Part shown: one piece after another, positions 1 to 64,000 of the stretch
Layout of the letters: each line of letters opens with the position of its first letter
Numbering within the stretch: the stretch's first letter is position 1
DNA from: a virus
DNA: 64,000 nucleotides
Strand: one strand, 5' to 3'
IMG/VR virus record: IMGVR_UViG_3300030419_007436
Coordinates: 1-64,000 of that record
Notes under the pieces: generated by a model
The model's input: the letters and a program-made list of their open reading frames with translations, nothing else
Told to the model about the DNA's origin: nothing
The model's database searches: none
Made by a program: the position numbers and the translations under genes

Positions 1-1952
1 TGGTATTCAAAAAACATATTTAGCCAAAGCTTAACCAAGGTTTCAGAAAATAAAGAATGTTCCCACGCACTAATGTCGCCAACTTTATCGTTTTTAAAAT
101 TATCTTTAAAATATGAGTCTTGTCTGATTAAACAAGCGTCTACCATTGCGCCTGGAGGTTTTGTTTCAAGGGTTTCATAAAACCTCGTGGCCGTATTTGT
201 TGTACCCTCAACTTTAGAGCGTGCTGTATATCTGGGCCACATCGCAGCCATAATGTTTTGCATAAAAATATCAGTTAAATCGTTTTCATATAATATTTTT
301 CCAACAATACCAGTGTTTGAGGCCGGTATTTCAATATCAACATGCATCGGAAAATGTTTTTTTAATTTATCAGCCTCTAATATAAAATCTTTCATCTTAT
401 AAGCAGAAATTCCAGTAGTGTGATATTTTTTCTCCAAGGATAAAATATGTGGGGATTTTACTCCCCCTTTATCGATGTCGGGCCAATTAGGTATTGTGGA
501 GGGCGCCTTATCAATTTTGTCAGTCGCTCTCACGAAATTATTCAAATACTCTGATATGGTTATTTTTGGGTTAAAAAGAGGTTTGATAATTTTTTCTATT
601 TCATCAGAGGCAGCGTCGAAACCTGTAAGAGAGGCTTTCTTATATTCTAAATTGTGCCAGTACGCACCATTCTCCATTTTTTCAAAATTTAATCTTTTTC
701 CAAGATAGGAAAAATGCGAATCGTCCGTGACACCCTGACTGCCAACATCCTTTGACCACCAACTAATAGGCATATAGGAGCCCTGATCCCAGTATCTATA
801 AGACGGCTCATTGGAAGTTCTATCATAGATTAGTGCATATATGTTTGGCAACATTGTTTCAGGTATTGGAACAAACCCTGAGCCGTCAAAAATATTAACT
901 TTATTGCTGTGATAATCAGAAATGGCTTGTTCATAGGGTAGTAAATAAAAATTATAATGCGCATCAATCTTGACTGGTGCACTCAGCCCTGATTCTTCAG
1001 CCAGAGAAGATTGATATGCGGTTTCTAGAGATGGCTTTTCAATAGTAAAAAATGCATCCCGATAAGAAATATTAGGCATATCTATTTTTGATATATTTGA
1101 TTTTTCATTAGGAACTTTCTGATGCCAAGTCCAAAGTGAGTGCCAGTTTACTGAAGTAAAAGAATCGCCATCTATATCCACATCCCCCATTAATGACAAA
1201 TCTTGAGTATATTGTTTAAAGGTACCTGCTACATATTCAGAATCAACCTCTTTCGGCAGCGACCAAAGGACGGGAGTGGCGCCTTCTGAAGATACTTGTA
1301 GTTCTTCATGTCGCGGGGGCACCAATTTTATAATTGCACCAGGCAATGAAAAAGCAGCATGTTTTGGCAAAACTCCCATCGTCTTGACCGCGGCAGGATT
1401 GTTTTTTTCCAAAATAGGGTTCGTTTCCTCCACCCTACTAAAGAGCGCTCCGTATCTCACAGGATCCCAAAACTGGCCGAAACTTTGTGGGGGAGGCTTC
1501 GAAACATCCCAAGAGGGTAAAGGATTGCTCATATAAGATTTCCACACTCCTAATACATTCCCTTCCCCTGGAGTCCAACCGCGGTTCAAATATTCACTTG
1601 CATCTTTCATTTGCTCCCAGCCAAGCTTACTCCCATCAACAGGCCAAAACTGCATTCCAGTACTTTGGGGGGCGTTTGATTCACCAGCATTCCAAGGGGA
1701 CCATGCAGACAAATCTCCCTTTTTTGTGAGATCGCGAGGTTTTCCAGAAAGTGCATTAATGCCTCTAATTTTTGCCATTTCACATGCAGTTCCTCCTGCC
1801 TTCATTATGCCGTTCCAAAAACTTAAATATGGAATATTAAACGGCGCACAGGAAATTTGACCCTTAATTGAATATGTATTGGCTCCATCCGTATTTTTTT
1901 CATAGATGTCTATCTGCTTGGTTTCGCCGTCCGCATCTTTATAATAGGGCAT
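1..1952 (-). CDS. Large putative virion structural protein, truncated at the left window edge (>650 aa; absent from the ORF track)
   Basis: I translated the minus strand by hand from the ATG at 1952 (MPYYKDADGETKQIDIYEK...) to about position 840 with no stop. The same frame is still open at positions 59-3 (HSLFSETLVKLWLNMFFEY). It contains YNFYLLPYEQAI...PETMLPNIYAL and lies at the end of the structural operon. Its function is inferred from context only. Confidence 0.75.
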   Translation of the reverse strand, partial: MPYYKDADGETKQIDIYEKNTDGANTYSIKGQISCAPFNIPYLSFWNGIMKAGGTACEMAKIRGINALSGKPRDLTKKGDLSAWSPWNAGESNAPQSTGMQFWPVDGSKLGWEQMKDASEYLNRGWTPGEGNVLGVWKSYMSNPLPSWDVSKPPPQSFGQFWDPVRYGALFSRVEETNPILEKNNPAAVKTMGVLPKHAAFSLPGAIIKLVPPRHEELQVSSEGATPVLWSLPKEVDSEYVAGTFKQYTQDLSLMGDVDIDGDSFTSVNWHSLWTWHQKVPNEKSNISKIDMPNISYRDAFFTIEKPSLETAYQSSLAEESGLSAPVKIDAHYNFYLLPYEQAISDYHSNKVNIFDGSGFVPIPETMLPNIYALIYDRTSNEPSYRYWDQGSYMPISWWSKDVGSQGVTDDSHFSYLGKRLNFEKMENGAYWHNLEYKKASLTGFDAASDEIEKIIKPLFNPKITISEYLNNFVRATDKIDKAPSTIPNWPDIDKGGVKSPHILSLEKKYHTTGISAYKMKDFILEADKLKKHFPMHVDIEIPASNTGIVGKILYENDLTDIFMQNIMAAMWPRYTARSKVEGTTNTATRFYETLETKPPGAMVDACLIRQDSYFKDNFKNDKVGDISAWEHSLFSETLVKLWLNMFFEY

Positions 1953-1958
1953 TTTTTA

Positions 1959-2198
1959 TTAATATCCTCCGCCTGAAGACATATCATAATCATCTTCTAG
2001 TTCGGCATAGGCTAGCCAACCAGATTTACTATAGTCGCGGCCGGACGTTACCCCCGACAGGTCCCAACTAGAAAGTTGAGAGGCGACCGATGGCACGTTA
2101 GTGTCGATCATATCATACATGTATCCAGTACATATGTATTCACTGCCCAGTTGTGAAAAAAAGCTTTTATCATAAAAATCTGTTATATTTAGGGCCAT
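1959..2198 (-). CDS. Hypothetical 79-aa acidic protein
   Basis: ORF track; SD-like AAGAGG about 9 nt upstream of the ATG; ends 6 nt before the next gene. Confidence 0.65.
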   Translation of the reverse strand: MALNITDFYDKSFFSQLGSEYICTGYMYDMIDTNVPSVASQLSSWDLSGVTSGRDYSKSGWLAYAELEDDYDMSSGGGY

Positions 2199-2269
2199 TT
2201 GTTAATTCCTCTTTTAATAAATATTTTTAATTTATATTTTTTATATTTTAAACCAAATCCTATTATATC

Positions 2270-5200
2270 TTAATAACCTTCTGTCGATTCTTCAATCGTA
2301 GGGCCCTTCAGCCACGACGGTGCTGGTTTTCCCTGGTAATAAGTGTTTATGCCACCGGCCAATTGATTGTCACTTGCAATAAAAAAATGTTCATCAAATA
2401 TCGGCAAATCTAATTTTTCATATATTCTAGTGCTATACATTGGATCTCTATGTTTTTTAATTCTGCATAGCAAGTGTCCACCAACATTTTCAGACGATTG
2501 CCAACTGTCTATAATTTTGGTGGACAAGGGGCGCCAGTACGGTACCTTAACTGAGCTTCCATATATATCTTCATATTTTACACCAACGTTGTTTTTATTT
2601 TCAAAACTTTCAACTATCCCGTAACCGGCTAAATATTCTATTTCCCCTAAGTTTTGGTGATTAAACCAAAATTGACCAAATTTATCAACAAACATATTTT
2701 TATCACTTGGAGGATTTTCAGCATCATATAGTTTAGAGGCGCCTCCCTTAAACCAATATTGAAAATCAGCAGAAACTTGACCTCTTACATTATCTTCTTC
2801 AATATGATTTACAATTAGTGCTAGAATTTGATAGGGCAACTTATTAAAATAAAACTCTTCTGCAAGGGCGGCGCCGAGTTGTTGTTTGCTCCAAAATTGA
2901 GACAGTTGGCCAGTTCCTGCTGCTCCAAGTGTGATTCCATATTTGTCTCTATAAAATATTTCGTTTTTGTTTGTACCATCGCCGTGAGGATCTAATTTCT
3001 CCCTAATGGCGCGCTCAATCATTACCTGTACAGCTGTTTTAGAAACTGTTGCATCAAAAGAGCCCAACTTTAAATTAAAATAGTTCGGCTTAAGGTGTGC
3101 CATATTAATTAAACTCATAAGAAGCTGCTCTTGTCCTTTACTCTCTTGATAAGGGATTTTAACAGCGGATGGTGTAGCTTGACTATCAAAGTCCGGATCT
3201 TCAGATGAATTGCTTGCTGAATCTGGCATGGGATTGTTGGGGCCATCCCACGACTCTTGTTGGCCGTCTGGCTCTCCTGATGAGTCGTCCGATGGGTCAG
3301 CTTTTGCAAAATCGGCGGCGTCGCCCCCTTCAGTTATTTTCATAGATATAGAAATATCGTCAGCTGCAGAGATACTCGTTTGTGGAAAATAAACACCTAC
3401 GGAATTTAAAGTCTGATATTCTTTTAAGAGCCTTTCAAGTGTGCGCGTCACAGTAAGACTTTCAGCAACACTATTGTCTCCTGTTTTCATGCCAACAGTT
3501 GCCCCCTGTATAGCATCAAATAACGTAGTGTCCCCAAAATTATCCGACACTGAGGATGGATTTCCATATAGTTCTTTTTTATAACGAATTATATCATTCG
3601 CCACTTTCCAATAATCGTTGTCATCATCTTTTCCAACAATTGTTTTTGGCAAGTGTGTATACCCAACAGGAACTCTGAAGTATCTGCCTGCTGTTTTTAA
3701 AACATCAAAGGACTCCAAGGTGGTTGCGGTGTTACCATAAGAAGTTTTCCAGCTAAATGGTATTGTTAACTGTAAATTCATTGCAGATGGAAAATAATTT
3801 ACTATCTCTGAATAAGCGTGATTCTTATAATGTTTAACCATTATTGATTTCAATCCGATAGATGTAGAAGATGCATTTGGGGCGACCGGCGCGGGTAAAA
3901 ACTCATACCCGGCTTCAGCTTTTTTTGTATCAACTAATTCAGAAGAAGCTTTATTATTAAAGGTATGTGTTATTTTTATTTTTCTTTTATGAGCTGCACC
4001 AACAGATGGTGATTTTGTAAAGAGCAATTCTATTTTGCCATTGCTGTCTTTAAAAGGCCCAGTCGTTTTTGGTGTTTTTGCAGTGGAGAAAGAATTTATA
4101 ATTTTTTGTAAATTGTTTGAAATATTTTCAACTATTTCATATACCCCGTTGATCGAATCGGGAGTGGCAGATACTGGATTTAAATTAAATAACATGTTTT
4201 TAAAAAGAGAACCTAAAGTCTGTTGTTTTTCTAGGTTTTTTTTGTTTTTCGTATCTGACCTTAACAAGATCATCATATTTGCCGCTGTCGACAGAGCAGA
4301 ATATAGTTCATCTGGTGTTCCAGTTTTTCCGCTAGAATCTACGAATCCTAGCTTCGAAGCTTCTTTTTTAAACTTCGCATTAAATATACCACTGTAGGGG
4401 TCAAAATAATTTACAGATTGTTTTCCTAAAGTGTTCGATGTCCCATTTGCCAATTGTGCGTAAGGAGCTAATTTTTCTAGACCATTTCTAATAATTTTTA
4501 ATTTACCCGAAAGAAATGATAGGGTAAAATCAGGCATCTCAATTTCCAAAGAATATTCAAATACCCCTTTGTTAATTTTTTGCTTATTATAGTCAGTAAA
4601 AGTGTAGTGTCGCAGAAATCCTGATACTCCTTGTATACCGGCCGATTTTCCATACTCAGAGATGGCACCGCTCTCTGGTCCATAACTTATATTAATTGGA
4701 GAAAGTGCCGATATTGGTTGTGGCCATAACTCTTCTGGGAGTATTCCCTGCTTAGAATCTAAAAAATCAGACGCCCTGTTGCCAAAATAATACATTTGTG
4801 GGTAATTATCATACACTAATTCTCGACCATCTTGATCCATAATATCGTGCGAAACATTAAGGCGGCGGCGGTATATTTTAAATGATAAAAATTTCATAGA
4901 ATTTTTAAAGAAAGTTTCGAGCATTCCAGGGTCTAGAGACATTTTATCTAAAAGCCTAGGAATGGCACAATATCTTTTAACTATTTTTCCCCAATCAATA
5001 CAAAAATATAACTTTACGAGGCCGTCTGTATCTACACTTGATATAAGATCAGAAAAACAAGAAATTTGACTAAAATCTGCCACAGAAACTTTAGATTGTA
5101 AATTAGTATAGTTCCCTCCAAAAATAGATTGACTTAAAGGATTTATATCAAAAAGTTGTTTTTTTGCCAAAGCCTCTTGTCTAAAATCAACTATTCTATT

Positions 5201-6262
5201 GTTATCAACCAAAAGATAATCTAAAAAAGGATGTGGTTCGTTTGTGTGTATATTCCCCGCCATAAACCTGTTGTTGTGTTTATGCACGCCGCCTAACCAT
5301 AATTTACCTTTAAGATGATTAAATGCATTGTTTTCATCACCAGTAGAAACAAAAAATACCATTCCCTTTTCTACAGTTTGTCCCCCTTTTACTATTAGTT
5401 CAGATGCATGTTTGCCATAATTGGCCATGTCGGAAGACATTCCGAAAGTTAGGCGACTATTCCCTTCAATAAATAAACCAGAAAGCATTTCAAATATTTT
5501 TTCTAAATCAATAGTGCATGTAGCAATTGCTGCCAACTCATCAGGAAAAGTTTCACCCAACAAATCATGTGATATTTTAACAGGAATCTTATATACTATG
5601 GTACCATCAGGCAACTGATGGGCAAGTTTTTGCTTCATATCAGATAAATTTTTATGAGTAAATCCTTTTTGTTTAGATTTTTTATTCTTATTAAAATAAC
5701 TTAGAGACTCCATAGTTTTGGCGCTCAGCTTATAATCATTACCATGCTTCAATTTGCCTGATGTAGATTTTTGTATCTTCCAGACTGCGGAGAGAGAATC
5801 TCCTATTGTTAAGTTTCCAAATTTAGAGGTATTTGGTTTATCACCATTTAGATGCCTATATAGCGCCACTGAGGCTTCTCCCTTAAAGGTCATAACATTC
5901 ACTTTAATAAATTGAAGAATGCTTTGAAACGGATCAGTCGAATTTGAACCTCCGTTAGCATGAGTAATATCACCAGCAGAAAGAGCTAAGTCTAAAAATG
6001 TTCCTCCGGTTTCGGGCACCTCCACTAGTAAGTCATAAGTTATTTTTAGGGCTGGCTTGTTGATATATTTATCATTATTGCCCTGCCATCCGCCTAGTTC
6101 ATTATTTTCAGAGTCCCTTTTGTCGATATGAGCTTCAATAACATTTTGCCGACTTGAAGCAATTTTATTTGAGCCCTGTGGGGTTCCCTCTAAAGTAATT
6201 TTATTTATATAAACATTTGGTAAAATGTCACTTATAAGTCCATTTAGCTCATAACTAGACAT
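2270..6262 (-). CDS. Large hypothetical protein (~1330 aa), probably virion-associated
   Basis: ORF track gives 2270..6286. The start is more likely the ATG at 6262 (MSSYELNG), which makes a TAATG overlap with the upstream stop. It has an acidic low-complexity linker (DPSDDSSGEPDGQQESWDGPNNPMPDSASNSSEDPDFDS). No family recognised. Confidence 0.7.
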   Translation of the reverse strand: MSSYELNGLISDILPNVYINKITLEGTPQGSNKIASSRQNVIEAHIDKRDSENNELGGWQGNNDKYINKPALKITYDLLVEVPETGGTFLDLALSAGDITHANGGSNSTDPFQSILQFIKVNVMTFKGEASVALYRHLNGDKPNTSKFGNLTIGDSLSAVWKIQKSTSGKLKHGNDYKLSAKTMESLSYFNKNKKSKQKGFTHKNLSDMKQKLAHQLPDGTIVYKIPVKISHDLLGETFPDELAAIATCTIDLEKIFEMLSGLFIEGNSRLTFGMSSDMANYGKHASELIVKGGQTVEKGMVFFVSTGDENNAFNHLKGKLWLGGVHKHNNRFMAGNIHTNEPHPFLDYLLVDNNRIVDFRQEALAKKQLFDINPLSQSIFGGNYTNLQSKVSVADFSQISCFSDLISSVDTDGLVKLYFCIDWGKIVKRYCAIPRLLDKMSLDPGMLETFFKNSMKFLSFKIYRRRLNVSHDIMDQDGRELVYDNYPQMYYFGNRASDFLDSKQGILPEELWPQPISALSPINISYGPESGAISEYGKSAGIQGVSGFLRHYTFTDYNKQKINKGVFEYSLEIEMPDFTLSFLSGKLKIIRNGLEKLAPYAQLANGTSNTLGKQSVNYFDPYSGIFNAKFKKEASKLGFVDSSGKTGTPDELYSALSTAANMMILLRSDTKNKKNLEKQQTLGSLFKNMLFNLNPVSATPDSINGVYEIVENISNNLQKIINSFSTAKTPKTTGPFKDSNGKIELLFTKSPSVGAAHKRKIKITHTFNNKASSELVDTKKAEAGYEFLPAPVAPNASSTSIGLKSIMVKHYKNHAYSEIVNYFPSAMNLQLTIPFSWKTSYGNTATTLESFDVLKTAGRYFRVPVGYTHLPKTIVGKDDDNDYWKVANDIIRYKKELYGNPSSVSDNFGDTTLFDAIQGATVGMKTGDNSVAESLTVTRTLERLLKEYQTLNSVGVYFPQTSISAADDISISMKITEGGDAADFAKADPSDDSSGEPDGQQESWDGPNNPMPDSASNSSEDPDFDSQATPSAVKIPYQESKGQEQLLMSLINMAHLKPNYFNLKLGSFDATVSKTAVQVMIERAIREKLDPHGDGTNKNEIFYRDKYGITLGAAGTGQLSQFWSKQQLGAALAEEFYFNKLPYQILALIVNHIEEDNVRGQVSADFQYWFKGGASKLYDAENPPSDKNMFVDKFGQFWFNHQNLGEIEYLAGYGIVESFENKNNVGVKYEDIYGSSVKVPYWRPLSTKIIDSWQSSENVGGHLLCRIKKHRDPMYSTRIYEKLDLPIFDEHFFIASDNQLAGGINTYYQGKPAPSWLKGPTIEESTEGY

Positions 6263-7326
6263 TATGAAATCTCCTCTGGGCCGCATGGCTCACCAATATC
6301 ATTATTTTCACCGGTATCATAAATATTTAAAGACTCCAGCTGTGAACTCGGATCGCTGCAATCAAACACTTTGTCGGTATATATATTAGAAACCTTTTCT
6401 TGTTGTAAATTTAGCAGTTGACAGAATTCTGCCTCATCAATATCAAAATCAGTTTCAATTTCAAAATAATATTCAACTGTTTTCTCATCTACGGTGCCTT
6501 GATCTGACAAGAAAAAGAGCCTTTCCAAAACTTCTGGCTGTGTGGTGGTTGCTTCAGATTTTATTCTATAAACCTCAAGTTCAAAATTTTCTTTTCGAAA
6601 CTCAGTGTTTGCCTCTTCTACTTTCAAAAATGCAAAATCGTCTACATAAACCATATAAGAGTCGTCTTTTAGGGGCATAATAACCCTAGAACCGTCGTTG
6701 TTTTCTATATTGGTGCTATATTTTTGTTCAATTTGAAACAATCTATCGTTTTGTTTACTTACTGGAGCACTCGCATCTATCGGATAAATATGAAACTCAA
6801 ACCTAAGATCACATTCTAATTGGGGAATAAAAGTTGTCGGTATTAAATTGTTAGAGCCTATCCAATAACCGGTTGCACCTAAGAGTGGTGCTCTATAAAA
6901 GCCAATGTCCCAAGCCGCAACATATTTAGAGTTATATGCAGAGTTGCCAAGGGGGTTCATAAAAATATAAGAACTGTCAGGAGTCTCTAATAAAAAGTCA
7001 GATGATTTTTTATTTGTTGAAGCAACAACTCCAGGCATTAGATTGTTGACATATTCAGAATTTTCTGAGAAAACACCAATTTCGGCGCCGCGGTAAATTG
7101 TTTGCGCTGACATTCGAGGAGTGTTTTCTTGTATTCTCCCTTCTATTTCATTTTGTGGCTCTTCTTCCTTAGCGCCAGAACCAGAAACGTATCTCCTATC
7201 ATAAAGTATATCATCGTCAAAAAAAGCATAGGATGCGGGTTTAAGCTTTCCCAAAGACAACAGATATCTTCCATATGAAGTTAACTGCAAATCAATGACT
7301 TGTTCTTTTGAGTTGAGAAATGTCAT
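6262..7326 (-). CDS. Putative virion structural (baseplate/tail-associated) protein, 354 aa
   Basis: The N-terminus (MTFLNSKEQVIDLQLTSYGRYLLSLGKLKPASYAFFDDDILYD) resembles, from memory, conserved structural proteins of large myophages. It directly abuts the giant LamG gene (TAAATG). Confidence 0.6.
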   Translation of the reverse strand: MTFLNSKEQVIDLQLTSYGRYLLSLGKLKPASYAFFDDDILYDRRYVSGSGAKEEEPQNEIEGRIQENTPRMSAQTIYRGAEIGVFSENSEYVNNLMPGVVASTNKKSSDFLLETPDSSYIFMNPLGNSAYNSKYVAAWDIGFYRAPLLGATGYWIGSNNLIPTTFIPQLECDLRFEFHIYPIDASAPVSKQNDRLFQIEQKYSTNIENNDGSRVIMPLKDDSYMVYVDDFAFLKVEEANTEFRKENFELEVYRIKSEATTTQPEVLERLFFLSDQGTVDEKTVEYYFEIETDFDIDEAEFCQLLNLQQEKVSNIYTDKVFDCSDPSSQLESLNIYDTGENNDIGEPCGPEEIS

Positions 7327-10300
7327 TTAGTAAAGTCCCCCTCCCGATGGTTTCATTTTTCCAAGTTTTCCAAGAGCACCCAGATCAGTTGCCTTTTTAT
7401 CGGTAGCTTCTGCTTTATTTATCGAATCTGTAGTAACAATTCTATTTAAATTCCAAGCACTAGCTCCAAGATTTACGGCAGCTGAAGTAAATAGAGGGTC
7501 TGCTGCAATTTTAACAGCAGAGGCTGCCGCAGCTGCGGCTGCAGCTTGCGCGTTGAGCTTATCTAGTGCAGAGGCGGCCGCTTTCATTGTGTTTGCTGTG
7601 GCGCCTCCGCCGGGGATATTAACAAAATTTTCTAATATATCCGCACTAGTAACAGCTGCTTTCGTCTTTTTGATATCAAAATCACTTATATTATCAGAAA
7701 TACCAAAAACCGGTGGATTGTTGTCCCCCACTGAGTCAAGTATATCTTTCATTGAGATATTAAAATCTTTGTTTTTGTTTTGTCCCAATGTGCTTAATGA
7801 GTCGTGTGGTTCAAATCTTGCCGTACTCTCAATTTTTGCTAACTCTACAATAGAACAAAAATCATATGGCCAATTATAACTATATGGAGGAATTTCACTA
7901 CCAAATATTTTTGGTTGTATGGGTACCTCTATGGGTGTAAATGTTAACATGGGCATGCCTGGTAATCCCCAAAATGATGGGCCAGTAGTAAAGGTTGGCA
8001 TAAGAACTTGTTTTGTTCTTTTACCTAAATCTCGCTGCGCTGTTAAATCAAAATAATTTGTTTGAGCTTTTTGTTTTACTTTAAAAACCATCCATTGTAT
8101 ATTATTTGGAAGGCCTCCGCCCCACGGTTCTGCGGGCTTTGAATTTAACAGATCAAATCCCTTATATTCTTCATATGGCCATGTTGCATCTTTTGTTTTA
8201 TCCCACTCACTCAAAAGGTTTAAACCAATATCAATCTCTCCAACTGCGCATTGAATTCCAGAGGCTGCGTTTTTCCTTTCAGCATTCGGTAGAACATTTT
8301 GCCAAATATTAACCAAATCATCTTGATTGAGGTGCATAGAAAATTCAAAGAAAACCATAGCAAAAGGATTTTGAGAAACATTATTCAAGAAATCAAACTG
8401 AGGTGGTATTGAATATTTTCGCATTGAATTTACCATCTTAACAACAGAATTAGCTGGTTTTCGTAGAGGCGGAAGCTTTTTCAATTGCTGTTCTAGATCG
8501 GCCTCCTTACCATCAATTATGGCTTGAGCCCAGTCAATTGTTGTTCTATTTATGGGGAAATAAAATTTATTTTTTTGATTGTGATCATATCTAAAAGGAA
8601 TGGCAACAATAGCTTCACTAATTGTTTTTCCTTCGTCAGGTATTTCACCTATTTTAGTCCACTGAGGGACGTTAGAATCTTTAAATCCTAAAAGCTTTGA
8701 TAAAGATTGTGTGTTAAGATATGTATCTGGGTCTGCTTCAATTTCTTTGTGTGGTATGTCCTTAACTTCAAGTATGATGCCAGAATATGCTGATGGGATT
8801 GTACCAGCTTGATGCCACATTCCTTTCGCGACCGAATCAGATCCATATTCTGGTAATGTTATGGGGGCTTGCGCAAAATCTAATACTGGGCACTCCCACT
8901 TGGGCTGTATCACAAGGCGCTCCTCTAGACCTGCTTTGCTCGGGACAGAGACGATTTGGTTCCAATTGATAGAAGCGCTAAGTGGCATACCATTCATCCA
9001 TGCGGTTGTTCCAGAAAGTCGAGAATGTGGTCGTGTTGTTTCCCTATAAGAAGTTACTGTAACGTCCTTCATTATATCAGTAATACTTTTGTCGCCGCCC
9101 TCGTTCGGAATGTAAGTCAATTCTAAGTGGCTGTATCCATCATAATAAGGAGGAGTATAGGGCTCAAAAGAAGATTCTTCCCATGGTTTTGGTGCGCTTG
9201 GCGTATGGCCTGCCATTGCGACCGTCATGACGGTTGTTGCGTCGCAAGGGGGCCCAAAAGAACTTCCATATGCCTGCGTTTTATTTCTTGGGCCGACGTA
9301 CGTTGTGGTATATCCATGCAATGTAGTTTTTGTCCTATCAAAAGAACGATTATACATAGTTAAAGTCGGCTCGTTGTATATAAAAGATGGATAGTTTAGC
9401 TGATAATTCGAATCATTATGAATATCATATAAATCTCGATTAAGAGCATGCGAACAAATTATCCTCATTCTATATGGTACATTGGCCTCAACATTAATGA
9501 CGTTGTTGCTAGCATCTGGGTTCGCTGCTGTATCAGGATCTATATAAGCTTTTGATACCAGAGAAGATAACGGCCCGAATTTACTGCCCTTAGTTCCGTC
9601 AGTGCCCCCCAAAAAGAAATACGGTGTTTCGGCCAAGAAGTTATTCATTGCATATTTAAAAAGTGGGTTTGCAGGTCGTTTAAATGTGCCAGTACTATTA
9701 ATGGATGCAGATGGATGTGGTTCACTATCAACAATAGTTTTACCAACCAGATGCCAATCGGGGGCCGCCAAAGCCTCAAAAGGAATTCTTGTATCAAATC
9801 GGTCTCCTTTGAGTGCAGGGTCATGATCTAATGGTGGTGCTGTTGCCCCAGCGCTTCCGCCGGGGGCCGTAAACTCTGGTCCTGCGCCGGTGAATTCAAT
9901 TACAGAATCTCCAACTGAGGATGTTATAATTGGATAATCAACTGCTATGCCTGATTTGATCGAATTAAAAAGTATTCCTGGTGCAAAAAGTGGCGCAACC
10001 ATGGTTTTCCAATTTGAATCTGTTCCTTGTAGGTTTGCATTAGGTCCATACGATTGACTAAAAAGTTTCGCTATTTGTACTGTGCGTTCGGCCGGATAAA
10101 AACCATCGTATGGTAATAGTTTAGTAATTCCTTTACACTTAAGAGTAAGTTTCGTTGGAATAGCAGTTTCAGAAAAATCTCCTCGAATTGGTTTAAAATA
10201 CTTCATGAAATCACTGTGAGCAAAAATAGTATAAAACGAATTATCTTCGCTACTGGAGTGTCGCGATCCGGAAAGAGTTAAAAACCCAGATGGTTTGTGG

Positions 10301-13300
10301 GTATACCACTTTTGTTTATGGTCAACCACGTAGCTTTCAATATGTTCACTAATTCTAAATTCTGGTATTATTCCAAAGTCTTTTCCTATTCTCTTTATAT
10401 CTTCTGCATATTCCTCGTATGTTTCAAAAGATGGATTAGCCCCTATTTGTTCACCAGCTTCCCATTTTGTATCACCAGCATATATTAAAGTGTTTGCACC
10501 ATAAACTTCTGGAACTTTTCTATTATAGTTTGCTCCAGCTTTTGGGCCCTGATGATATGTGTTGGCTTTTGAGTGGAAAAGAGAATAACCATTTTGTAGT
10601 TCTCCTTCGGATCCGGATGCGTTGTCATGAATTAATTCAGCGAACCCCTCGCGAGCGTCGAGAGACCAAATACTTTGTGAAATTGCAGCCGTACGGATTG
10701 CTACTCCTTGGGAATTATATGTATCAGGAGTGAAACTATTTACCGTACTACTAGCTGACAGAGGCTGTGTTCTTTCCGTTCTCTTATCTCTCCAAAAATG
10801 ATTAAGAAAAAATTCTCTTTGGCGAGCCATTTTTGTATAAGTATAATGTTCCCGTGGGAAAATTATTTCTGAAACCTCTAAGTTAACTAATTCACTAATT
10901 GGATTTGCTGTGCCTCCAACATAAGTGTCGGAATTTAGAATTAAATAATTGTTTAGCAAATCATAAGTTAAGAGTTTTTTTGTTTGATGTAAAGTTTTTG
11001 TAGTATTACCAGCCTTGGAATACACAACAGGAGAAGTATTTAAATTAATTAATCCCGATACTTTTGAATCAGGTATATTTGTAAAATAGCCCTTTTCATT
11101 TCCATATGTTGTCCACATTGTTGTGTAATTTGTTGTTTCTTCATCGTGGTTAATTTTATATTTCAAACGATATTTTAGCGGCTTAAACCTAGAGGTTACT
11201 ACCGGCTCGCTTTGAGAGAGTACAGAAATACTCTGACCAACAAAACCACCGTCTGATATCGTTTTATCCACAGTTTTAAATGTTTGAATATTGTGTGCAT
11301 AATTATAGCGCATGACAGGATGCCATGAGCCTCTAGTTTGTTTCCAAGAAGGCCAGCCATAGGGGCCCTGGCGGTGGATAATAAGGCTGTTAAAGTCGTT
11401 AGGTTGTGCTAAAGATACAATGTTCGTATTTCTGTAATCTTTACTTGAAGCACTCAACATATTTAGAGATGAATAAATGGGGTCGTATATTACTGCATTA
11501 GTGCCAGCAAAATCAGACGACAAACCATTAAACCCACTAGAACTAACATGACTTCCCGTGGAGAATGTGATGTCGGTCGAAGCCAAGTTAGCATTGCTGA
11601 AGTCTGGCTGAGAAAAGCCGTATAAAACAGATCCGGTGTAGCCATCGGTAAGACTGGCTGTGATCCATTGGTATTGCAAGTCTGTTTGTGGAATCTGATG
11701 TTGTACAAACCAATTATCATATGCATAATCTTCTTCAGTACCAACACATGCGTCAGGGCAAATTTGACTAGAATATTTAATTACCTTTCGAGGGTTCCTG
11801 TTTATTTTATGAAATGAGGCTGACGCGTCGGGATATCCTGCCGCAGTATAATAGTTAGTTGCATTTACAGTCCCGCTGGTACCAGGATAAACCATATTAG
11901 ATAGACGCTCGTGAGCATATGCCCAACTTCCGGAGGAAAAGGCGTCACTAAAATAGCCGAATTGTTTTGAATGATCTCTATAAAGTTCGCCCATTCTTTC
12001 TCTGACAAGTAAGTTTCTCCAAGGGAGAGCATTATAAACAGAATATTCGGCAGACTCTAAGTCCAAAAAGCCTTGGCCCATTGTAGTGACATCGCCCGGG
12101 GCGGCGAACCTATTAACGATTATACTTTCAGTAGTCTTTCCCCTTTGTGGCACTGCAAAATCAATTACACCACTAACCAGAGTTTCTTGACCTCCGACTG
12201 TGATTCCTTCATTTTCGACAAAGAATTTGTTGTTAATTGCTCTTTCGTTCGTTATAAGAACTTCATAATTTTTAGTATAATTGCCAAGACCTTGAGCATC
12301 TGTCGTTTGTACAATATTTTTAATGTTTAGTGGGCGTTTGGCGGTCTCGTCCCTAAGCATGTTTCCTCTTGGCAAGTGCAATAAATTAGAGCCCGAGGTG
12401 GGTCCATAAAAATAAAGATTATAATCTTGAATTTTTAAACGAAAGCCTTCAGGTCGAGTTGTTCGGTCATCTCCCGAATCAGTACCGCCAGCAAATCCTG
12501 AAACAATGGGAGTAATAAAATTATGTGTAATCACTGTGTTGCCGGTCGAACCAGCAGTATCTTGAGTTAAAAGTAAGACTTTTGCACTATATGGGTTAAC
12601 TTCTGCAAGAATCTTTCCATTGTGGCCCGATGAGTGGTTGATGCAATCTCTTAAAGATTGCGCAGCAAAATACTCACCACGCATAAATTCATTGGCCGCT
12701 TTATTTTCTGAATTTTTGGCAGTATATGTTCTAGAGGTTCCATCAGCTGATATGATAGTAATTGTTTGACCTGCGGAGGGCGACCCTGGAATAAATGATA
12801 TTTCTGCTGTTGCCTTTCTTGTTGTGCTAAGGTTAACGTCGACATGTCTATATTGATGTCCACCAACATGTTTTTCCGTAAATGGGCTTTGTAGTGGCCT
12901 TCCAGAGAGATTAGACATGTAAATATCTTCGTGAAGATTTGTGATATCCACTGCAGATTTAAAATTATTCGCTAATTCAGAGTGATAACCTCCGGAGATA
13001 GAAGCGCTGTATATATTAAATGCTGAAAACAAGTTTCCTTTCGTATTCAAAAAAGATTCTTTCTTCAGCGGATCAGAAACATCAGATTGCATATATCCAC
13101 CAAATGAATATTTGCGCGTTTCTAAAAGGTTTGAGTTGTCGTTACAAACTTCAAAAGGCACAAAATCAGAAGATTTGACAACAAAGAAATTTCCAGGCTC
13201 ATGTCCCGACATCTCTTTTCGAAAAATATCAGTTTGCTTATTTGCACGTGAACTAACACCTTCTTGGGTTGTTTTCGACTCATCTATCCTCAGTCTAAGT

Positions 13301-16300
13301 GGTGTTGCGAGCCTTCTGGTTGCAAACGTAGAGCCGGAATATGTAGTAATTGTAGCAGATCCAGAAGAGCCTAGAGTCGGTGCAGAAGCGTTCGTTAAAT
13401 TATTGATAGAGTTTGATATGGATTGCTTGTTAGAATCAATATTAGAGTCACCTGAAGAAATGTCTGCCTGGTCTCTTTCAGCGCGGTCTTTCCACCAAAG
13501 GCAATTATCATTCTCCCCGCCATTTCCGCCGGAAAAATTTGAAGTTGTAGCATTAGTAAAATCACTTGTAATTGCTGTATTTCCTCGTACACCACCCCTT
13601 GTTTGTGATAAGTTTACTATCCGATCATCTCCAGCATTTATCTGTGCAGATATTTTTCCATTGTGGCCTGCGGCGGCGTTGATACAATCCCTTAAAGAAG
13701 TTGCAACTGCCTGGAGGTTTGGAACTGGATTGCGTTTAAATTGATTGGCTGATGTATTTTCTGTATTTTTGCCAACATATGTTATAGACGTTCCGTCAGT
13801 CGACACAATTGTAACTTCTTCATTCAAAGAAGGAGCGCCGGGAACAAAAGATATTTCTGCTGTTGCCTTTTCAAGGACCGGTGCATGGCCAGACTTCCAA
13901 TTATATGAAAGCTCGGATCCGCCGAGCATTGTTCCTTCCGGGTCTGACGTCTTGTCTTCAAATGTGGGATATTGCCATTTATATTTATTTCTTTGAAGAA
14001 CCGTGTTTTCAACAACAGTTCTTACGGCGCTTCCGTATTCATCTTTAATGTCTGAAGACATTGGCACTAAGTGACCCAAAAGGGTATCAAGGGTAATATC
14101 TACCCACTTGTAAAAATCAATATATTTGTCTAAATCTGGAGTGTTGCCAACTCTTTCAAAGAAAAGTTCCCTGAGTTTTGACATCAACTTATAATCATCT
14201 CGATATTTATTTACAGGTTCACCAATCAAATTATTAAAATCTTTAATCGTTGAAAACATCTTGACCATCTCATCAGAAATCGACTGGTACATGCTTTTTT
14301 CAATTGATGTATAATAATTTGTAGGCCTCATCAATTCGCCCTTGTTAAAAAATTTGTCATCATCTTCTAAAATATTTACCATATCAGAGCTATTGATTGT
14401 CTCGGGAAGTTGTTTTTTAGCAGAATAAACATATTTCTTGTTTACTGAGTTACTATAGTTTAATGGAAAATTATCTCCTTTTGGTAGATATTGTTTACCA
14501 ACAATTTCACCCAAAGGCCCATACATACGTACTTTGTCCGCGGAACCAGAAGAAAAATCTTCTCCTAAAAATTGACCGCTTGAATCAGAACCAGTAACGG
14601 TATTAAATTCCCAATTTACAGCTAGGGTGTCAATTTCTGGTATTCTAATTCCCGATACGGACGTGGGATATAAATATGTGCTTCTATAAGGATGGTCAGT
14701 ACCATAATTTTTTGTATCTTGGTGGTGTTGTTTTATTGTTCCCGTTGGTAAGTGTTTAAACCATACGCGTGCCGAAGATATATTACAATCTGATTTATGT
14801 ACAAGGCTTCCAGAAAAATTTGTACGGTGAGCACCAATATAAGGCGCCTTCGGATAGTTCATAAATCGCCAGCCTGCATGGGAACTTATAGTGCCGGTCG
14901 TATAAAATTCATTCTTAATGACATCTATTATTTTTTCAACACCATAAAATTCAACCGTATATCCCTCGACAGCAACAGAGCCAGAAGATCCGGCAATTAA
15001 ATTTGCATTTACTTTTGGTTTGAGAGTTACCGAGAAGGTCCAGCGACTGTCATCAAAGACATCATCAACGTAGCTGCTAGTTAAGTTAAGAGGCGCAATA
15101 ACAGAATCTCCAACGCCAGTTAATATAAACTTACACCGCTTTGAATAATCACTAGATTTTGCTGCAATAACCTGAAAATTTGCATAGTTATCTGCTGCCC
15201 AAGTTAAATCATTTCCAGTTGCATCTAATTCTAATTGGTGCATTCCAAAAAGTGAAGCGCTCAAGACAGGAACATAACTTCTAAATTGTCTGCTTGGGCC
15301 CTTTGTCGTAGAAACAATTGTATTTGAATTTGCTAAGCTGTGTCTGATGGGGAAATGAACTTCAGTTTCCATGGTGAAACCCATATAAGTTGTAAGATCA
15401 TTGCTTCCAGAAAGAATCGCTTTTGAATTTGGATTTGTACTAGATGAATGTGGATAAACGGTTGCCTCTGCGGTACCCGTTAAACCAAAATTAATATATT
15501 TTTTGTATTCAGATACAGATTTAAAATTATCTTTTAAAGTGTATTTTACTCGATTTCCATATGTATTGATTCTGTATATCTCATCTCCGAGGCCGAAGCA
15601 ATGCATTAAGTTGCGAAAAGATTTTTCTGTACCTTTTGTCTTATATATGTAAACGATATTATTATAAATATTTTGATATATTTTATTCTTTACATCATAT
15701 AATTTCTCTTCAAAAAGTTTTTTGTCGTTTCTGCTTCTAAAGTGTTCTAGCGCTGTTGCATCAGCAAACAACTCAGGAAAATATGTAAATCCTAAAGACT
15801 GCAACATTCTATCTGCAAAAGGATATGCCTTGGCGCTAGAGCTAACATAGTTCTTGTGTTTTAGTTGAGAGATTAATGAAATGTTTTGAGAAAGAGAATC
15901 AAAATAACTTCCTATAATTTGAGTTAAGTTCTTTAATGGAGAATATTCTGCAGTTTCATCATTTTCTGTTACCCATTCTGGGTATGAGCTATATAATGAC
16001 GCATTGTTGGAGAAATCGTGAATTCTACCATCTTGCTTCTTTTCTTCCCGCACACTAGCAACAGTTGGGTGAAAACTATAAAGTATAGGATCTTTAAATT
16101 CTTTATTGATTAGGCTAGAACTCACCATTGCGGAACCAACATTTCTAGCAGAAGAGTTATAGCCTACAAAGTTACCATTACTAATTCTTCCAGAATAATC
16201 CAACACTGTTTTGTCATATGTTGAATCTCCTGTAATTCCCTCATTGAATTTATAGTAAACGCCCAAAGTTGTGTTTGCGTCATCAGTATTTGTGCCACCG

Positions 16301-17394
16301 CCAACAGGCTCAATCATATATCGTGCAATCTCTTGCGTACTTCTTTGTGTTTTCCAAAATCTGAACTCGTCTAGCGAACCTGATAATTTTCCCCAACCTA
16401 AATTTGGAAGAAACGTCCCAGAAGGAGCAAGAGCGAGGGAACCAATCGTTGCGTTTATGTTTCCGCTTATATATCCCACCGAAGAACCAAGTGTTGTTGT
16501 ACTGTCACAAGCTCCGTCGACATATATTCTAAGCTGTACGCTGTCTCCAATATTTTTAAGAGCAAATGCATAATGATGCCAATTGCCATCAGCAATAGAA
16601 GATGTCGTTATGGAAGAACCAACCGTTTGGTCTGAAAAGCCCGTAGTACCGGACATGTAGGTCAACCTAAAGGGCGACGCGTCGACGGCCGAGGTCATTT
16701 CAATTGTTAAACGACCATAATCTGCACTGGAAGAAGCAAAATCAGTAGTATATGCATCGAATATTACTTCCCGGCCGGTAAGAGAATTAACAAAGGCGTC
16801 CTTTTTCATCCAGAACTCTACTGTATTTCCCTCTATTCCTCCAAGCTTTAGATTGCATTCTCTGTTTTTTGTGGGATCCCAAACTCCAGAATATCCACTT
16901 TTATAATCTCCACTAATGTCAGTTATGCTTTTTGATTTAGAGCGGGAAGACGATCTCGGGCCACCAAATGTTAATATATATTCATAAGATGCTGTGGCTG
17001 GGGCGCCATAATTATCTGAATTTCCAACCTGAGTACCCCAACCTTCTGCTGAAAGTATTACATGGCCGTTTGTTCTAGGATAAACATGATCAAAAACATA
17101 TAAATCAAAGAAAGATGAGCTTAATTCCCATTGAATTCTTTCTTTTAAAGAGCCATCGTAAGGATAGGTTTTATATATTCTATCAATAGAATCAATATAA
17201 TATTTTTCTGCAGATCCAAAGCGAGCAAACTGAGTGGGATCAGAGAGATCTAAAGGAGGAATAAACCTTTCCTTTTTGTTGAAATACTCCTCCATATAAC
17301 CAACAGATTCCACCTCCGCTGTTAAGCTTTCTGGATCTGCATTGGTTAGAATTATCTCGTTTTGTTCATAAAGTTTTTTATAATCAATTCCCAT
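7327..17394 (-). CDS. Giant LamG/concanavalin-A-like domain virion protein (baseplate/fibre-associated), 3355 aa
   Basis: LamG motifs TVEFWMK, DGNWHHYAFA, LRIYVDG and LSGSLDEFRFW at about 16200-16850. A second, weaker LamG-like region lies at about 14600-15400. There is an internal duplicated ~113-aa domain, and the gene follows the baseplate wedge genes. Confidence 0.75.
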   Translation of the reverse strand: MGIDYKKLYEQNEIILTNADPESLTAEVESVGYMEEYFNKKERFIPPLDLSDPTQFARFGSAEKYYIDSIDRIYKTYPYDGSLKERIQWELSSSFFDLYVFDHVYPRTNGHVILSAEGWGTQVGNSDNYGAPATASYEYILTFGGPRSSSRSKSKSITDISGDYKSGYSGVWDPTKNRECNLKLGGIEGNTVEFWMKKDAFVNSLTGREVIFDAYTTDFASSSADYGRLTIEMTSAVDASPFRLTYMSGTTGFSDQTVGSSITTSSIADGNWHHYAFALKNIGDSVQLRIYVDGACDSTTTLGSSVGYISGNINATIGSLALAPSGTFLPNLGWGKLSGSLDEFRFWKTQRSTQEIARYMIEPVGGGTNTDDANTTLGVYYKFNEGITGDSTYDKTVLDYSGRISNGNFVGYNSSARNVGSAMVSSSLINKEFKDPILYSFHPTVASVREEKKQDGRIHDFSNNASLYSSYPEWVTENDETAEYSPLKNLTQIIGSYFDSLSQNISLISQLKHKNYVSSSAKAYPFADRMLQSLGFTYFPELFADATALEHFRSRNDKKLFEEKLYDVKNKIYQNIYNNIVYIYKTKGTEKSFRNLMHCFGLGDEIYRINTYGNRVKYTLKDNFKSVSEYKKYINFGLTGTAEATVYPHSSSTNPNSKAILSGSNDLTTYMGFTMETEVHFPIRHSLANSNTIVSTTKGPSRQFRSYVPVLSASLFGMHQLELDATGNDLTWAADNYANFQVIAAKSSDYSKRCKFILTGVGDSVIAPLNLTSSYVDDVFDDSRWTFSVTLKPKVNANLIAGSSGSVAVEGYTVEFYGVEKIIDVIKNEFYTTGTISSHAGWRFMNYPKAPYIGAHRTNFSGSLVHKSDCNISSARVWFKHLPTGTIKQHHQDTKNYGTDHPYRSTYLYPTSVSGIRIPEIDTLAVNWEFNTVTGSDSSGQFLGEDFSSGSADKVRMYGPLGEIVGKQYLPKGDNFPLNYSNSVNKKYVYSAKKQLPETINSSDMVNILEDDDKFFNKGELMRPTNYYTSIEKSMYQSISDEMVKMFSTIKDFNNLIGEPVNKYRDDYKLMSKLRELFFERVGNTPDLDKYIDFYKWVDITLDTLLGHLVPMSSDIKDEYGSAVRTVVENTVLQRNKYKWQYPTFEDKTSDPEGTMLGGSELSYNWKSGHAPVLEKATAEISFVPGAPSLNEEVTIVSTDGTSITYVGKNTENTSANQFKRNPVPNLQAVATSLRDCINAAAGHNGKISAQINAGDDRIVNLSQTRGGVRGNTAITSDFTNATTSNFSGGNGGENDNCLWWKDRAERDQADISSGDSNIDSNKQSISNSINNLTNASAPTLGSSGSATITTYSGSTFATRRLATPLRLRIDESKTTQEGVSSRANKQTDIFRKEMSGHEPGNFFVVKSSDFVPFEVCNDNSNLLETRKYSFGGYMQSDVSDPLKKESFLNTKGNLFSAFNIYSASISGGYHSELANNFKSAVDITNLHEDIYMSNLSGRPLQSPFTEKHVGGHQYRHVDVNLSTTRKATAEISFIPGSPSAGQTITIISADGTSRTYTAKNSENKAANEFMRGEYFAAQSLRDCINHSSGHNGKILAEVNPYSAKVLLLTQDTAGSTGNTVITHNFITPIVSGFAGGTDSGDDRTTRPEGFRLKIQDYNLYFYGPTSGSNLLHLPRGNMLRDETAKRPLNIKNIVQTTDAQGLGNYTKNYEVLITNERAINNKFFVENEGITVGGQETLVSGVIDFAVPQRGKTTESIIVNRFAAPGDVTTMGQGFLDLESAEYSVYNALPWRNLLVRERMGELYRDHSKQFGYFSDAFSSGSWAYAHERLSNMVYPGTSGTVNATNYYTAAGYPDASASFHKINRNPRKVIKYSSQICPDACVGTEEDYAYDNWFVQHQIPQTDLQYQWITASLTDGYTGSVLYGFSQPDFSNANLASTDITFSTGSHVSSSGFNGLSSDFAGTNAVIYDPIYSSLNMLSASSKDYRNTNIVSLAQPNDFNSLIIHRQGPYGWPSWKQTRGSWHPVMRYNYAHNIQTFKTVDKTISDGGFVGQSISVLSQSEPVVTSRFKPLKYRLKYKINHDEETTNYTTMWTTYGNEKGYFTNIPDSKVSGLINLNTSPVVYSKAGNTTKTLHQTKKLLTYDLLNNYLILNSDTYVGGTANPISELVNLEVSEIIFPREHYTYTKMARQREFFLNHFWRDKRTERTQPLSASSTVNSFTPDTYNSQGVAIRTAAISQSIWSLDAREGFAELIHDNASGSEGELQNGYSLFHSKANTYHQGPKAGANYNRKVPEVYGANTLIYAGDTKWEAGEQIGANPSFETYEEYAEDIKRIGKDFGIIPEFRISEHIESYVVDHKQKWYTHKPSGFLTLSGSRHSSSEDNSFYTIFAHSDFMKYFKPIRGDFSETAIPTKLTLKCKGITKLLPYDGFYPAERTVQIAKLFSQSYGPNANLQGTDSNWKTMVAPLFAPGILFNSIKSGIAVDYPIITSSVGDSVIEFTGAGPEFTAPGGSAGATAPPLDHDPALKGDRFDTRIPFEALAAPDWHLVGKTIVDSEPHPSASINSTGTFKRPANPLFKYAMNNFLAETPYFFLGGTDGTKGSKFGPLSSLVSKAYIDPDTAANPDASNNVINVEANVPYRMRIICSHALNRDLYDIHNDSNYQLNYPSFIYNEPTLTMYNRSFDRTKTTLHGYTTTYVGPRNKTQAYGSSFGPPCDATTVMTVAMAGHTPSAPKPWEESSFEPYTPPYYDGYSHLELTYIPNEGGDKSITDIMKDVTVTSYRETTRPHSRLSGTTAWMNGMPLSASINWNQIVSVPSKAGLEERLVIQPKWECPVLDFAQAPITLPEYGSDSVAKGMWHQAGTIPSAYSGIILEVKDIPHKEIEADPDTYLNTQSLSKLLGFKDSNVPQWTKIGEIPDEGKTISEAIVAIPFRYDHNQKNKFYFPINRTTIDWAQAIIDGKEADLEQQLKKLPPLRKPANSVVKMVNSMRKYSIPPQFDFLNNVSQNPFAMVFFEFSMHLNQDDLVNIWQNVLPNAERKNAASGIQCAVGEIDIGLNLLSEWDKTKDATWPYEEYKGFDLLNSKPAEPWGGGLPNNIQWMVFKVKQKAQTNYFDLTAQRDLGKRTKQVLMPTFTTGPSFWGLPGMPMLTFTPIEVPIQPKIFGSEIPPYSYNWPYDFCSIVELAKIESTARFEPHDSLSTLGQNKNKDFNISMKDILDSVGDNNPPVFGISDNISDFDIKKTKAAVTSADILENFVNIPGGGATANTMKAAASALDKLNAQAAAAAAAASAVKIAADPLFTSAAVNLGASAWNLNRIVTTDSINKAEATDKKATDLGALGKLGKMKPSGGGLY
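12485..12817 (-). repeat. Copy 2 of an intragenic duplicated ~113-aa domain
   Basis: KATAEISFIPGSPS...DGTSRTY...SLRDCINHSSGHNGKI...GNTVIT...FAGG. It shares the exact 21-mer gatatttctgctgttgccttt (12797-12817) with copy 1. Confidence 0.9.
13526..13870 (-). repeat. Copy 1 of an intragenic duplicated ~113-aa domain
   Basis: KATAEISFVPGAPS...DGTSITY...SLRDCINAAAGHNGKI...GNTAIT...FSGG. The 21-mer is at 13850-13870. Confidence 0.9.
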
Positions 17395-17395
17395 A

Positions 17396-18922
17396 TTAAT
17401 CTACTCTAAACTTAAATTCTTCTTCTTGTTCCACATACTGGCCGTTGAGGTAAAAAACAAATTTTATTGAATAAGTGTTGTCTGCCTCCAACAAGGACAT
17501 ATCTAAATCAAAGTAACTTCCGCTAGTGTCGAAACAAAGTCTTGTGTTATTATCACTGCCAGTACCGTAAGAAATAACTTCACAATCATCATTCACACGA
17601 CTTACTTTATAATATGAATCTTCAACCAAGTCAATTGGGGCATCCTGTGAAGCAACTGAGTAAATAGAAGGGCTCCAATCTTTCTTTCTGGTATAGAGTC
17701 TAAATCTAGCACTAGTATTTTGTGTAGAATAAGATGATTTTAAATTAGTTATTTTACTAACAAATTGTTGATTTGGGTTCATCGAGTTTCCTGACCAAAC
17801 CTGAGTTAAACTTTTGGGATCTATCGAGCTGGTAAAATATTCTACATGATCTTTATGCCACACATCAAATATTCGTGTTAAAGATGTTGAGCCCGTGAAA
17901 GCAAAAGAAGCTGAGTATATTCCAGTAGATACATAGGCTCCTGTTATATTCGTATGTCCGCTGGTTACAACACCACCGCCAGCACTCAAGGCTAGTTTAG
18001 ATGCGCTAGGCTCAGTATTATCTGAAGATCCGGAAAATATGCTTACAAATATTGACCCGGTACCAATTGCGGGAATATTTTTTAGTTGGCCGCGAACATA
18101 ATTGTAAAGATATATTGTGTTTAAATTATCTTCGGCTGGTGCTAGTGAGCTACTATAATAAAAATTTCCTCTGTCATCTTTTTTGGAGGAATCCCACCTA
18201 GCCTCAATGTATGGTCTTTTGAAAAAATATTGACTTCCTCTTGCGAAAAACTTCTTCGTATAGTAGGATGTTTCAGCATCCTCTTGTGCAGAATCTAACT
18301 TGATCAAAAGGCCGTGATTTGATTTTGAGCCTAAAACATTTCCACTGCTGTTTATCCACTGCTCAACTAGTGGAGTAATATCTAAGTTTATGTCTTCGAA
18401 TCCAGAATCAAAAGAGGCCGTAAAAGAAGAGGACGTGTCTGTATAAAAATCACCTCCTTCGGCTGTCCAGGCGCCTCCATCGGCGCTACTAGATGCAACT
18501 GCTGATGTCCAGTTTGCCGGATATTCATCAGAATAATTTTCCATATCTAGTCCGGTGCCCTCGTCCCAAGCCGTGGTTCGAGAGCTAGAAACTGCTGAAA
18601 CAATTAAGTCAAAGTTTTTAGGGGTGGTTTGAGAGTGTCTTGCATTAAACATTCTAAGATAGAAAGAAACGCTGCCAGACTCTGGTATATTAGATTGCTC
18701 TCTATCATATGACATATATTTTGAAGTTGAGCCGGTAACAGGAAATTTAATCAATATTCTTTCTAATTCAGAAGAAGAGGTGGATTCTTGTGCATAAATA
18801 GAAAAAACCTCTAATATGTCAGATTGTCCCATATTGCCACTAACGCCACGTTCTGTTAGGTTTGGTTTGTATGCATTGGTAATACTAGTGTCCGCGTCTG
18901 CAAAATATCTTTTAATTGCCAT
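17396..18922 (-). CDS. Ser-rich putative baseplate-associated structural protein (DNRLRE-like beta-sandwich N-terminal half), 508 aa
   Basis: It has a TAATG overlap with the baseplate wedge gene. The motifs ERILIKF, LDITPLVEQW, NHGLLIKL and KFFARGS..RPYIEARWD resemble DNRLRE-type domains (from memory). Confidence 0.55.
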   Translation of the reverse strand: MAIKRYFADADTSITNAYKPNLTERGVSGNMGQSDILEVFSIYAQESTSSSELERILIKFPVTGSTSKYMSYDREQSNIPESGSVSFYLRMFNARHSQTTPKNFDLIVSAVSSSRTTAWDEGTGLDMENYSDEYPANWTSAVASSSADGGAWTAEGGDFYTDTSSSFTASFDSGFEDINLDITPLVEQWINSSGNVLGSKSNHGLLIKLDSAQEDAETSYYTKKFFARGSQYFFKRPYIEARWDSSKKDDRGNFYYSSSLAPAEDNLNTIYLYNYVRGQLKNIPAIGTGSIFVSIFSGSSDNTEPSASKLALSAGGGVVTSGHTNITGAYVSTGIYSASFAFTGSTSLTRIFDVWHKDHVEYFTSSIDPKSLTQVWSGNSMNPNQQFVSKITNLKSSYSTQNTSARFRLYTRKKDWSPSIYSVASQDAPIDLVEDSYYKVSRVNDDCEVISYGTGSDNNTRLCFDTSGSYFDLDMSLLEADNTYSIKFVFYLNGQYVEQEEEFKFRVD

Positions 18923-20712
18923 TAAAGTATTGTCCCCCTAATATCTCTATTTGGAAATTTAATCTCAAATACAGTGTCAGAGGGAGGTATTACAAATCTA
19001 CCATCTGCAGAAAGAGATTCTTCTATCGTTACGGGAGAGTCGGCATATTCACTACCTTCTCTTAGAACGACTTTTGCTTTTGTCACGTCCATAAGATCGG
19101 GAACGGATTTCAAGACTTGATATATGTCTGTTATTAATATTGGTTCGCCAATATCAAATGACCTAGAAAATGCCGCTCTCAGTATTCTGTTACATTCATT
19201 TAGAAGATCGTATTTATTCACGCCTGGAAATGCAGTGCCAACAAATTCAATTCCAATATTAGATATTTTTGCGTCTAGAATATCAATTGTATCGTTAATC
19301 ATTTTATATTGATTGATCCAAGTTTTTAAATTGCTTTTGAGTGTTTGATTTGCCTGTACCAAAAAGTTATTTGTATCCTCTGCTAAAATATAATAATTTA
19401 AATTTCTTTGATTATAAGAATCGGTATCCAACTCTAGCGCAATTCTTTTAAGTTTACCATACTTTGATGGCATATTATATGCCATACTTATATAATCTTG
19501 TTTTGTAACTGCTCTATATTGTGCTGCAAAATTTCCTTTTGCTCTTTCTTTTATTTCATTTGCAGAAACTATGCCCACATCTCCTGTCATCGGAGTTTCG
19601 TTTAAAACTGCCAAGCTATTTGTAACAGAAGAAATTTTTCCATTATCAAGCTGTTCACTCGAAGGAAAATCAAAATCTGCTGTTCCGACACGATTGATAC
19701 TGTTAGCTGCGACGTTTGTGTTATCAGTCGTGTTGATTCTATAAACAATGGTTAACACTGTATCAGATGGAACGACGCCTAATTTATCAGTTTGGTTTAA
19801 AATAGAAGGATCAAAAGAAGTATCTGAAACATAATCTTTGCCATGAAGCTGTAAGGCTACCTCAGAAGGGTCTTTTATTTCAACTGGTGTTTCATCACTC
19901 CCTTGTCCAAATTGTAAGAATATTCCATCTGGAGTATTTTCAACTCTGAAGCGGCGACCAACAGAAACTGGTTTTAAAATATAAGGAGTTGTTTGGCTGT
20001 GCGCGCCCCTGTTTAATACCGGCACATATATCGTATCTTGGGTCAAATAATCAACCTCATAATATTGATTCCCACTATCATCAAAAACTGTAGATATTTC
20101 ACTAATATTCTGGCCGCTTATTTTAATTCTTAAAAATGGCTTATATTCTCCAACGTTTACCTCCTGTACAGCTAACTCTCCAGAGATAACTTGGGCTGCG
20201 GCCCTGACCGCATAGGAAGTCGGTGCACCAGTGTTAGAATCTTCTTCTGCTACAACAATAGGGTTGGTTGAATTAGCGAAATTGACATCTTCTAATAAAG
20301 TAAAAATAGTATCATTATCAGAAAAGAAAGTAGATCCTTTTTTAAGAATTGGCATATAGTTTTTATCTGGTTCTGGTGAACCGGTTTCCGCCGGAATTGT
20401 TATATAAAAATTACACACACCAAAAGATGAGGGATACGGACTATACTTATATCCTAACTCTCTGCTCAGCTTCAATATGTTATCAAACTCCATAGCAGTG
20501 TCTAAAAATGATTCATTGGCCTGATAATCAACATAGAAAGATAAGACATCTCCTACATATGCAACAGTGTCGAGCATTAAAGCACCAAAAGACGCTTCAG
20601 AAAAATCTCTAAACGTGTCTGGATAATATCTTCGTACATGAGATTCTAAATCTGCTCGGATTGATGTATAATCTCGACTAGTATAATTTATTGATGGTTT
20701 TATCTTTGACAT
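18922..20712 (-). CDS. Baseplate wedge subunit (T4 gp6 / baseplate J-like), 596 aa
   Basis: INYTSRDYTSIRADL, DFSEASFG.LMLD.VAYVGDVLSFYVD.Q.NESFLDTA, and the C-terminal AQYRAVTKQDY motif typical of gp6/J-like proteins; adjacent to a gp25-like gene. Confidence 0.9.
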   Translation of the reverse strand: MSKIKPSINYTSRDYTSIRADLESHVRRYYPDTFRDFSEASFGALMLDTVAYVGDVLSFYVDYQANESFLDTAMEFDNILKLSRELGYKYSPYPSSFGVCNFYITIPAETGSPEPDKNYMPILKKGSTFFSDNDTIFTLLEDVNFANSTNPIVVAEEDSNTGAPTSYAVRAAAQVISGELAVQEVNVGEYKPFLRIKISGQNISEISTVFDDSGNQYYEVDYLTQDTIYVPVLNRGAHSQTTPYILKPVSVGRRFRVENTPDGIFLQFGQGSDETPVEIKDPSEVALQLHGKDYVSDTSFDPSILNQTDKLGVVPSDTVLTIVYRINTTDNTNVAANSINRVGTADFDFPSSEQLDNGKISSVTNSLAVLNETPMTGDVGIVSANEIKERAKGNFAAQYRAVTKQDYISMAYNMPSKYGKLKRIALELDTDSYNQRNLNYYILAEDTNNFLVQANQTLKSNLKTWINQYKMINDTIDILDAKISNIGIEFVGTAFPGVNKYDLLNECNRILRAAFSRSFDIGEPILITDIYQVLKSVPDLMDVTKAKVVLREGSEYADSPVTIEESLSADGRFVIPPSDTVFEIKFPNRDIRGTIL

Positions 20713-20727
20713 ATATTTATTCCTTAA

Positions 20728-21126
20728 TTAGCCGCCTGCTTTTACATTTATTGTTAAACTATCATCCAATCCAACATCTGGTATTACATAAGATATTCTT
20801 ATCCCCAATTTTTGGGAAGAATCTATATGACTGTTGTCCTCTATTTCAAAAGATGAGACGTCCACCAACCTGACAGAAGGTAAATATTTTTTAACCTGTT
20901 CAAATAATTTAGTTTTAAAATTATGAAAAGATTCCGCCTTAGTCTCAAATAAATAATTTCTTGCGCCCACTCCAAAATCTGGATTCATCATTCTCTCACC
21001 CGGAGTCGTTAATACAATCATCTTAATATTTTGTCTAACTACTTCTGAAAGTGTTTTGTTGAGTTTATAGTATCCATCTACTGAGTCGTGCAACAAAGGT
21101 AATTTTAGTGAGTATCCAATTGCCAT
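20728..21126 (-). CDS. Baseplate wedge protein gp25-like (GPW_gp25 family), 132 aa
   Basis: VRQNIKMIVLTTPGERMMNPDFGVGARNYLFE is the gp25 signature (LLT..GER...P.FG). Confidence 0.92.
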   Translation of the reverse strand: MAIGYSLKLPLLHDSVDGYYKLNKTLSEVVRQNIKMIVLTTPGERMMNPDFGVGARNYLFETKAESFHNFKTKLFEQVKKYLPSVRLVDVSSFEIEDNSHIDSSQKLGIRISYVIPDVGLDDSLTINVKAGG

Positions 21127-21208
21127 GTCTTTTACCTCTTGAATTAATTAGAATTTAAAACTTATTTTTATAATAAAAATTGTATTTACATTTCTCTTAA
21201 GGATACCT

Positions 21209-24200
21209 TTAATCTTCACAAGGATCTTTGTTTGGATCAGTGGAAAGTTTGTCGGTGGCGCCCTTATCTTTATTCTTGTCTTTTTCGCTCCTAGAGATAT
21301 ATTTTGCTAACACGCCAACTGGAGTTAGTGGGCCCGGAAAGAACCATGGAGTTTTCCATGTTGGGTCGACCATGTTTGCACCCATTTGTATCACTAGTTT
21401 AAAAAACATTCCAACTATTTCATTTGTACTAGGGCTCGTCATCTCATCTGCAGCGTCCATCTCTAAGTTTTTTGATACTTCATCTAAATATTGATAATCC
21501 CCTTTGTGAGCAGCTTCTGCATGTGCTATCAAGTTGGCGATTAAATCTTTTGTTGGTTTAAGAAGCGTACTCAGCTGTGGATATGTTCCTTCCATGAAAT
21601 AACGATAAAACAATGCAGCAGTTATTGACCCCTCCTGTATTGGAAATACTTCCTCAAAAAGTTTATGGGGCTTGTCGGCGCCTGATCCGGTTCCGGATAT
21701 CTTATTCATCAAAGACGAGTTTAAATTATCTAAAATGGTCCAGCGTCGGTCTTCGCTTAGGGCTACATTTAACAATTTACAAGTAGCCCAAAACGTTGGG
21801 ATACTTTCACTTCTGCCATTAAATCTTAAATAATTCATATATTCTTCTACAGGTTCTGGAAACCAATGTAACTTAGAATCTAGCGTGCCTGGAGCCGGAT
21901 CCGGCGAGAGCGTGATTATATTTTTGTTCTTCATGGCCTCGTTGAAAAAATTAATAATCTCTGGAATATTATGTTGAATGTTGTTGGCGTCGGAGTCGTC
22001 TTGCCAGTCATACGCCAGTCGTATACCACTCGGTGATGGCGAGGTCCCATCCACGGCCAAACACATGTTTTTCCAATTGCCTAGAGTGTTATTATATATT
22101 ATATGCCACGGGTTGTTTTTGTCTTTATTTATATCCATCCAATAATCAGTTAAATTATGTTCTACATATTCTAGAGGAATACAAAGAAAATACCTATCTT
22201 TATTTGATTTTTGCCACTTTGCTTGTCCATCTTCAGACGTTATTGTTTCTGTTGACGGCTGAGTTATAACAAAAGATTTGTCTTCTAAATATTTTTTATC
22301 CGTCTTGAAACCTTCCCAGTCGCCAGCAGCGATTGGAAGTAAATTTACAATCGTATCAAAATATTGAGATATTTGTTGTTGATCATCAGATTCAATTGGT
22401 ATTACTAAGTTCATTCTCATGCCGATTGACATATCAAACCATTGATCGAATGGCGCGTCTACAACAATGTCAAGCAAATATTTCCAGAATACACATTCAT
22501 AGTGGTAGTTACTCTCCGACTCTGTATAGCTTGAAGCCATGGCGGGGTCATCACCAGTATATGGGCTGGACCAAATAAACTTTTTATCTAATCCAATTTT
22601 ATCTTGTCTTAAAAAATCCCCTATTTTTTTCAAGAAAACATTTGAAACAGGATTGCCGTTTATTATATCATGCAAGCCTGAATATTGACCACTGCCAGCT
22701 ACTGTTTGTTCTTGCTCGACACCTATCATTACATCTTTTGCCCGGGCGTATAACGCTATTGTCGATAGCTTGCAAGTAGAGAAAAAGCTAGTAGAAAAAT
22801 TTGGCGCTTTGTGTTTGCCTCCAACTGGAGCGTTGTGATTATAAGAAACTGTATCAAAATCAATGATACCTCTATTAATAAATTCATTGGCCGCGGCTGG
22901 TACAACTCCATAGGGATAATGCTGCCAATAATAAAATCCGTCCCAAAAAGGAAGAATATTATAATCATTTTTACTATTTCCAATAACAGTGGCAAATGTT
23001 TCTTTTTTGCCGGGGGTCGAAGGGCCAGAGCCATATTTGTTTTCATCAGATGCATATGCAGGAGGCACACCGGTATATGAAGACAGGATCCTGGAGAAAA
23101 AAGATCTTTGACCATAAGCCGTTTTGCCTAATACGGCATCGTCTTTGGCTGTGGCGCCCACAATGTTATCTGGGGCTGTTGGTGGTGAAGAGCCGGGGTC
23201 AACGCCAACAGTTCCGAACTTGGCCAGCGCATCTGCATAGTCCATAGGATAAAGGGGACTAAAAAATAAATCATAAAATTGCCTAAAAATGGTGCCGTCT
23301 TCTATAAATGCGATGTCCCCCTTTTCATTAACTTCTGAATCGACGGCAAGTATTATATTTTCAATTGCGCCTCTCATGGCCCTTAATGTATCTGTGTTTA
23401 GAGAATTTTGCGGACCTCCCATATCAAAGTTGCTTTTATAGGTTTTTTCTTTACCACCAACCATGACGGTTTTTGGTTCCTCGAAACGCATATCATTATT
23501 AACGAGCGTTCTGTGTTTCCAATAGTTAAACGCCAGGCCGGAATCGGTACTGACGGTTTGTACACCTTGATCTGGGCCCGGGCTGCTAACTTCGCTGGTT
23601 TCGTGTGTCCAAGTATCGATGCTGGTCTCTTGAATTGCTTTATATCTATATGCCTCTTTAAATTTAGACCAAAATTTCTTCAATGGAATAACATATGTTA
23701 AATTGGCATTCGGGGCGTCAAGATCTTCTGGTTTTTCATTTAATATATCATCTGCAAAAACAGATTTTAAACGAAGATAAGGCTGCCTAATTAGCCCTCC
23801 GTTCCAATTTGGAGCAAAAGGAGACCCTAGATCTGTCGTTGGTACTGAAAAGAAAGGAATATTATTGTGAAGGGTATAATTGCCATCCGCATCAGGAGTA
23901 TCATATTTTCTAACTGGGTAGAGTGGTTTGTTCCAATATTCATTTTTTACAAAATATTTCATCATTCTTCGAAGATAGTGCTTCTCAGCATCCGCCTCAC
24001 CAGCTTCTTCAAAATCTATAATTTCAGATTTCCAGCTAGGGTTTACCATAGTGCGAACCCTGTCATCCAAAATATCATTTACTTCAATAGCTATTTCTTT
24101 TACTAATATTTCTAAACAATTTTGTGGACTTAAGTAAAGAAAATCTGAAGGATTTTCTTCGTCTTCAAACATTCCCAATTGTTTGCGGCCGTTGATTATT

Positions 24201-27200
24201 TTTTCTGAATAATATAATAGATTTTCATAACCATCATGACCCACTTTTGCTCTGACCAAATCTTTAATATTATCAAGAAAATATTCCATATAGGCGTCGG
24301 TCTCTAAAATATCTCTTATTCTAATAAAAGCAAACATAAAAATATTTTTTAAATATTCTTCAACAACACAAACTTTTATTAACAGCGTGTAAAGTCCGTA
24401 AACACTAGCAATTTGTAATGAATCTGGTGTATCAAACGTGCTGACCACGCACTCTAAGCTTTGTCTGGTTTTATCTACATCATCGATAACCTTCTCAATA
24501 TTTAACAATGGCGTTGATCCGAGTCCTTCAATACATTTTGCTTTTATTTCATCATTCGTAAATGGAATTTCTGAAAAGTTCGAAGCCTTGAATAATCCTT
24601 CCGTCGTTGCTTGCATAAGGAGAGTCTCAAAAAGATAGCTTGTAGCGATTGGGAACAACCCTTTAAAAGCAAGGGACGCAGCGTCGGTGGATAAAGTTGT
24701 CGCTAAATTTTTTGAAGCGTTCTCGTTGCTCTTATAATAGTCAAGCAGATGTGCACCAACATCATTTAAATTAAAGTCTTTATTTATAATAGTATCATCT
24801 TCATCTTTTGGCCACTCATAATCTAAGTTACCAGTAGTTTTGTCAATTATAATAATTTTAATTTGTTTTGGGTTTATTGTTACTTTTCTTCCGGTAGGTT
24901 TAAGTATATATTCCCTACCATCCGTGTCATTATAGTTAAAAGCCAAATGTATATCATAATTGCTATTTGGCACCTCATATAAGTAAGCAGCAAAGTTTTC
25001 ATTTATATCAAAATCTTTAATTTGATTCCCGAAGCCGTTTGGATCTTCTATGGCGCTTTTTAGCGCTGTCCTTAAAGCATTTGCAACTAGTGTGTTCTCG
25101 AAATTTCCAAAACTGGCAGCGCTGGAGATAATGAGTGCATTTAAACCTGATTTAAAAGTATCAGTGGGATCTTCTTTATCTGCAGAGTCAGGGAGATTAA
25201 TGGGGAGAGCTGCTCCATATTTACCATAATCCTTTATTGTTTCTGCAATTATATTTTTATAGGGCAATAAATTGTTATTAAACGTTTTATCAATAGATGT
25301 ATATGTTGCTGAGTTAACTTGATCAAACATATATAATTGACTAGGATCAGTAGGTTTTGGCATCAATGGCTCTTGACCAACTTGTCTCGGATTACATGGG
25401 CCACAAAATAAAGGAGGAAATTGATCCTCTAATGCCTTTGGATCTAAAAGCGGAACTGTGGAAATTATATCGTTTATTAAATCTTGTTTGTCTTTTTCAG
25501 CTAACAGAGCCACATCTTCACATGCAATACCTTCACATAAGACTTGTATTGCCGCACTATCTGGGTCACATAAATCAATAAATTTTTCTTTAAAATCATT
25601 ATATTGATCAACTGAGTCGTCAAGAACCGATGTGTCAAACAGTTGGCCAACACCATGCAGGAATTCATGACACTGATCAATTGACATATATCCCGGTAGG
25701 CCTTGTTCCTTGGCAATTTTTTCACCCTCAGAAGAAAGCACAGATACACCGGGCGCTGCAGATTGAATGGCAGCAATAGTGTCAGCTGGTATAAAAACAG
25801 TTGCTGCTGTGGCATATAAACTATCAGCAGAATTATCATTACACTCAGTTGTTAATAGTCTTTTGACCTCACTAGGGCTATGTTGTAAACTCAATTTATC
25901 AAAACCATCTATGAGGGCCTGAACTTCTGGATTAAGAAACATATCTTTTTTCATGCCTTTAACTTTATCCCAAATTTGTTGCTGTCCGTTGTCTTCGTAT
26001 AAAGGCGATTCCATAATAAAAGACGATAGAGATTTAAATCCGAAGGCGCCATCGCCGGAAGAGTTGCACATATCGGTCAACAAACTTCCTAATATTTCTT
26101 GTTTAACATACTTGAGCAAAATCAAAAGAGTGGCTAATAATATATTTGTAGCCATATCAACAAGAGCCTTAGCTAAAAATTCACCCCAACCGGCCAACTT
26201 GTCGCCTGGTTTACTCCAATCTAAGAATGGTTTTATAAATTTTTTAAAAGAGAGAGTTCCTTGTTTCTCAATTTGCTCTGGTCTGTTTTTTCTACTGTCA
26301 AACAGTTCATCTATAACCATTCCAGAAACATCTTCAGCTAAAGCTGCCAGATCTTGGGCGGGGCCATATATTGATAAAATACAATCACATATTGCACCCT
26401 CTGCTTTCTCGCTTGCCCACTGCTCTAGCTCATCATTAAAGTCGTCTGGTGAACGCCCCAATTTATTTTGCATTGTTGGGTCCGAACAATAAAGTTTTGT
26501 AATGGCTGCCAGATCAGCCTCTGAAGCTGCCTGTTCCGATGGGTCTTTAGTAAATTTATCTGGGTATCTTGATTTTGCCATTTGATATACAAGGCCTTTT
26601 CTACCAGAAACCATCTCTTCGAGTCTTGCAATTGCCAACTCTCCTGGAGATCCTAATTGTCTTAAACAAGGATATAACATTACCCTTATTTCTGCTAGTG
26701 GGACTGTTTTAAGAATTTGTTTACAAAGCTGTTTTTTAAAATCATCAAATGGCACGCACTTTAATGCAGATGCAACCAACATTTTTGTTAATTCTACGGC
26801 CGGTATCTTGTTTAATAGTTTTTCATATAAACCAGCAGTACTAAATATATCATCTGTGAGTGCTTTAAAAAGCGCATCATCGCCAACCTGAAGGCTCATT
26901 GCGTCGGATGATGCGGCAATAATCTCTTTCATTTGAGGGCTTAATACTTGAGTGGGATCTTGCAAATAACTACCGGCCATAATTTTAGCCCAGGCTGGGT
27001 TTTTCATTAAGTCCATAAGTCCCGTTTGGTCATACGGAGTGCCATCACTGCTATATGAAATATCTACAGGAGGATAAACATACTTTTGTGCAAAAGAAAC
27101 CCACGATTGTTGAGAAGAAAAGAGAGCCGAGCTTATCCCAGAAGACGTCAAGTATTTAGAGTATTTTCTTTTAATTTCTGGTAAATAATGCAACAATCCA

Positions 27201-28426
27201 TTAACAGTGGAGGAAGAAAATGGTGGTGTAGAGTATGTTTCTTCAATGCCCGCCTTCAAAATATAGGCACTTAAATTTTCTTTATCACATAAACAATCGG
27301 GGACTTCACTAAAAGAGATATATTTTAATCTATAATCTTCAGTAAAACCAAATTGAATAGCTGAATCTGTTTTTTCAAGATCTTTGAGTGGGGGCTTCCC
27401 ATTTAATATCATAAACTCATTTAAAGTCTCATAAACCTTTGATATTTTACCCGCTGTGCACTCACCGTCAAAATTAATACTAATATTTCCAATTCTACTT
27501 TCTGAATTCTTAAATTGACCATGAAAGTGATTTAAAATTCTTTGGAGATTGTTTAAATCAAACTCAAGCTCTCTTGTAAAAATCATCACTTCGTGACTTA
27601 CCAAATCAAGGTTGACTGATGGGTCAACTTTAAGGGGCAATGATTCTACCCACCCCCTATCAAAAAGTACTTTAATCCAAAGGCTCTGGAATTCTTTCTT
27701 TCGCGGCGAGATGTGTACGGCTTCAGCTATGGTCGGCTTTATAGGGATTGTGCCGTAGTTTTGTGCATCTAGCATGTGTTGCGAGCCATCTTGAAGTTGT
27801 AGAGCTATTCCAAGATCTCTTCCAAGTTTTCTTATTGCCATTCCCTTGGCACCAGATATAAAGGCTTTGTCCTCTAGTAAAGAGGAGAGGTTAAGTTTTT
27901 TATCATCCTCAAGGCCCGTAAAGTGATTTGATAGTTCTTTATTTTTTTGTATTTTTTCATATGCAAGGGGAACAACATAATATTTTTTATTTTTAGAAAG
28001 ATGTACTTTCTTTTGTTTCCACCACTCTAGCCCCCCTTTCATAAGGTCCGTATTTGTTATCTTCGGATCGGAAATTTCAGGACCTAAGCCATATTTCTCT
28101 TTTACATATTTTATAAATCCCACCCAAGTTTTATTGTAATTTTCCGCCTGATATGACCAAGCGGGAGACTTATAATCTGTGTTATCTCCTTCACTAGCTT
28201 TGGGATTAGGTTCTTGGCCCTTTCCATATTCCTTTAAAAGATCTTCAGTAAAGGATGTTATGCTCGGAGTATATACTTTTCCAGCTTTAATTGTGTTTTG
28301 TGATGCTTCAGGGTGTATTTCCCTAACTACAATCCCTCTTTCTGGTTCATCTTTTAGTCGGTTCCATATTTTATGAATTTCACGCTTAAGTTTATTATAT
28401 GTTACCTGATCATTTCTTGGTGCCAT
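21209..28426 (-). CDS. Very large hypothetical protein, 2405 aa (probably virion-associated)
   Basis: Uninterrupted ORF with SD AAGAGG, lying between the putative spike gene and gp25. No family recognised. Confidence 0.7.
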   Translation of the reverse strand: MAPRNDQVTYNKLKREIHKIWNRLKDEPERGIVVREIHPEASQNTIKAGKVYTPSITSFTEDLLKEYGKGQEPNPKASEGDNTDYKSPAWSYQAENYNKTWVGFIKYVKEKYGLGPEISDPKITNTDLMKGGLEWWKQKKVHLSKNKKYYVVPLAYEKIQKNKELSNHFTGLEDDKKLNLSSLLEDKAFISGAKGMAIRKLGRDLGIALQLQDGSQHMLDAQNYGTIPIKPTIAEAVHISPRKKEFQSLWIKVLFDRGWVESLPLKVDPSVNLDLVSHEVMIFTRELEFDLNNLQRILNHFHGQFKNSESRIGNISINFDGECTAGKISKVYETLNEFMILNGKPPLKDLEKTDSAIQFGFTEDYRLKYISFSEVPDCLCDKENLSAYILKAGIEETYSTPPFSSSTVNGLLHYLPEIKRKYSKYLTSSGISSALFSSQQSWVSFAQKYVYPPVDISYSSDGTPYDQTGLMDLMKNPAWAKIMAGSYLQDPTQVLSPQMKEIIAASSDAMSLQVGDDALFKALTDDIFSTAGLYEKLLNKIPAVELTKMLVASALKCVPFDDFKKQLCKQILKTVPLAEIRVMLYPCLRQLGSPGELAIARLEEMVSGRKGLVYQMAKSRYPDKFTKDPSEQAASEADLAAITKLYCSDPTMQNKLGRSPDDFNDELEQWASEKAEGAICDCILSIYGPAQDLAALAEDVSGMVIDELFDSRKNRPEQIEKQGTLSFKKFIKPFLDWSKPGDKLAGWGEFLAKALVDMATNILLATLLILLKYVKQEILGSLLTDMCNSSGDGAFGFKSLSSFIMESPLYEDNGQQQIWDKVKGMKKDMFLNPEVQALIDGFDKLSLQHSPSEVKRLLTTECNDNSADSLYATAATVFIPADTIAAIQSAAPGVSVLSSEGEKIAKEQGLPGYMSIDQCHEFLHGVGQLFDTSVLDDSVDQYNDFKEKFIDLCDPDSAAIQVLCEGIACEDVALLAEKDKQDLINDIISTVPLLDPKALEDQFPPLFCGPCNPRQVGQEPLMPKPTDPSQLYMFDQVNSATYTSIDKTFNNNLLPYKNIIAETIKDYGKYGAALPINLPDSADKEDPTDTFKSGLNALIISSAASFGNFENTLVANALRTALKSAIEDPNGFGNQIKDFDINENFAAYLYEVPNSNYDIHLAFNYNDTDGREYILKPTGRKVTINPKQIKIIIIDKTTGNLDYEWPKDEDDTIINKDFNLNDVGAHLLDYYKSNENASKNLATTLSTDAASLAFKGLFPIATSYLFETLLMQATTEGLFKASNFSEIPFTNDEIKAKCIEGLGSTPLLNIEKVIDDVDKTRQSLECVVSTFDTPDSLQIASVYGLYTLLIKVCVVEEYLKNIFMFAFIRIRDILETDAYMEYFLDNIKDLVRAKVGHDGYENLLYYSEKIINGRKQLGMFEDEENPSDFLYLSPQNCLEILVKEIAIEVNDILDDRVRTMVNPSWKSEIIDFEEAGEADAEKHYLRRMMKYFVKNEYWNKPLYPVRKYDTPDADGNYTLHNNIPFFSVPTTDLGSPFAPNWNGGLIRQPYLRLKSVFADDILNEKPEDLDAPNANLTYVIPLKKFWSKFKEAYRYKAIQETSIDTWTHETSEVSSPGPDQGVQTVSTDSGLAFNYWKHRTLVNNDMRFEEPKTVMVGGKEKTYKSNFDMGGPQNSLNTDTLRAMRGAIENIILAVDSEVNEKGDIAFIEDGTIFRQFYDLFFSPLYPMDYADALAKFGTVGVDPGSSPPTAPDNIVGATAKDDAVLGKTAYGQRSFFSRILSSYTGVPPAYASDENKYGSGPSTPGKKETFATVIGNSKNDYNILPFWDGFYYWQHYPYGVVPAAANEFINRGIIDFDTVSYNHNAPVGGKHKAPNFSTSFFSTCKLSTIALYARAKDVMIGVEQEQTVAGSGQYSGLHDIINGNPVSNVFLKKIGDFLRQDKIGLDKKFIWSSPYTGDDPAMASSYTESESNYHYECVFWKYLLDIVVDAPFDQWFDMSIGMRMNLVIPIESDDQQQISQYFDTIVNLLPIAAGDWEGFKTDKKYLEDKSFVITQPSTETITSEDGQAKWQKSNKDRYFLCIPLEYVEHNLTDYWMDINKDKNNPWHIIYNNTLGNWKNMCLAVDGTSPSPSGIRLAYDWQDDSDANNIQHNIPEIINFFNEAMKNKNIITLSPDPAPGTLDSKLHWFPEPVEEYMNYLRFNGRSESIPTFWATCKLLNVALSEDRRWTILDNLNSSLMNKISGTGSGADKPHKLFEEVFPIQEGSITAALFYRYFMEGTYPQLSTLLKPTKDLIANLIAHAEAAHKGDYQYLDEVSKNLEMDAADEMTSPSTNEIVGMFFKLVIQMGANMVDPTWKTPWFFPGPLTPVGVLAKYISRSEKDKNKDKGATDKLSTDPNKDPCED

Positions 28427-28449
28427 GATTTACCTCTTTTTTTCGAATA

Positions 28450-29436
28450 CTAAGACACAAAAACGTGGCGACTGTTTATATAGTCACTACTAAACATTTT
28501 CAGTGCAGCCGTTCTTTCGCCTTCCGCTGCGTGGCGATACATCATCATATCTTTTTGACACATTAAACCAGCTGTTAACGCCTTATAACCAGCCATAAAA
28601 GTTTTATAGTGTGGCAGCGTTTCCCCATTACAAAATCCTTTTGGCCCGGCGCCAGCAAGAGTACTAATAGCTATTCCAGTTGGCGATGGGTGCACGTGTG
28701 CCATAACATGACAATTTAATTCCATCTGAAACTGAAGAAAATTTTGAAGAGCAGACTGTATTTGATTCATTCTATCAACAATACTATTGAGAGCGGCAAC
28801 TAGTTTATGTCCCTTTGGTATTGGTTCTAGTTGGTCGGGCCTAACATTTCCAGCTATTAATTCAATAGGAGGTACAGAAATTACTGGTTTATGTTTTGAG
28901 TTAAATTTATCTACACCAGTAACAAGCTTCAATCCCTCGCGGCCTACAATTCTAGTATGATCTGCCTTTAATACTGCAGCAGATTTTCCTTGTGGTTTTC
29001 CGGTTTTACCCTCGGGCAAATTAAACTGATCGTCGACGTCACACATAGCAGAGATATACATTCTTGCAGCATCCATTTCTGCACTAGGGTTAACTCTCTT
29101 GTCTTCTGGTACGGGTATTTTCTTATCTGCCACGGACCAGGAATAAAGACCTGCGTAAATATCTACAGCAGAACATCCAATTCCTCCAATTCCTCCATAT
29201 CCATTTCCATATTTAAACCCATTTTTTTCATTTAACCTGTCGGTTCCAATTCGAATGCCAGAGCCATAAGGGCCCACATACACTTCTTCTCCAAAAGGAG
29301 GATATTTTAACTGGGGGACTTTCTGTGGATTTGGATCTCCATCAATACCTTTATAATACCTTTCTTCTTCTGGATTTAAATTATGTGGAGTTTTATCCTT
29401 TATTATCTTCGATTCGGGTCTTAATTTACCACTCAT
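28450..29436 (-). CDS. Putative baseplate central spike / gp5 C-terminal-like protein, 328 aa
   Basis: It lies directly downstream of a gp5-like OB-fold hydrolase. The middle is Gly-rich and beta-like, and there is an HxH motif (AHVHPSPTG, 28690-28698) like the metal-binding apex of P2 gpV-type spikes, though about 80 aa from the C-terminus. Confidence 0.45.
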   Translation of the reverse strand: MSGKLRPESKIIKDKTPHNLNPEEERYYKGIDGDPNPQKVPQLKYPPFGEEVYVGPYGSGIRIGTDRLNEKNGFKYGNGYGGIGGIGCSAVDIYAGLYSWSVADKKIPVPEDKRVNPSAEMDAARMYISAMCDVDDQFNLPEGKTGKPQGKSAAVLKADHTRIVGREGLKLVTGVDKFNSKHKPVISVPPIELIAGNVRPDQLEPIPKGHKLVAALNSIVDRMNQIQSALQNFLQFQMELNCHVMAHVHPSPTGIAISTLAGAGPKGFCNGETLPHYKTFMAGYKALTAGLMCQKDMMMYRHAAEGERTAALKMFSSDYINSRHVFVS

Positions 29437-29455
29437 TTTAACTTGCTCCTTTTCT

Positions 29456-32400
29456 CTAAATTACATTTGGAAAATCTATTGAAGAATTTTTATGAGACAC
29501 CCATCCATACGCGCGGTGTGGGGTGCACCCGTTTCTTTTTAATTTTCGGATGGCGCCTTGAAGGCCCTGTGTTTTATAAAGGGGATCTGTTCGGGTTAGT
29601 CTAATAAAAAGTTTATTTTCACAACCATGAGATGCCCTAAACATATCATATACCTTCCACGATGTCTCATATAAACCACTTTTATATATTTTTTGTCCTG
29701 ACTGTGCTGGGCCAAGTATGTGGGTCCTAAATAATCTAAAAAACGCCTGGTCTATTTCCTTTCTTTTATAAACCGCTGTGTCTTGCAATTGTATTAATCT
29801 TTTTTTCAACTCAGGTATAAAATTACAGTCACCGGTGTCGGGGGCCCTTCTTTGAGACGGGGGCTTTCCCCATAAAATTCTTGCATGGCCATGCTGAAGA
29901 CCGGCATTCGGACCGGCCTCGAATCCTAATAAAACCATTGCAATTATTCTATCATAATCAACCCAACCACCAGACCTACCCTCCTTGTGGTATCTAGATT
30001 TATTTGCAAGATAAAATTTTTGATTTTTTGCTACTGTGTGAAAAGAACCGTTAACAACCTCATAGGTCCCTTGAGGGCCGGTTTCATTTCTAAAGGGTAT
30101 ATTTAGATCAAATCCAATTCCCTCTCTGTGATCTTTGTGTCCCGCCACCTTATCAATTCCGTTGGCCCATTCCGGAGAAATATCATGAATTTCCCAAAAT
30201 TGTTTACCAAAGCAACGGGTCCAAACGGGAGACTCTAATACTAAATCAATAAAATTCCCAATGTGTCCGACGCCAAAAGAATAATCGCGGCGTGATGGGG
30301 CAATAATAGTGCGTGAGTATTTTATTTCTTTATAATTTATTAAACCAAGTGGGTTTTTGGGGCGACCTTGGCCATTGTCAATACATTCTATTTTTCCCTT
30401 TTGTACTTCTTGAGTGCCTGCTTTGTTTGTGTCTTTGCATTTTGAAAGACACTTCTTATCTATTTTTGGTTTGCTTGTCAGCGCTGTATGTCTTTTTATA
30501 TTGTCTTTCTGACAGTCTATGGCTGGTACTTTTAAATCATATTTATTTCCTATTTGTGGATATGTTACGCTGATGATTTCGCCTTTAAAATTTACTGCTT
30601 GGCCTTTTGGATTATATGAAGCTGGTATTTGAGATGGCAGTGGAGGTGTGTTGGGATCATTTGCTATTGCATTGACTTCTTCTTGAGTAAGTGGTGCACG
30701 TGACGCTTTATATGAATCGGCCAACAGAGACTCTGCACTAAATTTTTCTATAACAACTTGGTATGCAGTTCTTACTGTTTCGGGAAGACATCTTTCTATA
30801 TAGAGTCCATTGAGGTCGCTAAGCGTTTCTCCTTCTACTTTTTTATCCCCATTAAATTTATCTGCGTCGACTTTATCATCATTTTTGTATTTTTTCAATG
30901 TATTTTCATATGTTGAGGGTGATGCATTTTCTTGATTTTTTGAATAATAAGTATGTATCTCAAAATCTTTGCCGGGTTCAATGAGCTTCTTTTGGGCCCA
31001 ATTATTATAAATGTGTTCAAATACAGCCTTGACTGCATAGGAAGAATCTAAATAATCAACTCTCTGTAATTTTACCCCATCTATGCTTGGGTTTTGCAAG
31101 GATGTAATGGCGGCTGTTAGTGATTGATATCCCCCTGAAAAAGATTTAAAACTAATAAATTTTGGTTTTACGCCTCCCCATTGAGGAGTACCCTCTTCTG
31201 TACTTTGTATATATTGTAAAACCTTATTGTGAAACATTCTAAAATCGCCATATTCGGCGCCACCAAAAGTTGATTTTGACGCCTGCTGATTCGTCTTGAC
31301 GTTTAAGTCCATTGTAACATAAATTATATTTCTTCTTTGGTGGGGGGCCACAACCATGTTGTTTAAAATACTAAATATTTTTTCGGACACCGATTGTTGA
31401 AAATAGCTACCGCCTGGGCCATGAAAAAAATAAATTAATTCATAAGGTTTTTTCGGATCAGAAAATGTTGGTTTAAATATGGCGGCGCGGCCGGGTACGC
31501 CAGGAACTTTTCCAATATTAATATTTTTAAATAATATTGCTTTCCCATTAAATTTTTTCCAAAGGGCGCCCTTTGATACTGCTTCACCTTTCATGTCCCA
31601 ATTATCACCCTTTGCTGAAAATATTTTTTCATTAAATTTTCGTTCAATAATTTTTTTGATATCTGCAACAGGGATTTCATGTGCACTATTAATATATTCT
31701 AACCATCTTATCGATGGTGCAGATTTTCCATGTCCTTTAAATATTATATTGTTCAAAGGGAAACTAAATTGAAACTCAGTTTCCTTCTTCGTATCAATAT
31801 AATAATTGCCACTTTGATTGGCATGTTTTAAATAGGTCTTCGCATCTTCAAAATTATCAACTGTGGCAGGCGACGTAAAAGTGTTTGTTTTTAAACCGAA
31901 AGCACCATTATAAAACTGGCCATTATACAGCCCTTCTACTTCTCCTTTAATCTCTTCTGGTGTATTTAATAAAAATGTGTCCGGGTTTGATCTCATATGA
32001 GTAATGGTTCCCAAAAAAGATGAAAACGCCTTTCTGGGTAAAGATTGCGTGCCTCTTGCCCAAGACAAATGTATTTCAAAAAGAGTGTCAGAATCAATTG
32101 CAGAAAATATCTCTTTTATATCATTATCATGATAGGCGTTACGCGCTGTGCTGCTATAATCTGAATGGAAAAATTGTATTTTTTTTAATTTTCCTCCGAA
32201 AAGAGGCTCTTTCGACACCTTCGCCACCTTTTTATTTCTTAAGAGGCCTTTGCGCGCCAGGTTTGATATGGCGATTCCACCGTAACCCAATGCGGACAAT
32301 GTAACTTGGCTTATCTTCGATGCATCTGGTACTCCAAATTTTTCCACAAGAAGCTGTTTTATTTGTGTATGTAGCGCCTCCATATCGCCGCACTCTTCAG

Positions 32401-33646
32401 GTGTTGCTGGTTTGTTATCAAGACTTGTGCCCCAAGGAAGATATCCATTTGTTTTTCCTTTATAATATGCTGAAGTTCCGTCTACATTCCATGCGGCCCA
32501 ATGTCGCATTGTATATCTTTCGGCCCAGCTATATAAAAGTGGTTGTATGTGTGTTTGTTTTCTTGGATAACCGGTTGGATCTTTGACATTGCCAGCGGAC
32601 CACAACATCTCTGGCATAACAAAAATAAAATTGCGGCGTCCCCCTAACTTATTTGCAGTACCATATTTTTTTGAAGTCATTTTATTCAGAGTACGACCCA
32701 AACTTTCCCATTCTGCCCTGCTATTTTTAAAGCCTAAATTATCATGGAAAAAATAAATAAGCTCAAAATCAGATTTGGGGTCTGTTCCTTTCGGCATATA
32801 TATAAAAGTTTGGCGCCCATTGCTTTCTATTGTTCCGACAGTATCATTTGGCCCATTTCCATCAAGTGTGCCAAACCATGAAATCCCCGGGAAAAACTTT
32901 TGCTGAATCGGAGATAAAATATTTTTAAGCCACGATGCATGTGTTTCTCCGGGAATTACTTTATCTTCTGTGTTTCCTTCTCCACTAATAATTGGAGGGG
33001 CAACATTATTTAAAAGGGGTACTCTCTTAAAATTTCCAATACAATCTCCAATTGATCCGCCGTTTTTATATTGTTTATTACATATAAATTCGTTTCTTAA
33101 GCACTCGTCAAAATCATTTTTATGATTGTTGTTTTTTAATTTTGCTGCAGTCTTAGAGTCTAGAGGGCCATCATAATAAAATCTATTATTAACAGAAGTT
33201 ACCCAAATTAAATCGCCCGGCACTACGCCCTTTAATTGTGTATCAGTATCTTTTGCTTGTGCTGTTGGGTGTGTATCTATCGCTAAGCTATCAAAAGTAC
33301 TAGGATTTTTTAAGCTTTTTGGTATCGGCAATGAAAAGTGAAGTTCTGGAATTCTAATTTTGTATGTAATTAGTGAATACTTTGAGCTTCCCGGCGTTAG
33401 AGCCTGTACTGCTACATCTTGGGCTGTTTCTTCTGGAGCATTGCCGCCTGCGCAGGGGGCGTCGGTTCTAAGCAATATTGCGACCCACCGCGGACGGTTA
33501 AAATAATTTGGAGTAAATACTTTGTCACGCATGCGCGCTAGTATTGATTGCGCAGACTCAGACTGAAAATCAATACTTTCTTTTGTATTTGGATCTTCTA
33601 AACTATTAAGCGCTCCGGGTGGAGTATCTAATACATTGGCGCCCAT
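29456..33646 (-). CDS. Multi-domain tail-associated hydrolase (gp5-like OB N-terminus, two alpha/beta-hydrolase-like domains, MepA-like peptidase motif), 1396 aa
   Basis: N-terminal YKIRIPELH...PGDLIWV; duplicated xELIYFFH / RRNxIxV / elbow-GG / (H,D)SxY blocks; C-terminal DIS...GHKDHREGIGFD (H-x6-D). Confidence 0.55.
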   Translation of the reverse strand: MGANVLDTPPGALNSLEDPNTKESIDFQSESAQSILARMRDKVFTPNYFNRPRWVAILLRTDAPCAGGNAPEETAQDVAVQALTPGSSKYSLITYKIRIPELHFSLPIPKSLKNPSTFDSLAIDTHPTAQAKDTDTQLKGVVPGDLIWVTSVNNRFYYDGPLDSKTAAKLKNNNHKNDFDECLRNEFICNKQYKNGGSIGDCIGNFKRVPLLNNVAPPIISGEGNTEDKVIPGETHASWLKNILSPIQQKFFPGISWFGTLDGNGPNDTVGTIESNGRQTFIYMPKGTDPKSDFELIYFFHDNLGFKNSRAEWESLGRTLNKMTSKKYGTANKLGGRRNFIFVMPEMLWSAGNVKDPTGYPRKQTHIQPLLYSWAERYTMRHWAAWNVDGTSAYYKGKTNGYLPWGTSLDNKPATPEECGDMEALHTQIKQLLVEKFGVPDASKISQVTLSALGYGGIAISNLARKGLLRNKKVAKVSKEPLFGGKLKKIQFFHSDYSSTARNAYHDNDIKEIFSAIDSDTLFEIHLSWARGTQSLPRKAFSSFLGTITHMRSNPDTFLLNTPEEIKGEVEGLYNGQFYNGAFGLKTNTFTSPATVDNFEDAKTYLKHANQSGNYYIDTKKETEFQFSFPLNNIIFKGHGKSAPSIRWLEYINSAHEIPVADIKKIIERKFNEKIFSAKGDNWDMKGEAVSKGALWKKFNGKAILFKNINIGKVPGVPGRAAIFKPTFSDPKKPYELIYFFHGPGGSYFQQSVSEKIFSILNNMVVAPHQRRNIIYVTMDLNVKTNQQASKSTFGGAEYGDFRMFHNKVLQYIQSTEEGTPQWGGVKPKFISFKSFSGGYQSLTAAITSLQNPSIDGVKLQRVDYLDSSYAVKAVFEHIYNNWAQKKLIEPGKDFEIHTYYSKNQENASPSTYENTLKKYKNDDKVDADKFNGDKKVEGETLSDLNGLYIERCLPETVRTAYQVVIEKFSAESLLADSYKASRAPLTQEEVNAIANDPNTPPLPSQIPASYNPKGQAVNFKGEIISVTYPQIGNKYDLKVPAIDCQKDNIKRHTALTSKPKIDKKCLSKCKDTNKAGTQEVQKGKIECIDNGQGRPKNPLGLINYKEIKYSRTIIAPSRRDYSFGVGHIGNFIDLVLESPVWTRCFGKQFWEIHDISPEWANGIDKVAGHKDHREGIGFDLNIPFRNETGPQGTYEVVNGSFHTVAKNQKFYLANKSRYHKEGRSGGWVDYDRIIAMVLLGFEAGPNAGLQHGHARILWGKPPSQRRAPDTGDCNFIPELKKRLIQLQDTAVYKRKEIDQAFFRLFRTHILGPAQSGQKIYKSGLYETSWKVYDMFRASHGCENKLFIRLTRTDPLYKTQGLQGAIRKLKRNGCTPHRAYGWVSHKNSSIDFPNVI

Positions 33647-33649
33647 AAG

Positions 33650-33958
33650 TTACTTTTCGCCCCCTTGAATTAAATCAAAAAGCTGTTCTTTATCACTTTC
33701 ATTTAATTCAAGTACTCCATCTTGTTTCTTACTTAAAATATTGGTTAATTTTACTAGCTGTTCATTCGAGCGTTGGAGGGTTTCAACATATTTTGAAGCA
33801 ATTAATCCTAATTGTTTGTGTGTTTCTAAATCATTTGTTTTTTTCATTTCCAATAAGAGGTCTGTTAAAAGAGTTGAAGTTACAGAACGATCATCACGAA
33901 TGTTGGCGATTGATTCGGTAATATATTTTTCAACATTTTCTAGTTTTCCGTGTCCCAC
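33650..33958 (-). CDS. Hypothetical helical protein, 102 aa
   Basis: ORF track; GTG start overlapping the end of the sigma-like gene; packed 3 nt from the next gene. Confidence 0.7.
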   Translation of the reverse strand: MGHGKLENVEKYITESIANIRDDRSVTSTLLTDLLLEMKKTNDLETHKQLGLIASKYVETLQRSNEQLVKLTNILSKKQDGVLELNESDKEQLFDLIQGGEK

Positions 33959-34632
33959 TTCTTTTTAAAATCCCTATATCTGGCTCTTATTTTGTTTAAT
34001 GAACTTACAACCTGTTTAGTGTTTAAACCAGTAATTTCTCGTATGTATAGGTAAATAGCTTTCTTATTAAAAATTTCTATATTTTCAGACTCCTCAAAAA
34101 GAATCTTAACAGCTTGAATAACTTTTTTCTCATTTTGCCTAACCGGTAATTTTTCCCAGGCATGAATTTGTTCTTTAAAAGAAAGCCAAAATTCTTTTTT
34201 TATTGCGTCCTGAACCACCGTGTTATAAACAACCAACGGGTTTGATCCGTTTTCGCTATCTGTTGTAGAACAATAATCTTCAATTAATACTTCTCTTTTT
34301 GATTGTTGTACTGTTTTTTTAACCTTGTGTATAAACCAGTTTTTTGTTATAACACTAAAATATGAAAAGGCTTTGGAACCCCTGTTCGGATCATACTTAT
34401 CAAGTATAGTTATTAACCAGTTTTTACAATCATCTTTTAAACAATCTACGTTTGGTAAGTTTGTAAATTTATAAGTATATACAATTTTATCTACCATTTC
34501 ATCGAAGGCTGGGCCAATATAAGTATTATATAGCTCATTTCTCGTTTTCATGTCTCTTGTTGAACAATAATCAATTATTGCCTGTTCATGTACTTTAGTA
34601 AAGTATAAGTTCTTTTTTCTAGTTCGTGCCAT
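33940..34632 (-). CDS. Phage sigma-70-like transcription factor (possible late sigma), 230 aa
   Basis: Region-2-like LDKYDPNRGSKAFSYFSVITKNWF (compare KFDP.RG.KFSTYA...I) and a C-terminal HTH-like YLYIREITGLNTKQVVSSLNKIR. Confidence 0.7.
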   Translation of the reverse strand: MARTRKKNLYFTKVHEQAIIDYCSTRDMKTRNELYNTYIGPAFDEMVDKIVYTYKFTNLPNVDCLKDDCKNWLITILDKYDPNRGSKAFSYFSVITKNWFIHKVKKTVQQSKREVLIEDYCSTTDSENGSNPLVVYNTVVQDAIKKEFWLSFKEQIHAWEKLPVRQNEKKVIQAVKILFEESENIEIFNKKAIYLYIREITGLNTKQVVSSLNKIRARYRDFKKKWDTEN

Positions 34633-34635
34633 AAT

Positions 34636-34947
34636 TTATTCTTCTATATTGTCTTCATCATAATCTTCTTCGTCGCCAGGTTCATAATTAATATCATATA
34701 TTGCTCGAAAGCTTTTCGCTCTTTCTGAAATTGATTTTGAGTGTCTCAAAAGGTTCTCTAAGGTTGTATCGCCATAAAACCTCTCCAGTTGATATACAAG
34801 ATCAACATGGTTAGAATATTCCTCCAATAAAATAAATAAGCCCTCTAGTTCGTCAGATATATTAAGAAATTTTTTTAATAATTTAACAAGGTACCATATA
34901 AAAAAAACATTTATTAAAACTGATATGGTTAATATTATTTCAAGCAT
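34636..34947 (-). CDS. Hypothetical membrane-anchored protein, 103 aa
   Basis: N-terminal hydrophobic helix (IILTISVLINVFFIWYLV) and an acidic tail. Confidence 0.7.
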   Translation of the reverse strand: MLEIILTISVLINVFFIWYLVKLLKKFLNISDELEGLFILLEEYSNHVDLVYQLERFYGDTTLENLLRHSKSISERAKSFRAIYDINYEPGDEEDYDEDNIEE

Positions 34948-35188
34948 TTTTATTCTTTAGTTCTTCCTTTTGGTCTTTTAAATCATTTTTTGCATCTTCT
35001 ATAAATTCTTTGACGTGGGAGCCGACTTTTTGTTTTGAGTCTTTTTTAGCATTAAAAAACATCGAGGGCTTCCTAACCAAAGTACCTATAGTTTCACACA
35101 CATCACAATATTCTATTTTTTCAGACATTGAGTGACTTATTTTTGTGGAGGACCCACATTTGGTACATTCATAAATATAAATTGGCAT
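34940..35188 (-). CDS. FmdB-family zinc-ribbon protein, 82 aa
   Basis: MPIYIYECTKCG...H.MSE...CDVC matches the FmdB signature MPxYxYxCxxCG...CxxC. Confidence 0.85.
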   Translation of the reverse strand: MPIYIYECTKCGSSTKISHSMSEKIEYCDVCETIGTLVRKPSMFFNAKKDSKQKVGSHVKEFIEDAKNDLKDQKEELKNKNA

Positions 35189-35189
35189 T

Positions 35190-35432
35190 TTAAGTCTGCT
35201 GTGATTGTTCTACTTTAATTTCTTCGCGATCAAAATTTTGTTGCAATTTTTCCTCAAATTCATCATTAAATTTTAAAATGGGGGGATTCATAACAACTAG
35301 CCCCTCTTCTGATAATTTAAATTTAAATCCCTTTAATACAGGGACAATATCGCTCTGCTCCATCAAACTTTTTTGTAAAGCCATCATAACAGAGCCGAGG
35401 GCTTGGTCTGAAAAATTAAATTCTTTACTCAT
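35190..35432 (-). CDS. Hypothetical protein, 80 aa
   Basis: ORF track; tightly packed in the operon. Confidence 0.7.
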   Translation of the reverse strand: MSKEFNFSDQALGSVMMALQKSLMEQSDIVPVLKGFKFKLSEEGLVVMNPPILKFNDEFEEKLQQNFDREEIKVEQSQQT

Positions 35433-36318
35433 TTTTTTCTCCTTGTAGGCTAAACTTTTTACTTAGCCAATCTGAAATATAATTTTGTAATTTAACGTTA
35501 GGGCTCCACCCTAATAATTTTTGTGTTTTAGATATATCTGCTAGTGTTATCCATGCTTCTCCGGGGCGTGCGTCGATATGCTCCACGTCTTCCTTATACA
35601 TTGCTGCCAACTCATTAATAGAGTGGTTTGTACCCGTTCCTAAGTTAAAAATCTCACCTTTCCATGTGTCTTTTGACATAGCAATTAAGGCCGAACAAAT
35701 ATCTTTAACGTTGGTAAAGTCCCTTCGTTGCTCTCCAGTGCCCGTTATTGTTAAAGGCTGGTCAAACAACATTTGTTTCTCAAAGATGCCAATAACCGTG
35801 GCGTATGGGCCTGAGCGCAGGTGTCGAGGGCCATAAACATTAAAAAATCGTGCAATTGTAGTGCTCACACCATAAACTTCTGAGTAAAGTTTACATATTT
35901 CTTCTCCTTGCCACTTGGAAAAGGCATAAGGATTTAAATATACTCCACCATAAAATGAACTGGAACCGGCGTAAACTACTTTTACATTATTTTTTCTGGC
36001 GTATTCACATACCAAAGAAGTGCCTTTGGTATTAACATCTAAAGTTTCGCTCGGTCTATCAAAACTTGGTTGAATTCTGGCTAGGGCGGCCAAATGAAAT
36101 ACAACATCAATATCTTTAAGCATTTCGAAAGAGTCTGCAATCTCAAAGACGTGTCGCAAATCTTGAAAAATATATTTTGCCTTTTCATTACAGTTTTCCA
36201 TTTTTCCTGTATCTAGGTTGTCGATAACAACGACGTTATTTTCTGGATCTTCAACAAGTATATCAACCAAATTACTCCCTATAAACCCACAACCTCCTGT
36301 AACTAAAATATTTGTCAT
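35425..36318 (-). CDS. NAD-dependent nucleotide-sugar epimerase/dehydratase (extended SDR), 297 aa
   Basis: ILVTGGCGFIGS, YxxxK (YAFSK), RFFNVYGP. Confidence 0.9.
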   Translation of the reverse strand: MTNILVTGGCGFIGSNLVDILVEDPENNVVVIDNLDTGKMENCNEKAKYIFQDLRHVFEIADSFEMLKDIDVVFHLAALARIQPSFDRPSETLDVNTKGTSLVCEYARKNNVKVVYAGSSSFYGGVYLNPYAFSKWQGEEICKLYSEVYGVSTTIARFFNVYGPRHLRSGPYATVIGIFEKQMLFDQPLTITGTGEQRRDFTNVKDICSALIAMSKDTWKGEIFNLGTGTNHSINELAAMYKEDVEHIDARPGEAWITLADISKTQKLLGWSPNVKLQNYISDWLSKKFSLQGEKNE

Positions 36319-36329
36319 TTTCTATTTCC

Positions 36330-37142
36330 TTATATTCTTATCCAACTTTCTGGTATTAAATCCGCTGTTTCTTTTTTATTAGAAGACACTCTTTTTGGGC
36401 CAAACCAACACCATGGCGAAACCACCTTTTTGTCTTTGTTTTTGTTTAAGTAAGCTGCCCACCATGAAAAAGTAGAATTAGCTATTATATTGTTTTTTAT
36501 TTTTGACATCAAGTACATATCAACCACATCTAATTCTCCCTCAATATAAATTTTTTCAGTTGAGCCAAGAAAATCTGTGTTATTTTTTACCCAATTAATA
36601 TCATCACTGAACAATACTAGAGTATCATATTCCCCAATCTTATTTAACGCATTAAGATAGTAGCTTTCTTCCAATTGGCAATACAAATTTTCAAATTTTA
36701 GGTAATCCTTTCTTCTAAAGTGAAGTGCTACTGCATTCTTTTTATATAAATATTCATATTTTTTATCTATTGAATCTGTATAGAAATCTGGTAAGGAAAA
36801 CATGTCTTGTATATGTTCTTCATAATCGTGAAAGTATTTATACGATTGAAAGTATCCATATATACATAAATCCTCTTTATATTCAATCTTATTGTATATT
36901 GTACTGGTGTATGATTTTTCGGTATATCTATTTTTCACAAACTTTTTATCAAATGCGCTTTTATTTAATTTGTGAAATATACTGTTCCCATAAAAATCGT
37001 AAGGATGAAAATTTAAATCAGGAAATACTGCTTTATCGTTGTTTTCTTTTGCCAACCCTAGAGCAGTTGCTATACAAAACATCTGATTTCCCAATCCATT
37101 ATTAGAGGTAGGACAATAACCTAAGACATCACACGTAATCAA
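36330..37142 (-). CDS. GT11 alpha-1,2-fucosyltransferase-like, 270 aa
   Basis: GLGNQMF, YGYFQSYKYF, VALHFRRKDY, FSDDINW, IIANSTFSWWAAYL. Confidence 0.9.
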   Translation of the reverse strand: MITCDVLGYCPTSNNGLGNQMFCIATALGLAKENNDKAVFPDLNFHPYDFYGNSIFHKLNKSAFDKKFVKNRYTEKSYTSTIYNKIEYKEDLCIYGYFQSYKYFHDYEEHIQDMFSLPDFYTDSIDKKYEYLYKKNAVALHFRRKDYLKFENLYCQLEESYYLNALNKIGEYDTLVLFSDDINWVKNNTDFLGSTEKIYIEGELDVVDMYLMSKIKNNIIANSTFSWWAAYLNKNKDKKVVSPWCWFGPKRVSSNKKETADLIPESWIRI

Positions 37143-37143
37143 A

Positions 37144-38067
37144 TTATATCCCCCTTATATTGGGATAGTTTTTTTCAAACCACCCACACACATTGGACAG
37201 ACTTTCATAAAAGTCTGTGTATTTTTCCTGCTTCCACCCAAGAGAAATTAACTTTGAATTATCGGACGGTTTTCTATATTGTCCTTTTGGCATATCTGTT
37301 TGCCAAACTATTTCTCCATTGTAATCCAATATTTCTGCAATCATGTTGGCTACATTTTTTATAGAATACTCTTTCGTGTTTCCGACATTGATTGGAGTTT
37401 CATCGTTATATTTATCAAGTAAAAATAAAATAATTTTTGATAAATCTTTTGAATATGTGAATTCTCTTAGAGGAGATCCATCTCCCCATAAATATACAGA
37501 ATTATTACTCTTTTTTGCTTCATATATTTTTCTAATTATAGCTGGTAGAACGTGACTATCTTCTAAATCAAAATTATCATTTTCACCAAATAGATTGTTT
37601 GGTACGATAGTTACAAAATTACAATCATATTGTCTTCTATATGCTCTAGATTGAATGTCCGCCATTCTCTTAACGTGTGCATACGCAAAATTTGACTGAT
37701 GTGGTTCTCCATTATGAATGTCTTTTTCTACAAGAGGATAGCTTACAACATCAGGATAAACACATGTACTTAAAACTGATAAAACCTTTTTTACATTATA
37801 TTCTTTCGCGTAATGCAAAACATTTGTGCTAATCATTGTATTTTCATAATAAAAGTCGGCTAACTTGTCCATATTAGCTTTTATCCCTCCGACCTTAGCA
37901 GCTAAATGAATAACACAATCTGGTTTATGATCTTTGTACATTTGCTCACACTGCTCACTTTTAATCAAGTTGTAGTCTTGTGAAGAAATATAAACCGCAC
38001 TCTCCAAATCTTGTTTAAGTGCGGTACCGATCATTCCAGAACCTCCTGTAACTAAAATTTTACTCAT
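37144..38067 (-). CDS. fcl: GDP-L-fucose synthase
   Basis: ILVTGGSGMIG, VIHLAAKVGGI.AN, LSTCVYP, SNFAYAHVKR, LFGENDNFDLEDSHVLPAII, LWGDGSPLREFTY. Confidence 0.9.
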   Translation of the reverse strand: MSKILVTGGSGMIGTALKQDLESAVYISSQDYNLIKSEQCEQMYKDHKPDCVIHLAAKVGGIKANMDKLADFYYENTMISTNVLHYAKEYNVKKVLSVLSTCVYPDVVSYPLVEKDIHNGEPHQSNFAYAHVKRMADIQSRAYRRQYDCNFVTIVPNNLFGENDNFDLEDSHVLPAIIRKIYEAKKSNNSVYLWGDGSPLREFTYSKDLSKIILFLLDKYNDETPINVGNTKEYSIKNVANMIAEILDYNGEIVWQTDMPKGQYRKPSDNSKLISLGWKQEKYTDFYESLSNVCGWFEKNYPNIRGI

Positions 38068-39032
38068 TCTATTGTTGTCATCCAGTGATTAATCATATCG
38101 TCCATCAACGTTTCAAATGTATATTCGGGGGCCCACCCAAGAACCTCTCTTGCTTTTGTTGAATCTCCCTTAAGATATTTCAACTCTTCGGGTCTCATAT
38201 ATTTTGGATTTTGTACAACATAATCCTTATAGTCTAGGCCCAGCTGTCCGAAAACATATTCACATAGATTTCTAACTGAGTGTGTTTCGCCGGTTGCAAC
38301 TATAAATTCATCAGGAGTGTGATGGTTAATAATCATGTGCATGGCCCTTACATAATCCTTTGAATGTCCCCAGTCTCGAAAAGAGTCTAAATTACCAAGC
38401 TCTAGTTTATCTCTATAACCCTTCTTAATTTCTACTGCGGTTTTAACGACCTTATTTGTGACAAAGTTAGAGCCGCGGCGAGGGGATTCGTGATTAAATA
38501 AAATCCCATTACAGGCATGTAAATTATAGGCATTTCGGTAGTGTTTAACTAGATTGTATGCTAAAAGTTTAGCGCAGCCGTAAGGACTCACAGGGTTCAT
38601 GGGAGTTGTCAGTCTTTGGCTTCCATCTTCATCAACAGAATTTCCAAACATTTCAGAAGAACTAGCCTGATAGAATTTTGCTTTTGGTACAATCGATTTG
38701 TATACTTCTAAGAGATTGAGTACTCCCATCGCGTTTGTTTGAATAGTATAAGACGGTACATCAAAACTAATTCTTACATGACTCATCGCAGCCAAATTAT
38801 ATATCTCATCTGGCTTTACCTCATTTACAACGCGAGTTAAGGAGGGGACATCCATCATATCAGCATAAAAAGTGTTAATTTTATCATTAACGTGTTTAAG
38901 TCTGCTGTCTTGATTTTCAGCAACAGAACTTCTTCTAATAAGTCCATGAACTTCATATCCCTTGTTCAAAAGGTATTCAGATAAGTAACTCCCGTCTTGT
39001 CCTGAAACACCTGTAATTAACGCTCTTTTCAT
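38064..39032 (-). CDS. gmd: GDP-mannose 4,6-dehydratase
   Basis: ALITGVSGQDGSYL, IYNLAAMSHV.ISF, FYQASSSEMFG, PVSPYGCAK, GILFNHESPRRG.NFVT.K, LGNLD..RDWGH.KDYV.AM. Confidence 0.96.
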   Translation of the reverse strand: MKRALITGVSGQDGSYLSEYLLNKGYEVHGLIRRSSVAENQDSRLKHVNDKINTFYADMMDVPSLTRVVNEVKPDEIYNLAAMSHVRISFDVPSYTIQTNAMGVLNLLEVYKSIVPKAKFYQASSSEMFGNSVDEDGSQRLTTPMNPVSPYGCAKLLAYNLVKHYRNAYNLHACNGILFNHESPRRGSNFVTNKVVKTAVEIKKGYRDKLELGNLDSFRDWGHSKDYVRAMHMIINHHTPDEFIVATGETHSVRNLCEYVFGQLGLDYKDYVVQNPKYMRPEELKYLKGDSTKAREVLGWAPEYTFETLMDDMINHWMTTIE

Positions 39033-39619
39033 TTAAAAATCCTCATATTTGTTAAATCTGGCCAATCTGAAATTGTCCATTGTTTTGGTTTGTTGTTGAT
39101 CGCCTCTGGCAATCTTTCTAGCCCCAAGGCTGCAGTTTCTGGTGTCATATAATAATGGTATCCCATTGAAGATATATTTTGCTCTCTCCATGGAATATTT
39201 GGCAACCTTCCGTCATATGACATTTTTTTTAATTCTTCTTGTGCTGTTTTATTGTCTGTTAAAATCATTCCGCCGCGGCCAAGACTTAAATGCTTCCTGT
39301 ATTGAAAACTCAAACACATAAACGTCTTAGGAATATAGCTGTCTTTTTTCCATAGGACCGCGGCATCTATAATATTTGTATTTCCTAAATAATAATAATC
39401 ATTCCAATTCTCCTCTCTCCATTCAAAATCAATATCTATTTTTCTTGCCAAAAAAGGAACAGATATGTATGTATGTTTTGGTATTGTTATTTTTGTTGGC
39501 TTTTCATATCTTAAACAAAGCTCCAATGCATGTGTACAACAATCAACTGCAATTCCGTGGGGCGCGCCGAAAAACTTAGCCACTTGTTGTTCAAATTTTT
39601 CTACAAGATCAAAACTCAT
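39029..39619 (-). CDS. Short DegT/DnrJ/EryC1/StrS-family PLP aminotransferase-like protein, 196 aa
   Basis: FEQQVAKFFGAPHGIAVDCCTHALEL, IIDAA, LSFQYRKHLSLGRGGMILTD, GYHYYMT..AALG; about half the usual family length. Confidence 0.8.
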   Translation of the reverse strand: MSFDLVEKFEQQVAKFFGAPHGIAVDCCTHALELCLRYEKPTKITIPKHTYISVPFLARKIDIDFEWREENWNDYYYLGNTNIIDAAVLWKKDSYIPKTFMCLSFQYRKHLSLGRGGMILTDNKTAQEELKKMSYDGRLPNIPWREQNISSMGYHYYMTPETAALGLERLPEAINNKPKQWTISDWPDLTNMRIFK

Positions 39620-40155
39620 TTTGTTGCCTCAACGTTTAAACTTATAAGAGTACCACTTTCTTTATCCATGTGAGGCTTGTATGCTTGAGAATGATCATCA
39701 AAAGATGCATGCTCTGTTTCTTTCCAATCATAGGTCTCAACATTAAGAAAGCCGCACTGCTCTAACAAATCAGATAAACTATTAAAATCATAAGTTGTTT
39801 TATGGTATATGGTTTTATCACCCATTTCCATTTTTCCATATAAAGGCCCCAAAAATTCTTCCAAACTATAAGCTTTATAACAATAGAGATTGACCATCGA
39901 TTCAAAGTCTGGTACTGCAACTCTCAATATTCCATTCGGCTTGAGTACACGATACCACTCTTTTAAGACAAGCTCCGCTTCTTTTCTGTCAAAATATTCT
40001 AAAACATGAGACGCATATATTAAATCAACAGTATTATTATCGAAATTTAGTCTCGTGATATCATAGTCATTTAAATGATCATAATCGCCGCCATCGATGT
40101 GCACCCAATCTTTTCCAAAATTTCTCCAACCGCAACCTAAATGTAATTTTATCAT
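39616..40155 (-). CDS. Class I SAM-dependent methyltransferase, 179 aa
   Basis: KLHLGCG, VDLIYASHVLEY, EWYRVLKPNGILRVAVPD. Confidence 0.88.
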   Translation of the reverse strand: MIKLHLGCGWRNFGKDWVHIDGGDYDHLNDYDITRLNFDNNTVDLIYASHVLEYFDRKEAELVLKEWYRVLKPNGILRVAVPDFESMVNLYCYKAYSLEEFLGPLYGKMEMGDKTIYHKTTYDFNSLSDLLEQCGFLNVETYDWKETEHASFDDHSQAYKPHMDKESGTLISLNVEATK

Positions 40156-40559
40156 ATAAATTCTTTATCCTGTTCAATGCCTAAGTACGGCCCAGTTTTG
40201 TATTCATATACCAAAGTGTCATCTTCCAATATTTCATACGTGTGGCCACCATATAAGGTAATACTACAATCTCCAGCATCTAAAATTTCTTCAGAAACAA
40301 CTTTGTCATCCAAATCATATAAAATAGCCTTTACTTTTCCGCTTATTACCGCCCACGATTCTTGGGCTATTGTAGTTGTTTTTTCACAAAAAACATGTTT
40401 GTGGGGCTTAAATGTCTTTCCCTTCGGTAAGCGCATCGCGGCTAACTGAATAAATTCTTTATCCTCAACAACATTAAGCCTTTCAGTTTGAACGCTGTCT
40501 TTTTTTAAAATTATATGTAATAACGTCTCTGGTTCAACTTTAGAATAAATTTTTTTCAT
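40152..40559 (-). CDS. Cupin-fold protein (WbuC-like / sugar isomerase), 135 aa
   Basis: FKPHKH...QESWAVISG...GGHTY...EYKTGPY cupin motifs. Confidence 0.75.
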   Translation of the reverse strand: MKKIYSKVEPETLLHIILKKDSVQTERLNVVEDKEFIQLAAMRLPKGKTFKPHKHVFCEKTTTIAQESWAVISGKVKAILYDLDDKVVSEEILDAGDCSITLYGGHTYEILEDDTLVYEYKTGPYLGIEQDKEFI

Positions 40560-40583
40560 GATAATGATTATACTGTAATACTG

Positions 40584-40952
40584 TCAATAATTTAAAGAAT
40601 TATCTATAAAATCTAGCACGTAGTCCCAAGAGCTTTTTTTACCTCTTTCAAATCTAATTGCTTTGTCATCAATATAACATTTAGCAGGCAATTTTGTATT
40701 TGATATCTCGTCAAAATAGTGAAGCATGTCTTGTTCTACAAGCCATTTTTTAATTGGTTCGGGGGGTCGACAAGAAACAATAACAAGCCGATATCCATTG
40801 CTCTTTAGCTTTTCTAATGCCTCTCTCGTGCCCTCTGTTGGCTTATCATAGACATTTTGTTGTCCCTTAAACCCCTTAGAATATCGATGGATAACACCAT
40901 CAAAATCTATAGCAATTGTTTTGTCTTTAACTTTTACGTCAATTTCTTTCAT
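40584..40952 (-). CDS. Small HAD-superfamily phosphatase, 122 aa
   Basis: IAIDFDGVI (DxD motif I), IVSCR, YIDDKA (motif IV). Confidence 0.85.
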   Translation of the reverse strand: MKEIDVKVKDKTIAIDFDGVIHRYSKGFKGQQNVYDKPTEGTREALEKLKSNGYRLVIVSCRPPEPIKKWLVEQDMLHYFDEISNTKLPAKCYIDDKAIRFERGKKSSWDYVLDFIDNSLNY

Positions 40953-41680
40953 GATATACTCTCAATTATAAAATTTTCTAATGTTTTCAAAGAGTGTTTT
41001 ATATCCTCTTTGTCTGTTTCAATAGCAAGATCTTCGATTTCTGGTTCATCAAACGGGTCAGATATACCAGTAAAGTTGTATACTTTATCTGGATCTCCAT
41101 CTGGAAGGAGCGCCCTTTTATATAAGCCTTTCGTGTCTCTTCTCTTTAATTCATCCAGTCCGCACTTAATGTAAACCAGTTTTGAATCAGGTATAGTTTT
41201 TTTAATGTGGTTTCGAGTGGAGTTGTAAGGGTTGATTGCAGACATTATACATACAACATTGTTTCTTCCTAAAACCTTGCCAACAAAAGAGAGTCTCCTT
41301 ATGTTTTCTTCTCGATCTCCCTTTGAAAAACCCAAGTCTCTACATAAGTTTTCCCTGTATTCGTCTCCATCGATGACTTCTACTTTAATGCCGCGGCTTT
41401 GAAGCCTTTTTTTAACTGCCATGGCTAAAGTTGTTTTTCCGGCTCCAGACATTCCCGTCAGTTGAATATAGAGTCCCTTGGTTTTTCCCCACTTTATTTT
41501 GTTCCACACTCTTTCATGAAGCATGAATAAACAGAGCATCAAAAGGTGATACACAATTGCAACAAAGCTGGTTTGTTTAATAGAGCCTGTAATAATAAAA
41601 GCAACTAAAGATAGGATAAAAAATCCTAAAACTTTCCAGCTAACTGCTTTTGTAAAACTTCTTTTTTTTGAATCAATCAT
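40949..41680 (-). CDS. cysC: Adenylyl-sulfate (APS) kinase with an N-terminal DUF2061-like membrane domain, 243 aa
   Basis: LTGMSGAGKTT, IDGDEYRENLCRDLGFSKGDREENIRR, ISAINPY-like MSAINPY, RRDTKGLYKRA, NFTGISDPFDEP. The N-terminus KRSFTKAVSWKV...LHERVWNKIKWG is DUF2061-like. Confidence 0.9.
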   Translation of the reverse strand: MIDSKKRSFTKAVSWKVLGFFILSLVAFIITGSIKQTSFVAIVYHLLMLCLFMLHERVWNKIKWGKTKGLYIQLTGMSGAGKTTLAMAVKKRLQSRGIKVEVIDGDEYRENLCRDLGFSKGDREENIRRLSFVGKVLGRNNVVCIMSAINPYNSTRNHIKKTIPDSKLVYIKCGLDELKRRDTKGLYKRALLPDGDPDKVYNFTGISDPFDEPEIEDLAIETDKEDIKHSLKTLENFIIESIS

Positions 41681-41683
41681 AAT

Positions 41684-42424
41684 TTAAAACCTATGTGTCG
41701 GATAATCCTTGTATTTTGTTAATTTATCAATATGTGGGTATCGATCTTCTATATATTCACAATCTTCATAGAGCGCTCGGACCAGTTCATGATCAATGCC
41801 CTCAAAAAAAGTATATAATATTGGAATGTTCATTTTCCTCGTGTGATAATAAGATTCCAAGTGTGCATTAAAGATTTTGTATTCTTCCCAATAATCATAT
41901 AAAGTTGAAAACTTATCCATGTTTTCAGAACTAGAAAAAAACCAATAATCTAAAAGCATGTTACTAGTTTTTGTTTTAATCGGATCGTGGTCATCGCATG
42001 GGGCGTAAAAGAAACTATTATCATAATTAGAAAAATTTAATTCCCTAAGAAACGCCAAATCGAACCTTGTTAACAAGACCCAATCATATTTAAAATTATT
42101 TTCTTCTTCATGTTGTTTTTTTAATTCCATGACCTTTTTTGTAGAATACCACCTACTTTTAAGAAACTCTTTTCTTCTGTTCTCCTGATTAAAAGCTAGC
42201 TGCTTTTCAAATATGCTTTTTTTTGGTTCATAATCTCTTATTATTTCACTCTCGTAATTTTCACTCCAAGAATGTATGAACACATCTACGTTATTAACAC
42301 CCATTACATGTTTTTTAAAGTGTTGAAGGGCAATCCTATAATCCACATCGCCCTTCCATTCATAGTCTTTTTTATTTTTATACACGTTTCCCACAACGCC
42401 GCATATACAAAGAGCAATTCTCAT
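41684..42424 (-). CDS. Hypothetical protein, putative glycosyltransferase-like, 246 aa
   Basis: RIALCICG, VDVFIHSW, YDWVLLTRFDL is a pattern I recall from viral glycan loci. Function is inferred from context. Confidence 0.5.
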   Translation of the reverse strand: MRIALCICGVVGNVYKNKKDYEWKGDVDYRIALQHFKKHVMGVNNVDVFIHSWSENYESEIIRDYEPKKSIFEKQLAFNQENRRKEFLKSRWYSTKKVMELKKQHEEENNFKYDWVLLTRFDLAFLRELNFSNYDNSFFYAPCDDHDPIKTKTSNMLLDYWFFSSSENMDKFSTLYDYWEEYKIFNAHLESYYHTRKMNIPILYTFFEGIDHELVRALYEDCEYIEDRYPHIDKLTKYKDYPTHRF

Positions 42425-43431
42425 TGAGTGTTCTCCGTCTTTTTAACGTAATCTACAACCCTTTTAATTCCTTCGTCTAAATCAACCTCTGGTTTCCAAT
42501 TTAATACTGTGTGTGATTTTTCATTAGATCCTAAGCTATATTTGTTTACTTCACTTTCTACTCTTTCTTTGCTTAGAGTGTATTCTCCAGAAAATAACTG
42601 TGGGTATTTGTCCCAGAAACTATCAGCTTTTTCAAACCTGGGTTCAATAAAAAAATCAAAATGATTACAAAAAATATTATAAATTTCTTTTACAGAATAG
42701 GCTTTTCCAGAAGCGACATTAAAAACCTCTCCTGATATATCATTTCTCTTCAAACAGATTTCAACGAGCCTTATGAGATCATCTACATACACATAGTCTC
42801 TTTTTTGTTCTCCATCGGAATAAAAAGTTGGTTGAGTTTTATTTAATAGACACTTTGTTATATATCCCAAAAGAGGAGGGTGTTTTCTCCTAAAATCTTG
42901 GTGGGGACCATAAACATTAAAGAAGCGGAGCAAAACAACATCCATCCCATAAGCTGAAACATATGATTTACATAGAATTTCGCACTGGCGCTTACTTATA
43001 GCGTATATCAGATCAGGTTCTTTTTCTAAATCATTTTCAACAAATGGGGCGTTTTTACAATTTTCATATAGCGCACTTGTGCTGGCAAATATAAACTTTT
43101 TAACTCCCATTCTTCTAGAGGCATCTAACATATTAGCAGTTCCGCATAAATTATTATCTAGAGCATTAACTGGGTTGGACTGGCAATCTGGGAGTGGCGC
43201 AATGCCAGCCATGTGAATTACTGCATCTACTCCTTCTAAATGTTTATAGATATCTTTATCTCTCACATCTTTTTTTATAAAAGTTCCAATATTTTTTCCA
43301 TCAACAGATAAATTATCTGCATGTCCATAGCTCATATTGTCTAAAAGAATAATTTCATTTCCAGATTTTTCTAAATTGTATCCTATTTGAGACCCTATAA
43401 ATCCGGCACCACCCGTAATAAGAATTTTCAT
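42421..43431 (-). CDS. NAD-dependent nucleotide-sugar epimerase/dehydratase/reductase (extended SDR), 336 aa
   Basis: ILITGGAGFIGS, FASTSALY, YAISK, LRFFNVYGP, RDYVYVDD. Confidence 0.9.
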   Translation of the reverse strand: MKILITGGAGFIGSQIGYNLEKSGNEIILLDNMSYGHADNLSVDGKNIGTFIKKDVRDKDIYKHLEGVDAVIHMAGIAPLPDCQSNPVNALDNNLCGTANMLDASRRMGVKKFIFASTSALYENCKNAPFVENDLEKEPDLIYAISKRQCEILCKSYVSAYGMDVVLLRFFNVYGPHQDFRRKHPPLLGYITKCLLNKTQPTFYSDGEQKRDYVYVDDLIRLVEICLKRNDISGEVFNVASGKAYSVKEIYNIFCNHFDFFIEPRFEKADSFWDKYPQLFSGEYTLSKERVESEVNKYSLGSNEKSHTVLNWKPEVDLDEGIKRVVDYVKKTENTQ

Positions 43432-44483
43432 AATATATAATTCTCCAAATAATCATTTCGTTTGCAAGATATTGAATGGCACGAGGGATATGGGTTTGTG
43501 TTTGAAAAATCATTCACTATAATCCGTTGTCCGTGATTGCAACCAGATATTATTTGCTTATATTTTATCCCTCTAAGCTTCATGTAGTCCTTGAATTGCT
43601 TAAGATACTTTTCTGTTCTAGACGTCATAAAAATTAATTCATAACCACTATCGGACAGCTTTTTTAGTGTCATAATGTTTTTTTCTATTGGCTCAAAAGT
43701 ATTTGACCAGTTTTTCTTGCCATATTTTCCATAGTTTTTTAAAAGAACACCATCAATATCAAAAATATAAGTTTTATGCTTCCTTACTTCTTTAAACCAA
43801 TCATCTTTTGTTCCCCAGTCAACGAACTTATCACCCTCTATGTATTCAAAAACCATCTTGTCTTCTAGGATTAAATACGAAATCACATGACTGACATATA
43901 TTTCTGAACTACTAATATTAACATGACTATTATGAATTTTATCATAAGCGCTAACAAAGTTCTCGGCTATAGTAGAATAAACGCCAAGGCAAATAATATT
44001 AGAAACAATTTCTTTCTCTACAATATCTAATACTATATCATCATCGTTTTTAACAATAAAGCTCTTTGATTGTATGTTATCAACCTTAGAATCGTGGTCG
44101 ACCGTTAAACCTACTATAAAATTTTTATTTTTTGAAAAAGAACATTCTACAAGACAGTCAGAATCCTTAATTACAACCTGATCTGTTACTTCACATTCTT
44201 TAATTGTTTTGTAAACTGTTTCTGAAGCAGAAGAAGTAGGATTTTCTAATACCAATATTTCAATATTTTCTCCGAAAGCTTGTCTCAGGATAATATCAAC
44301 GTTATGTGTATCACAATGATCTCTTATTACGGTTATGATCACTCTATCAAATTTTTTATAATTAATAGAATTCATTACCTTTTGTATCATAAGATCTCCG
44401 TCTGGATGGGTTAGCGTCCACTTTGGCCTCATGTTTGGGTATCTTGAAGATTTTCCCGCTGCCGGTATTATTAGAGTTTTCAC
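43428..44483 (-). CDS. Sugar-phosphate nucleotidyltransferase fused to a C-terminal HAD phosphatase, 351 aa
   Basis: LIIPAAGKSSRYPNMRPKW, IKDSDC, DWGT..DW; the C-terminal domain starts TYIFDIDGVL and has FMTSR and IIVND. Confidence 0.8.
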   Translation of the reverse strand: MKTLIIPAAGKSSRYPNMRPKWTLTHPDGDLMIQKVMNSINYKKFDRVIITVIRDHCDTHNVDIILRQAFGENIEILVLENPTSSASETVYKTIKECEVTDQVVIKDSDCLVECSFSKNKNFIVGLTVDHDSKVDNIQSKSFIVKNDDDIVLDIVEKEIVSNIICLGVYSTIAENFVSAYDKIHNSHVNISSSEIYVSHVISYLILEDKMVFEYIEGDKFVDWGTKDDWFKEVRKHKTYIFDIDGVLLKNYGKYGKKNWSNTFEPIEKNIMTLKKLSDSGYELIFMTSRTEKYLKQFKDYMKLRGIKYKQIISGCNHGQRIIVNDFSNTNPYPSCHSISCKRNDYLENYIL

Positions 44484-45292
44484 GATATATAAAATTTCCC
44501 TGATAAGTGATTTAAACTATTTTCTAAGAAGAATTTGGTGTCCTTGTTTTTTGCATAAGGAAAAATTCTTAATAGATTTAATATCAACATCCTCTTTATA
44601 AGCTCAAATTTTTCTTTACCAACAAAGCTTTTTAATTGTTCATAAAGAAAAATGTTTTTAATAAAAGGCTTCTTTCTTTGATTGCGCCAAGACCACATAA
44701 TTAACATATCTTGCAACAACTTAGAATAATCAATTATGTTGGTATTAACAAATGAATCTAAAAAGTCAATTAAATAAATTTTTCCCTTGTAAATTAACAC
44801 ATTTTCAAAAGTTAAGTCTCCATGACAAAAACCAGACTCAACCATGCTCCAATCATATTTTAAACAATAATTAATGTATTTTTCATCAATACCTTGCACA
44901 AGACTAGAAATATTTAATATTTTCTTTTCCATTTCATCGACGATGTTTACATGCTTTCTTTCTCCATTATTTTGTATAAATAAAAATATTTCTAATATGA
45001 TGAAATCAATATCTTTTTTACTGTTGAAAGACATGTACTTGTTTAATGATATACCATTTATATATTCCATATCAAAATAAAACAAGCCGTTATTTATTCC
45101 GCAATCATATATTTTTGGAGTTTTAATTGTGTTGCTCGAAGGACAAAAACCCTTCTGTTTGAGCATTTGTTTTTCTAGTCTGTCATTATATTTTGTTGAG
45201 CCGGATGTTTTTCTTACATATTTTCCCCTGGAGTTTTCACGTAATTCTATATTACATCCAGAGTGGCCATTTAATTTTCTTATTATAGACAT
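44480..45292 (-). CDS. Aminoglycoside-phosphotransferase/choline-kinase-like sugar kinase, 270 aa
   Basis: LNGHSGC, FDMEYING, CHGDLTFENVL, IYLIDFLD, DYSKLLQD. Confidence 0.8.
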   Translation of the reverse strand: MSIIRKLNGHSGCNIELRENSRGKYVRKTSGSTKYNDRLEKQMLKQKGFCPSSNTIKTPKIYDCGINNGLFYFDMEYINGISLNKYMSFNSKKDIDFIILEIFLFIQNNGERKHVNIVDEMEKKILNISSLVQGIDEKYINYCLKYDWSMVESGFCHGDLTFENVLIYKGKIYLIDFLDSFVNTNIIDYSKLLQDMLIMWSWRNQRKKPFIKNIFLYEQLKSFVGKEKFELIKRMLILNLLRIFPYAKNKDTKFFLENSLNHLSGKFYIS

Positions 45293-45294
45293 AT

Positions 45295-46164
45295 TTATTT
45301 ATCATAATATCGTCTAAATGAAAATTCTATACTATCAATAAAGTTATTCTTTGCAATTTGGAAATTATTTTTAATTGCATTCATTCTTTTCTTGTAATCA
45401 GACATGGTTAAATTATCCACAATATTTAATAAGTCTTCACGACCTTTAAAAAATATAATTCCATCCGGATCAAAATATTCTGATATTTTTTTAGCTCCCA
45501 TATATATTGGTACAACCCCTGTTAAAAAACAATCTATTATTTTTTCTGAAAAATAGTGATCAGACACATGATTTTCAATTGTGATTGAAAAAGCATAATC
45601 CCTCATAGCCTCTATTTTTCCAACAACATCTGGTAAAGGGTTGTGGCCAGTACCAAAAAGGTCAGGAACAAACTTTGGTCGGCCGGAGACTATCCGACGA
45701 CTATAAAAATGATTTAATAGGTTCACGCGATTCTTTTGCAAAGGAGTCCAGTTTTTAGTTGAACACACATAAGAACACAGCTTTGTTTTCTCAAATATTT
45801 GCCAATTTTCTTTTGGCCATATAAAAGTACCTCCGGCCGGAGTAATCCATGCCTTTGGGCCCAAAGAGTTTATGGAAATATCATCATATGTTACAACATA
45901 ATCAAAATTATGGTGATTTTTATCTATCCAATCATAAAACCATGGAACTATGCAGCGACAATCAGTTATTAATGCGACTTTGACATCTGACTCGGTTTTA
46001 TCAAACTCTTCCATTGCATCATTGATAAAATAAGTTAATTCATTATTATCTGGTTTATTATAAACAACATCAAATCTTTCAGATCCCGGGCCGCGCGTTA
46101 AAGATTCTTTAGAATACCAACCGTCCGCGCCTACAATATTTATTGTTTTTTTATTTTCTTTCAA
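45295..46164 (-). CDS. GT10-like (alpha-1,3/4-fucosyltransferase-type) glycosyltransferase, 289 aa
   Basis: YAFSITIENHVSDHYFSEKIIDCFLTGVVPIYMG matches the GT10 fucosyltransferase motif (Y.F.L.FEN....Y.TEK......PIY.G). Confidence 0.75.
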   Translation of the reverse strand: MKENKKTINIVGADGWYSKESLTRGPGSERFDVVYNKPDNNELTYFINDAMEEFDKTESDVKVALITDCRCIVPWFYDWIDKNHHNFDYVVTYDDISINSLGPKAWITPAGGTFIWPKENWQIFEKTKLCSYVCSTKNWTPLQKNRVNLLNHFYSRRIVSGRPKFVPDLFGTGHNPLPDVVGKIEAMRDYAFSITIENHVSDHYFSEKIIDCFLTGVVPIYMGAKKISEYFDPDGIIFFKGREDLLNIVDNLTMSDYKKRMNAIKNNFQIAKNNFIDSIEFSFRRYYDK

Positions 46165-47767
46165 TTAATAATCCTAGCTCATAAAAATATAAATAATCAA
46201 TTTGAGTTCCCAAAAAGCAGTTAATTGCATCCTTGGGAGTTTCAACGATTGGCTCTCTATCGTTGAAACTTGTATTAAGCAATATTGGCACACCTGTTTT
46301 TTTAAAAAATGTGTCTATCAAACCATAATACCATTCATTATCATTTTTTGTAACAGTCTGTAGTCTTGCAGTGTTGTTGAAGTGTACCACCGCCGGGACT
46401 TTTTCTTTTGCCTCATCTAAAAACTTTATTGCAAAAGACATATATGGGCTGTCTATATCCCTTACAAACCAATTTTTTACCTCTTCTCTGAGGATAGACG
46501 GAGCGAATGGCCTAAACCACTGTCTATGCTTTACTCTCTCATTAACAATATCTTTTGTTTCTGCGTGTCTTGGATCTGCTAAGATACTTCTGTTTCCGAG
46601 GGCGCGGCGTCCGGATTCGGAGCCCCCACCGTAAACTGATACTATTTTTTTATCAATCAACAAATCTACCACATTTTCATCACTAGCTTCTGATATTTTA
46701 ATTTCTCCCGCTGTGACTCTTGAAAATATTTCAGCTTTAATTAATGATTCTTGGTGTCTCTCTCCTAAGTATGAAGAAGAATTATCTTCCCACGTTATTC
46801 TTGGGTTGTCTAAAATATGGTGCCACAAATATCTTGGAGCACCGAGGGCTAGTCCAGCGTCATATGGTATTGGATCCGCATAAATATTATCAATTTCGTT
46901 TTCAAACCAATCATATATTTTTCCAGCAACTACACAGTTCAAAGAAACACCGCCAGAAATACACAAATTTCTTTTTTTAGATTTTCCAACATATTCAGAA
47001 AGAAGATCTTTTATTCTCGCCTCTGTTGCTCTTTGAAGCGCAGCTGCAACATCAAATTTATTATTTTCATTTATGGACGCAAGTTCTTTATATTTTTGAT
47101 AATCAAAATTTTGATTATTATTATAGGATGAAAGATGTTCGTAGAACTGTTTAAAATATTTTTTATGATTCCCTAGGGCGCCCATGGCCATGACTGTTCC
47201 AGCCTGATGTCCTTTTGGATATCCCGCGGACAAGCCAAAAATATCTTTAGTACATCTAGACCAAAATCCTCCAATGTTTGTTGCTTTTTTCTCGCCGTCA
47301 TCAGAAAGGACATCAACTCGATTAATCTTATTACCACTGCCCTCCCAAACTGTAAAGTGTGCTGATACAACATTGTTGCCTTCTTTTTCTTCTCCGCCGC
47401 CATCAATTGTTATAATGAGGGCATCTTCAAAGTTACTAGAAAAGAAAGCGTTTGCGGCGTGCGCCTGGTGATGTCCAACAATAACAATTTTTCCATCATT
47501 CTTTTTGACAATATCTTCCATTTTTTTCCAAGTATTAGGAAATCTTGTGTGTGGGCCACCATGCCAAAGATCAATACCAGTTGTAAAATACTTTATATTC
47601 TTAAAATCATCATATTCCTTAAAAAGAAATTCTAAAGAATCCCCAATTGGTTCTTTAAGTCTTATATATCTTTCAAGCTCTGCGTGAATTTGTGGTATAC
47701 CATTTTCAAGGACGCCAAAAGAACAGTCATGTCCTGAATGAAATCCGGCAATTAATGTTTTATCCAT
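46151..47767 (-). CDS. Carbamoyltransferase (NodU/CmcH/TobZ family), 538 aa
   Basis: GHDCSF, GHHQAHAA.AFFSS.F, TIDGGGE, SGGVSLNCV, DAGLALGA, ESGRRALGNRSILADPR, VKHRQWFRPFAPS, PILLNTSFN. Confidence 0.93.
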   Translation of the reverse strand: MDKTLIAGFHSGHDCSFGVLENGIPQIHAELERYIRLKEPIGDSLEFLFKEYDDFKNIKYFTTGIDLWHGGPHTRFPNTWKKMEDIVKKNDGKIVIVGHHQAHAANAFFSSNFEDALIITIDGGGEEKEGNNVVSAHFTVWEGSGNKINRVDVLSDDGEKKATNIGGFWSRCTKDIFGLSAGYPKGHQAGTVMAMGALGNHKKYFKQFYEHLSSYNNNQNFDYQKYKELASINENNKFDVAAALQRATEARIKDLLSEYVGKSKKRNLCISGGVSLNCVVAGKIYDWFENEIDNIYADPIPYDAGLALGAPRYLWHHILDNPRITWEDNSSSYLGERHQESLIKAEIFSRVTAGEIKISEASDENVVDLLIDKKIVSVYGGGSESGRRALGNRSILADPRHAETKDIVNERVKHRQWFRPFAPSILREEVKNWFVRDIDSPYMSFAIKFLDEAKEKVPAVVHFNNTARLQTVTKNDNEWYYGLIDTFFKKTGVPILLNTSFNDREPIVETPKDAINCFLGTQIDYLYFYELGLLIERK

Positions 47768-48493
47768 TTAAATATATCCCCACTCTTTTAATTCATTAGC
47801 CAATATATCAGTAATTAAAGCATGATATTGTTCTGGCACTAGACTTTTCCAAGTACCATTTTTGCCTGTGTATAAATGATGCCCATGAATGTGTCTTTTA
47901 TGTAGTTTTTCTATGAGGCCTTTCTTTTGCAAATCTTCATATCCTGCCTCTTCTTCGTTCCACCCATCATGAAAATCTTTGTAGTTTTTCGATTCCTTTT
48001 TTTGAGAGGAGAAACAAAATTCTTTTTGTATATATTTTTTCTCTTCGTCCGTAATTTTTATCTCTAAAAAATTTTCAAGCTTTTCTAAAAGAAAATCAAA
48101 ATTAACATCGCCTTTTTCGCTATCAAAGAAATCTTCATATTTAAGAAAAAGTACTTCTCTATCTTTATTTTTAACATCATTTTTAAAGAAGTTTAAGTGT
48201 TGTACGGTTGTTTTTTGTGATTGTGCGTGGTTAACCATTTCATGTACGGTCATTTTTTTAGCGCCAGATGATTCGTCAAACCCTTCTTTTCTAAGACCGA
48301 GTGTGAACGTTCTCCAATGAGAAGTACAACAATCTCTAAAATCTCTATAAGTTGCAATTACTTTTTCATCTGAAGAAAAATAATTATGTTTCTGTGGTGA
48401 CGCTTGTCCTCCCCACAAATAATCAATAATATTATAAATTAAAGTTCCGCCGCTCCTGGGAACGCCAAACATTTTTGGTACATTACTACGCAT
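47768..48493 (-). CDS. PAPS-dependent sulfotransferase-like protein, 241 aa
   Basis: 5'-PSB loop GVPRSGGTL, 3'-PB motif TYRDFRDCCTS, LFLKYEDF, C-terminal GKNGTWK. Confidence 0.75.
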   Translation of the reverse strand: MRSNVPKMFGVPRSGGTLIYNIIDYLWGGQASPQKHNYFSSDEKVIATYRDFRDCCTSHWRTFTLGLRKEGFDESSGAKKMTVHEMVNHAQSQKTTVQHLNFFKNDVKNKDREVLFLKYEDFFDSEKGDVNFDFLLEKLENFLEIKITDEEKKYIQKEFCFSSQKKESKNYKDFHDGWNEEEAGYEDLQKKGLIEKLHKRHIHGHHLYTGKNGTWKSLVPEQYHALITDILANELKEWGYI

Positions 48494-49247
48494 CTTCTCT
48501 CCCTTCGAGATATCCTCTTTGTTTAATATATGTTGAACATTTAACAGCTAATCTTGCCCTGTCGTCCGCTTCTGCAGTGCCAGAGCGTGGTTTTGAAGGA
48601 TTTCCATAAAATGTATGCATATACAACGGTTCGTCTATAAAACCAACCGATGAATAGCCACCATCCCTTTTCCAGAGTCTGTATAATATAGGCAATGTCA
48701 TTGCGTGATCAGTTGCGATTTTAAACCACTCACCATTCCAATCTAAAAAATTATTCACAGAAATTTCTTTGAGCGCTTTGGCCTTAAAGGTAGACATGTG
48801 ACTTGTTATCCAGGCGCCAGTATATGGATTCCAATTATCATTGGGAATGGGACTGCTGCAGCCAAGTTGCCCATGTGTTAACAAATATCTACTATAAACA
48901 TATTCTAGTTTGTTATTCTCTTCGTATGTTTTCTTTATGGTTTCTAGAGCGGTGTTTCTTCCTAACCAATCATCGCTATCAACAATACAAACAATATCTT
49001 CAGGATCTCTGTCTATGGCGCTGTCGTATATGTTTTTAAGCCTGTATTTTCTTTCTTCGTTTATTTTTATATCAATGCCCTCAACACCTTTATATTTTTC
49101 TAGGTATGAAGCGGTATCATCATCGCTGATGTCATCTATAACGATATGAGATTTGGGTCTAACTGTTTGACTACGTACACTATCAATACAATTAACAACA
49201 AATTTATTCGCATTTCTGCCAGTAGAAATTACATATATATTACTCAT
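48486..49247 (-). CDS. GT2 family glycosyltransferase, 253 aa
   Basis: CIDSVRSQT, IVIDDISDDDT, IVDSDDWL (DxD), ATDHA. Confidence 0.85.
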   Translation of the reverse strand: MSNIYVISTGRNANKFVVNCIDSVRSQTVRPKSHIVIDDISDDDTASYLEKYKGVEGIDIKINEERKYRLKNIYDSAIDRDPEDIVCIVDSDDWLGRNTALETIKKTYEENNKLEYVYSRYLLTHGQLGCSSPIPNDNWNPYTGAWITSHMSTFKAKALKEISVNNFLDWNGEWFKIATDHAMTLPILYRLWKRDGGYSSVGFIDEPLYMHTFYGNPSKPRSGTAEADDRARLAVKCSTYIKQRGYLEGREDA

Positions 49248-50043
49248 TTATATATTCCTTAATAATATTCTCCCAGCCAGATATTTTCATTTTTGAAAGA
49301 TCATAAAGTTTGGAGGACATTTCTTCATATTTTTTACTTAGATAATTATAGTTTATGTCTTCCCAATTTTTAACAAATAAAATAGGAAGATCTTTAAATT
49401 CATTCATTGCGATGCTTTCTTTGACTATGGGAATGGTTCTCAAATATAAAGCTTCCCAAGTTCTATGGCAGTCCACGCCATTTCCTCGTGGAGAAAATAC
49501 GAACTTATGAGAGGCTATATCTCTATAATATTCTTTCCAAGATATATTCTTTTTATTAGTAACCCAACTCTCATTTTGAAACAAATCTAAAACGCGCTGT
49601 CTTTCTACGGGGTAAGTTTTGGGATTGATATTTAAGTATACAAAATTTTTGTGTTGTAGTTTCTCTTTGGCTACACCGTTTATGTACACCGCCTTCTCCA
49701 ATGAATTTTGGGGTTGTGATGAATATTTTCCAAGATGACTTGTCATATTAATTCTAAGGTTCATATTTTCTAAACCAATTGGAATTCCAATTAGCCTACT
49801 ATCTTTATAATCCTTGTTTTGAGCAAACCATTTTGTGACATTTTTAGGTATATAAGAGAATCGGTTTTCCTCAATATGATAATCACTATTGTGTGTGACA
49901 AAAACAGACTGTTCTGTGTTGGTATACTCTGTTAAAAAATCTGTTTTACAAAAAGTTATATTTAAATTTTCACATATATCTATAAATTTATTGCCTGTAA
50001 TATATTCTTTTATATCAATATTGTGTTCTAAAAAATTCTCCAT
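49240..50043 (-). CDS. Exostosin (GT47)-like glycosyltransferase, 267 aa
   Basis: HKFVFSPRGNGVDCHRTWEALYL..IPIV. Confidence 0.75.
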   Translation of the reverse strand: MENFLEHNIDIKEYITGNKFIDICENLNITFCKTDFLTEYTNTEQSVFVTHNSDYHIEENRFSYIPKNVTKWFAQNKDYKDSRLIGIPIGLENMNLRINMTSHLGKYSSQPQNSLEKAVYINGVAKEKLQHKNFVYLNINPKTYPVERQRVLDLFQNESWVTNKKNISWKEYYRDIASHKFVFSPRGNGVDCHRTWEALYLRTIPIVKESIAMNEFKDLPILFVKNWEDINYNYLSKKYEEMSSKLYDLSKMKISGWENIIKEYINE

Positions 50044-50880
50044 TTACACTAGCTCTACAAATTTCTGTTTATATCCTTCAAAATAGGCGCGCTCTAATTC
50101 TGAAAAAACCAGAGACATAATTATTTTAGTGTCCGCCCATATTTCATCTTTATATGGATCTCTATGTAGGTGTACATCAATTACACTGCTGCTTATACAT
50201 TGCATAAATGTCTCTTTCCAAGCACCTCTATCAATTCTTCCGTTTCTCATTCCATATTGGTTTCCGCCGCGCTCAAACATTTGACAATTGTTTGGATAAT
50301 ATTTACTTTCGAAAACTCTTTTAGTTAATATATATTCATCTAAATTCCAACCTTGATCCCAGGTCGATTCCTTAGATAGCATTTTAGAAAGACAATCAGA
50401 CAGGTTTTCTCTCAATGATTTATCACTTATCCCAATCACCTCTTTCCAGATCTTTGCTTTCATTCCTATGTTTCCAATTTTTAAACGTGTATAGTTTGTT
50501 TCATCCGGATCAAATATGTGAATGTCTTTTGAAAAATCTTGCTGATTGAACCATTTGTCTGATATAACAAATTTATCCATATCGTCTGTTATAAGATAAT
50601 CATCATCATTAAATAAAGGATCTGCAGCTGCAAATAACCTTGAGATTTGGGCAACATTACAAGTTCTATATCCCTCAATATGTTTAAAATGATTTATGTG
50701 GGCGCCCACTTTTTCGGCGCTAGTTAAAATCAAATTTAAAATATCGGGAGATATATCGTTGTTATCAACCAAAACAACATAAGGGTGATAGCCCAGCTTT
50801 TTCCAAAAAGCACATGTAATTGGAACAAAAAACAAATAATCTGTATTTGAGTCTACGGATAAGACTGAATATTTTTTCAT
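50044..50880 (-). CDS. Hypothetical protein (possible glycosyltransferase), ~278 aa
   Basis: ORF track gives 50044..50898. The start is more likely the ATG at 50880 (MKKYSVLS), an ATGA overlap. It has AQISRLF and YLITDDMDKF (DxD-like); assignment from context only. Confidence 0.55.
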   Translation of the reverse strand: MKKYSVLSVDSNTDYLFFVPITCAFWKKLGYHPYVVLVDNNDISPDILNLILTSAEKVGAHINHFKHIEGYRTCNVAQISRLFAAADPLFNDDDYLITDDMDKFVISDKWFNQQDFSKDIHIFDPDETNYTRLKIGNIGMKAKIWKEVIGISDKSLRENLSDCLSKMLSKESTWDQGWNLDEYILTKRVFESKYYPNNCQMFERGGNQYGMRNGRIDRGAWKETFMQCISSSVIDVHLHRDPYKDEIWADTKIIMSLVFSELERAYFEGYKQKFVELV

Positions 50881-52418
50881 TTTAACCTCTCTACGCAAAG
50901 TCTTCTTTTTTTGGAATTTTTACACTCGCCAGTTTTTAAATTAAACTTCCAATTATGAAGTGGACAAACCAAGTTATCATTCTCATCAACAAACCCTGTT
51001 GTTTCTAGGTCTGCGAGCATATGAGGACAATATTTCTGAACCTTATATTTATCACCTTTGTGTTCTAAAATAAAATTTTCTTCTGTTGATACTCTTTGGT
51101 TATAAAGACTTTCAGATATTCTTAATCTTGTGTTGTCCATATTTCTTAGTAGAGCAAACAAAATATCATCATATTCATCTGGTCTTCTATATGCTTTAAA
51201 CTTCAAGCTTAAAAAATAATAGTCAAAATCAATAAATTTATTTCCCAATATATGTGCCAATAGGGCACCATCAAAAGAGAAGTGATATCGACAATCTTCA
51301 TTTTCATATTTTTTAAAACACCTTTCCTCATCTTCAGAAAAATTTACAACCCATTTATTTCCATCTATTTCAAATAAAATAGGATAATTTAATTTATTTT
51401 TATATATTTTAGAATTTTTTACAACTTGAATCGTTCTATATCTTAGTAAATCTTCAGCACCGTAGCCAGATTTGATTTCTACGGTTGCAACTCCCTTTTT
51501 CAACTCAAGTCTTTTTTCTTTAACATATTTGTTTATATATTCATCAACATTTTGATATATTTTGTGGCTTTCTTCCGTGTCACATAAAAATTCAATCTGT
51601 TTCTTATCTAATTTAATTATATCATTTGGTATAACCAAATGAGCGTTATGGCCACTATCTTTTATATATTGTACACCTTCATCCATTAAAGGAAAAGGAT
51701 TATGTTTCTTTGCCCTTTCATGATTCCATCTAGATTCTTCTACCCCTGAAAATATTGGGGGCCCTGCGCACGGTATAATATTTTTTGCTTTTGTCCACTT
51801 GGCATAGTTTACCGACCTTTTTAGTACGCCTTCTCTTTTTTTCTCGCATACAGAATTCATCTTTTCTTCTTCATAATTATAAACACATGGCCACCATAGC
51901 GCACTGGAACACTGAAGCATAAGTACATCAATTTGTTTCATTTCTTTAAACTTTTCTGGTTTTAGATGGCAGTCATTTAAGTTCAATATCGTGCTGTGTT
52001 CGTCTTCAACGTATATACAAGAATCCTTGTCTAAATAATCTTCTTCTTTGAATATTTTAATTTTTAAGTTTTTCTTAAAATATGTGTCATCTTCCTCCAT
52101 TTCAAGAATATTTGTAAATCCCATACTTTTTAGTTCGTATTTTAAAGAAAAGTCTTTAAATTTGGGAATACAGACTTGCACATCTTTGTTTATCTTTTGT
52201 AGTGTCCATGGGTCATAATGATCTGCGTGAGAGTGAGAAATATATAGAACGTCTACATCTTTAGTTATTTCTTTAATATCTACATTATCTATCCTGGGAA
52301 ACTGAAGCCAACTAGAAAAAAATGTACCGTCTGGGTTTAACCAGGGATCACATAAAATTTTTATACCATTGTTTTTAATAGACCACCCAGCGTGTCCTAA
52401 GTATTGTATTTCAAACAT
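50877..52418 (-). CDS. MBL-fold protein with a C-terminal Rieske [2Fe-2S] domain (CMP-Neu5Ac hydroxylase-like), 513 aa
   Basis: YLGHAG, ILCDPWL...FFSSW..FP, LYISHSHADH, ILNLNDC, PCAGPP; C-terminal Rieske CPH-x(17)-CPLHNWKF. Confidence 0.8.
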   Translation of the reverse strand: MFEIQYLGHAGWSIKNNGIKILCDPWLNPDGTFFSSWLQFPRIDNVDIKEITKDVDVLYISHSHADHYDPWTLQKINKDVQVCIPKFKDFSLKYELKSMGFTNILEMEEDDTYFKKNLKIKIFKEEDYLDKDSCIYVEDEHSTILNLNDCHLKPEKFKEMKQIDVLMLQCSSALWWPCVYNYEEEKMNSVCEKKREGVLKRSVNYAKWTKAKNIIPCAGPPIFSGVEESRWNHERAKKHNPFPLMDEGVQYIKDSGHNAHLVIPNDIIKLDKKQIEFLCDTEESHKIYQNVDEYINKYVKEKRLELKKGVATVEIKSGYGAEDLLRYRTIQVVKNSKIYKNKLNYPILFEIDGNKWVVNFSEDEERCFKKYENEDCRYHFSFDGALLAHILGNKFIDFDYYFLSLKFKAYRRPDEYDDILFALLRNMDNTRLRISESLYNQRVSTEENFILEHKGDKYKVQKYCPHMLADLETTGFVDENDNLVCPLHNWKFNLKTGECKNSKKRRLCVERLK

Positions 52419-53232
52419 CTAATTTTTGCCTTACAGTATCGCTAACAAATCTACAATCTCCAAATTTTGACATTCTAGAAAATAAAACAATTTTATTTGG
52501 ATCTAAAGTATAAGATGGATCAAAAGATACTAATGTCTGCTGATCTCCGTATTTATTAAGTATATCACTTTCATAGTCCTGTTGTAAATTATATTTTTCT
52601 ATCAGTAACGATAAAATAGACTGATCCTGACGATGTTCTATACATAGTGATTCTGGTCCGTCAGGTTTTTTAACAGTTGTATCGGGGCCTATTATTTCTA
52701 AATTTAATGAACAATTATACATTTCATTAATAAATTGAGAGTTTGTATGATTTGATTCATAACATTGATACCCGGCCCAATATTGGGGGGCGTCGCGATA
52801 TCTTTCACTATCACACCCCATTTGTGTAAAACAAGCTTCAGTGGTCCAATATTTATTTTTTAATTGTTCTGGATGATATTTTAAAAACAAGCAGCCACTC
52901 TTTTTAACGTCTTTTTTAAGCTCAACTGTCATATTAACAAATGCATTTGTAGCATCAGAGTAAATGAAGTCATGGCCAAATTTCGAAGCGCCATGGATTG
53001 CGGCGACTTTATAGAAAAACATTCTAGGAGAGTGAGCATAATCGCAGACTCTTTCCACTTCTTTTAATATTATTTGAGATCCATATCTGTTTTGTAAAAA
53101 ATCTAAATAAACCTCATCTAAATCAAAATAATAGAATAAAATTTCTTTGTTAAAAGAGTTGTGTTTGTAGCTTTCAATTAAATTAATGGAAGAAAGAAAA
53201 AACTTATTATTTGTTACAGTAGAGAGTATCAT
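52411..53232 (-). CDS. DUF1647-like putative glycosyltransferase, 273 aa
   Basis: FYYFDL, FFYKV..I, IYSDA, CIEHRQDQSILSLL (compare the HRxDQS motif). Confidence 0.6.
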   Translation of the reverse strand: MILSTVTNNKFFLSSINLIESYKHNSFNKEILFYYFDLDEVYLDFLQNRYGSQIILKEVERVCDYAHSPRMFFYKVAAIHGASKFGHDFIYSDATNAFVNMTVELKKDVKKSGCLFLKYHPEQLKNKYWTTEACFTQMGCDSERYRDAPQYWAGYQCYESNHTNSQFINEMYNCSLNLEIIGPDTTVKKPDGPESLCIEHRQDQSILSLLIEKYNLQQDYESDILNKYGDQQTLVSFDPSYTLDPNKIVLFSRMSKFGDCRFVSDTVRQKLDV

Positions 53233-55202
53233 GCATCTTTATATTTCTCGTATACTTCTTCTTCTTCTTTTCTTTTCCAAGAGAAATTTTCAGGATTTGT
53301 TGAAATTCCTGTAGGATTAAAATAATATAATCCAAGAGGATTAGAATTAATTTTCTTATACGTAGACCCTTTTGAAGCCGCTCTCAACCACATTTCCCAA
53401 TCCCCTGCAGATTTGTATTTTTGATCAAACAATCCAGCCTCTTTATGTAAAGATTTTCTCCACATTGGAGAAGAGTGAGGCATGTTAATCATCTTGAGAT
53501 TATCAAAAGAGAATTCTGGAAAATTATACCTTCTTTCATTTGAGGAATTTTGTTCCCATGTTTCATTTGGTTTGTCAGTTATTAACATATCCGCATAAAC
53601 TAAATCAATGTCTGAATTTTTATATAGTTCTTTTGCATGTGCCTCCAAAGACCAAGGAGCCTTTCTATCATCTAAGTTTGCATTTGTTAGATATTCTCCA
53701 CTTGACATTTCAACACCCATATTCCAAACACTATAAATGCCCGGATCAGAATCAAGTTTCTTATAAACTATATTATCAGGATATTTTTCTAAATACTCGT
53801 TGATTACTTCTTCTTCATTGTGAGGAGAGTTAGCATTAATCAAAATTAATTCACATTTATCCTTAAAGATAGTTTGTCTAGTAATGTCTTCTAGGAATGA
53901 CTTAATAAATTCATCCCCTTTATAAACAGATGTTATGATAGAGACTTTTGGTAGTTCATTAGAAGACACGGAAACCAATTTTTCTCCGGCAATCAATTCA
54001 GCCATTTTTGCATACTGATCTTCTTCTTTAAAATTTTCAACTACAAATTTTTTAAGATCTTTTGCCTGCTTTTTAAACCGACCATATTCCTTATACATTT
54101 CTCTAAGGCGCATTTTATATGAACCTTGTTGTGGATAACACCACATAGAATTTTTTTCTAATACCCCTTCCCAAACGCTACTTTCTGGAATCGGTTTAAT
54201 ATCATAATCTATTCGAGAGAAATGCGGGCGCATTTTTACTTTGCCGCTCTTTTTCTCTTTTTTTGGAGCAAAAAGAAAATCAACATGACCACTCCATTCT
54301 GGCGCCATCACAGGAAGGCCGGAATAAGCAGCTTCAAATATCGGCAGACCGAAACCTTCGCCATGAGCTAAAGAAACAAGTGCTTTAATTTGTGGATGTT
54401 TATATAGAGAGTGCATTTGTTGATCTGACATATCGCCATGAAGAAGATATATCTTACACTTTCTATTTTCATACTTGGATATAAACTTTGTTAATTTATC
54501 TACTGCATCATATCTATCACTTATTGAGTTTCCAGTTGCAAATGTTTTAACCACCAAGCCAACATCAGGGTTGTCAATAAATTCTTCCATAAACCAACTA
54601 ATCGTGTTTTCCAAATTTTTTCTTGGCCCCCATTGGGCAACAGTAAGAAAATTAAATTTAGAACTCAACTCTAAATCCAAATCAACTTCTTCATATTCCT
54701 TAACTGGGTAATGTACAACAGATATTTCTTTGTTGCACGAAAGTGTCATTTTTTGACCAGTTTCTTTATCAACCCCTTGATATGAAGACGCTTGATATAC
54801 ATTTTTTGAATGGCTCGATACAGTAATTACCCTATCCATCATATTCGCTTTTTCTAACCAAACTGGGGCAACTCTATTCGTTTCAATACCAGCCGTAATT
54901 CCAACATTAACCGGCGCCATTTTTTGCCATTCATTGGGAATTGTTACTTGTATGCTCATATCAAACCGAACATCTCCTTTAGTTTCAGTTTGATAATTAG
55001 CTGTTTTTTTGACCAAGGTGTCAAACCATTGTCGTTCTTCATCATCTGCAGATATCCATCCACATTGTCCCCAATTAACTGGTAAAACATAAAGGTCAAA
55101 GATGTCTTCATGTTTTCTCAGTGATCGGAGTACAAAACGTCCATGTTCACCATATCCAGAGCGCGTCAAAAAAGGTGCTCTTACTATTACTTTCTTTTTC
55201 AC
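53229..55202 (-). CDS. GT4-GT2 fusion glycosyltransferase, ~657 aa
   Basis: N-terminal GT-B: SGYGEH.R, WGPRKN, HGEGFGLPIFEAAYSGLPVMA..WSGH. C-terminal GT-A: VSIITSVYKG, GEYLTNANLDDR, GDWEMWLR. The likely start is the GTG at 55202 (GTGA overlap, SD AAGGAG); the track gives 55223. Confidence 0.88.
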   Translation of the reverse strand: MKKKVIVRAPFLTRSGYGEHGRFVLRSLRKHEDIFDLYVLPVNWGQCGWISADDEERQWFDTLVKKTANYQTETKGDVRFDMSIQVTIPNEWQKMAPVNVGITAGIETNRVAPVWLEKANMMDRVITVSSHSKNVYQASSYQGVDKETGQKMTLSCNKEISVVHYPVKEYEEVDLDLELSSKFNFLTVAQWGPRKNLENTISWFMEEFIDNPDVGLVVKTFATGNSISDRYDAVDKLTKFISKYENRKCKIYLLHGDMSDQQMHSLYKHPQIKALVSLAHGEGFGLPIFEAAYSGLPVMAPEWSGHVDFLFAPKKEKKSGKVKMRPHFSRIDYDIKPIPESSVWEGVLEKNSMWCYPQQGSYKMRLREMYKEYGRFKKQAKDLKKFVVENFKEEDQYAKMAELIAGEKLVSVSSNELPKVSIITSVYKGDEFIKSFLEDITRQTIFKDKCELILINANSPHNEEEVINEYLEKYPDNIVYKKLDSDPGIYSVWNMGVEMSSGEYLTNANLDDRKAPWSLEAHAKELYKNSDIDLVYADMLITDKPNETWEQNSSNERRYNFPEFSFDNLKMINMPHSSPMWRKSLHKEAGLFDQKYKSAGDWEMWLRAASKGSTYKKINSNPLGLYYFNPTGISTNPENFSWKRKEEEEVYEKYKDA

Positions 55203-56470
55203 GATATCTCCTTGATTTCCCAATTCTTATAGCCCTTTCTTTCTCCCCAAGAGCCCATTTCTTCGTAAACCATTGTAAATATTTCATCCCACTGTTTAGA
55301 AAAATCATTAAAATTATAATTTTCTATTACATGCTGGCGCCCTGCGGCGCCAAGCGCTCTTCGATCTTCTTCTTTCATATTATACATTTTTTCGAGCGCG
55401 GCGACGACGACATCTTCAGATAGTCGATCTTCATATATCCATGGAATATCTTGAGAACCAATAATCGCCTTAGATGTTGGTTCTAAACCAATGCCAAACC
55501 AATTTTCCCCATCCGTCACTTGTTCTTGTAAACCACCCGTCATATTTACAATGATTGGTGTTTCACAAGCTAAAGATTCAAGAGTTGCTAAACCAAATCC
55601 TTCAGCATCTGATATGTTGATAGTACAGTCTGCAATATTATACATAACAGCTAATGTTTCTGGGTCAACTTTCTGGCGAGAGAACAGTACTTCTCCGTTT
55701 GTTAAACCAAGCTCAGAAACTATTAATTCCAAATCTTGACCATGTTGATCTTTTGTATCTGTGTGCATTATTAAAACAGCATTTTCTTTACCAACTTTTT
55801 CCAAAAACTTTGCGTACCAATAAATTAAAGTACCACTTTGTTTTCTACGAGCGTTTCTATTGTTCCAAAAAAAGACGAACTTATTGGGGTCATAGTTATC
55901 TCCAAACGACCTTGATGCAAACTCTTTTACACGCTCTTCATCATATCTTTTATAAGAGTCAGTATCAACAGCGTGTGGTAAGTATACAGACTTTACATTT
56001 GGAGAGACTTTTTTAACAATATCATCAGTAACTTTTGATATTGTCACAATTAAATCGTTTGATTCATACCACTTTTTGTTATATGTTGGAAGAGGATAAT
56101 TGTCCCACACATGATAATATACCATCGGAACAAGTGGTCTAATTTCATTTTCTATTCCCCAAAGCCATGGCCAAAACCTAGGATCAGTCATAAACCATAA
56201 AATGTCGGGCCTTTCCTGTCGCACAATAGATCTTATCATATCTGGATTTCCATAACCTTCCACGGGAAGAGTAATCCAATCATCTTTCCATTCTTCTGTT
56301 TTTATCGGATTAAAATCAGGGTGGTGCATTGCGCCGCCTAAACTAAAAAATTTATATTTTCCAGTTTTAAGCATATTCTCTATAATATATCTTGTTTGGT
56401 TGCCAACGCCGGATGGCGCGAATGGCATATCACTAATAGTTAATATTTTAATTTTATTCGTGTCAGACAA
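55199..56470 (-). CDS. GT4 family glycosyltransferase, 423 aa
   Basis: PSGVGNQ, LPHAVD, NNRNARRKQ, SDAEGFGLATLESLACETPII; TTG start with a GAGGG SD. Confidence 0.9.
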   Translation of the reverse strand: MSDTNKIKILTISDMPFAPSGVGNQTRYIIENMLKTGKYKFFSLGGAMHHPDFNPIKTEEWKDDWITLPVEGYGNPDMIRSIVRQERPDILWFMTDPRFWPWLWGIENEIRPLVPMVYYHVWDNYPLPTYNKKWYESNDLIVTISKVTDDIVKKVSPNVKSVYLPHAVDTDSYKRYDEERVKEFASRSFGDNYDPNKFVFFWNNRNARRKQSGTLIYWYAKFLEKVGKENAVLIMHTDTKDQHGQDLELIVSELGLTNGEVLFSRQKVDPETLAVMYNIADCTINISDAEGFGLATLESLACETPIIVNMTGGLQEQVTDGENWFGIGLEPTSKAIIGSQDIPWIYEDRLSEDVVVAALEKMYNMKEEDRRALGAAGRQHVIENYNFNDFSKQWDEIFTMVYEEMGSWGERKGYKNWEIKEIS

Positions 56471-56479
56471 TTTTCCCTC

Positions 56480-57253
56480 TTATTTACAATGTTGTGTTTT
56501 ATAAAATTCGCAAAAACCAAATCTTGTTTGACAGCTTAAACGATTTTTAATATATTTTTTTCTTTTTAAATTATAAAGCGCCTTGTCTAATAATTTAAGA
56601 GCATTCTCAGTTTTTTTAACACCACTGGTAACTTTAAATATTTCTATATTATCTTTCTTGGCGGTGCGCTTTAAAAGGGCAAAGTGTGTAACAATATTTT
56701 TAGGATCTACGTCATGTTTTAATCCAAAAAAGTGTTTATATAATGTTAGTTGATATGTGGTCATTCTGTCGCTTTTTCTTCTAGTGTCCCATCCCCACGA
56801 ACACGTCTTCCAATCGATAATATGATATTTGCCGTCATCTGTTTTTAAGACTAAATCAACATATCCTTTAAAATCAAAATCATAATCTTTTATTGGTTCG
56901 AACAATTTTTCTTCTACAGAAATTAATTCATATTTACCAAAATTTTCTTTAAGTGACGGAAGTACTTTCTTAACCAACATACATCCTTGTACACGCATGT
57001 TAGAGATTAATGATTTATTTAATTCTAGGTCATCTGGTAGTTTTTTTAACTCTTCTAGAAATTCTTTCTGAAAGTGTTCCGGGGCATCTGATATGTTATT
57101 TTCAACTAACTGCTCACATGCTGAATGTACCGCAGTACCGAATGCAGTATGTTCGTTTCCTTTGAATCCACCAATTTCATCTAAATAAACGAGTTTATGT
57201 TTCCAACCACATTCATTCCATAACTTTAACTCAGAAAAAGATATGTGAGACAT
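56480..57253 (-). CDS. PD-(D/E)XK nuclease, Cas4/AddB-like with four Cys, 257 aa
   Basis: ISFSEL..W..C, FGTAVH, VEEKL, FKGYVDLV, IIDWKT, QLTLY; C-terminal C-x7-C-x7-C (SCQTRFGFCEFYKTQHC). Confidence 0.85.
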   Translation of the reverse strand: MSHISFSELKLWNECGWKHKLVYLDEIGGFKGNEHTAFGTAVHSACEQLVENNISDAPEHFQKEFLEELKKLPDDLELNKSLISNMRVQGCMLVKKVLPSLKENFGKYELISVEEKLFEPIKDYDFDFKGYVDLVLKTDDGKYHIIDWKTCSWGWDTRRKSDRMTTYQLTLYKHFFGLKHDVDPKNIVTHFALLKRTAKKDNIEIFKVTSGVKKTENALKLLDKALYNLKRKKYIKNRLSCQTRFGFCEFYKTQHCK

Positions 57254-57553
57254 TTATTCCTCTTCTTTAATAATTTTAGGAGCGCTTTTGGGGCGTCTCT
57301 TTGATGTCGTTTTTGTTTTTTTAATTTTTTCCACCGTTAAAATCCACGTTCCAGTAGAGCTTTCTGGGCTTATATAATTTGAAATCCTGTAGGGACCATC
57401 AGCTTCCTCAACAATATACAAGGGATGTTTCTTTTTAAATTTTTTAACAATCTCAGGTCTAGTAATTGATTTTTTTTGATCAGGTCTTGTTCCTTCATAA
57501 TCTAAAGATTCTGTAATTTTTACTGTTTTTTCATCGACAAATTCAATATTCAT
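57254..57553 (-). CDS. Hypothetical protein, 99 aa
   Basis: ORF track; directly abuts both neighbours. Confidence 0.65.
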   Translation of the reverse strand: MNIEFVDEKTVKITESLDYEGTRPDQKKSITRPEIVKKFKKKHPLYIVEEADGPYRISNYISPESSTGTWILTVEKIKKTKTTSKRRPKSAPKIIKEEE

Positions 57554-57555
57554 TT

Positions 57556-58257
57556 TTATTCTCCTTCTATATTATTATCATCTAATAAATTAGAAATTTT
57601 ATTATATAATATAGGACTTATTTTACGTAAATAGTCACTATCCCTAAGAAAAAAGTTTTCAAAACCATTTGCAAAATATTCATTTATACTTGTAATAGAG
57701 TATGGAGAGTAAAATAATCCCACTGTCAGGCTTGTCAAAGTTGGATACCCAACAATGTTGAACAGGTAATAATCTAGTTTTTTGTCGTATTCAATGTTAT
57801 TTAGTTGTTCTTCCGAGGGTTGATATCCCTCTTGTTCTAAATAATGATACAAAGTTTGTCTTTTTCCTCTAAATTCACTTTCTATGTCACCGTCTGAATA
57901 TAAATAACTTCCATATTTTTCTTCGACGGCATGCGCCAACTCGTGTATGATATCATCAATCATATCGTTTTCGTTGTCTTGTTCATTGGTTATATACAAG
58001 GCGCCATCTTTATATTTCGCGTTAAAAGGAAGGCTCTTATCTTTATTGAAATCATTAAATTTACCAATATATATTGCATCTACATTTTCAACAAAAGCTC
58101 TTGGTACAATATTCTCAATAGTTTCAATTACATAATCTAGATTAAATCCATAGGGGAGCACATCTTTTACAAAAACTAATTTGTCTCCATATATATGTTT
58201 TTCTCTACTGTTACTTTTTGCGCTTTTACTGCTTTCTAAAATATATTCAGTATTCAT
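57556..58257 (-). CDS. Zincin metallopeptidase-like protein (anthrax lethal factor / Pro-Pro endopeptidase-like), 233 aa
   Basis: IIHELAHAV (HEXXH) plus a downstream SINEYFANGF (third-ligand Glu) and LRKISPILYNKI. Confidence 0.6.
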   Translation of the reverse strand: MNTEYILESSKSAKSNSREKHIYGDKLVFVKDVLPYGFNLDYVIETIENIVPRAFVENVDAIYIGKFNDFNKDKSLPFNAKYKDGALYITNEQDNENDMIDDIIHELAHAVEEKYGSYLYSDGDIESEFRGKRQTLYHYLEQEGYQPSEEQLNNIEYDKKLDYYLFNIVGYPTLTSLTVGLFYSPYSITSINEYFANGFENFFLRDSDYLRKISPILYNKISNLLDDNNIEGE

Positions 58258-58259
58258 TA

Positions 58260-58523
58260 TTAAATAAGACCATCCTTTCTCATCAACTTTTCTCCTTCAT
58301 CGACATCATTCATTGCTTGCTGATAGCCGCGGATAAAATTTTCTTCAGCAATTGGTAAAAGAAACTCCGGAAATTCTTCAGCTACAACTTTGATAATCAT
58401 TTCTACAGTTACTTCATCATCTTTTGGTGATAGTTTTTCTCCAACATATTCAACAAGCCAATTCTTCACTTCGGTGTCTGGTTCTACCGGCTTTAGAAGA
58501 TCCGGATTTTCATTTACATTCAT
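58260..58523 (-). CDS. Hypothetical protein, ~87 aa
   Basis: ORF track gives 58260..58595. The ATG at 58523 (MNVNENPD) avoids overlap with DoxX and follows its stop. Confidence 0.7.
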   Translation of the reverse strand: MNVNENPDLLKPVEPDTEVKNWLVEYVGEKLSPKDDEVTVEMIIKVVAEEFPEFLLPIAEENFIRGYQQAMNDVDEGEKLMRKDGLI

Positions 58524-58524
58524 T

Positions 58525-58926
58525 TTATTTCTCCACCAAGACTGATAGTTTGCTGCGATTTTGCCACAACAAATGTGCATAAAGCACGGCAACAACGAGA
58601 GCTATAACTAGCCCAGTTGGATCTAAAAATGCATGAAAAGCCACCACATTAACTACTACGGGTGCCAAAGCTACAAGAGCTAAAGTTACGTATTTGCCCC
58701 ATAGTAAGAGAGCGCCACAAACTAATTCCACGCCTTTAAGTAGTGGAAAAAAATATGGTGCTGTGGCCAGGCCCACTAAAAATCCATGAGCCGTTTCTGC
58801 GGGAGTTGGTGAAGAAAACAGACTGAAAAATCCATTTAGTCCAAAAACAAAGAACACCAAACCCAATGCAACTCTAGAGCCGCTTTCCTTTAGGCTATCC
58901 AATAAATATAAAAGTTTAAATTTCAT
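58525..58926 (-). CDS. DoxX-family membrane protein, ~133 aa
   Basis: SRVALGLVFFVFGLNGF, YFFPLLKGVELVCGALLLWG, LAPVVVNVVAFHAFL; ATG at 58926 with a strong AAGGAGG SD. Confidence 0.85.
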   Translation of the reverse strand: MKFKLLYLLDSLKESGSRVALGLVFFVFGLNGFFSLFSSPTPAETAHGFLVGLATAPYFFPLLKGVELVCGALLLWGKYVTLALVALAPVVVNVVAFHAFLDPTGLVIALVVAVLYAHLLWQNRSKLSVLVEK

Positions 58927-58944
58927 AGTAAACTTCCTCCTTAA

Positions 58945-58973
58945 ATAATAAACCATCATATAATATTTGTCAA
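58945..58973 (-). promoter_or_regulatory. Sigma70-type promoter upstream of DoxX
   Basis: TTGACA (58973-58968), a 17-nt spacer and TATTAT (58950-58945) on the minus strand in the PhoH-DoxX intergenic gap. Confidence 0.6.
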
Positions 58974-58979
58974 GTTATT

Positions 58980-60290
58980 TTAAAGTATTTTAGATGCTAG
59001 AGTTGCAACCTTTGATCTTTCGCCCTTTATTAACGTTACATGACCGGCCACGTCATAACTTTTAAACCTCTCTACTGCATATGCTAATCCATTAGAAGTT
59101 TCGTCTACATATACGTTATCTATTTGGTCTATATCTCCAGTTAATACCACTTTTGTGTTTTCTCCGACTCTAGTAATTATAGTCTTTAATTCATGCGCTG
59201 TCAAATTTTGGGCTTCATCAATTATAATAAACGCATTAGATATAGAGCGCCCCCTTATATATGTAAGCGCCTCTATTTCTATTGTTCCTTGTGCTATATA
59301 CATTCTCAAAGTTTCTTTATCGTTACCCATTAGATGGCGTAAATTGTCTTGAATTGGAGCCAGCCATGGAGTCATTTTTTCCTCCATTGTGCCAGGCAAA
59401 TATCCAATATCTTTTCCCATCGGCTGAATTGGCCTAGAAACTATTAATCTTTTAAATGGAGCTAACTTATCGCTCTCGACAACCTGAGCTAAACCAGAAG
59501 CTATAGCTAATAGGGTTTTTCCGCTACCAGCTTTACCAATCAAAGTTACGACTTTGACGTCGGGATCTAATAATAAATCTAATGAAAAATTTTGTTCTTT
59601 GTTTCTTGGCTTAACTCCCCATATTCCTTTTTTATATTCTCCATTAATTCTTTTCAAAGGTTTTGAGTAATCATAAAATCTAGCTAGTGCTGTTTTTTTA
59701 TCATTTGAACTAGAAACTAACATTACAAAATGATTAGGAAAGAGCTTAATATCTTCTTTTTCTAAATAAATCTTTTCGCCCGCGTAAAATTGATCTAATA
59801 TTTGATCATCAACCAAATGTGTTTTAAAGCCCGTATAAAGATTCTCTGTGTTTTTTATCACCTGATTTACAATAAAGTCTTGTGTTAATAGGCCCAAAGA
59901 ATCACATTTAACGCGCATGTTAATATCTCGTGATACTAATATTACTTTCCTGTTTGGATGAAGTTCTTTTTCTTCTAAAGCAACTGATATAATTTCATTG
60001 TCCGCAACAGACATGTCAAGCGATTGTGATGTGCTGGTTTTTACGTATACTAGGCCTTTTCCCTTATCTATTCTCACCCCCTTATAAAGGGAACCTTTTT
60101 CACGTAAATTATCCAGCGCTCGAATTAATCTTCTTGCATTAGAGCCGACACCATCTTGTCGCTTTTTGTGATTATCTACTTCTTCCAATACTTTAAAAGG
60201 AATAACGATATCATTGTTTTGATAAGAAGTTAAAGCATTAGCGTCCGTTAAATAAACACTAGTATCAAGGATATATATTTTTTTTGCCAT
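58980..60290 (-). CDS. phoH: PIN-domain PhoH-family protein (PhoH2/YlaK type), 436 aa
   Basis: PIN: ILDTSVY, VLEEVD, DNEII, VSRDINMRVK. PhoH ATPase: PRNKEQ, GKAGSGKTLLA, GYLPG..EEKM.PW, YIRGRS, IDEAQNLT, TGDIDQID. Confidence 0.95.
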   Translation of the reverse strand: MAKKIYILDTSVYLTDANALTSYQNNDIVIPFKVLEEVDNHKKRQDGVGSNARRLIRALDNLREKGSLYKGVRIDKGKGLVYVKTSTSQSLDMSVADNEIISVALEEKELHPNRKVILVSRDINMRVKCDSLGLLTQDFIVNQVIKNTENLYTGFKTHLVDDQILDQFYAGEKIYLEKEDIKLFPNHFVMLVSSSNDKKTALARFYDYSKPLKRINGEYKKGIWGVKPRNKEQNFSLDLLLDPDVKVVTLIGKAGSGKTLLAIASGLAQVVESDKLAPFKRLIVSRPIQPMGKDIGYLPGTMEEKMTPWLAPIQDNLRHLMGNDKETLRMYIAQGTIEIEALTYIRGRSISNAFIIIDEAQNLTAHELKTIITRVGENTKVVLTGDIDQIDNVYVDETSNGLAYAVERFKSYDVAGHVTLIKGERSKVATLASKIL

Positions 60291-60398
60291 ACGTTTTTAT
60301 AAGCTAGCGCTTCATATATAAATAGTTCTTAGCAATTTAATATCAAAAAGAACCGATGTTTTATTTTTAAAAACATAGTTATTATAAGGCGGGCTCAT

Positions 60399-60854
60399 AT
60401 GAAAAATAAAATATTATTTATTTTAATGTTTATGTTTATACCATTAATTGCTGAAGCAAAAATTGTATTATGCAAAAAAACATGCTCGGAATTAAGGAAT
60501 GAACACATTGAACCGATAAAAGGTCTTATTTACGAATTGTCGCAGAGGCAGGGGGCCGAGACTAAAAAACAGTTTGCCATACATGCAGCTAAAACAATTG
60601 TTTGGATCGATAAGCTCCATAAAGATGAAAAAATCTATAATCTAGAAGATTATAAAAATGACGATAGAGCCAGCTTGGTTAATACGTGTATAAAATATAT
60701 AATTAGCGTTGTTAACGGACAAGAAGGCCTTCCAATAGATGAAACATTAAATAGATGGGGTTTAACTGGAAAAAGAGTTGTTGCAGAATATAAAGAAGAA
60801 ATAATAAAAAAACAAAAGGTTATAAAATGGAAATTGGAGTTGAGTAAAATATGA
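60399..60854 (+). CDS. Hypothetical exported protein, 151 aa
   Basis: Signal-peptide-like MKNKILFILMFMFIPLIAEA (A-x-A); ATGA overlap with the protease gene. Confidence 0.7.
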   Translation: MKNKILFILMFMFIPLIAEAKIVLCKKTCSELRNEHIEPIKGLIYELSQRQGAETKKQFAIHAAKTIVWIDKLHKDEKIYNLEDYKNDDRASLVNTCIKYIISVVNGQEGLPIDETLNRWGLTGKRVVAEYKEEIIKKQKVIKWKLELSKI

Positions 60855-61603
60855 GATTTTTTATTTTATTAGCTTTATCTTTTGTAACTTTAACTTGCAG
60901 CACAACAAATAACTATAATAAAATTCCAGTTGCATATGATTATAGCGCTGAAAAAGTTGTCAAAAATCTTCCAAGAGATTCTTTCATACATATATCAGCA
61001 AAAGAATTCACACAATTTTGTTTTAATCAAGATGGAGAAAAATTTTGCATAAGTGTAGGGAGTCCCAAACATTCCACAGGTTCTGGTTTCGTTATTGGTG
61101 CAACTGTTAATGGAAGCTTGGTAATTACTGCAGCACACGTTTGCAATCCAAAACACAAAAGTATGCAAATAGAGTTTGTATTAACTGATTTAGATGGCAA
61201 TGAATATTCTGCACATGTTGTCGCCAGAGATAATGATAGAAAAAGTGATATATGTATGTTATATTCTGAAAAACTGACCAAGCCACCAGTAAAATTGGCG
61301 GTGCAAGGGCCGTTACCCGGGGCGAAACTCTATAATGTTGCGGCGCCCATGGGAATATTTAATAAAAACATGGTGCCAATATTAGAAGGTAGATATAATG
61401 GTGTTTCTTTCAGGGGGAGCGCCATGTATTCAATACCTGCGGCGCCTGGATCTTCCGGATCGATGGTTTTAAATGAAAATTTTGAATTAGTTGGGATGAT
61501 TCATTCTCTCCATATAAGATTCCCTAATGTAACTGTTGGTCCAAAATTTGAAATATTGAGTAAATTTATAAGAAAGAATAAAGTTAAATTTAATAAATTA
61601 TGA
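60851..61603 (+). CDS. Trypsin-like (S1) serine protease with an N-terminal signal/anchor, 250 aa
   Basis: GSGFVI, ITAAHVC (His), SDICML (Asp), APGSSGS (Ser), LVGMI. Confidence 0.9.
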   Translation: MRFFILLALSFVTLTCSTTNNYNKIPVAYDYSAEKVVKNLPRDSFIHISAKEFTQFCFNQDGEKFCISVGSPKHSTGSGFVIGATVNGSLVITAAHVCNPKHKSMQIEFVLTDLDGNEYSAHVVARDNDRKSDICMLYSEKLTKPPVKLAVQGPLPGAKLYNVAAPMGIFNKNMVPILEGRYNGVSFRGSAMYSIPAAPGSSGSMVLNENFELVGMIHSLHIRFPNVTVGPKFEILSKFIRKNKVKFNKL

Positions 61604-61924
61604 TTTCCACACTGTTTTACCAGAAGGTGTTTTAACATTCTTAAGAAATCTATGAATATTTAATATTGCCATAATATTGTCTTCTTCAAATCTATCTTGT
61701 ATATAATCTTCAGTTGTGCCTTTTACAAAATTACAACATCGTGCCACGTGGGAATCTATATCATCTTTTGTCGGTGTGTAAATCTTAAGATTGTGAACCA
61801 AATCAAAAATTTCTTTATTGTTTAAAAAAAAAGTTATTTTAATACCTTTGCTGCTGGTTGGTACACTTTGCGCTGTAATCATTATTTTATTTGGTTCACA
61901 GACATAGCGATGATGGTATTTCAT
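61598..61924 (-). CDS. Hypothetical protein, 108 aa
   Basis: ORF track; starts 2 nt after the GAPDH stop; 6-nt convergent overlap with the protease gene. Confidence 0.65.
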   Translation of the reverse strand: MKYHHRYVCEPNKIMITAQSVPTSSKGIKITFFLNNKEIFDLVHNLKIYTPTKDDIDSHVARCCNFVKGTTEDYIQDRFEEDNIMAILNIHRFLKNVKTPSGKTVWKS

Positions 61925-61926
61925 TC

Positions 61927-62988
61927 TTATACCTCTGAAAATAAATAGTCATTGAACATCTTTATCTTCGAAGTATACTTCTTTCCATATATGCCATATA
62001 GTACTGCAGCTATGCTACTTAATAGAGAATTTCCATCCTGTGGTGTGAAACAAAATCCTACTATTCTTGTACCGTCTTTTACGCTGTGAGTGCTGATAGA
62101 TGGTATAGAAACAACAGTGTGATTAAATATTCTTCCATAATATCCATGATCACGACCAAAAGAAAATATCTTATTAGCTAAATTCTTATGAGTGAGTGCA
62201 ACATACGGGTTCTCTTTAAATTTATTGACAACCTTTTGTACATTTTCGTTACCTCTTACAACTACACTAAACCTAACTGTATGCATATATTGAGAATTTA
62301 CCTTCATTGCACTTGAATAAAGTGACAAATGTTTATAAAGTGTATTAAGCACTCTGGACGCGTCTGATGCATGGTGAGTGCCAAAAAGATTAACATTGTG
62401 GGCGCCCACTTCTGGGGAAGCAACAAAGCTGCCATTTTGGCTTATATCGTTTGCCCTTCTTATACAAACAAAATCAGCATCGACAATTCTATCAAATTTT
62501 GGAGACAAGCTTTTTAATACGCCACAAATATTATGTGTATTGCAGCTTACCACCTGAATGAAATTTGGTGTAGACCTAAGCAATGCATCATCATTAATGC
62601 CATATGCATATGGAAGACCGAAATTCTTTTCGCTCCCTTGGGCTATATATATTTTATTTTTTCTCTTTCTATAATATTTTTCTTTATTCTCATTTCCCGC
62701 GGGAGTACAATCAACAACAACATCACAAAGATCTAAAGCTGCCTCATAATTTAAAACTGGTTCATGTCCTAGGGATTGAAATTCTTCTACTTTGTCTGAA
62801 TCTACAACTAAATTAGCACCACGATTAATCATGCTATTTACTTTAGCAACTTCATCGACAAGCGGCGTTCTTTTATGAAAATATACATTAATTCCTAATT
62901 TTCTTTTAAAATCTGACAATAAGCCAATAAGAGGCTCTCCAATGGTGCCAGTGCCAACAACTAAAACGTTCTTTTTTGCTTTACTCAT
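61927..62988 (-). CDS. gap: Archaeal-type (type II) glyceraldehyde-3-phosphate dehydrogenase, 353 aa
   Basis: VVGTGTIG, VVDCTP, AQGSEK, VVSCNT (catalytic Cys), RRAND, THHASD, MHTV and PQDGNSLLSS are the type II GAPDH motif series. Confidence 0.85.
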   Translation of the reverse strand: MSKAKKNVLVVGTGTIGEPLIGLLSDFKRKLGINVYFHKRTPLVDEVAKVNSMINRGANLVVDSDKVEEFQSLGHEPVLNYEAALDLCDVVVDCTPAGNENKEKYYRKRKNKIYIAQGSEKNFGLPYAYGINDDALLRSTPNFIQVVSCNTHNICGVLKSLSPKFDRIVDADFVCIRRANDISQNGSFVASPEVGAHNVNLFGTHHASDASRVLNTLYKHLSLYSSAMKVNSQYMHTVRFSVVVRGNENVQKVVNKFKENPYVALTHKNLANKIFSFGRDHGYYGRIFNHTVVSIPSISTHSVKDGTRIVGFCFTPQDGNSLLSSIAAVLYGIYGKKYTSKIKMFNDYLFSEV

Positions 62989-63197
62989 AATACATTAATA
63001 GCCTTTACATTATTTGGGGAAATAAATTTCATTTTTTTATTTTTATTCTTTTTATCTGCCAGTGTTAAATATTGATTAGTATTCCAAGACAAATATTCTA
63101 TATCTTCAATAAGAAAAAGCCTGTTATTATATTTAACAGTACTTCCAACAAAAACTTTATTCTTGTGCATATCTAGCGCGTATCTTCTTGTTGTCAT
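62985..63197 (-). CDS. Hypothetical protein, ~70 aa
   Basis: Track gives 62985..63269; likely start MTTRRY at 63197; ATGA overlap with GAPDH. Confidence 0.6.
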   Translation of the reverse strand: MTTRRYALDMHKNKVFVGSTVKYNNRLFLIEDIEYLSWNTNQYLTLADKKNKNKKMKFISPNNVKAINVL

Positions 63198-63423
63198 TTT
63201 TTTGCCTTCTTTTATTATTTTCACCTTTCGAAAAGGATTTTTTAGATTTTTTATTTTCTTTTTTAACAACAGGGGGATCCCATACCTTAACCCTATATTC
63301 TTTAGCGCCTCTTCTTATTTTTATTAATTCATGTTTTCCAACTAACGAATCTTTATAATCACTAGCTTCTTGGTATGTTTGGAAAGTAGCAGAAGTTTTC
63401 CAAGTTTTAGTTTCACTCTGCAT
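63157..63423 (-). CDS. Hypothetical basic protein, ~88 aa
   Basis: Track gives 63157..63453; likely start MQSET at 63423 with SD GGGAGG. Confidence 0.6.
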   Translation of the reverse strand: MQSETKTWKTSATFQTYQEASDYKDSLVGKHELIKIRRGAKEYRVKVWDPPVVKKENKKSKKSFSKGENNKRRQKNDNKKIRARYAQE

Positions 63424-63640
63424 TATTTGCCTCCCTTTCTTTAAAAAGGCCATTCAGGGTATTAATACAGGATTCTGATTTTTCTAATATTCCAACCCAC
63501 TTTTTTAACTCATCTAATATGTTTGTATGATCTCCAATTGCAGTAGAATTATTATATATTAATTCTATCATTGCAATTGCTTCTGCTTTTTTAGCCACAT
63601 AATGTCCAATAATTGCTGAATGTAAACTTTGTGTTTGCAT
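63413..63640 (-). CDS. Hypothetical protein, 75 aa
   Basis: ATG with SD AAGGA, 20 nt downstream of the tmRNA 3' end. Confidence 0.65.
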   Translation of the reverse strand: MQTQSLHSAIIGHYVAKKAEAIAMIELIYNNSTAIGDHTNILDELKKWVGILEKSESCINTLNGLFKEREANNAE

Positions 63641-63660
63641 ATATATCCTTTTTTAATTAA

Positions 63661-64000
63661 GTGGAGACGTCGGGAGTCGAACCCGAGTCCAAAAAATCTA
63701 AAATATAATATGATATACAAGAATTGGTACGTTCACCACCTAAGCACCAGCCACCCAACTCTATGTCGGGGAAATCCATTCACCACTCTTAAGGCGTTGG
63801 CTACCAAAATTATATAGTCCTTATATAATTCAATCGCCCAGCCGATTTTAAGACCTTTTTTATGGCCACAGCTAAGCTAGGTTATTCGAACCCTTAAAAA
63901 CTAATACATGATATCGTATGCATTGCCGATCTAACTTTTTTAATAAAGTGTTAGCCACTCCAGATTATGCAGCTAAGGCGTAATCAAATTCAACGTTATC
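63661..64000 (-). ncRNA. ssrA: tmRNA (5' part beyond the right window edge)
   Basis: The minus strand has a T-arm TCGGG-TTCGACT-CCCGA, a 3' acceptor strand CGTCTCC (U70 for the G3:U70 Ala identity) and discriminator A at 63662. The tag frame GAT AAC GTT GAA TTT GAT TAC GCC TTA GCT GCA TAA (DNVEFDYALAA*) runs 64000-63965, with the stop inside a TTAGC...GGCTAA stem. Confidence 0.95.

What the first reader, a model, noticed from the sequence alone, without database searches (positions are those of the whole stretch)
35425..56470. A 23-gene phage glycan synthesis and decoration operon feeding into the baseplate operon: candidate virion glycan-armour system
Seen: 23 contiguous same-strand genes, mostly linked by overlaps or gaps of a few nt. 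They include 5 recognisable GT-family genes (GT4, GT4-GT2, GT2, GT47-like, GT11), a GT10-like gene, 3 GT-like ORFans, GDP-fucose synthesis, and four classes of tailoring enzyme (sulfo-, carbamoyl-, methyl-transferase and Rieske hydroxylase). I saw no Wzx/Wzy/ABC exporter, ligase or chain-length gene, which a cellular surface-polysaccharide locus would need. The cluster runs without a strand switch into the sigma gene and the tail/baseplate genes. Established: phage-encoded glycosyltransferases can glycosylate virion proteins (mycobacteriophages) or DNA (T-even phages). Inference: without export machinery the product is made in the cytoplasm on phage substrates, most likely virion proteins, giving an unusually elaborate fucosylated, sulfated and carbamoylated glycan.
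Basis: partly seen in the sequence, partly recalled or inferred. Interest (0 to 1): 0.8.

Follow-up and report, generated by a model that had tools for sequence, protein, structure and literature searches.

The report
Phage sugar-coat gene island, target unknown
A complete 190-kb ocean phage devotes 21 kb to 23 soluble enzymes that make and decorate a complex sugar chain with no export machinery. Related phages keep two of these enzymes and swap the rest freely, so this is a real member of a known but still unexplained class of marine-phage "LPS" gene clusters, and cultured relatives could show what it glycosylates.

Summary
There are 23 tightly packed minus-strand genes (35425-56470) in a complete T4-type marine phage genome. 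They encode 8 glycosyltransferase proteins (9 GT domains), GDP-fucose and other sugar-nucleotide enzymes, an APS kinase, and sulfo-, carbamoyl- and methyl-transferases. No exporter, initiating transferase or ligase is present in this genome or in 50 related records.

New here: the first two genes are a phage-only GT4 pair. They are conserved across more than 70 related contigs and, distantly, in cultured Flavobacterium and Microcystis phages. Everything after them is a mosaic slot of 0 to about 21 kb.

The cluster does not feed the baseplate operon. The late sigma gene lies between them, and the adjacency is lost in the cultured relatives.

Large exporter-less glycan clusters in marine T4-like phages have been known since 2005-2010 (P-SSM2, S-SSM7, pelagimyophages) and have never been tested. 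This scan has noted similar islands in at least 10 other genomes.

My estimates for the acceptor:
- Virion glycosylation: about 0.4.
- Host-envelope remodelling: about 0.33.
- DNA glycosylation: unlikely.

Verdict: a new member of a known kind, of moderate interest.

The parts
58980..60290 (-). PhoH-like PIN+PhoH ATPase. It is the first gene of the conserved block phoH-x111-x233-nuc-GT4-GT4. A late-type motif CTATTTAT sits 27 nt upstream at 60318, and a perfect sigma70 consensus lies inside the gene at 59204-59176.
   Evidence: Pfam. Motif. Sigma70 scan. Synteny in 77/80 loci.
56480..57253 (-). PD-(D/E)XK nuclease. It is the conserved upstream anchor, directly before the two core GT4 genes.
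   Evidence: Pfam PDDEXK_1 E 5e-17. Present in 80/80 nuc-anchored loci. The same order is kept in phages immuto and Mel-JY01.
55199..56470 (-). g23, core GT4 glycosyltransferase no. 1 (423 aa). It is found only in phage context.
   Evidence: Pfam Glycos_transf_1 E 7e-13. Present in 80/80 loci at 54-75% identity. The N-domain is as conserved as the C-domain. Only 11 loci in 185,579 species genomes, all with phage synteny. 31-33% identity in immuto and Mel-JY01. Best PDB sequence hit is chlorovirus B736L, E 2e-8.
53229..55223 (-). g22, core GT4 no. 2 (residues about 1-400), fused here to a GT2 domain (about 420-640).
   Evidence: Pfam. The GT4 part is in 71/80 loci. It is free-standing at about 420-435 aa in 51/67 ORFs and fused in 14/67. 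30-32% identity in immuto and Mel-JY01.
52411..53232 (-). g21, GT8-like GT-A glycosyltransferase (no Pfam hit).
   Evidence: 52 homologue clusters. AF2 pLDDT 96.5. Foldseek top hits are glycogenin, LARGE1, XXYLT1 and WbbM, E about 1e-6. Atlas lists it near DUF1647 clusters.
50877..52418 (-). g20, a three-domain protein: MBL-fold (weakly CmlA-like diiron oxygenase), SCP2-like and Rieske [2Fe-2S]. It is a probable self-sufficient oxygenase; the substrate is unknown.
   Evidence: Pfam Lactamase_B_3, SCP2_Rv3818 and Rieske. PDB hits to a diiron monooxygenase and CmlA, E 8e-5 to 5e-3. The Rieske part resembles ferredoxin subunits.
50044..50898 (-). g19, GT8-like GT-A glycosyltransferase from a family that Pfam does not cover, with an invariant D106-x-D108.
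   Evidence: 654 homologue clusters. None of 80 members hits Pfam. Invariant DxD. AF2 pLDDT 96.6. Foldseek top hits are GT8, glycogenin, UGGT and LgtC.
49240..50043 (-). g18, RXYLT1_C/GT47-like glycosyltransferase.
   Evidence: Pfam RXYLT1_C E 1.6e-8 (over cut-off) and Exostosin_GT47 E 1e-3.
48486..49247 (-). g17, GT2 glycosyltransferase.
   Evidence: Pfam Glycos_transf_2 E 4e-10. Own-genome search.
47768..48493 (-). g16, PAPS-dependent sulfotransferase.
   Evidence: Pfam Sulfotransfer_1 E 5e-7 (over cut-off).
46151..47767 (-). g15, NodU/NolO-type O-carbamoyltransferase.
   Evidence: Pfam Carbam_trans_C E 4e-61. NodU-like. Homologues in HTVC008M and many cyanomyophages.
45295..46164 (-). g14, GT10-like (fucosyltransferase-type) protein.
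   Evidence: Pfam Glyco_transf_10 E 1.3e-5, 25.4 bits against a cut-off of 23.9.
44480..45292 (-). g13, APH/Bud32-like small-molecule kinase (probable sugar kinase).
   Evidence: Pfam APH E 3e-5. NCBIfam. It lies next to a g12 homologue in L031.
43428..44483 (-). g12, IspD/MobA-like nucleotidyltransferase fused to a HAD phosphatase. All matches are weak.
   Evidence: Pfam hits are all below cut-off. NCBIfam.
42421..43431 (-). g11, SDR nucleotide-sugar epimerase/dehydratase.
   Evidence: Pfam Epimerase E 1e-51. NCBIfam gives only generic matches.
41684..42424 (-). g10, unassigned 246-aa protein with 11 homologues in related islands.
   Evidence: Only a weak DUF7796 hit. No NCBIfam hit. Iterative search.
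40949..41680 (-). g9, APS kinase with an N-terminal two-helix DUF2061 membrane anchor. It makes PAPS from host APS.
   Evidence: Pfam APS_kinase E 2e-44 and DUF2061. TIGR00455 over cut-off. Two hydrophobic segments. No ATP sulfurylase in the genome.
40584..40952 (-). g8, small HAD-type phosphatase. It travels with the APS kinase in relatives.
   Evidence: Pfam HAD_2 and Hydrolase. Adjacent g8+g9 homologues in L015, L016 and L045.
40152..40559 (-). g7, WbuC-like cupin (a sugar-nucleotide modifying protein).
   Evidence: NCBIfam TIGR04366 E 2e-9 (below cut-off). 32 unique homologues in related islands.
39616..40155 (-). g6, SAM-dependent methyltransferase.
   Evidence: Pfam Methyltransf_11 E 1e-10.
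39029..39619 (-). g5, short (196 aa) DegT/LegC/PseC-type aminotransferase-like protein. This short form recurs and is not a one-off fragment.
   Evidence: Pfam DegT E 9e-18. NCBIfam. At least 12 unique homologues of 195-211 aa. A short copy is also present in immuto.
38064..39032 (-). g4, GDP-mannose 4,6-dehydratase.
   Evidence: Pfam GDP_Man_Dehyd E 9e-116. 46% identical to the P-SSM2 copy.
37144..38067 (-). g3, GDP-L-fucose synthase.
   Evidence: NCBIfam GDPFucSynFcl E 9e-77. Pfam Epimerase.
36330..37142 (-). g2, GT11 alpha-1,2-fucosyltransferase-type protein.
   Evidence: Pfam Glyco_transf_11 E 2e-23.
35425..36318 (-). g1, SDR nucleotide-sugar epimerase/dehydratase. It is the last gene of the island.
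   Evidence: Pfam Epimerase E 8e-48. Homologues sit next to x80 in most relatives.
35190..35432 (-). x80, a conserved 80-aa protein that marks the downstream edge of the variable slot. Its function is unknown.
   Evidence: Present in 74/80 sigma-anchored loci. Conservation pattern. No Pfam or PHROG hit.
33940..34632 (-). gp55-like late sigma factor. It separates the island from the structural and baseplate genes.
   Evidence: PHROG 234 late sigma factor E 2e-7. More than 590 relatives.

Best explanation
What is there. The locus is a phage-run, purely cytoplasmic glycosylation system built in two layers. The first layer is a conserved pair of phage-only GT4 glycosyltransferases (g23 and the N-terminal part of g22). 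They most likely place the first sugars on a conserved acceptor. The second layer is a swappable mosaic island, here 21 genes, which supplies activated precursors and extends and decorates the chain.

Precursor supply in this island:
- GDP-fucose from g4 and g3.
- Other deoxy- or amino-sugars from g1, g11, g7 and g5.
- A kinase plus nucleotidyltransferase route (g13, g12).
- PAPS from host APS through g9.

Extension and decoration:
- Seven further GT domains (g22 C-terminal part, g21, g19, g18, g17, g14, g2).
- Sulfation (g16), carbamoylation (g15), methylation (g6) and probably oxygenation (g20).

Most likely acceptor. I think it is a phage-made molecule, most likely a virion surface protein. 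Different members of the clade would then carry different glycan 'serotypes'.

Shown: the gene content, the lack of export machinery, the core-plus-slot architecture and the phage-only distribution of the core GT. Inferred: the order of the enzymatic steps and the identity of the acceptor.
For: (1) Gene families are assigned by Pfam, NCBIfam, AF2 and Foldseek.

(2) No export or initiation machinery:
- No Wzx, Wzy_C, ABC-2 permease or Bac_transf reaches the family cut-off in 50 related records, 7 of them at least 90% complete.
- Wzx and Bac_transf are also absent from this phage's own genome.
- No ORF has 4 or more hydrophobic segments in 1.19 Mb of island DNA, and at most 3 at a relaxed threshold.

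(3) Core-plus-slot layout:
- g23 is in 80/80 and the g22 GT4 part in 71/80 nuc-anchored loci, at identities like those of phoH and nuc.
- The rest varies from nothing (L047) to about 21 kb.
- 1014 island ORFs fall into 320 families.

(4) The acceptor-side N-domain of g23 is as conserved as its donor-side C-domain.

(5) The g23 family occurs only in phage context. All 11 hits in 185,579 species genomes carry the phage synteny.

(6) The order nuclease-GT4-GT4-variable sugar genes is kept in Flavobacterium phage immuto and Microcystis phage Mel-JY01, whose hosts belong to different phyla.

(7) Proven precedents have the same layout. Megavirinae fibril-glycosylation clusters hold 6-33 genes in a slot between conserved genes, differ by clade and include sulfation enzymes (PMC10117803).

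(8) A late-type promoter motif, also found before the tail-tube and other virion genes, is conserved upstream of phoH at the head of this gene run.
Against: - No glycan has been observed on any particle of this clade.
- I found no Ser/Thr-rich or collagen-like acceptor segment in the genome.
- The enzyme families are those typical of bacterial O-antigen and capsule loci.
- Soluble GTs are also the rule in lipid-linked pathways, so the lack of membrane helices in the GTs does not decide the matter.
- The APS kinase carries a two-helix membrane anchor. This points to chemistry at the inner face of the membrane.
- The genome also encodes a PAP2-family membrane phosphatase, present in 3 of 8 near-complete genomes including this one. 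That family includes undecaprenyl-pyrophosphate phosphatases.
- Timing is ambiguous. A perfect sigma70 consensus lies inside phoH, and the late sigma gene itself lies downstream in the same run.
- Universal host acceptors such as Und-PP-sugars, lipid II and diacylglycerol could also explain conservation across host phyla.
Confidence: 0.4

Rival explanations
1. Host-envelope remodelling. The phage enzymes build or extend a lipid-linked glycan (O-antigen, capsule or core) on the host's own undecaprenyl-phosphate intermediates. The host's initiating transferase, flippase or ABC exporter, and ligase then put it on the cell surface. This changes receptors and so blocks superinfection or grazing. 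It is the reading given in the literature for cyanophage and pelagimyophage clusters.
For: - The enzyme families are typical of O-antigen and capsule loci: GMD, GDP-fucose synthase, GT11, WbuC, DegT, and NeuB in relatives.
- GC content is lower than in the rest of the genome.
- The APS kinase is membrane-anchored.
- A PAP2 membrane phosphatase is present in this genome and in 5 of 18 relatives searched.
- Hypervariability fits a surface-antigen arms race.
- Published interpretations take this view (PMC7029224, PMC7824862, PMC12801897).
Against: - No initiating transferase, flippase, polymerase, ligase or ABC-2 permease is found in any of 50 records.
- Proven phage seroconversion systems use membrane proteins (established knowledge: GtrABC, Oac, Wzy-beta).
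- The two core GTs are phage-only and conserved in phages of Bacteroidota and Cyanobacteria, whose envelope glycans differ.
- L047 carries only the GT4 pair, so the pair works without any phage-made sugar precursor.
- In the papers I read, this has not been shown experimentally for any lytic marine phage.
Confidence: 0.33
2. Glycolipid or small-molecule product. The GT4 pair glycosylates diacylglycerol, another lipid or a metabolite, and the island decorates that product. Possible roles are phosphorus-sparing lipid remodelling or a secreted, Nod-factor-like decorated oligosaccharide.
For: - The weak NCBIfam and PDB matches of g23 include monoglucosyl-diacylglycerol synthase, GlcN-PG synthase, BshA, MshA and TreT.
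- The decoration set (fucose, sulfate via PAPS, carbamoyl, methyl) mirrors Nod-factor tailoring (NodU-like hit; otherwise established knowledge).
- phoH and a PAP2 phosphatase are in the same genome.
Against: - All those matches lie far below the family cut-offs and are generic GT4 similarity.
- There is no NodC-type chitin synthase and no exporter.
- Nine GT domains point to an oligosaccharide rather than a monoglycosyl lipid.
- PAP2 is accessory, found in 3 of 8 near-complete genomes.
Confidence: 0.12
3. DNA hypermodification. The GTs glycosylate modified bases in the phage genome to evade restriction, as in T-even phages.
For: - A PD-(D/E)XK nuclease sits directly upstream of the GT4 pair in all three lineages.
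- Diverse GT families are reported to glycosylate phage DNA (Pyle et al. 2024, cited in PMC12619734).
Against: - The complete genome has no ThyA-family dCMP/dUMP hydroxymethylase and no TET/JBP dioxygenase.
- Fucosyl-, sulfo- and carbamoyl-transferases and a PAPS supply have no precedent in DNA modification that I know of.
- A content that varies from 0 to 21 kb is hard to reconcile with a replication-coupled base modification.
Confidence: 0.04
4. No coherent product. The island is a transient collection of horizontally acquired host genes, 'stuffer DNA' for headful packaging, as once suggested for P-SSM2.
For: - Content is mosaic and turns over fast, with 168 singleton families.
- The idea was raised in PMC3037559.
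Against: - All 23 frames are intact and tightly coupled.
- Functional modules travel together: GMD+GDP-fucose synthase+GT11, HAD+APS kinase, kinase+nucleotidyltransferase, cupin+methyltransferase+DegT.
- The sampled content is mostly sugar chemistry.
- The slot is anchored by two conserved GTs.
Confidence: 0.03

Closest known systems
'LPS' / cell-wall-modification gene clusters of marine T4-like cyanomyophages (P-SSM2 PSSM2_257-271, S-SSM7, S-SM2, S-SCSM1, S-SCSM2R)
   Same: - Both lie in a T4-type marine myophage.
- Both are same-strand runs of nucleotide-sugar epimerases/dehydratases, several GT families and a methyltransferase, with no exporter.
- Both are sporadic and variable among relatives.
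- In P-SSM2 one cluster lies near phoH.
- Homologues are shared: GMD 46%, GDP-fucose synthase 37%, SDR 39%, GT11-like 31%, GT2 31%, carbamoyltransferase 30%.
   Different: - This phage belongs to another T4-like lineage. Its nearest cultured relatives are Mel-JY01 and immuto at 31-34% identity in gp6.
- Here the variable genes sit in a fixed slot behind a conserved phage-only GT4 pair, which was not found in the P-SSM2 regions compared.
- This island adds a PAPS and sulfation arm and an MBL-SCP2-Rieske protein.
- The function of the cyanophage clusters is itself untested.
Host recognition cluster (HRC) of pelagimyophages and cyanomyophages (Zaragoza-Solas et al. 2020, PMC7029224)
   Same: It is a hypervariable island in marine T4-like phages that holds many GT and LPS-type genes close to tail-fibre genes, and it recruits metagenomic reads poorly.
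   Different: - The HRC lies between VrlC and gp14 and mixes fibre genes with GTs.
- Here the slot lies between a nuclease-GT4-GT4 block and x80-sigma and holds only sugar enzymes.
- The authors favour host O-chain modification, without a test.
Megavirinae fibril-glycosylation clusters and chlorovirus capsid glycosylation
   Same: - The virus encodes both nucleotide-sugar synthesis and the GTs, and uses no membrane export.
- Clusters of 6-33 genes sit in a slot between conserved genes and differ by clade.
- They include sulfate-modifying enzymes (PMC10117803).
- The best PDB sequence match of g23 is the chlorovirus GT B736L.
   Different: - Those are eukaryotic giant viruses, and virion glycans have been demonstrated chemically.
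- Nothing has been demonstrated here.
- Sequence similarity is marginal (E 2e-8 over one domain).
Mycobacteriophage virion glycosylation (Freeman et al. 2023; known to me only through citing papers; the paper itself is not held)
   Same: Phage-encoded soluble GTs glycosylate capsid and tail-tube subunits in the cytoplasm.
   Different: - Those systems have one to a few GT genes, which sit inside the structural module (from my own knowledge).
- They make no sugar nucleotides and have no large tailoring set.
- There is no homology beyond the GT superfamilies.
Rhizobial Nod-factor decoration toolkit (NoeL/NolK/NodZ, NodPQ/NodH, NodU/NolO, NodS)
   Same: It uses the same combination of chemistries on one oligosaccharide: GDP-fucose synthesis and fucosylation, PAPS supply and sulfation, carbamoylation and methylation. 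There is a NodU-like hit; the rest is established knowledge.
   Different: - There is no NodC backbone synthase and no NodIJ exporter.
- The fucosyltransferases are GT11 and GT10-like, not the NodZ type.
- The resemblance is one of chemistry only.

Membership tests
Glycan ('LPS') gene clusters of marine T4-like myophages | Lies in a T4-type myophage genome | tested here: met
   gp55-like sigma, gp25 and a gp6-like wedge protein; tail tube; single contig with a 99-bp end overlap and CheckV 100%.
Glycan ('LPS') gene clusters of marine T4-like myophages | Contiguous run of nucleotide-sugar enzymes plus several glycosyltransferase families | tested here: met
Glycan ('LPS') gene clusters of marine T4-like myophages | Sporadic or variable content among close relatives | tested here: met
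   Slot of 0 to about 21 kb; 320 families among 1014 ORFs.
Glycan ('LPS') gene clusters of marine T4-like myophages | Shares homologous genes with the P-SSM2 cluster | tested here: met
   Homologues of five cluster genes (g1, g2, g3, g4 and the GT2 part of g22; g11 hits the same stretch as g1) at 31-46% identity lie in the P-SSM2 cluster region, and the carbamoyltransferase (30%) elsewhere in that genome.
Virus-encoded virion glycosylation systems (Megavirinae, chlorovirus, mycobacteriophage) | The virus supplies GTs (and often sugar-nucleotide synthesis) and needs no membrane export step | tested here: met
Virus-encoded virion glycosylation systems (Megavirinae, chlorovirus, mycobacteriophage) | Cluster sits in a slot between conserved genes, with content specific to each clade | tested here: met
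   compare PMC10117803.
Virus-encoded virion glycosylation systems (Megavirinae, chlorovirus, mycobacteriophage) | Glycan chemically demonstrated on virion proteins | not testable with these tools
   Needs particles. No acceptor-like segment was found by composition.
Virus-encoded virion glycosylation systems (Megavirinae, chlorovirus, mycobacteriophage) | GT genes embedded in or co-transcribed with the structural module (mycobacteriophage type) | tested here: inconclusive
   There is a late-type motif upstream of phoH. However, sigma lies between the island and the structural genes, a sigma70 consensus lies inside phoH, and the adjacency to the baseplate is lost in immuto and Mel-JY01.
Bacterial O-antigen / capsule loci (Wzx/Wzy- or ABC-dependent) | Initiating phosphoglycosyl transferase | tested here: not met
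   PF02397 is absent in the own genome and in 50 relatives. No polytopic WecA-like ORF.
Bacterial O-antigen / capsule loci (Wzx/Wzy- or ABC-dependent) | Flippase plus polymerase, or an ABC-2 exporter; ligase | tested here: not met
   PF01943, PF04932 and PF01061 are below cut-off in all 50 relatives. PF01943 is absent in the own genome.
Temperate-phage seroconversion modules (GtrABC, Oac, Wzy-beta) | Polytopic membrane proteins acting on lipid-linked sugars | tested here: not met
   No island ORF has more than 3 hydrophobic segments. The only multi-pass proteins in the genome are small accessory ones (a PAP2 phosphatase and a DoxX-like protein) and a few unassigned ones.
Temperate-phage seroconversion modules (GtrABC, Oac, Wzy-beta) | Lysogeny module (integrase, repressor) | not tested
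   I did not search for it. T4-type phages are lytic as a rule (established knowledge).
Phage DNA glycosylation (T-even type) | Pathway that makes a hydroxymethyl-pyrimidine acceptor | tested here: not met
   PF00303 and PF12851 are absent in the complete genome.

The most novel reading that the evidence does not exclude
An abundant clade of ocean T4-type phages, with more than 590 related contigs, coats its own particles with strain-specific glycans. A conserved phage-only GT4 pair starts the glycan on a virion protein. A freely swapped island, up to about 21 kb and including fucosylation, sulfation, carbamoylation and nonulosonic acids, diversifies it. The result would be viral 'serotypes' comparable to bacterial O-antigens and to the fibril glycans of giant viruses.
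Probability: 0.37. Interest if true: 0.8.

Novelty: new member of a known kind. Interest (0 to 1): 0.55.

Why it matters
Large sugar-building gene clusters have been seen in marine T4-like phages for about twenty years. They have been read as host-surface modification or even as stuffer DNA, and as far as I found nobody has tested them.

This case sharpens the question in three ways:
- The genes fall into a phage-only conserved GT4 pair plus a hypervariable slot.
- No export or initiation gene exists anywhere in the clade.
- The same nuclease-GT4-GT4 module is present in two cultured phages, Flavobacterium phage immuto and Microcystis phage Mel-JY01.

That makes the acceptor question directly testable at the bench.

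If the glycan is on the virion, abundant ocean phages would have variable sugar coats. That would affect adsorption, stickiness to marine gels, grazing and the carbon they carry. If it is on the host, it would be the first documented case of a lytic phage rewriting envelope glycans with soluble enzymes alone.

Tried and rejected
- Megablast of the whole cluster against 50,697 phage records gave no match.
- The T4 late promoter TATAAATA is not enriched on the coding strand: 6 of 29 hits. The motif that is actually placed before virion genes is CTATTTAT(A).
- Generic sigma70 and terminator scans are close to shuffle expectation and do not settle the timing.
- A search for Ser/Thr-rich or collagen-like acceptor segments found nothing convincing.
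- I considered x80, the conserved small protein at the slot edge, as a carrier or acceptor. It is conserved but gives no supporting feature.
- NCBIfam naming of the core GT4 pair gives only generic matches far below cut-off, so nothing can be said about the acceptor.
- Pfam on 80 members of the g19 family gave no hit. The fold had to be predicted instead.
- I considered that g5, g6 and g8 are gene fragments. The short DegT form recurs in at least 12 distinct sequences, so it is not a one-off pseudogene.
- Chimerism with a cellular locus is rejected, because the same phage flanks are seen in more than 200 contigs.
- The 11 'bacterial/archaeal MAG' hits to g23 are phage contigs binned by mistake.
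- The Freeman et al. paper on mycobacteriophage glycosylation is not held.

Full report
**Setting.** The window is the first 64 kb of a single 190,629-bp contig. Its ends overlap by 99 bases, and the tool reports CheckV completeness of 100%. It is a T4-type myophage:
- a gp55-like late sigma factor at 33940-34632;
- gp25 at 20728-21126;
- a gp6-like wedge protein at 18922-20712;
- PhoH at 58980-60290.

By gp6, the nearest cultured relatives are Microcystis phage Mel-JY01 (34% identity) and Flavobacterium phage immuto (31%). More than 590 IMG/VR stretches encode a sigma protein related to this one; the best 80 are 58-81% identical. The phage therefore belongs to a large uncultured marine clade.

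**The observation.** Exactly 23 minus-strand ORFs fill 35425-56470. All 22 junctions are 24 nt or less, and 15 are overlaps. The table lists them in transcription order (evidence).

| Gene | Assignment |
|---|---|
| g23 | GT4 |
| g22 | GT4 fused to GT2 |
| g21 | no family hit |
| g20 | MBL-fold + SCP2 + Rieske |
| g19 | no family hit |
| g18 | RXYLT1_C/GT47-like |
| g17 | GT2 |
| g16 | sulfotransferase |
| g15 | NodU-like carbamoyltransferase |
| g14 | GT10-like |
| g13 | APH/Bud32-like kinase |
| g12 | nucleotidyltransferase-HAD (weak) |
| g11 | SDR |
| g10 | unassigned |
| g9 | DUF2061-anchored APS kinase |
| g8 | HAD |
| g7 | WbuC-like cupin |
| g6 | methyltransferase |
| g5 | short DegT-type protein |
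| g4 | GDP-mannose dehydratase |
| g3 | GDP-fucose synthase |
| g2 | GT11 |
| g1 | SDR |

*The two unassigned ORFs.*
- g21 has 52 homologue clusters. Its AF2 model has pLDDT 96.5, and the best Foldseek matches are glycogenin, LARGE1, XXYLT1 and WbbM.
- g19 has 654 homologue clusters, none with a Pfam hit, and an invariant D-x-D. Its model has pLDDT 96.6 and matches GT8 enzymes.
- Both are therefore GT8-like GT-A transferases.

The cluster encodes 8 GT proteins with 9 GT domains.

*The 'Rieske hydroxylase'.* It is really a Rieske ferredoxin-type domain fused to an MBL-fold domain. That domain weakly resembles CmlA-type diiron oxygenases.

**No export or initiation machinery.**
- This phage's own genome has no Wzx and no Bac_transf.
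- No ORF in it has more than 4 strong hydrophobic segments.
- The only multi-pass proteins are a PAP2 phosphatase at 107626-108315, a DoxX-like protein of 144 aa, and three other small proteins of 108-132 aa (DUF5658, a DUF1360-like one and one with no family hit). None is a transporter.
- In 1.19 Mb of island DNA from 160 related loci, no ORF on either strand has 4 or more such segments. At a relaxed threshold the maximum is 3.
- HMM searches of 50 related records, 7 of them at least 90% complete, gave nothing above cut-off for Bac_transf, Wzx, Wzy_C or ABC-2 permease.

**Architecture across relatives.** This is the main new result. I compared the window's proteins with 160 loci anchored either on sigma or on the PD-(D/E)XK nuclease.
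- *Conserved upstream block.* phoH-x111-x233-nuc-g23-g22 is conserved. g23 is in 80/80 nuc-anchored loci at 54-75% identity, and the g22 GT4 part is in 71/80. These identities match those of phoH and nuc.
- *Conserved downstream block.* On the other side, x80-xZn-xHol-sigma-x102 is conserved.
- *Variable slot.* Between the two blocks lies a slot that is empty in L047 and holds about 21 kb in some contigs (and coordinates).
- *Form of the second core GT.* In most relatives it is a free-standing GT4 of about 420-435 aa (51 of 67 ORFs). The fusion to GT2 seen here is the minority form (14 of 67).
- *Slot gene pool.* It is very diverse: 1014 ORFs of 150 aa or more fall into 320 families, 168 of them singletons.
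- *Slot content.* A random sample of 149 ORFs hits 85 Pfam families, and the commonest are sugar chemistry: SDR enzymes, DegT aminotransferases, methyltransferases, radical SAM/B12 enzymes, NeuB, UDP-glucose dehydrogenase, GT1, GT2, GT11, nucleotidyltransferases and PfkB kinases.
- *Modules that travel together.* These include GMD+GDP-fucose synthase+GT11, HAD+APS kinase, kinase+nucleotidyltransferase, cupin+methyltransferase+short DegT, and g17-g18-g19-g21.

**The core GT4 pair is phage-only and old.**
- A pattern scan of 185,579 species genomes with an alignment of 29 g23 orthologues found 11 loci. All are MAG contigs that carry the phage synteny phoH-x111-x233-nuc-g23, most of them also g22. 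They are phage DNA binned by mistake.
- The N-terminal (acceptor-side) half of g23 is as conserved as the C-terminal half.
- Immuto and Mel-JY01 keep the order nuclease-GT-GT4, followed by their own sets of GT2, aminotransferase, methyltransferase, epimerase and further GTs.
- In those two phages g23 and the g22 GT4 part are 30-33% identical to the window's proteins, about the same as gp6.
- Their hosts belong to Bacteroidota and Cyanobacteria.

**Position and timing.** The claim that the cluster runs into the baseplate operon is not supported.
- The late sigma gene and three small conserved genes lie between the island and the structural genes.
- In immuto and Mel-JY01 the homologous module is nowhere near the baseplate.
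- The T4 late consensus is not used here.
- A different motif, CTATTTAT(A), lies 3-77 nt before 14 genes. Three of the ten tested are the tail tube, a head-tail adaptor-like protein and a virion structural protein.
- In the related loci that motif is four times commoner on the coding strand (164 against 43).
- It, or a one-base variant, precedes phoH in many relatives. In 11 of 83 loci it precedes x102, just after sigma. It is about eight-fold depleted inside islands: 14 copies in 1.19 Mb against 150 in 1.53 Mb.
- In this genome a perfect TTGACA-17-TATAAT lies inside phoH at 59204-59176.
- The island is therefore probably read from promoters upstream of it, possibly of both classes. Its timing stays open.

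**Alternatives tested.**
- *DNA glycosylation* is unlikely. There is no ThyA-family hydroxymethylase and no TET/JBP.
- *Chimerism* is excluded by the recurrent phage flanks.
- *Acceptor in the genome.* No mucin-like or collagen-like acceptor segment was found.
- *Membrane or lipid chemistry.* Two observations point this way, and I count them for the host-envelope and glycolipid rivals:
  - the APS kinase has a two-helix anchor;
  - an accessory PAP2 phosphatase is present in 3 of 8 near-complete genomes, including this one and the one with the empty slot.
- *PAPS supply.* There is no ATP sulfurylase, so PAPS synthesis depends on host APS.

**Comparison with what is known.**
- Large exporter-less 'LPS' clusters were described in P-SSM2, S-SSM7 and S-SM2. 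They lie near hli03 and/or phoH, and their function is unknown, 'stuffer DNA' included (PMC3037559).
- P-SSM2 genes 257-271 are a 15-gene run of epimerases, GTs, a methyltransferase and an oxygenase. They share five gene families with this cluster at 31-46% identity.
- Iyer et al. read such clusters as host-surface diversification against superinfection (PMC7824862).
- Zaragoza-Solas et al. read the GT-rich host recognition cluster of pelagimyophages the same way (PMC7029224).
- S-SCSM2R has 22 such genes with 13 GTs (PMC12801897).
- The closest proven mechanism with the same layout is Megavirinae fibril glycosylation: 6-33 genes in a slot between conserved genes, specific to each clade, with sulfation enzymes (PMC10117803).
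- Earlier notes of this scan describe 'fixed GTs plus a variable tailoring island' next to tail genes in at least 10 other phage genomes. I did not check those.

**Verdict.**
- The cluster is real, intact and coherent.
- It is a new member of the known class of glycan islands in marine T4-like phages.
- The added value is the phage-only GT4 anchor, the fixed slot, the clade-wide lack of export genes and the link to cultured phages.
- I favour glycosylation of a phage-made acceptor (0.4) over host-envelope remodelling (0.33). Only chemistry on particles and infected cells can decide.

Noticed in passing
G000:C1 (whole genome); for example window 60318, and 149583, 152171, 158188, 164513, 172955, 177169: A motif CTATTTAT(A), often preceded by AA, lies 3-77 nt upstream of 14 genes, including the tail tube and other virion genes. 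In 2.7 Mb of related loci it is four times commoner on the coding strand. It is probably this clade's late promoter and differs from T4's TATAAATA.
   Followed up: partly
window 59176-59204 (minus strand): A perfect 12/12 sigma70 consensus (TTGACA, 17 nt, TATAAT) lies inside the phoH coding region. It points towards the downstream genes and the glycan island.
   Followed up: no
G000:C1:107626-108315 (minus strand; locus L171): A 229-aa multi-pass PAP2-superfamily phosphatase (E 3e-15) sits in the early region. It is present in 6 of the 19 large records searched, this genome among them (3 of the 8 that are at least 90% complete). The family includes undecaprenyl-pyrophosphate and lipid phosphatases, so this may be a sign of host membrane or lipid manipulation.
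   Followed up: partly
window 50044-50898 and proteins P0053-P0202: The g19 family has 654 clusters at E<=1e-3. No Pfam model covers it, it has an invariant DxD and a GT8-like fold, and in many members it forms the C-terminal half of proteins of 500-745 aa. It looks like an undescribed GT-A family.
   Followed up: partly
window 39029-39619; island ORFs in L022, L032, L037, L063 and others; immuto locus L172:15113-15757: A short (195-215 aa) DegT/LegC-like protein that lacks both ends of a normal aminotransferase recurs in many related phages. It is a conserved short form of unknown activity.
   Followed up: partly
window 40584-41680; L015, L016 and L045: An APS kinase with an N-terminal DUF2061 two-helix anchor travels together with a small HAD phosphatase. 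The HAD protein could remove the PAP by-product of sulfotransfer. This is inference only.
   Followed up: no
L178-L188 (GTDB genome contigs): Eleven contigs filed under MAGs of Pelagibacter, Maricaulis, Woesearchaeota, Flavobacteriales, WOR-3, Neomarinimicrobiota and others carry the phage block phoH-x111-x233-nuc-GT4. They are phage DNA binned into cellular genomes, including one stretch inside a 2.85-Mb 'chromosome'.
   Followed up: partly
window 29456-33646: The 1396-aa protein just downstream of sigma and x102 is itself hypervariable. Only 20 of 80 sigma-anchored loci have a detectable homologue, at 24-39% identity. It may be a receptor-binding or fibre protein.
   Followed up: no
related islands, for example members of alignment A2: Some relatives carry NeuB (nonulosonic-acid synthase), UDP-glucose dehydrogenase and radical SAM/B12-binding enzymes in the same slot. 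The clade's glycan chemistry therefore ranges well beyond what this window shows.
   Followed up: partly
window 7327-17394 and 21209-28426: Two giant ORFs of 3355 and 2405 aa flank the baseplate genes. I did not analyse them.
   Followed up: no
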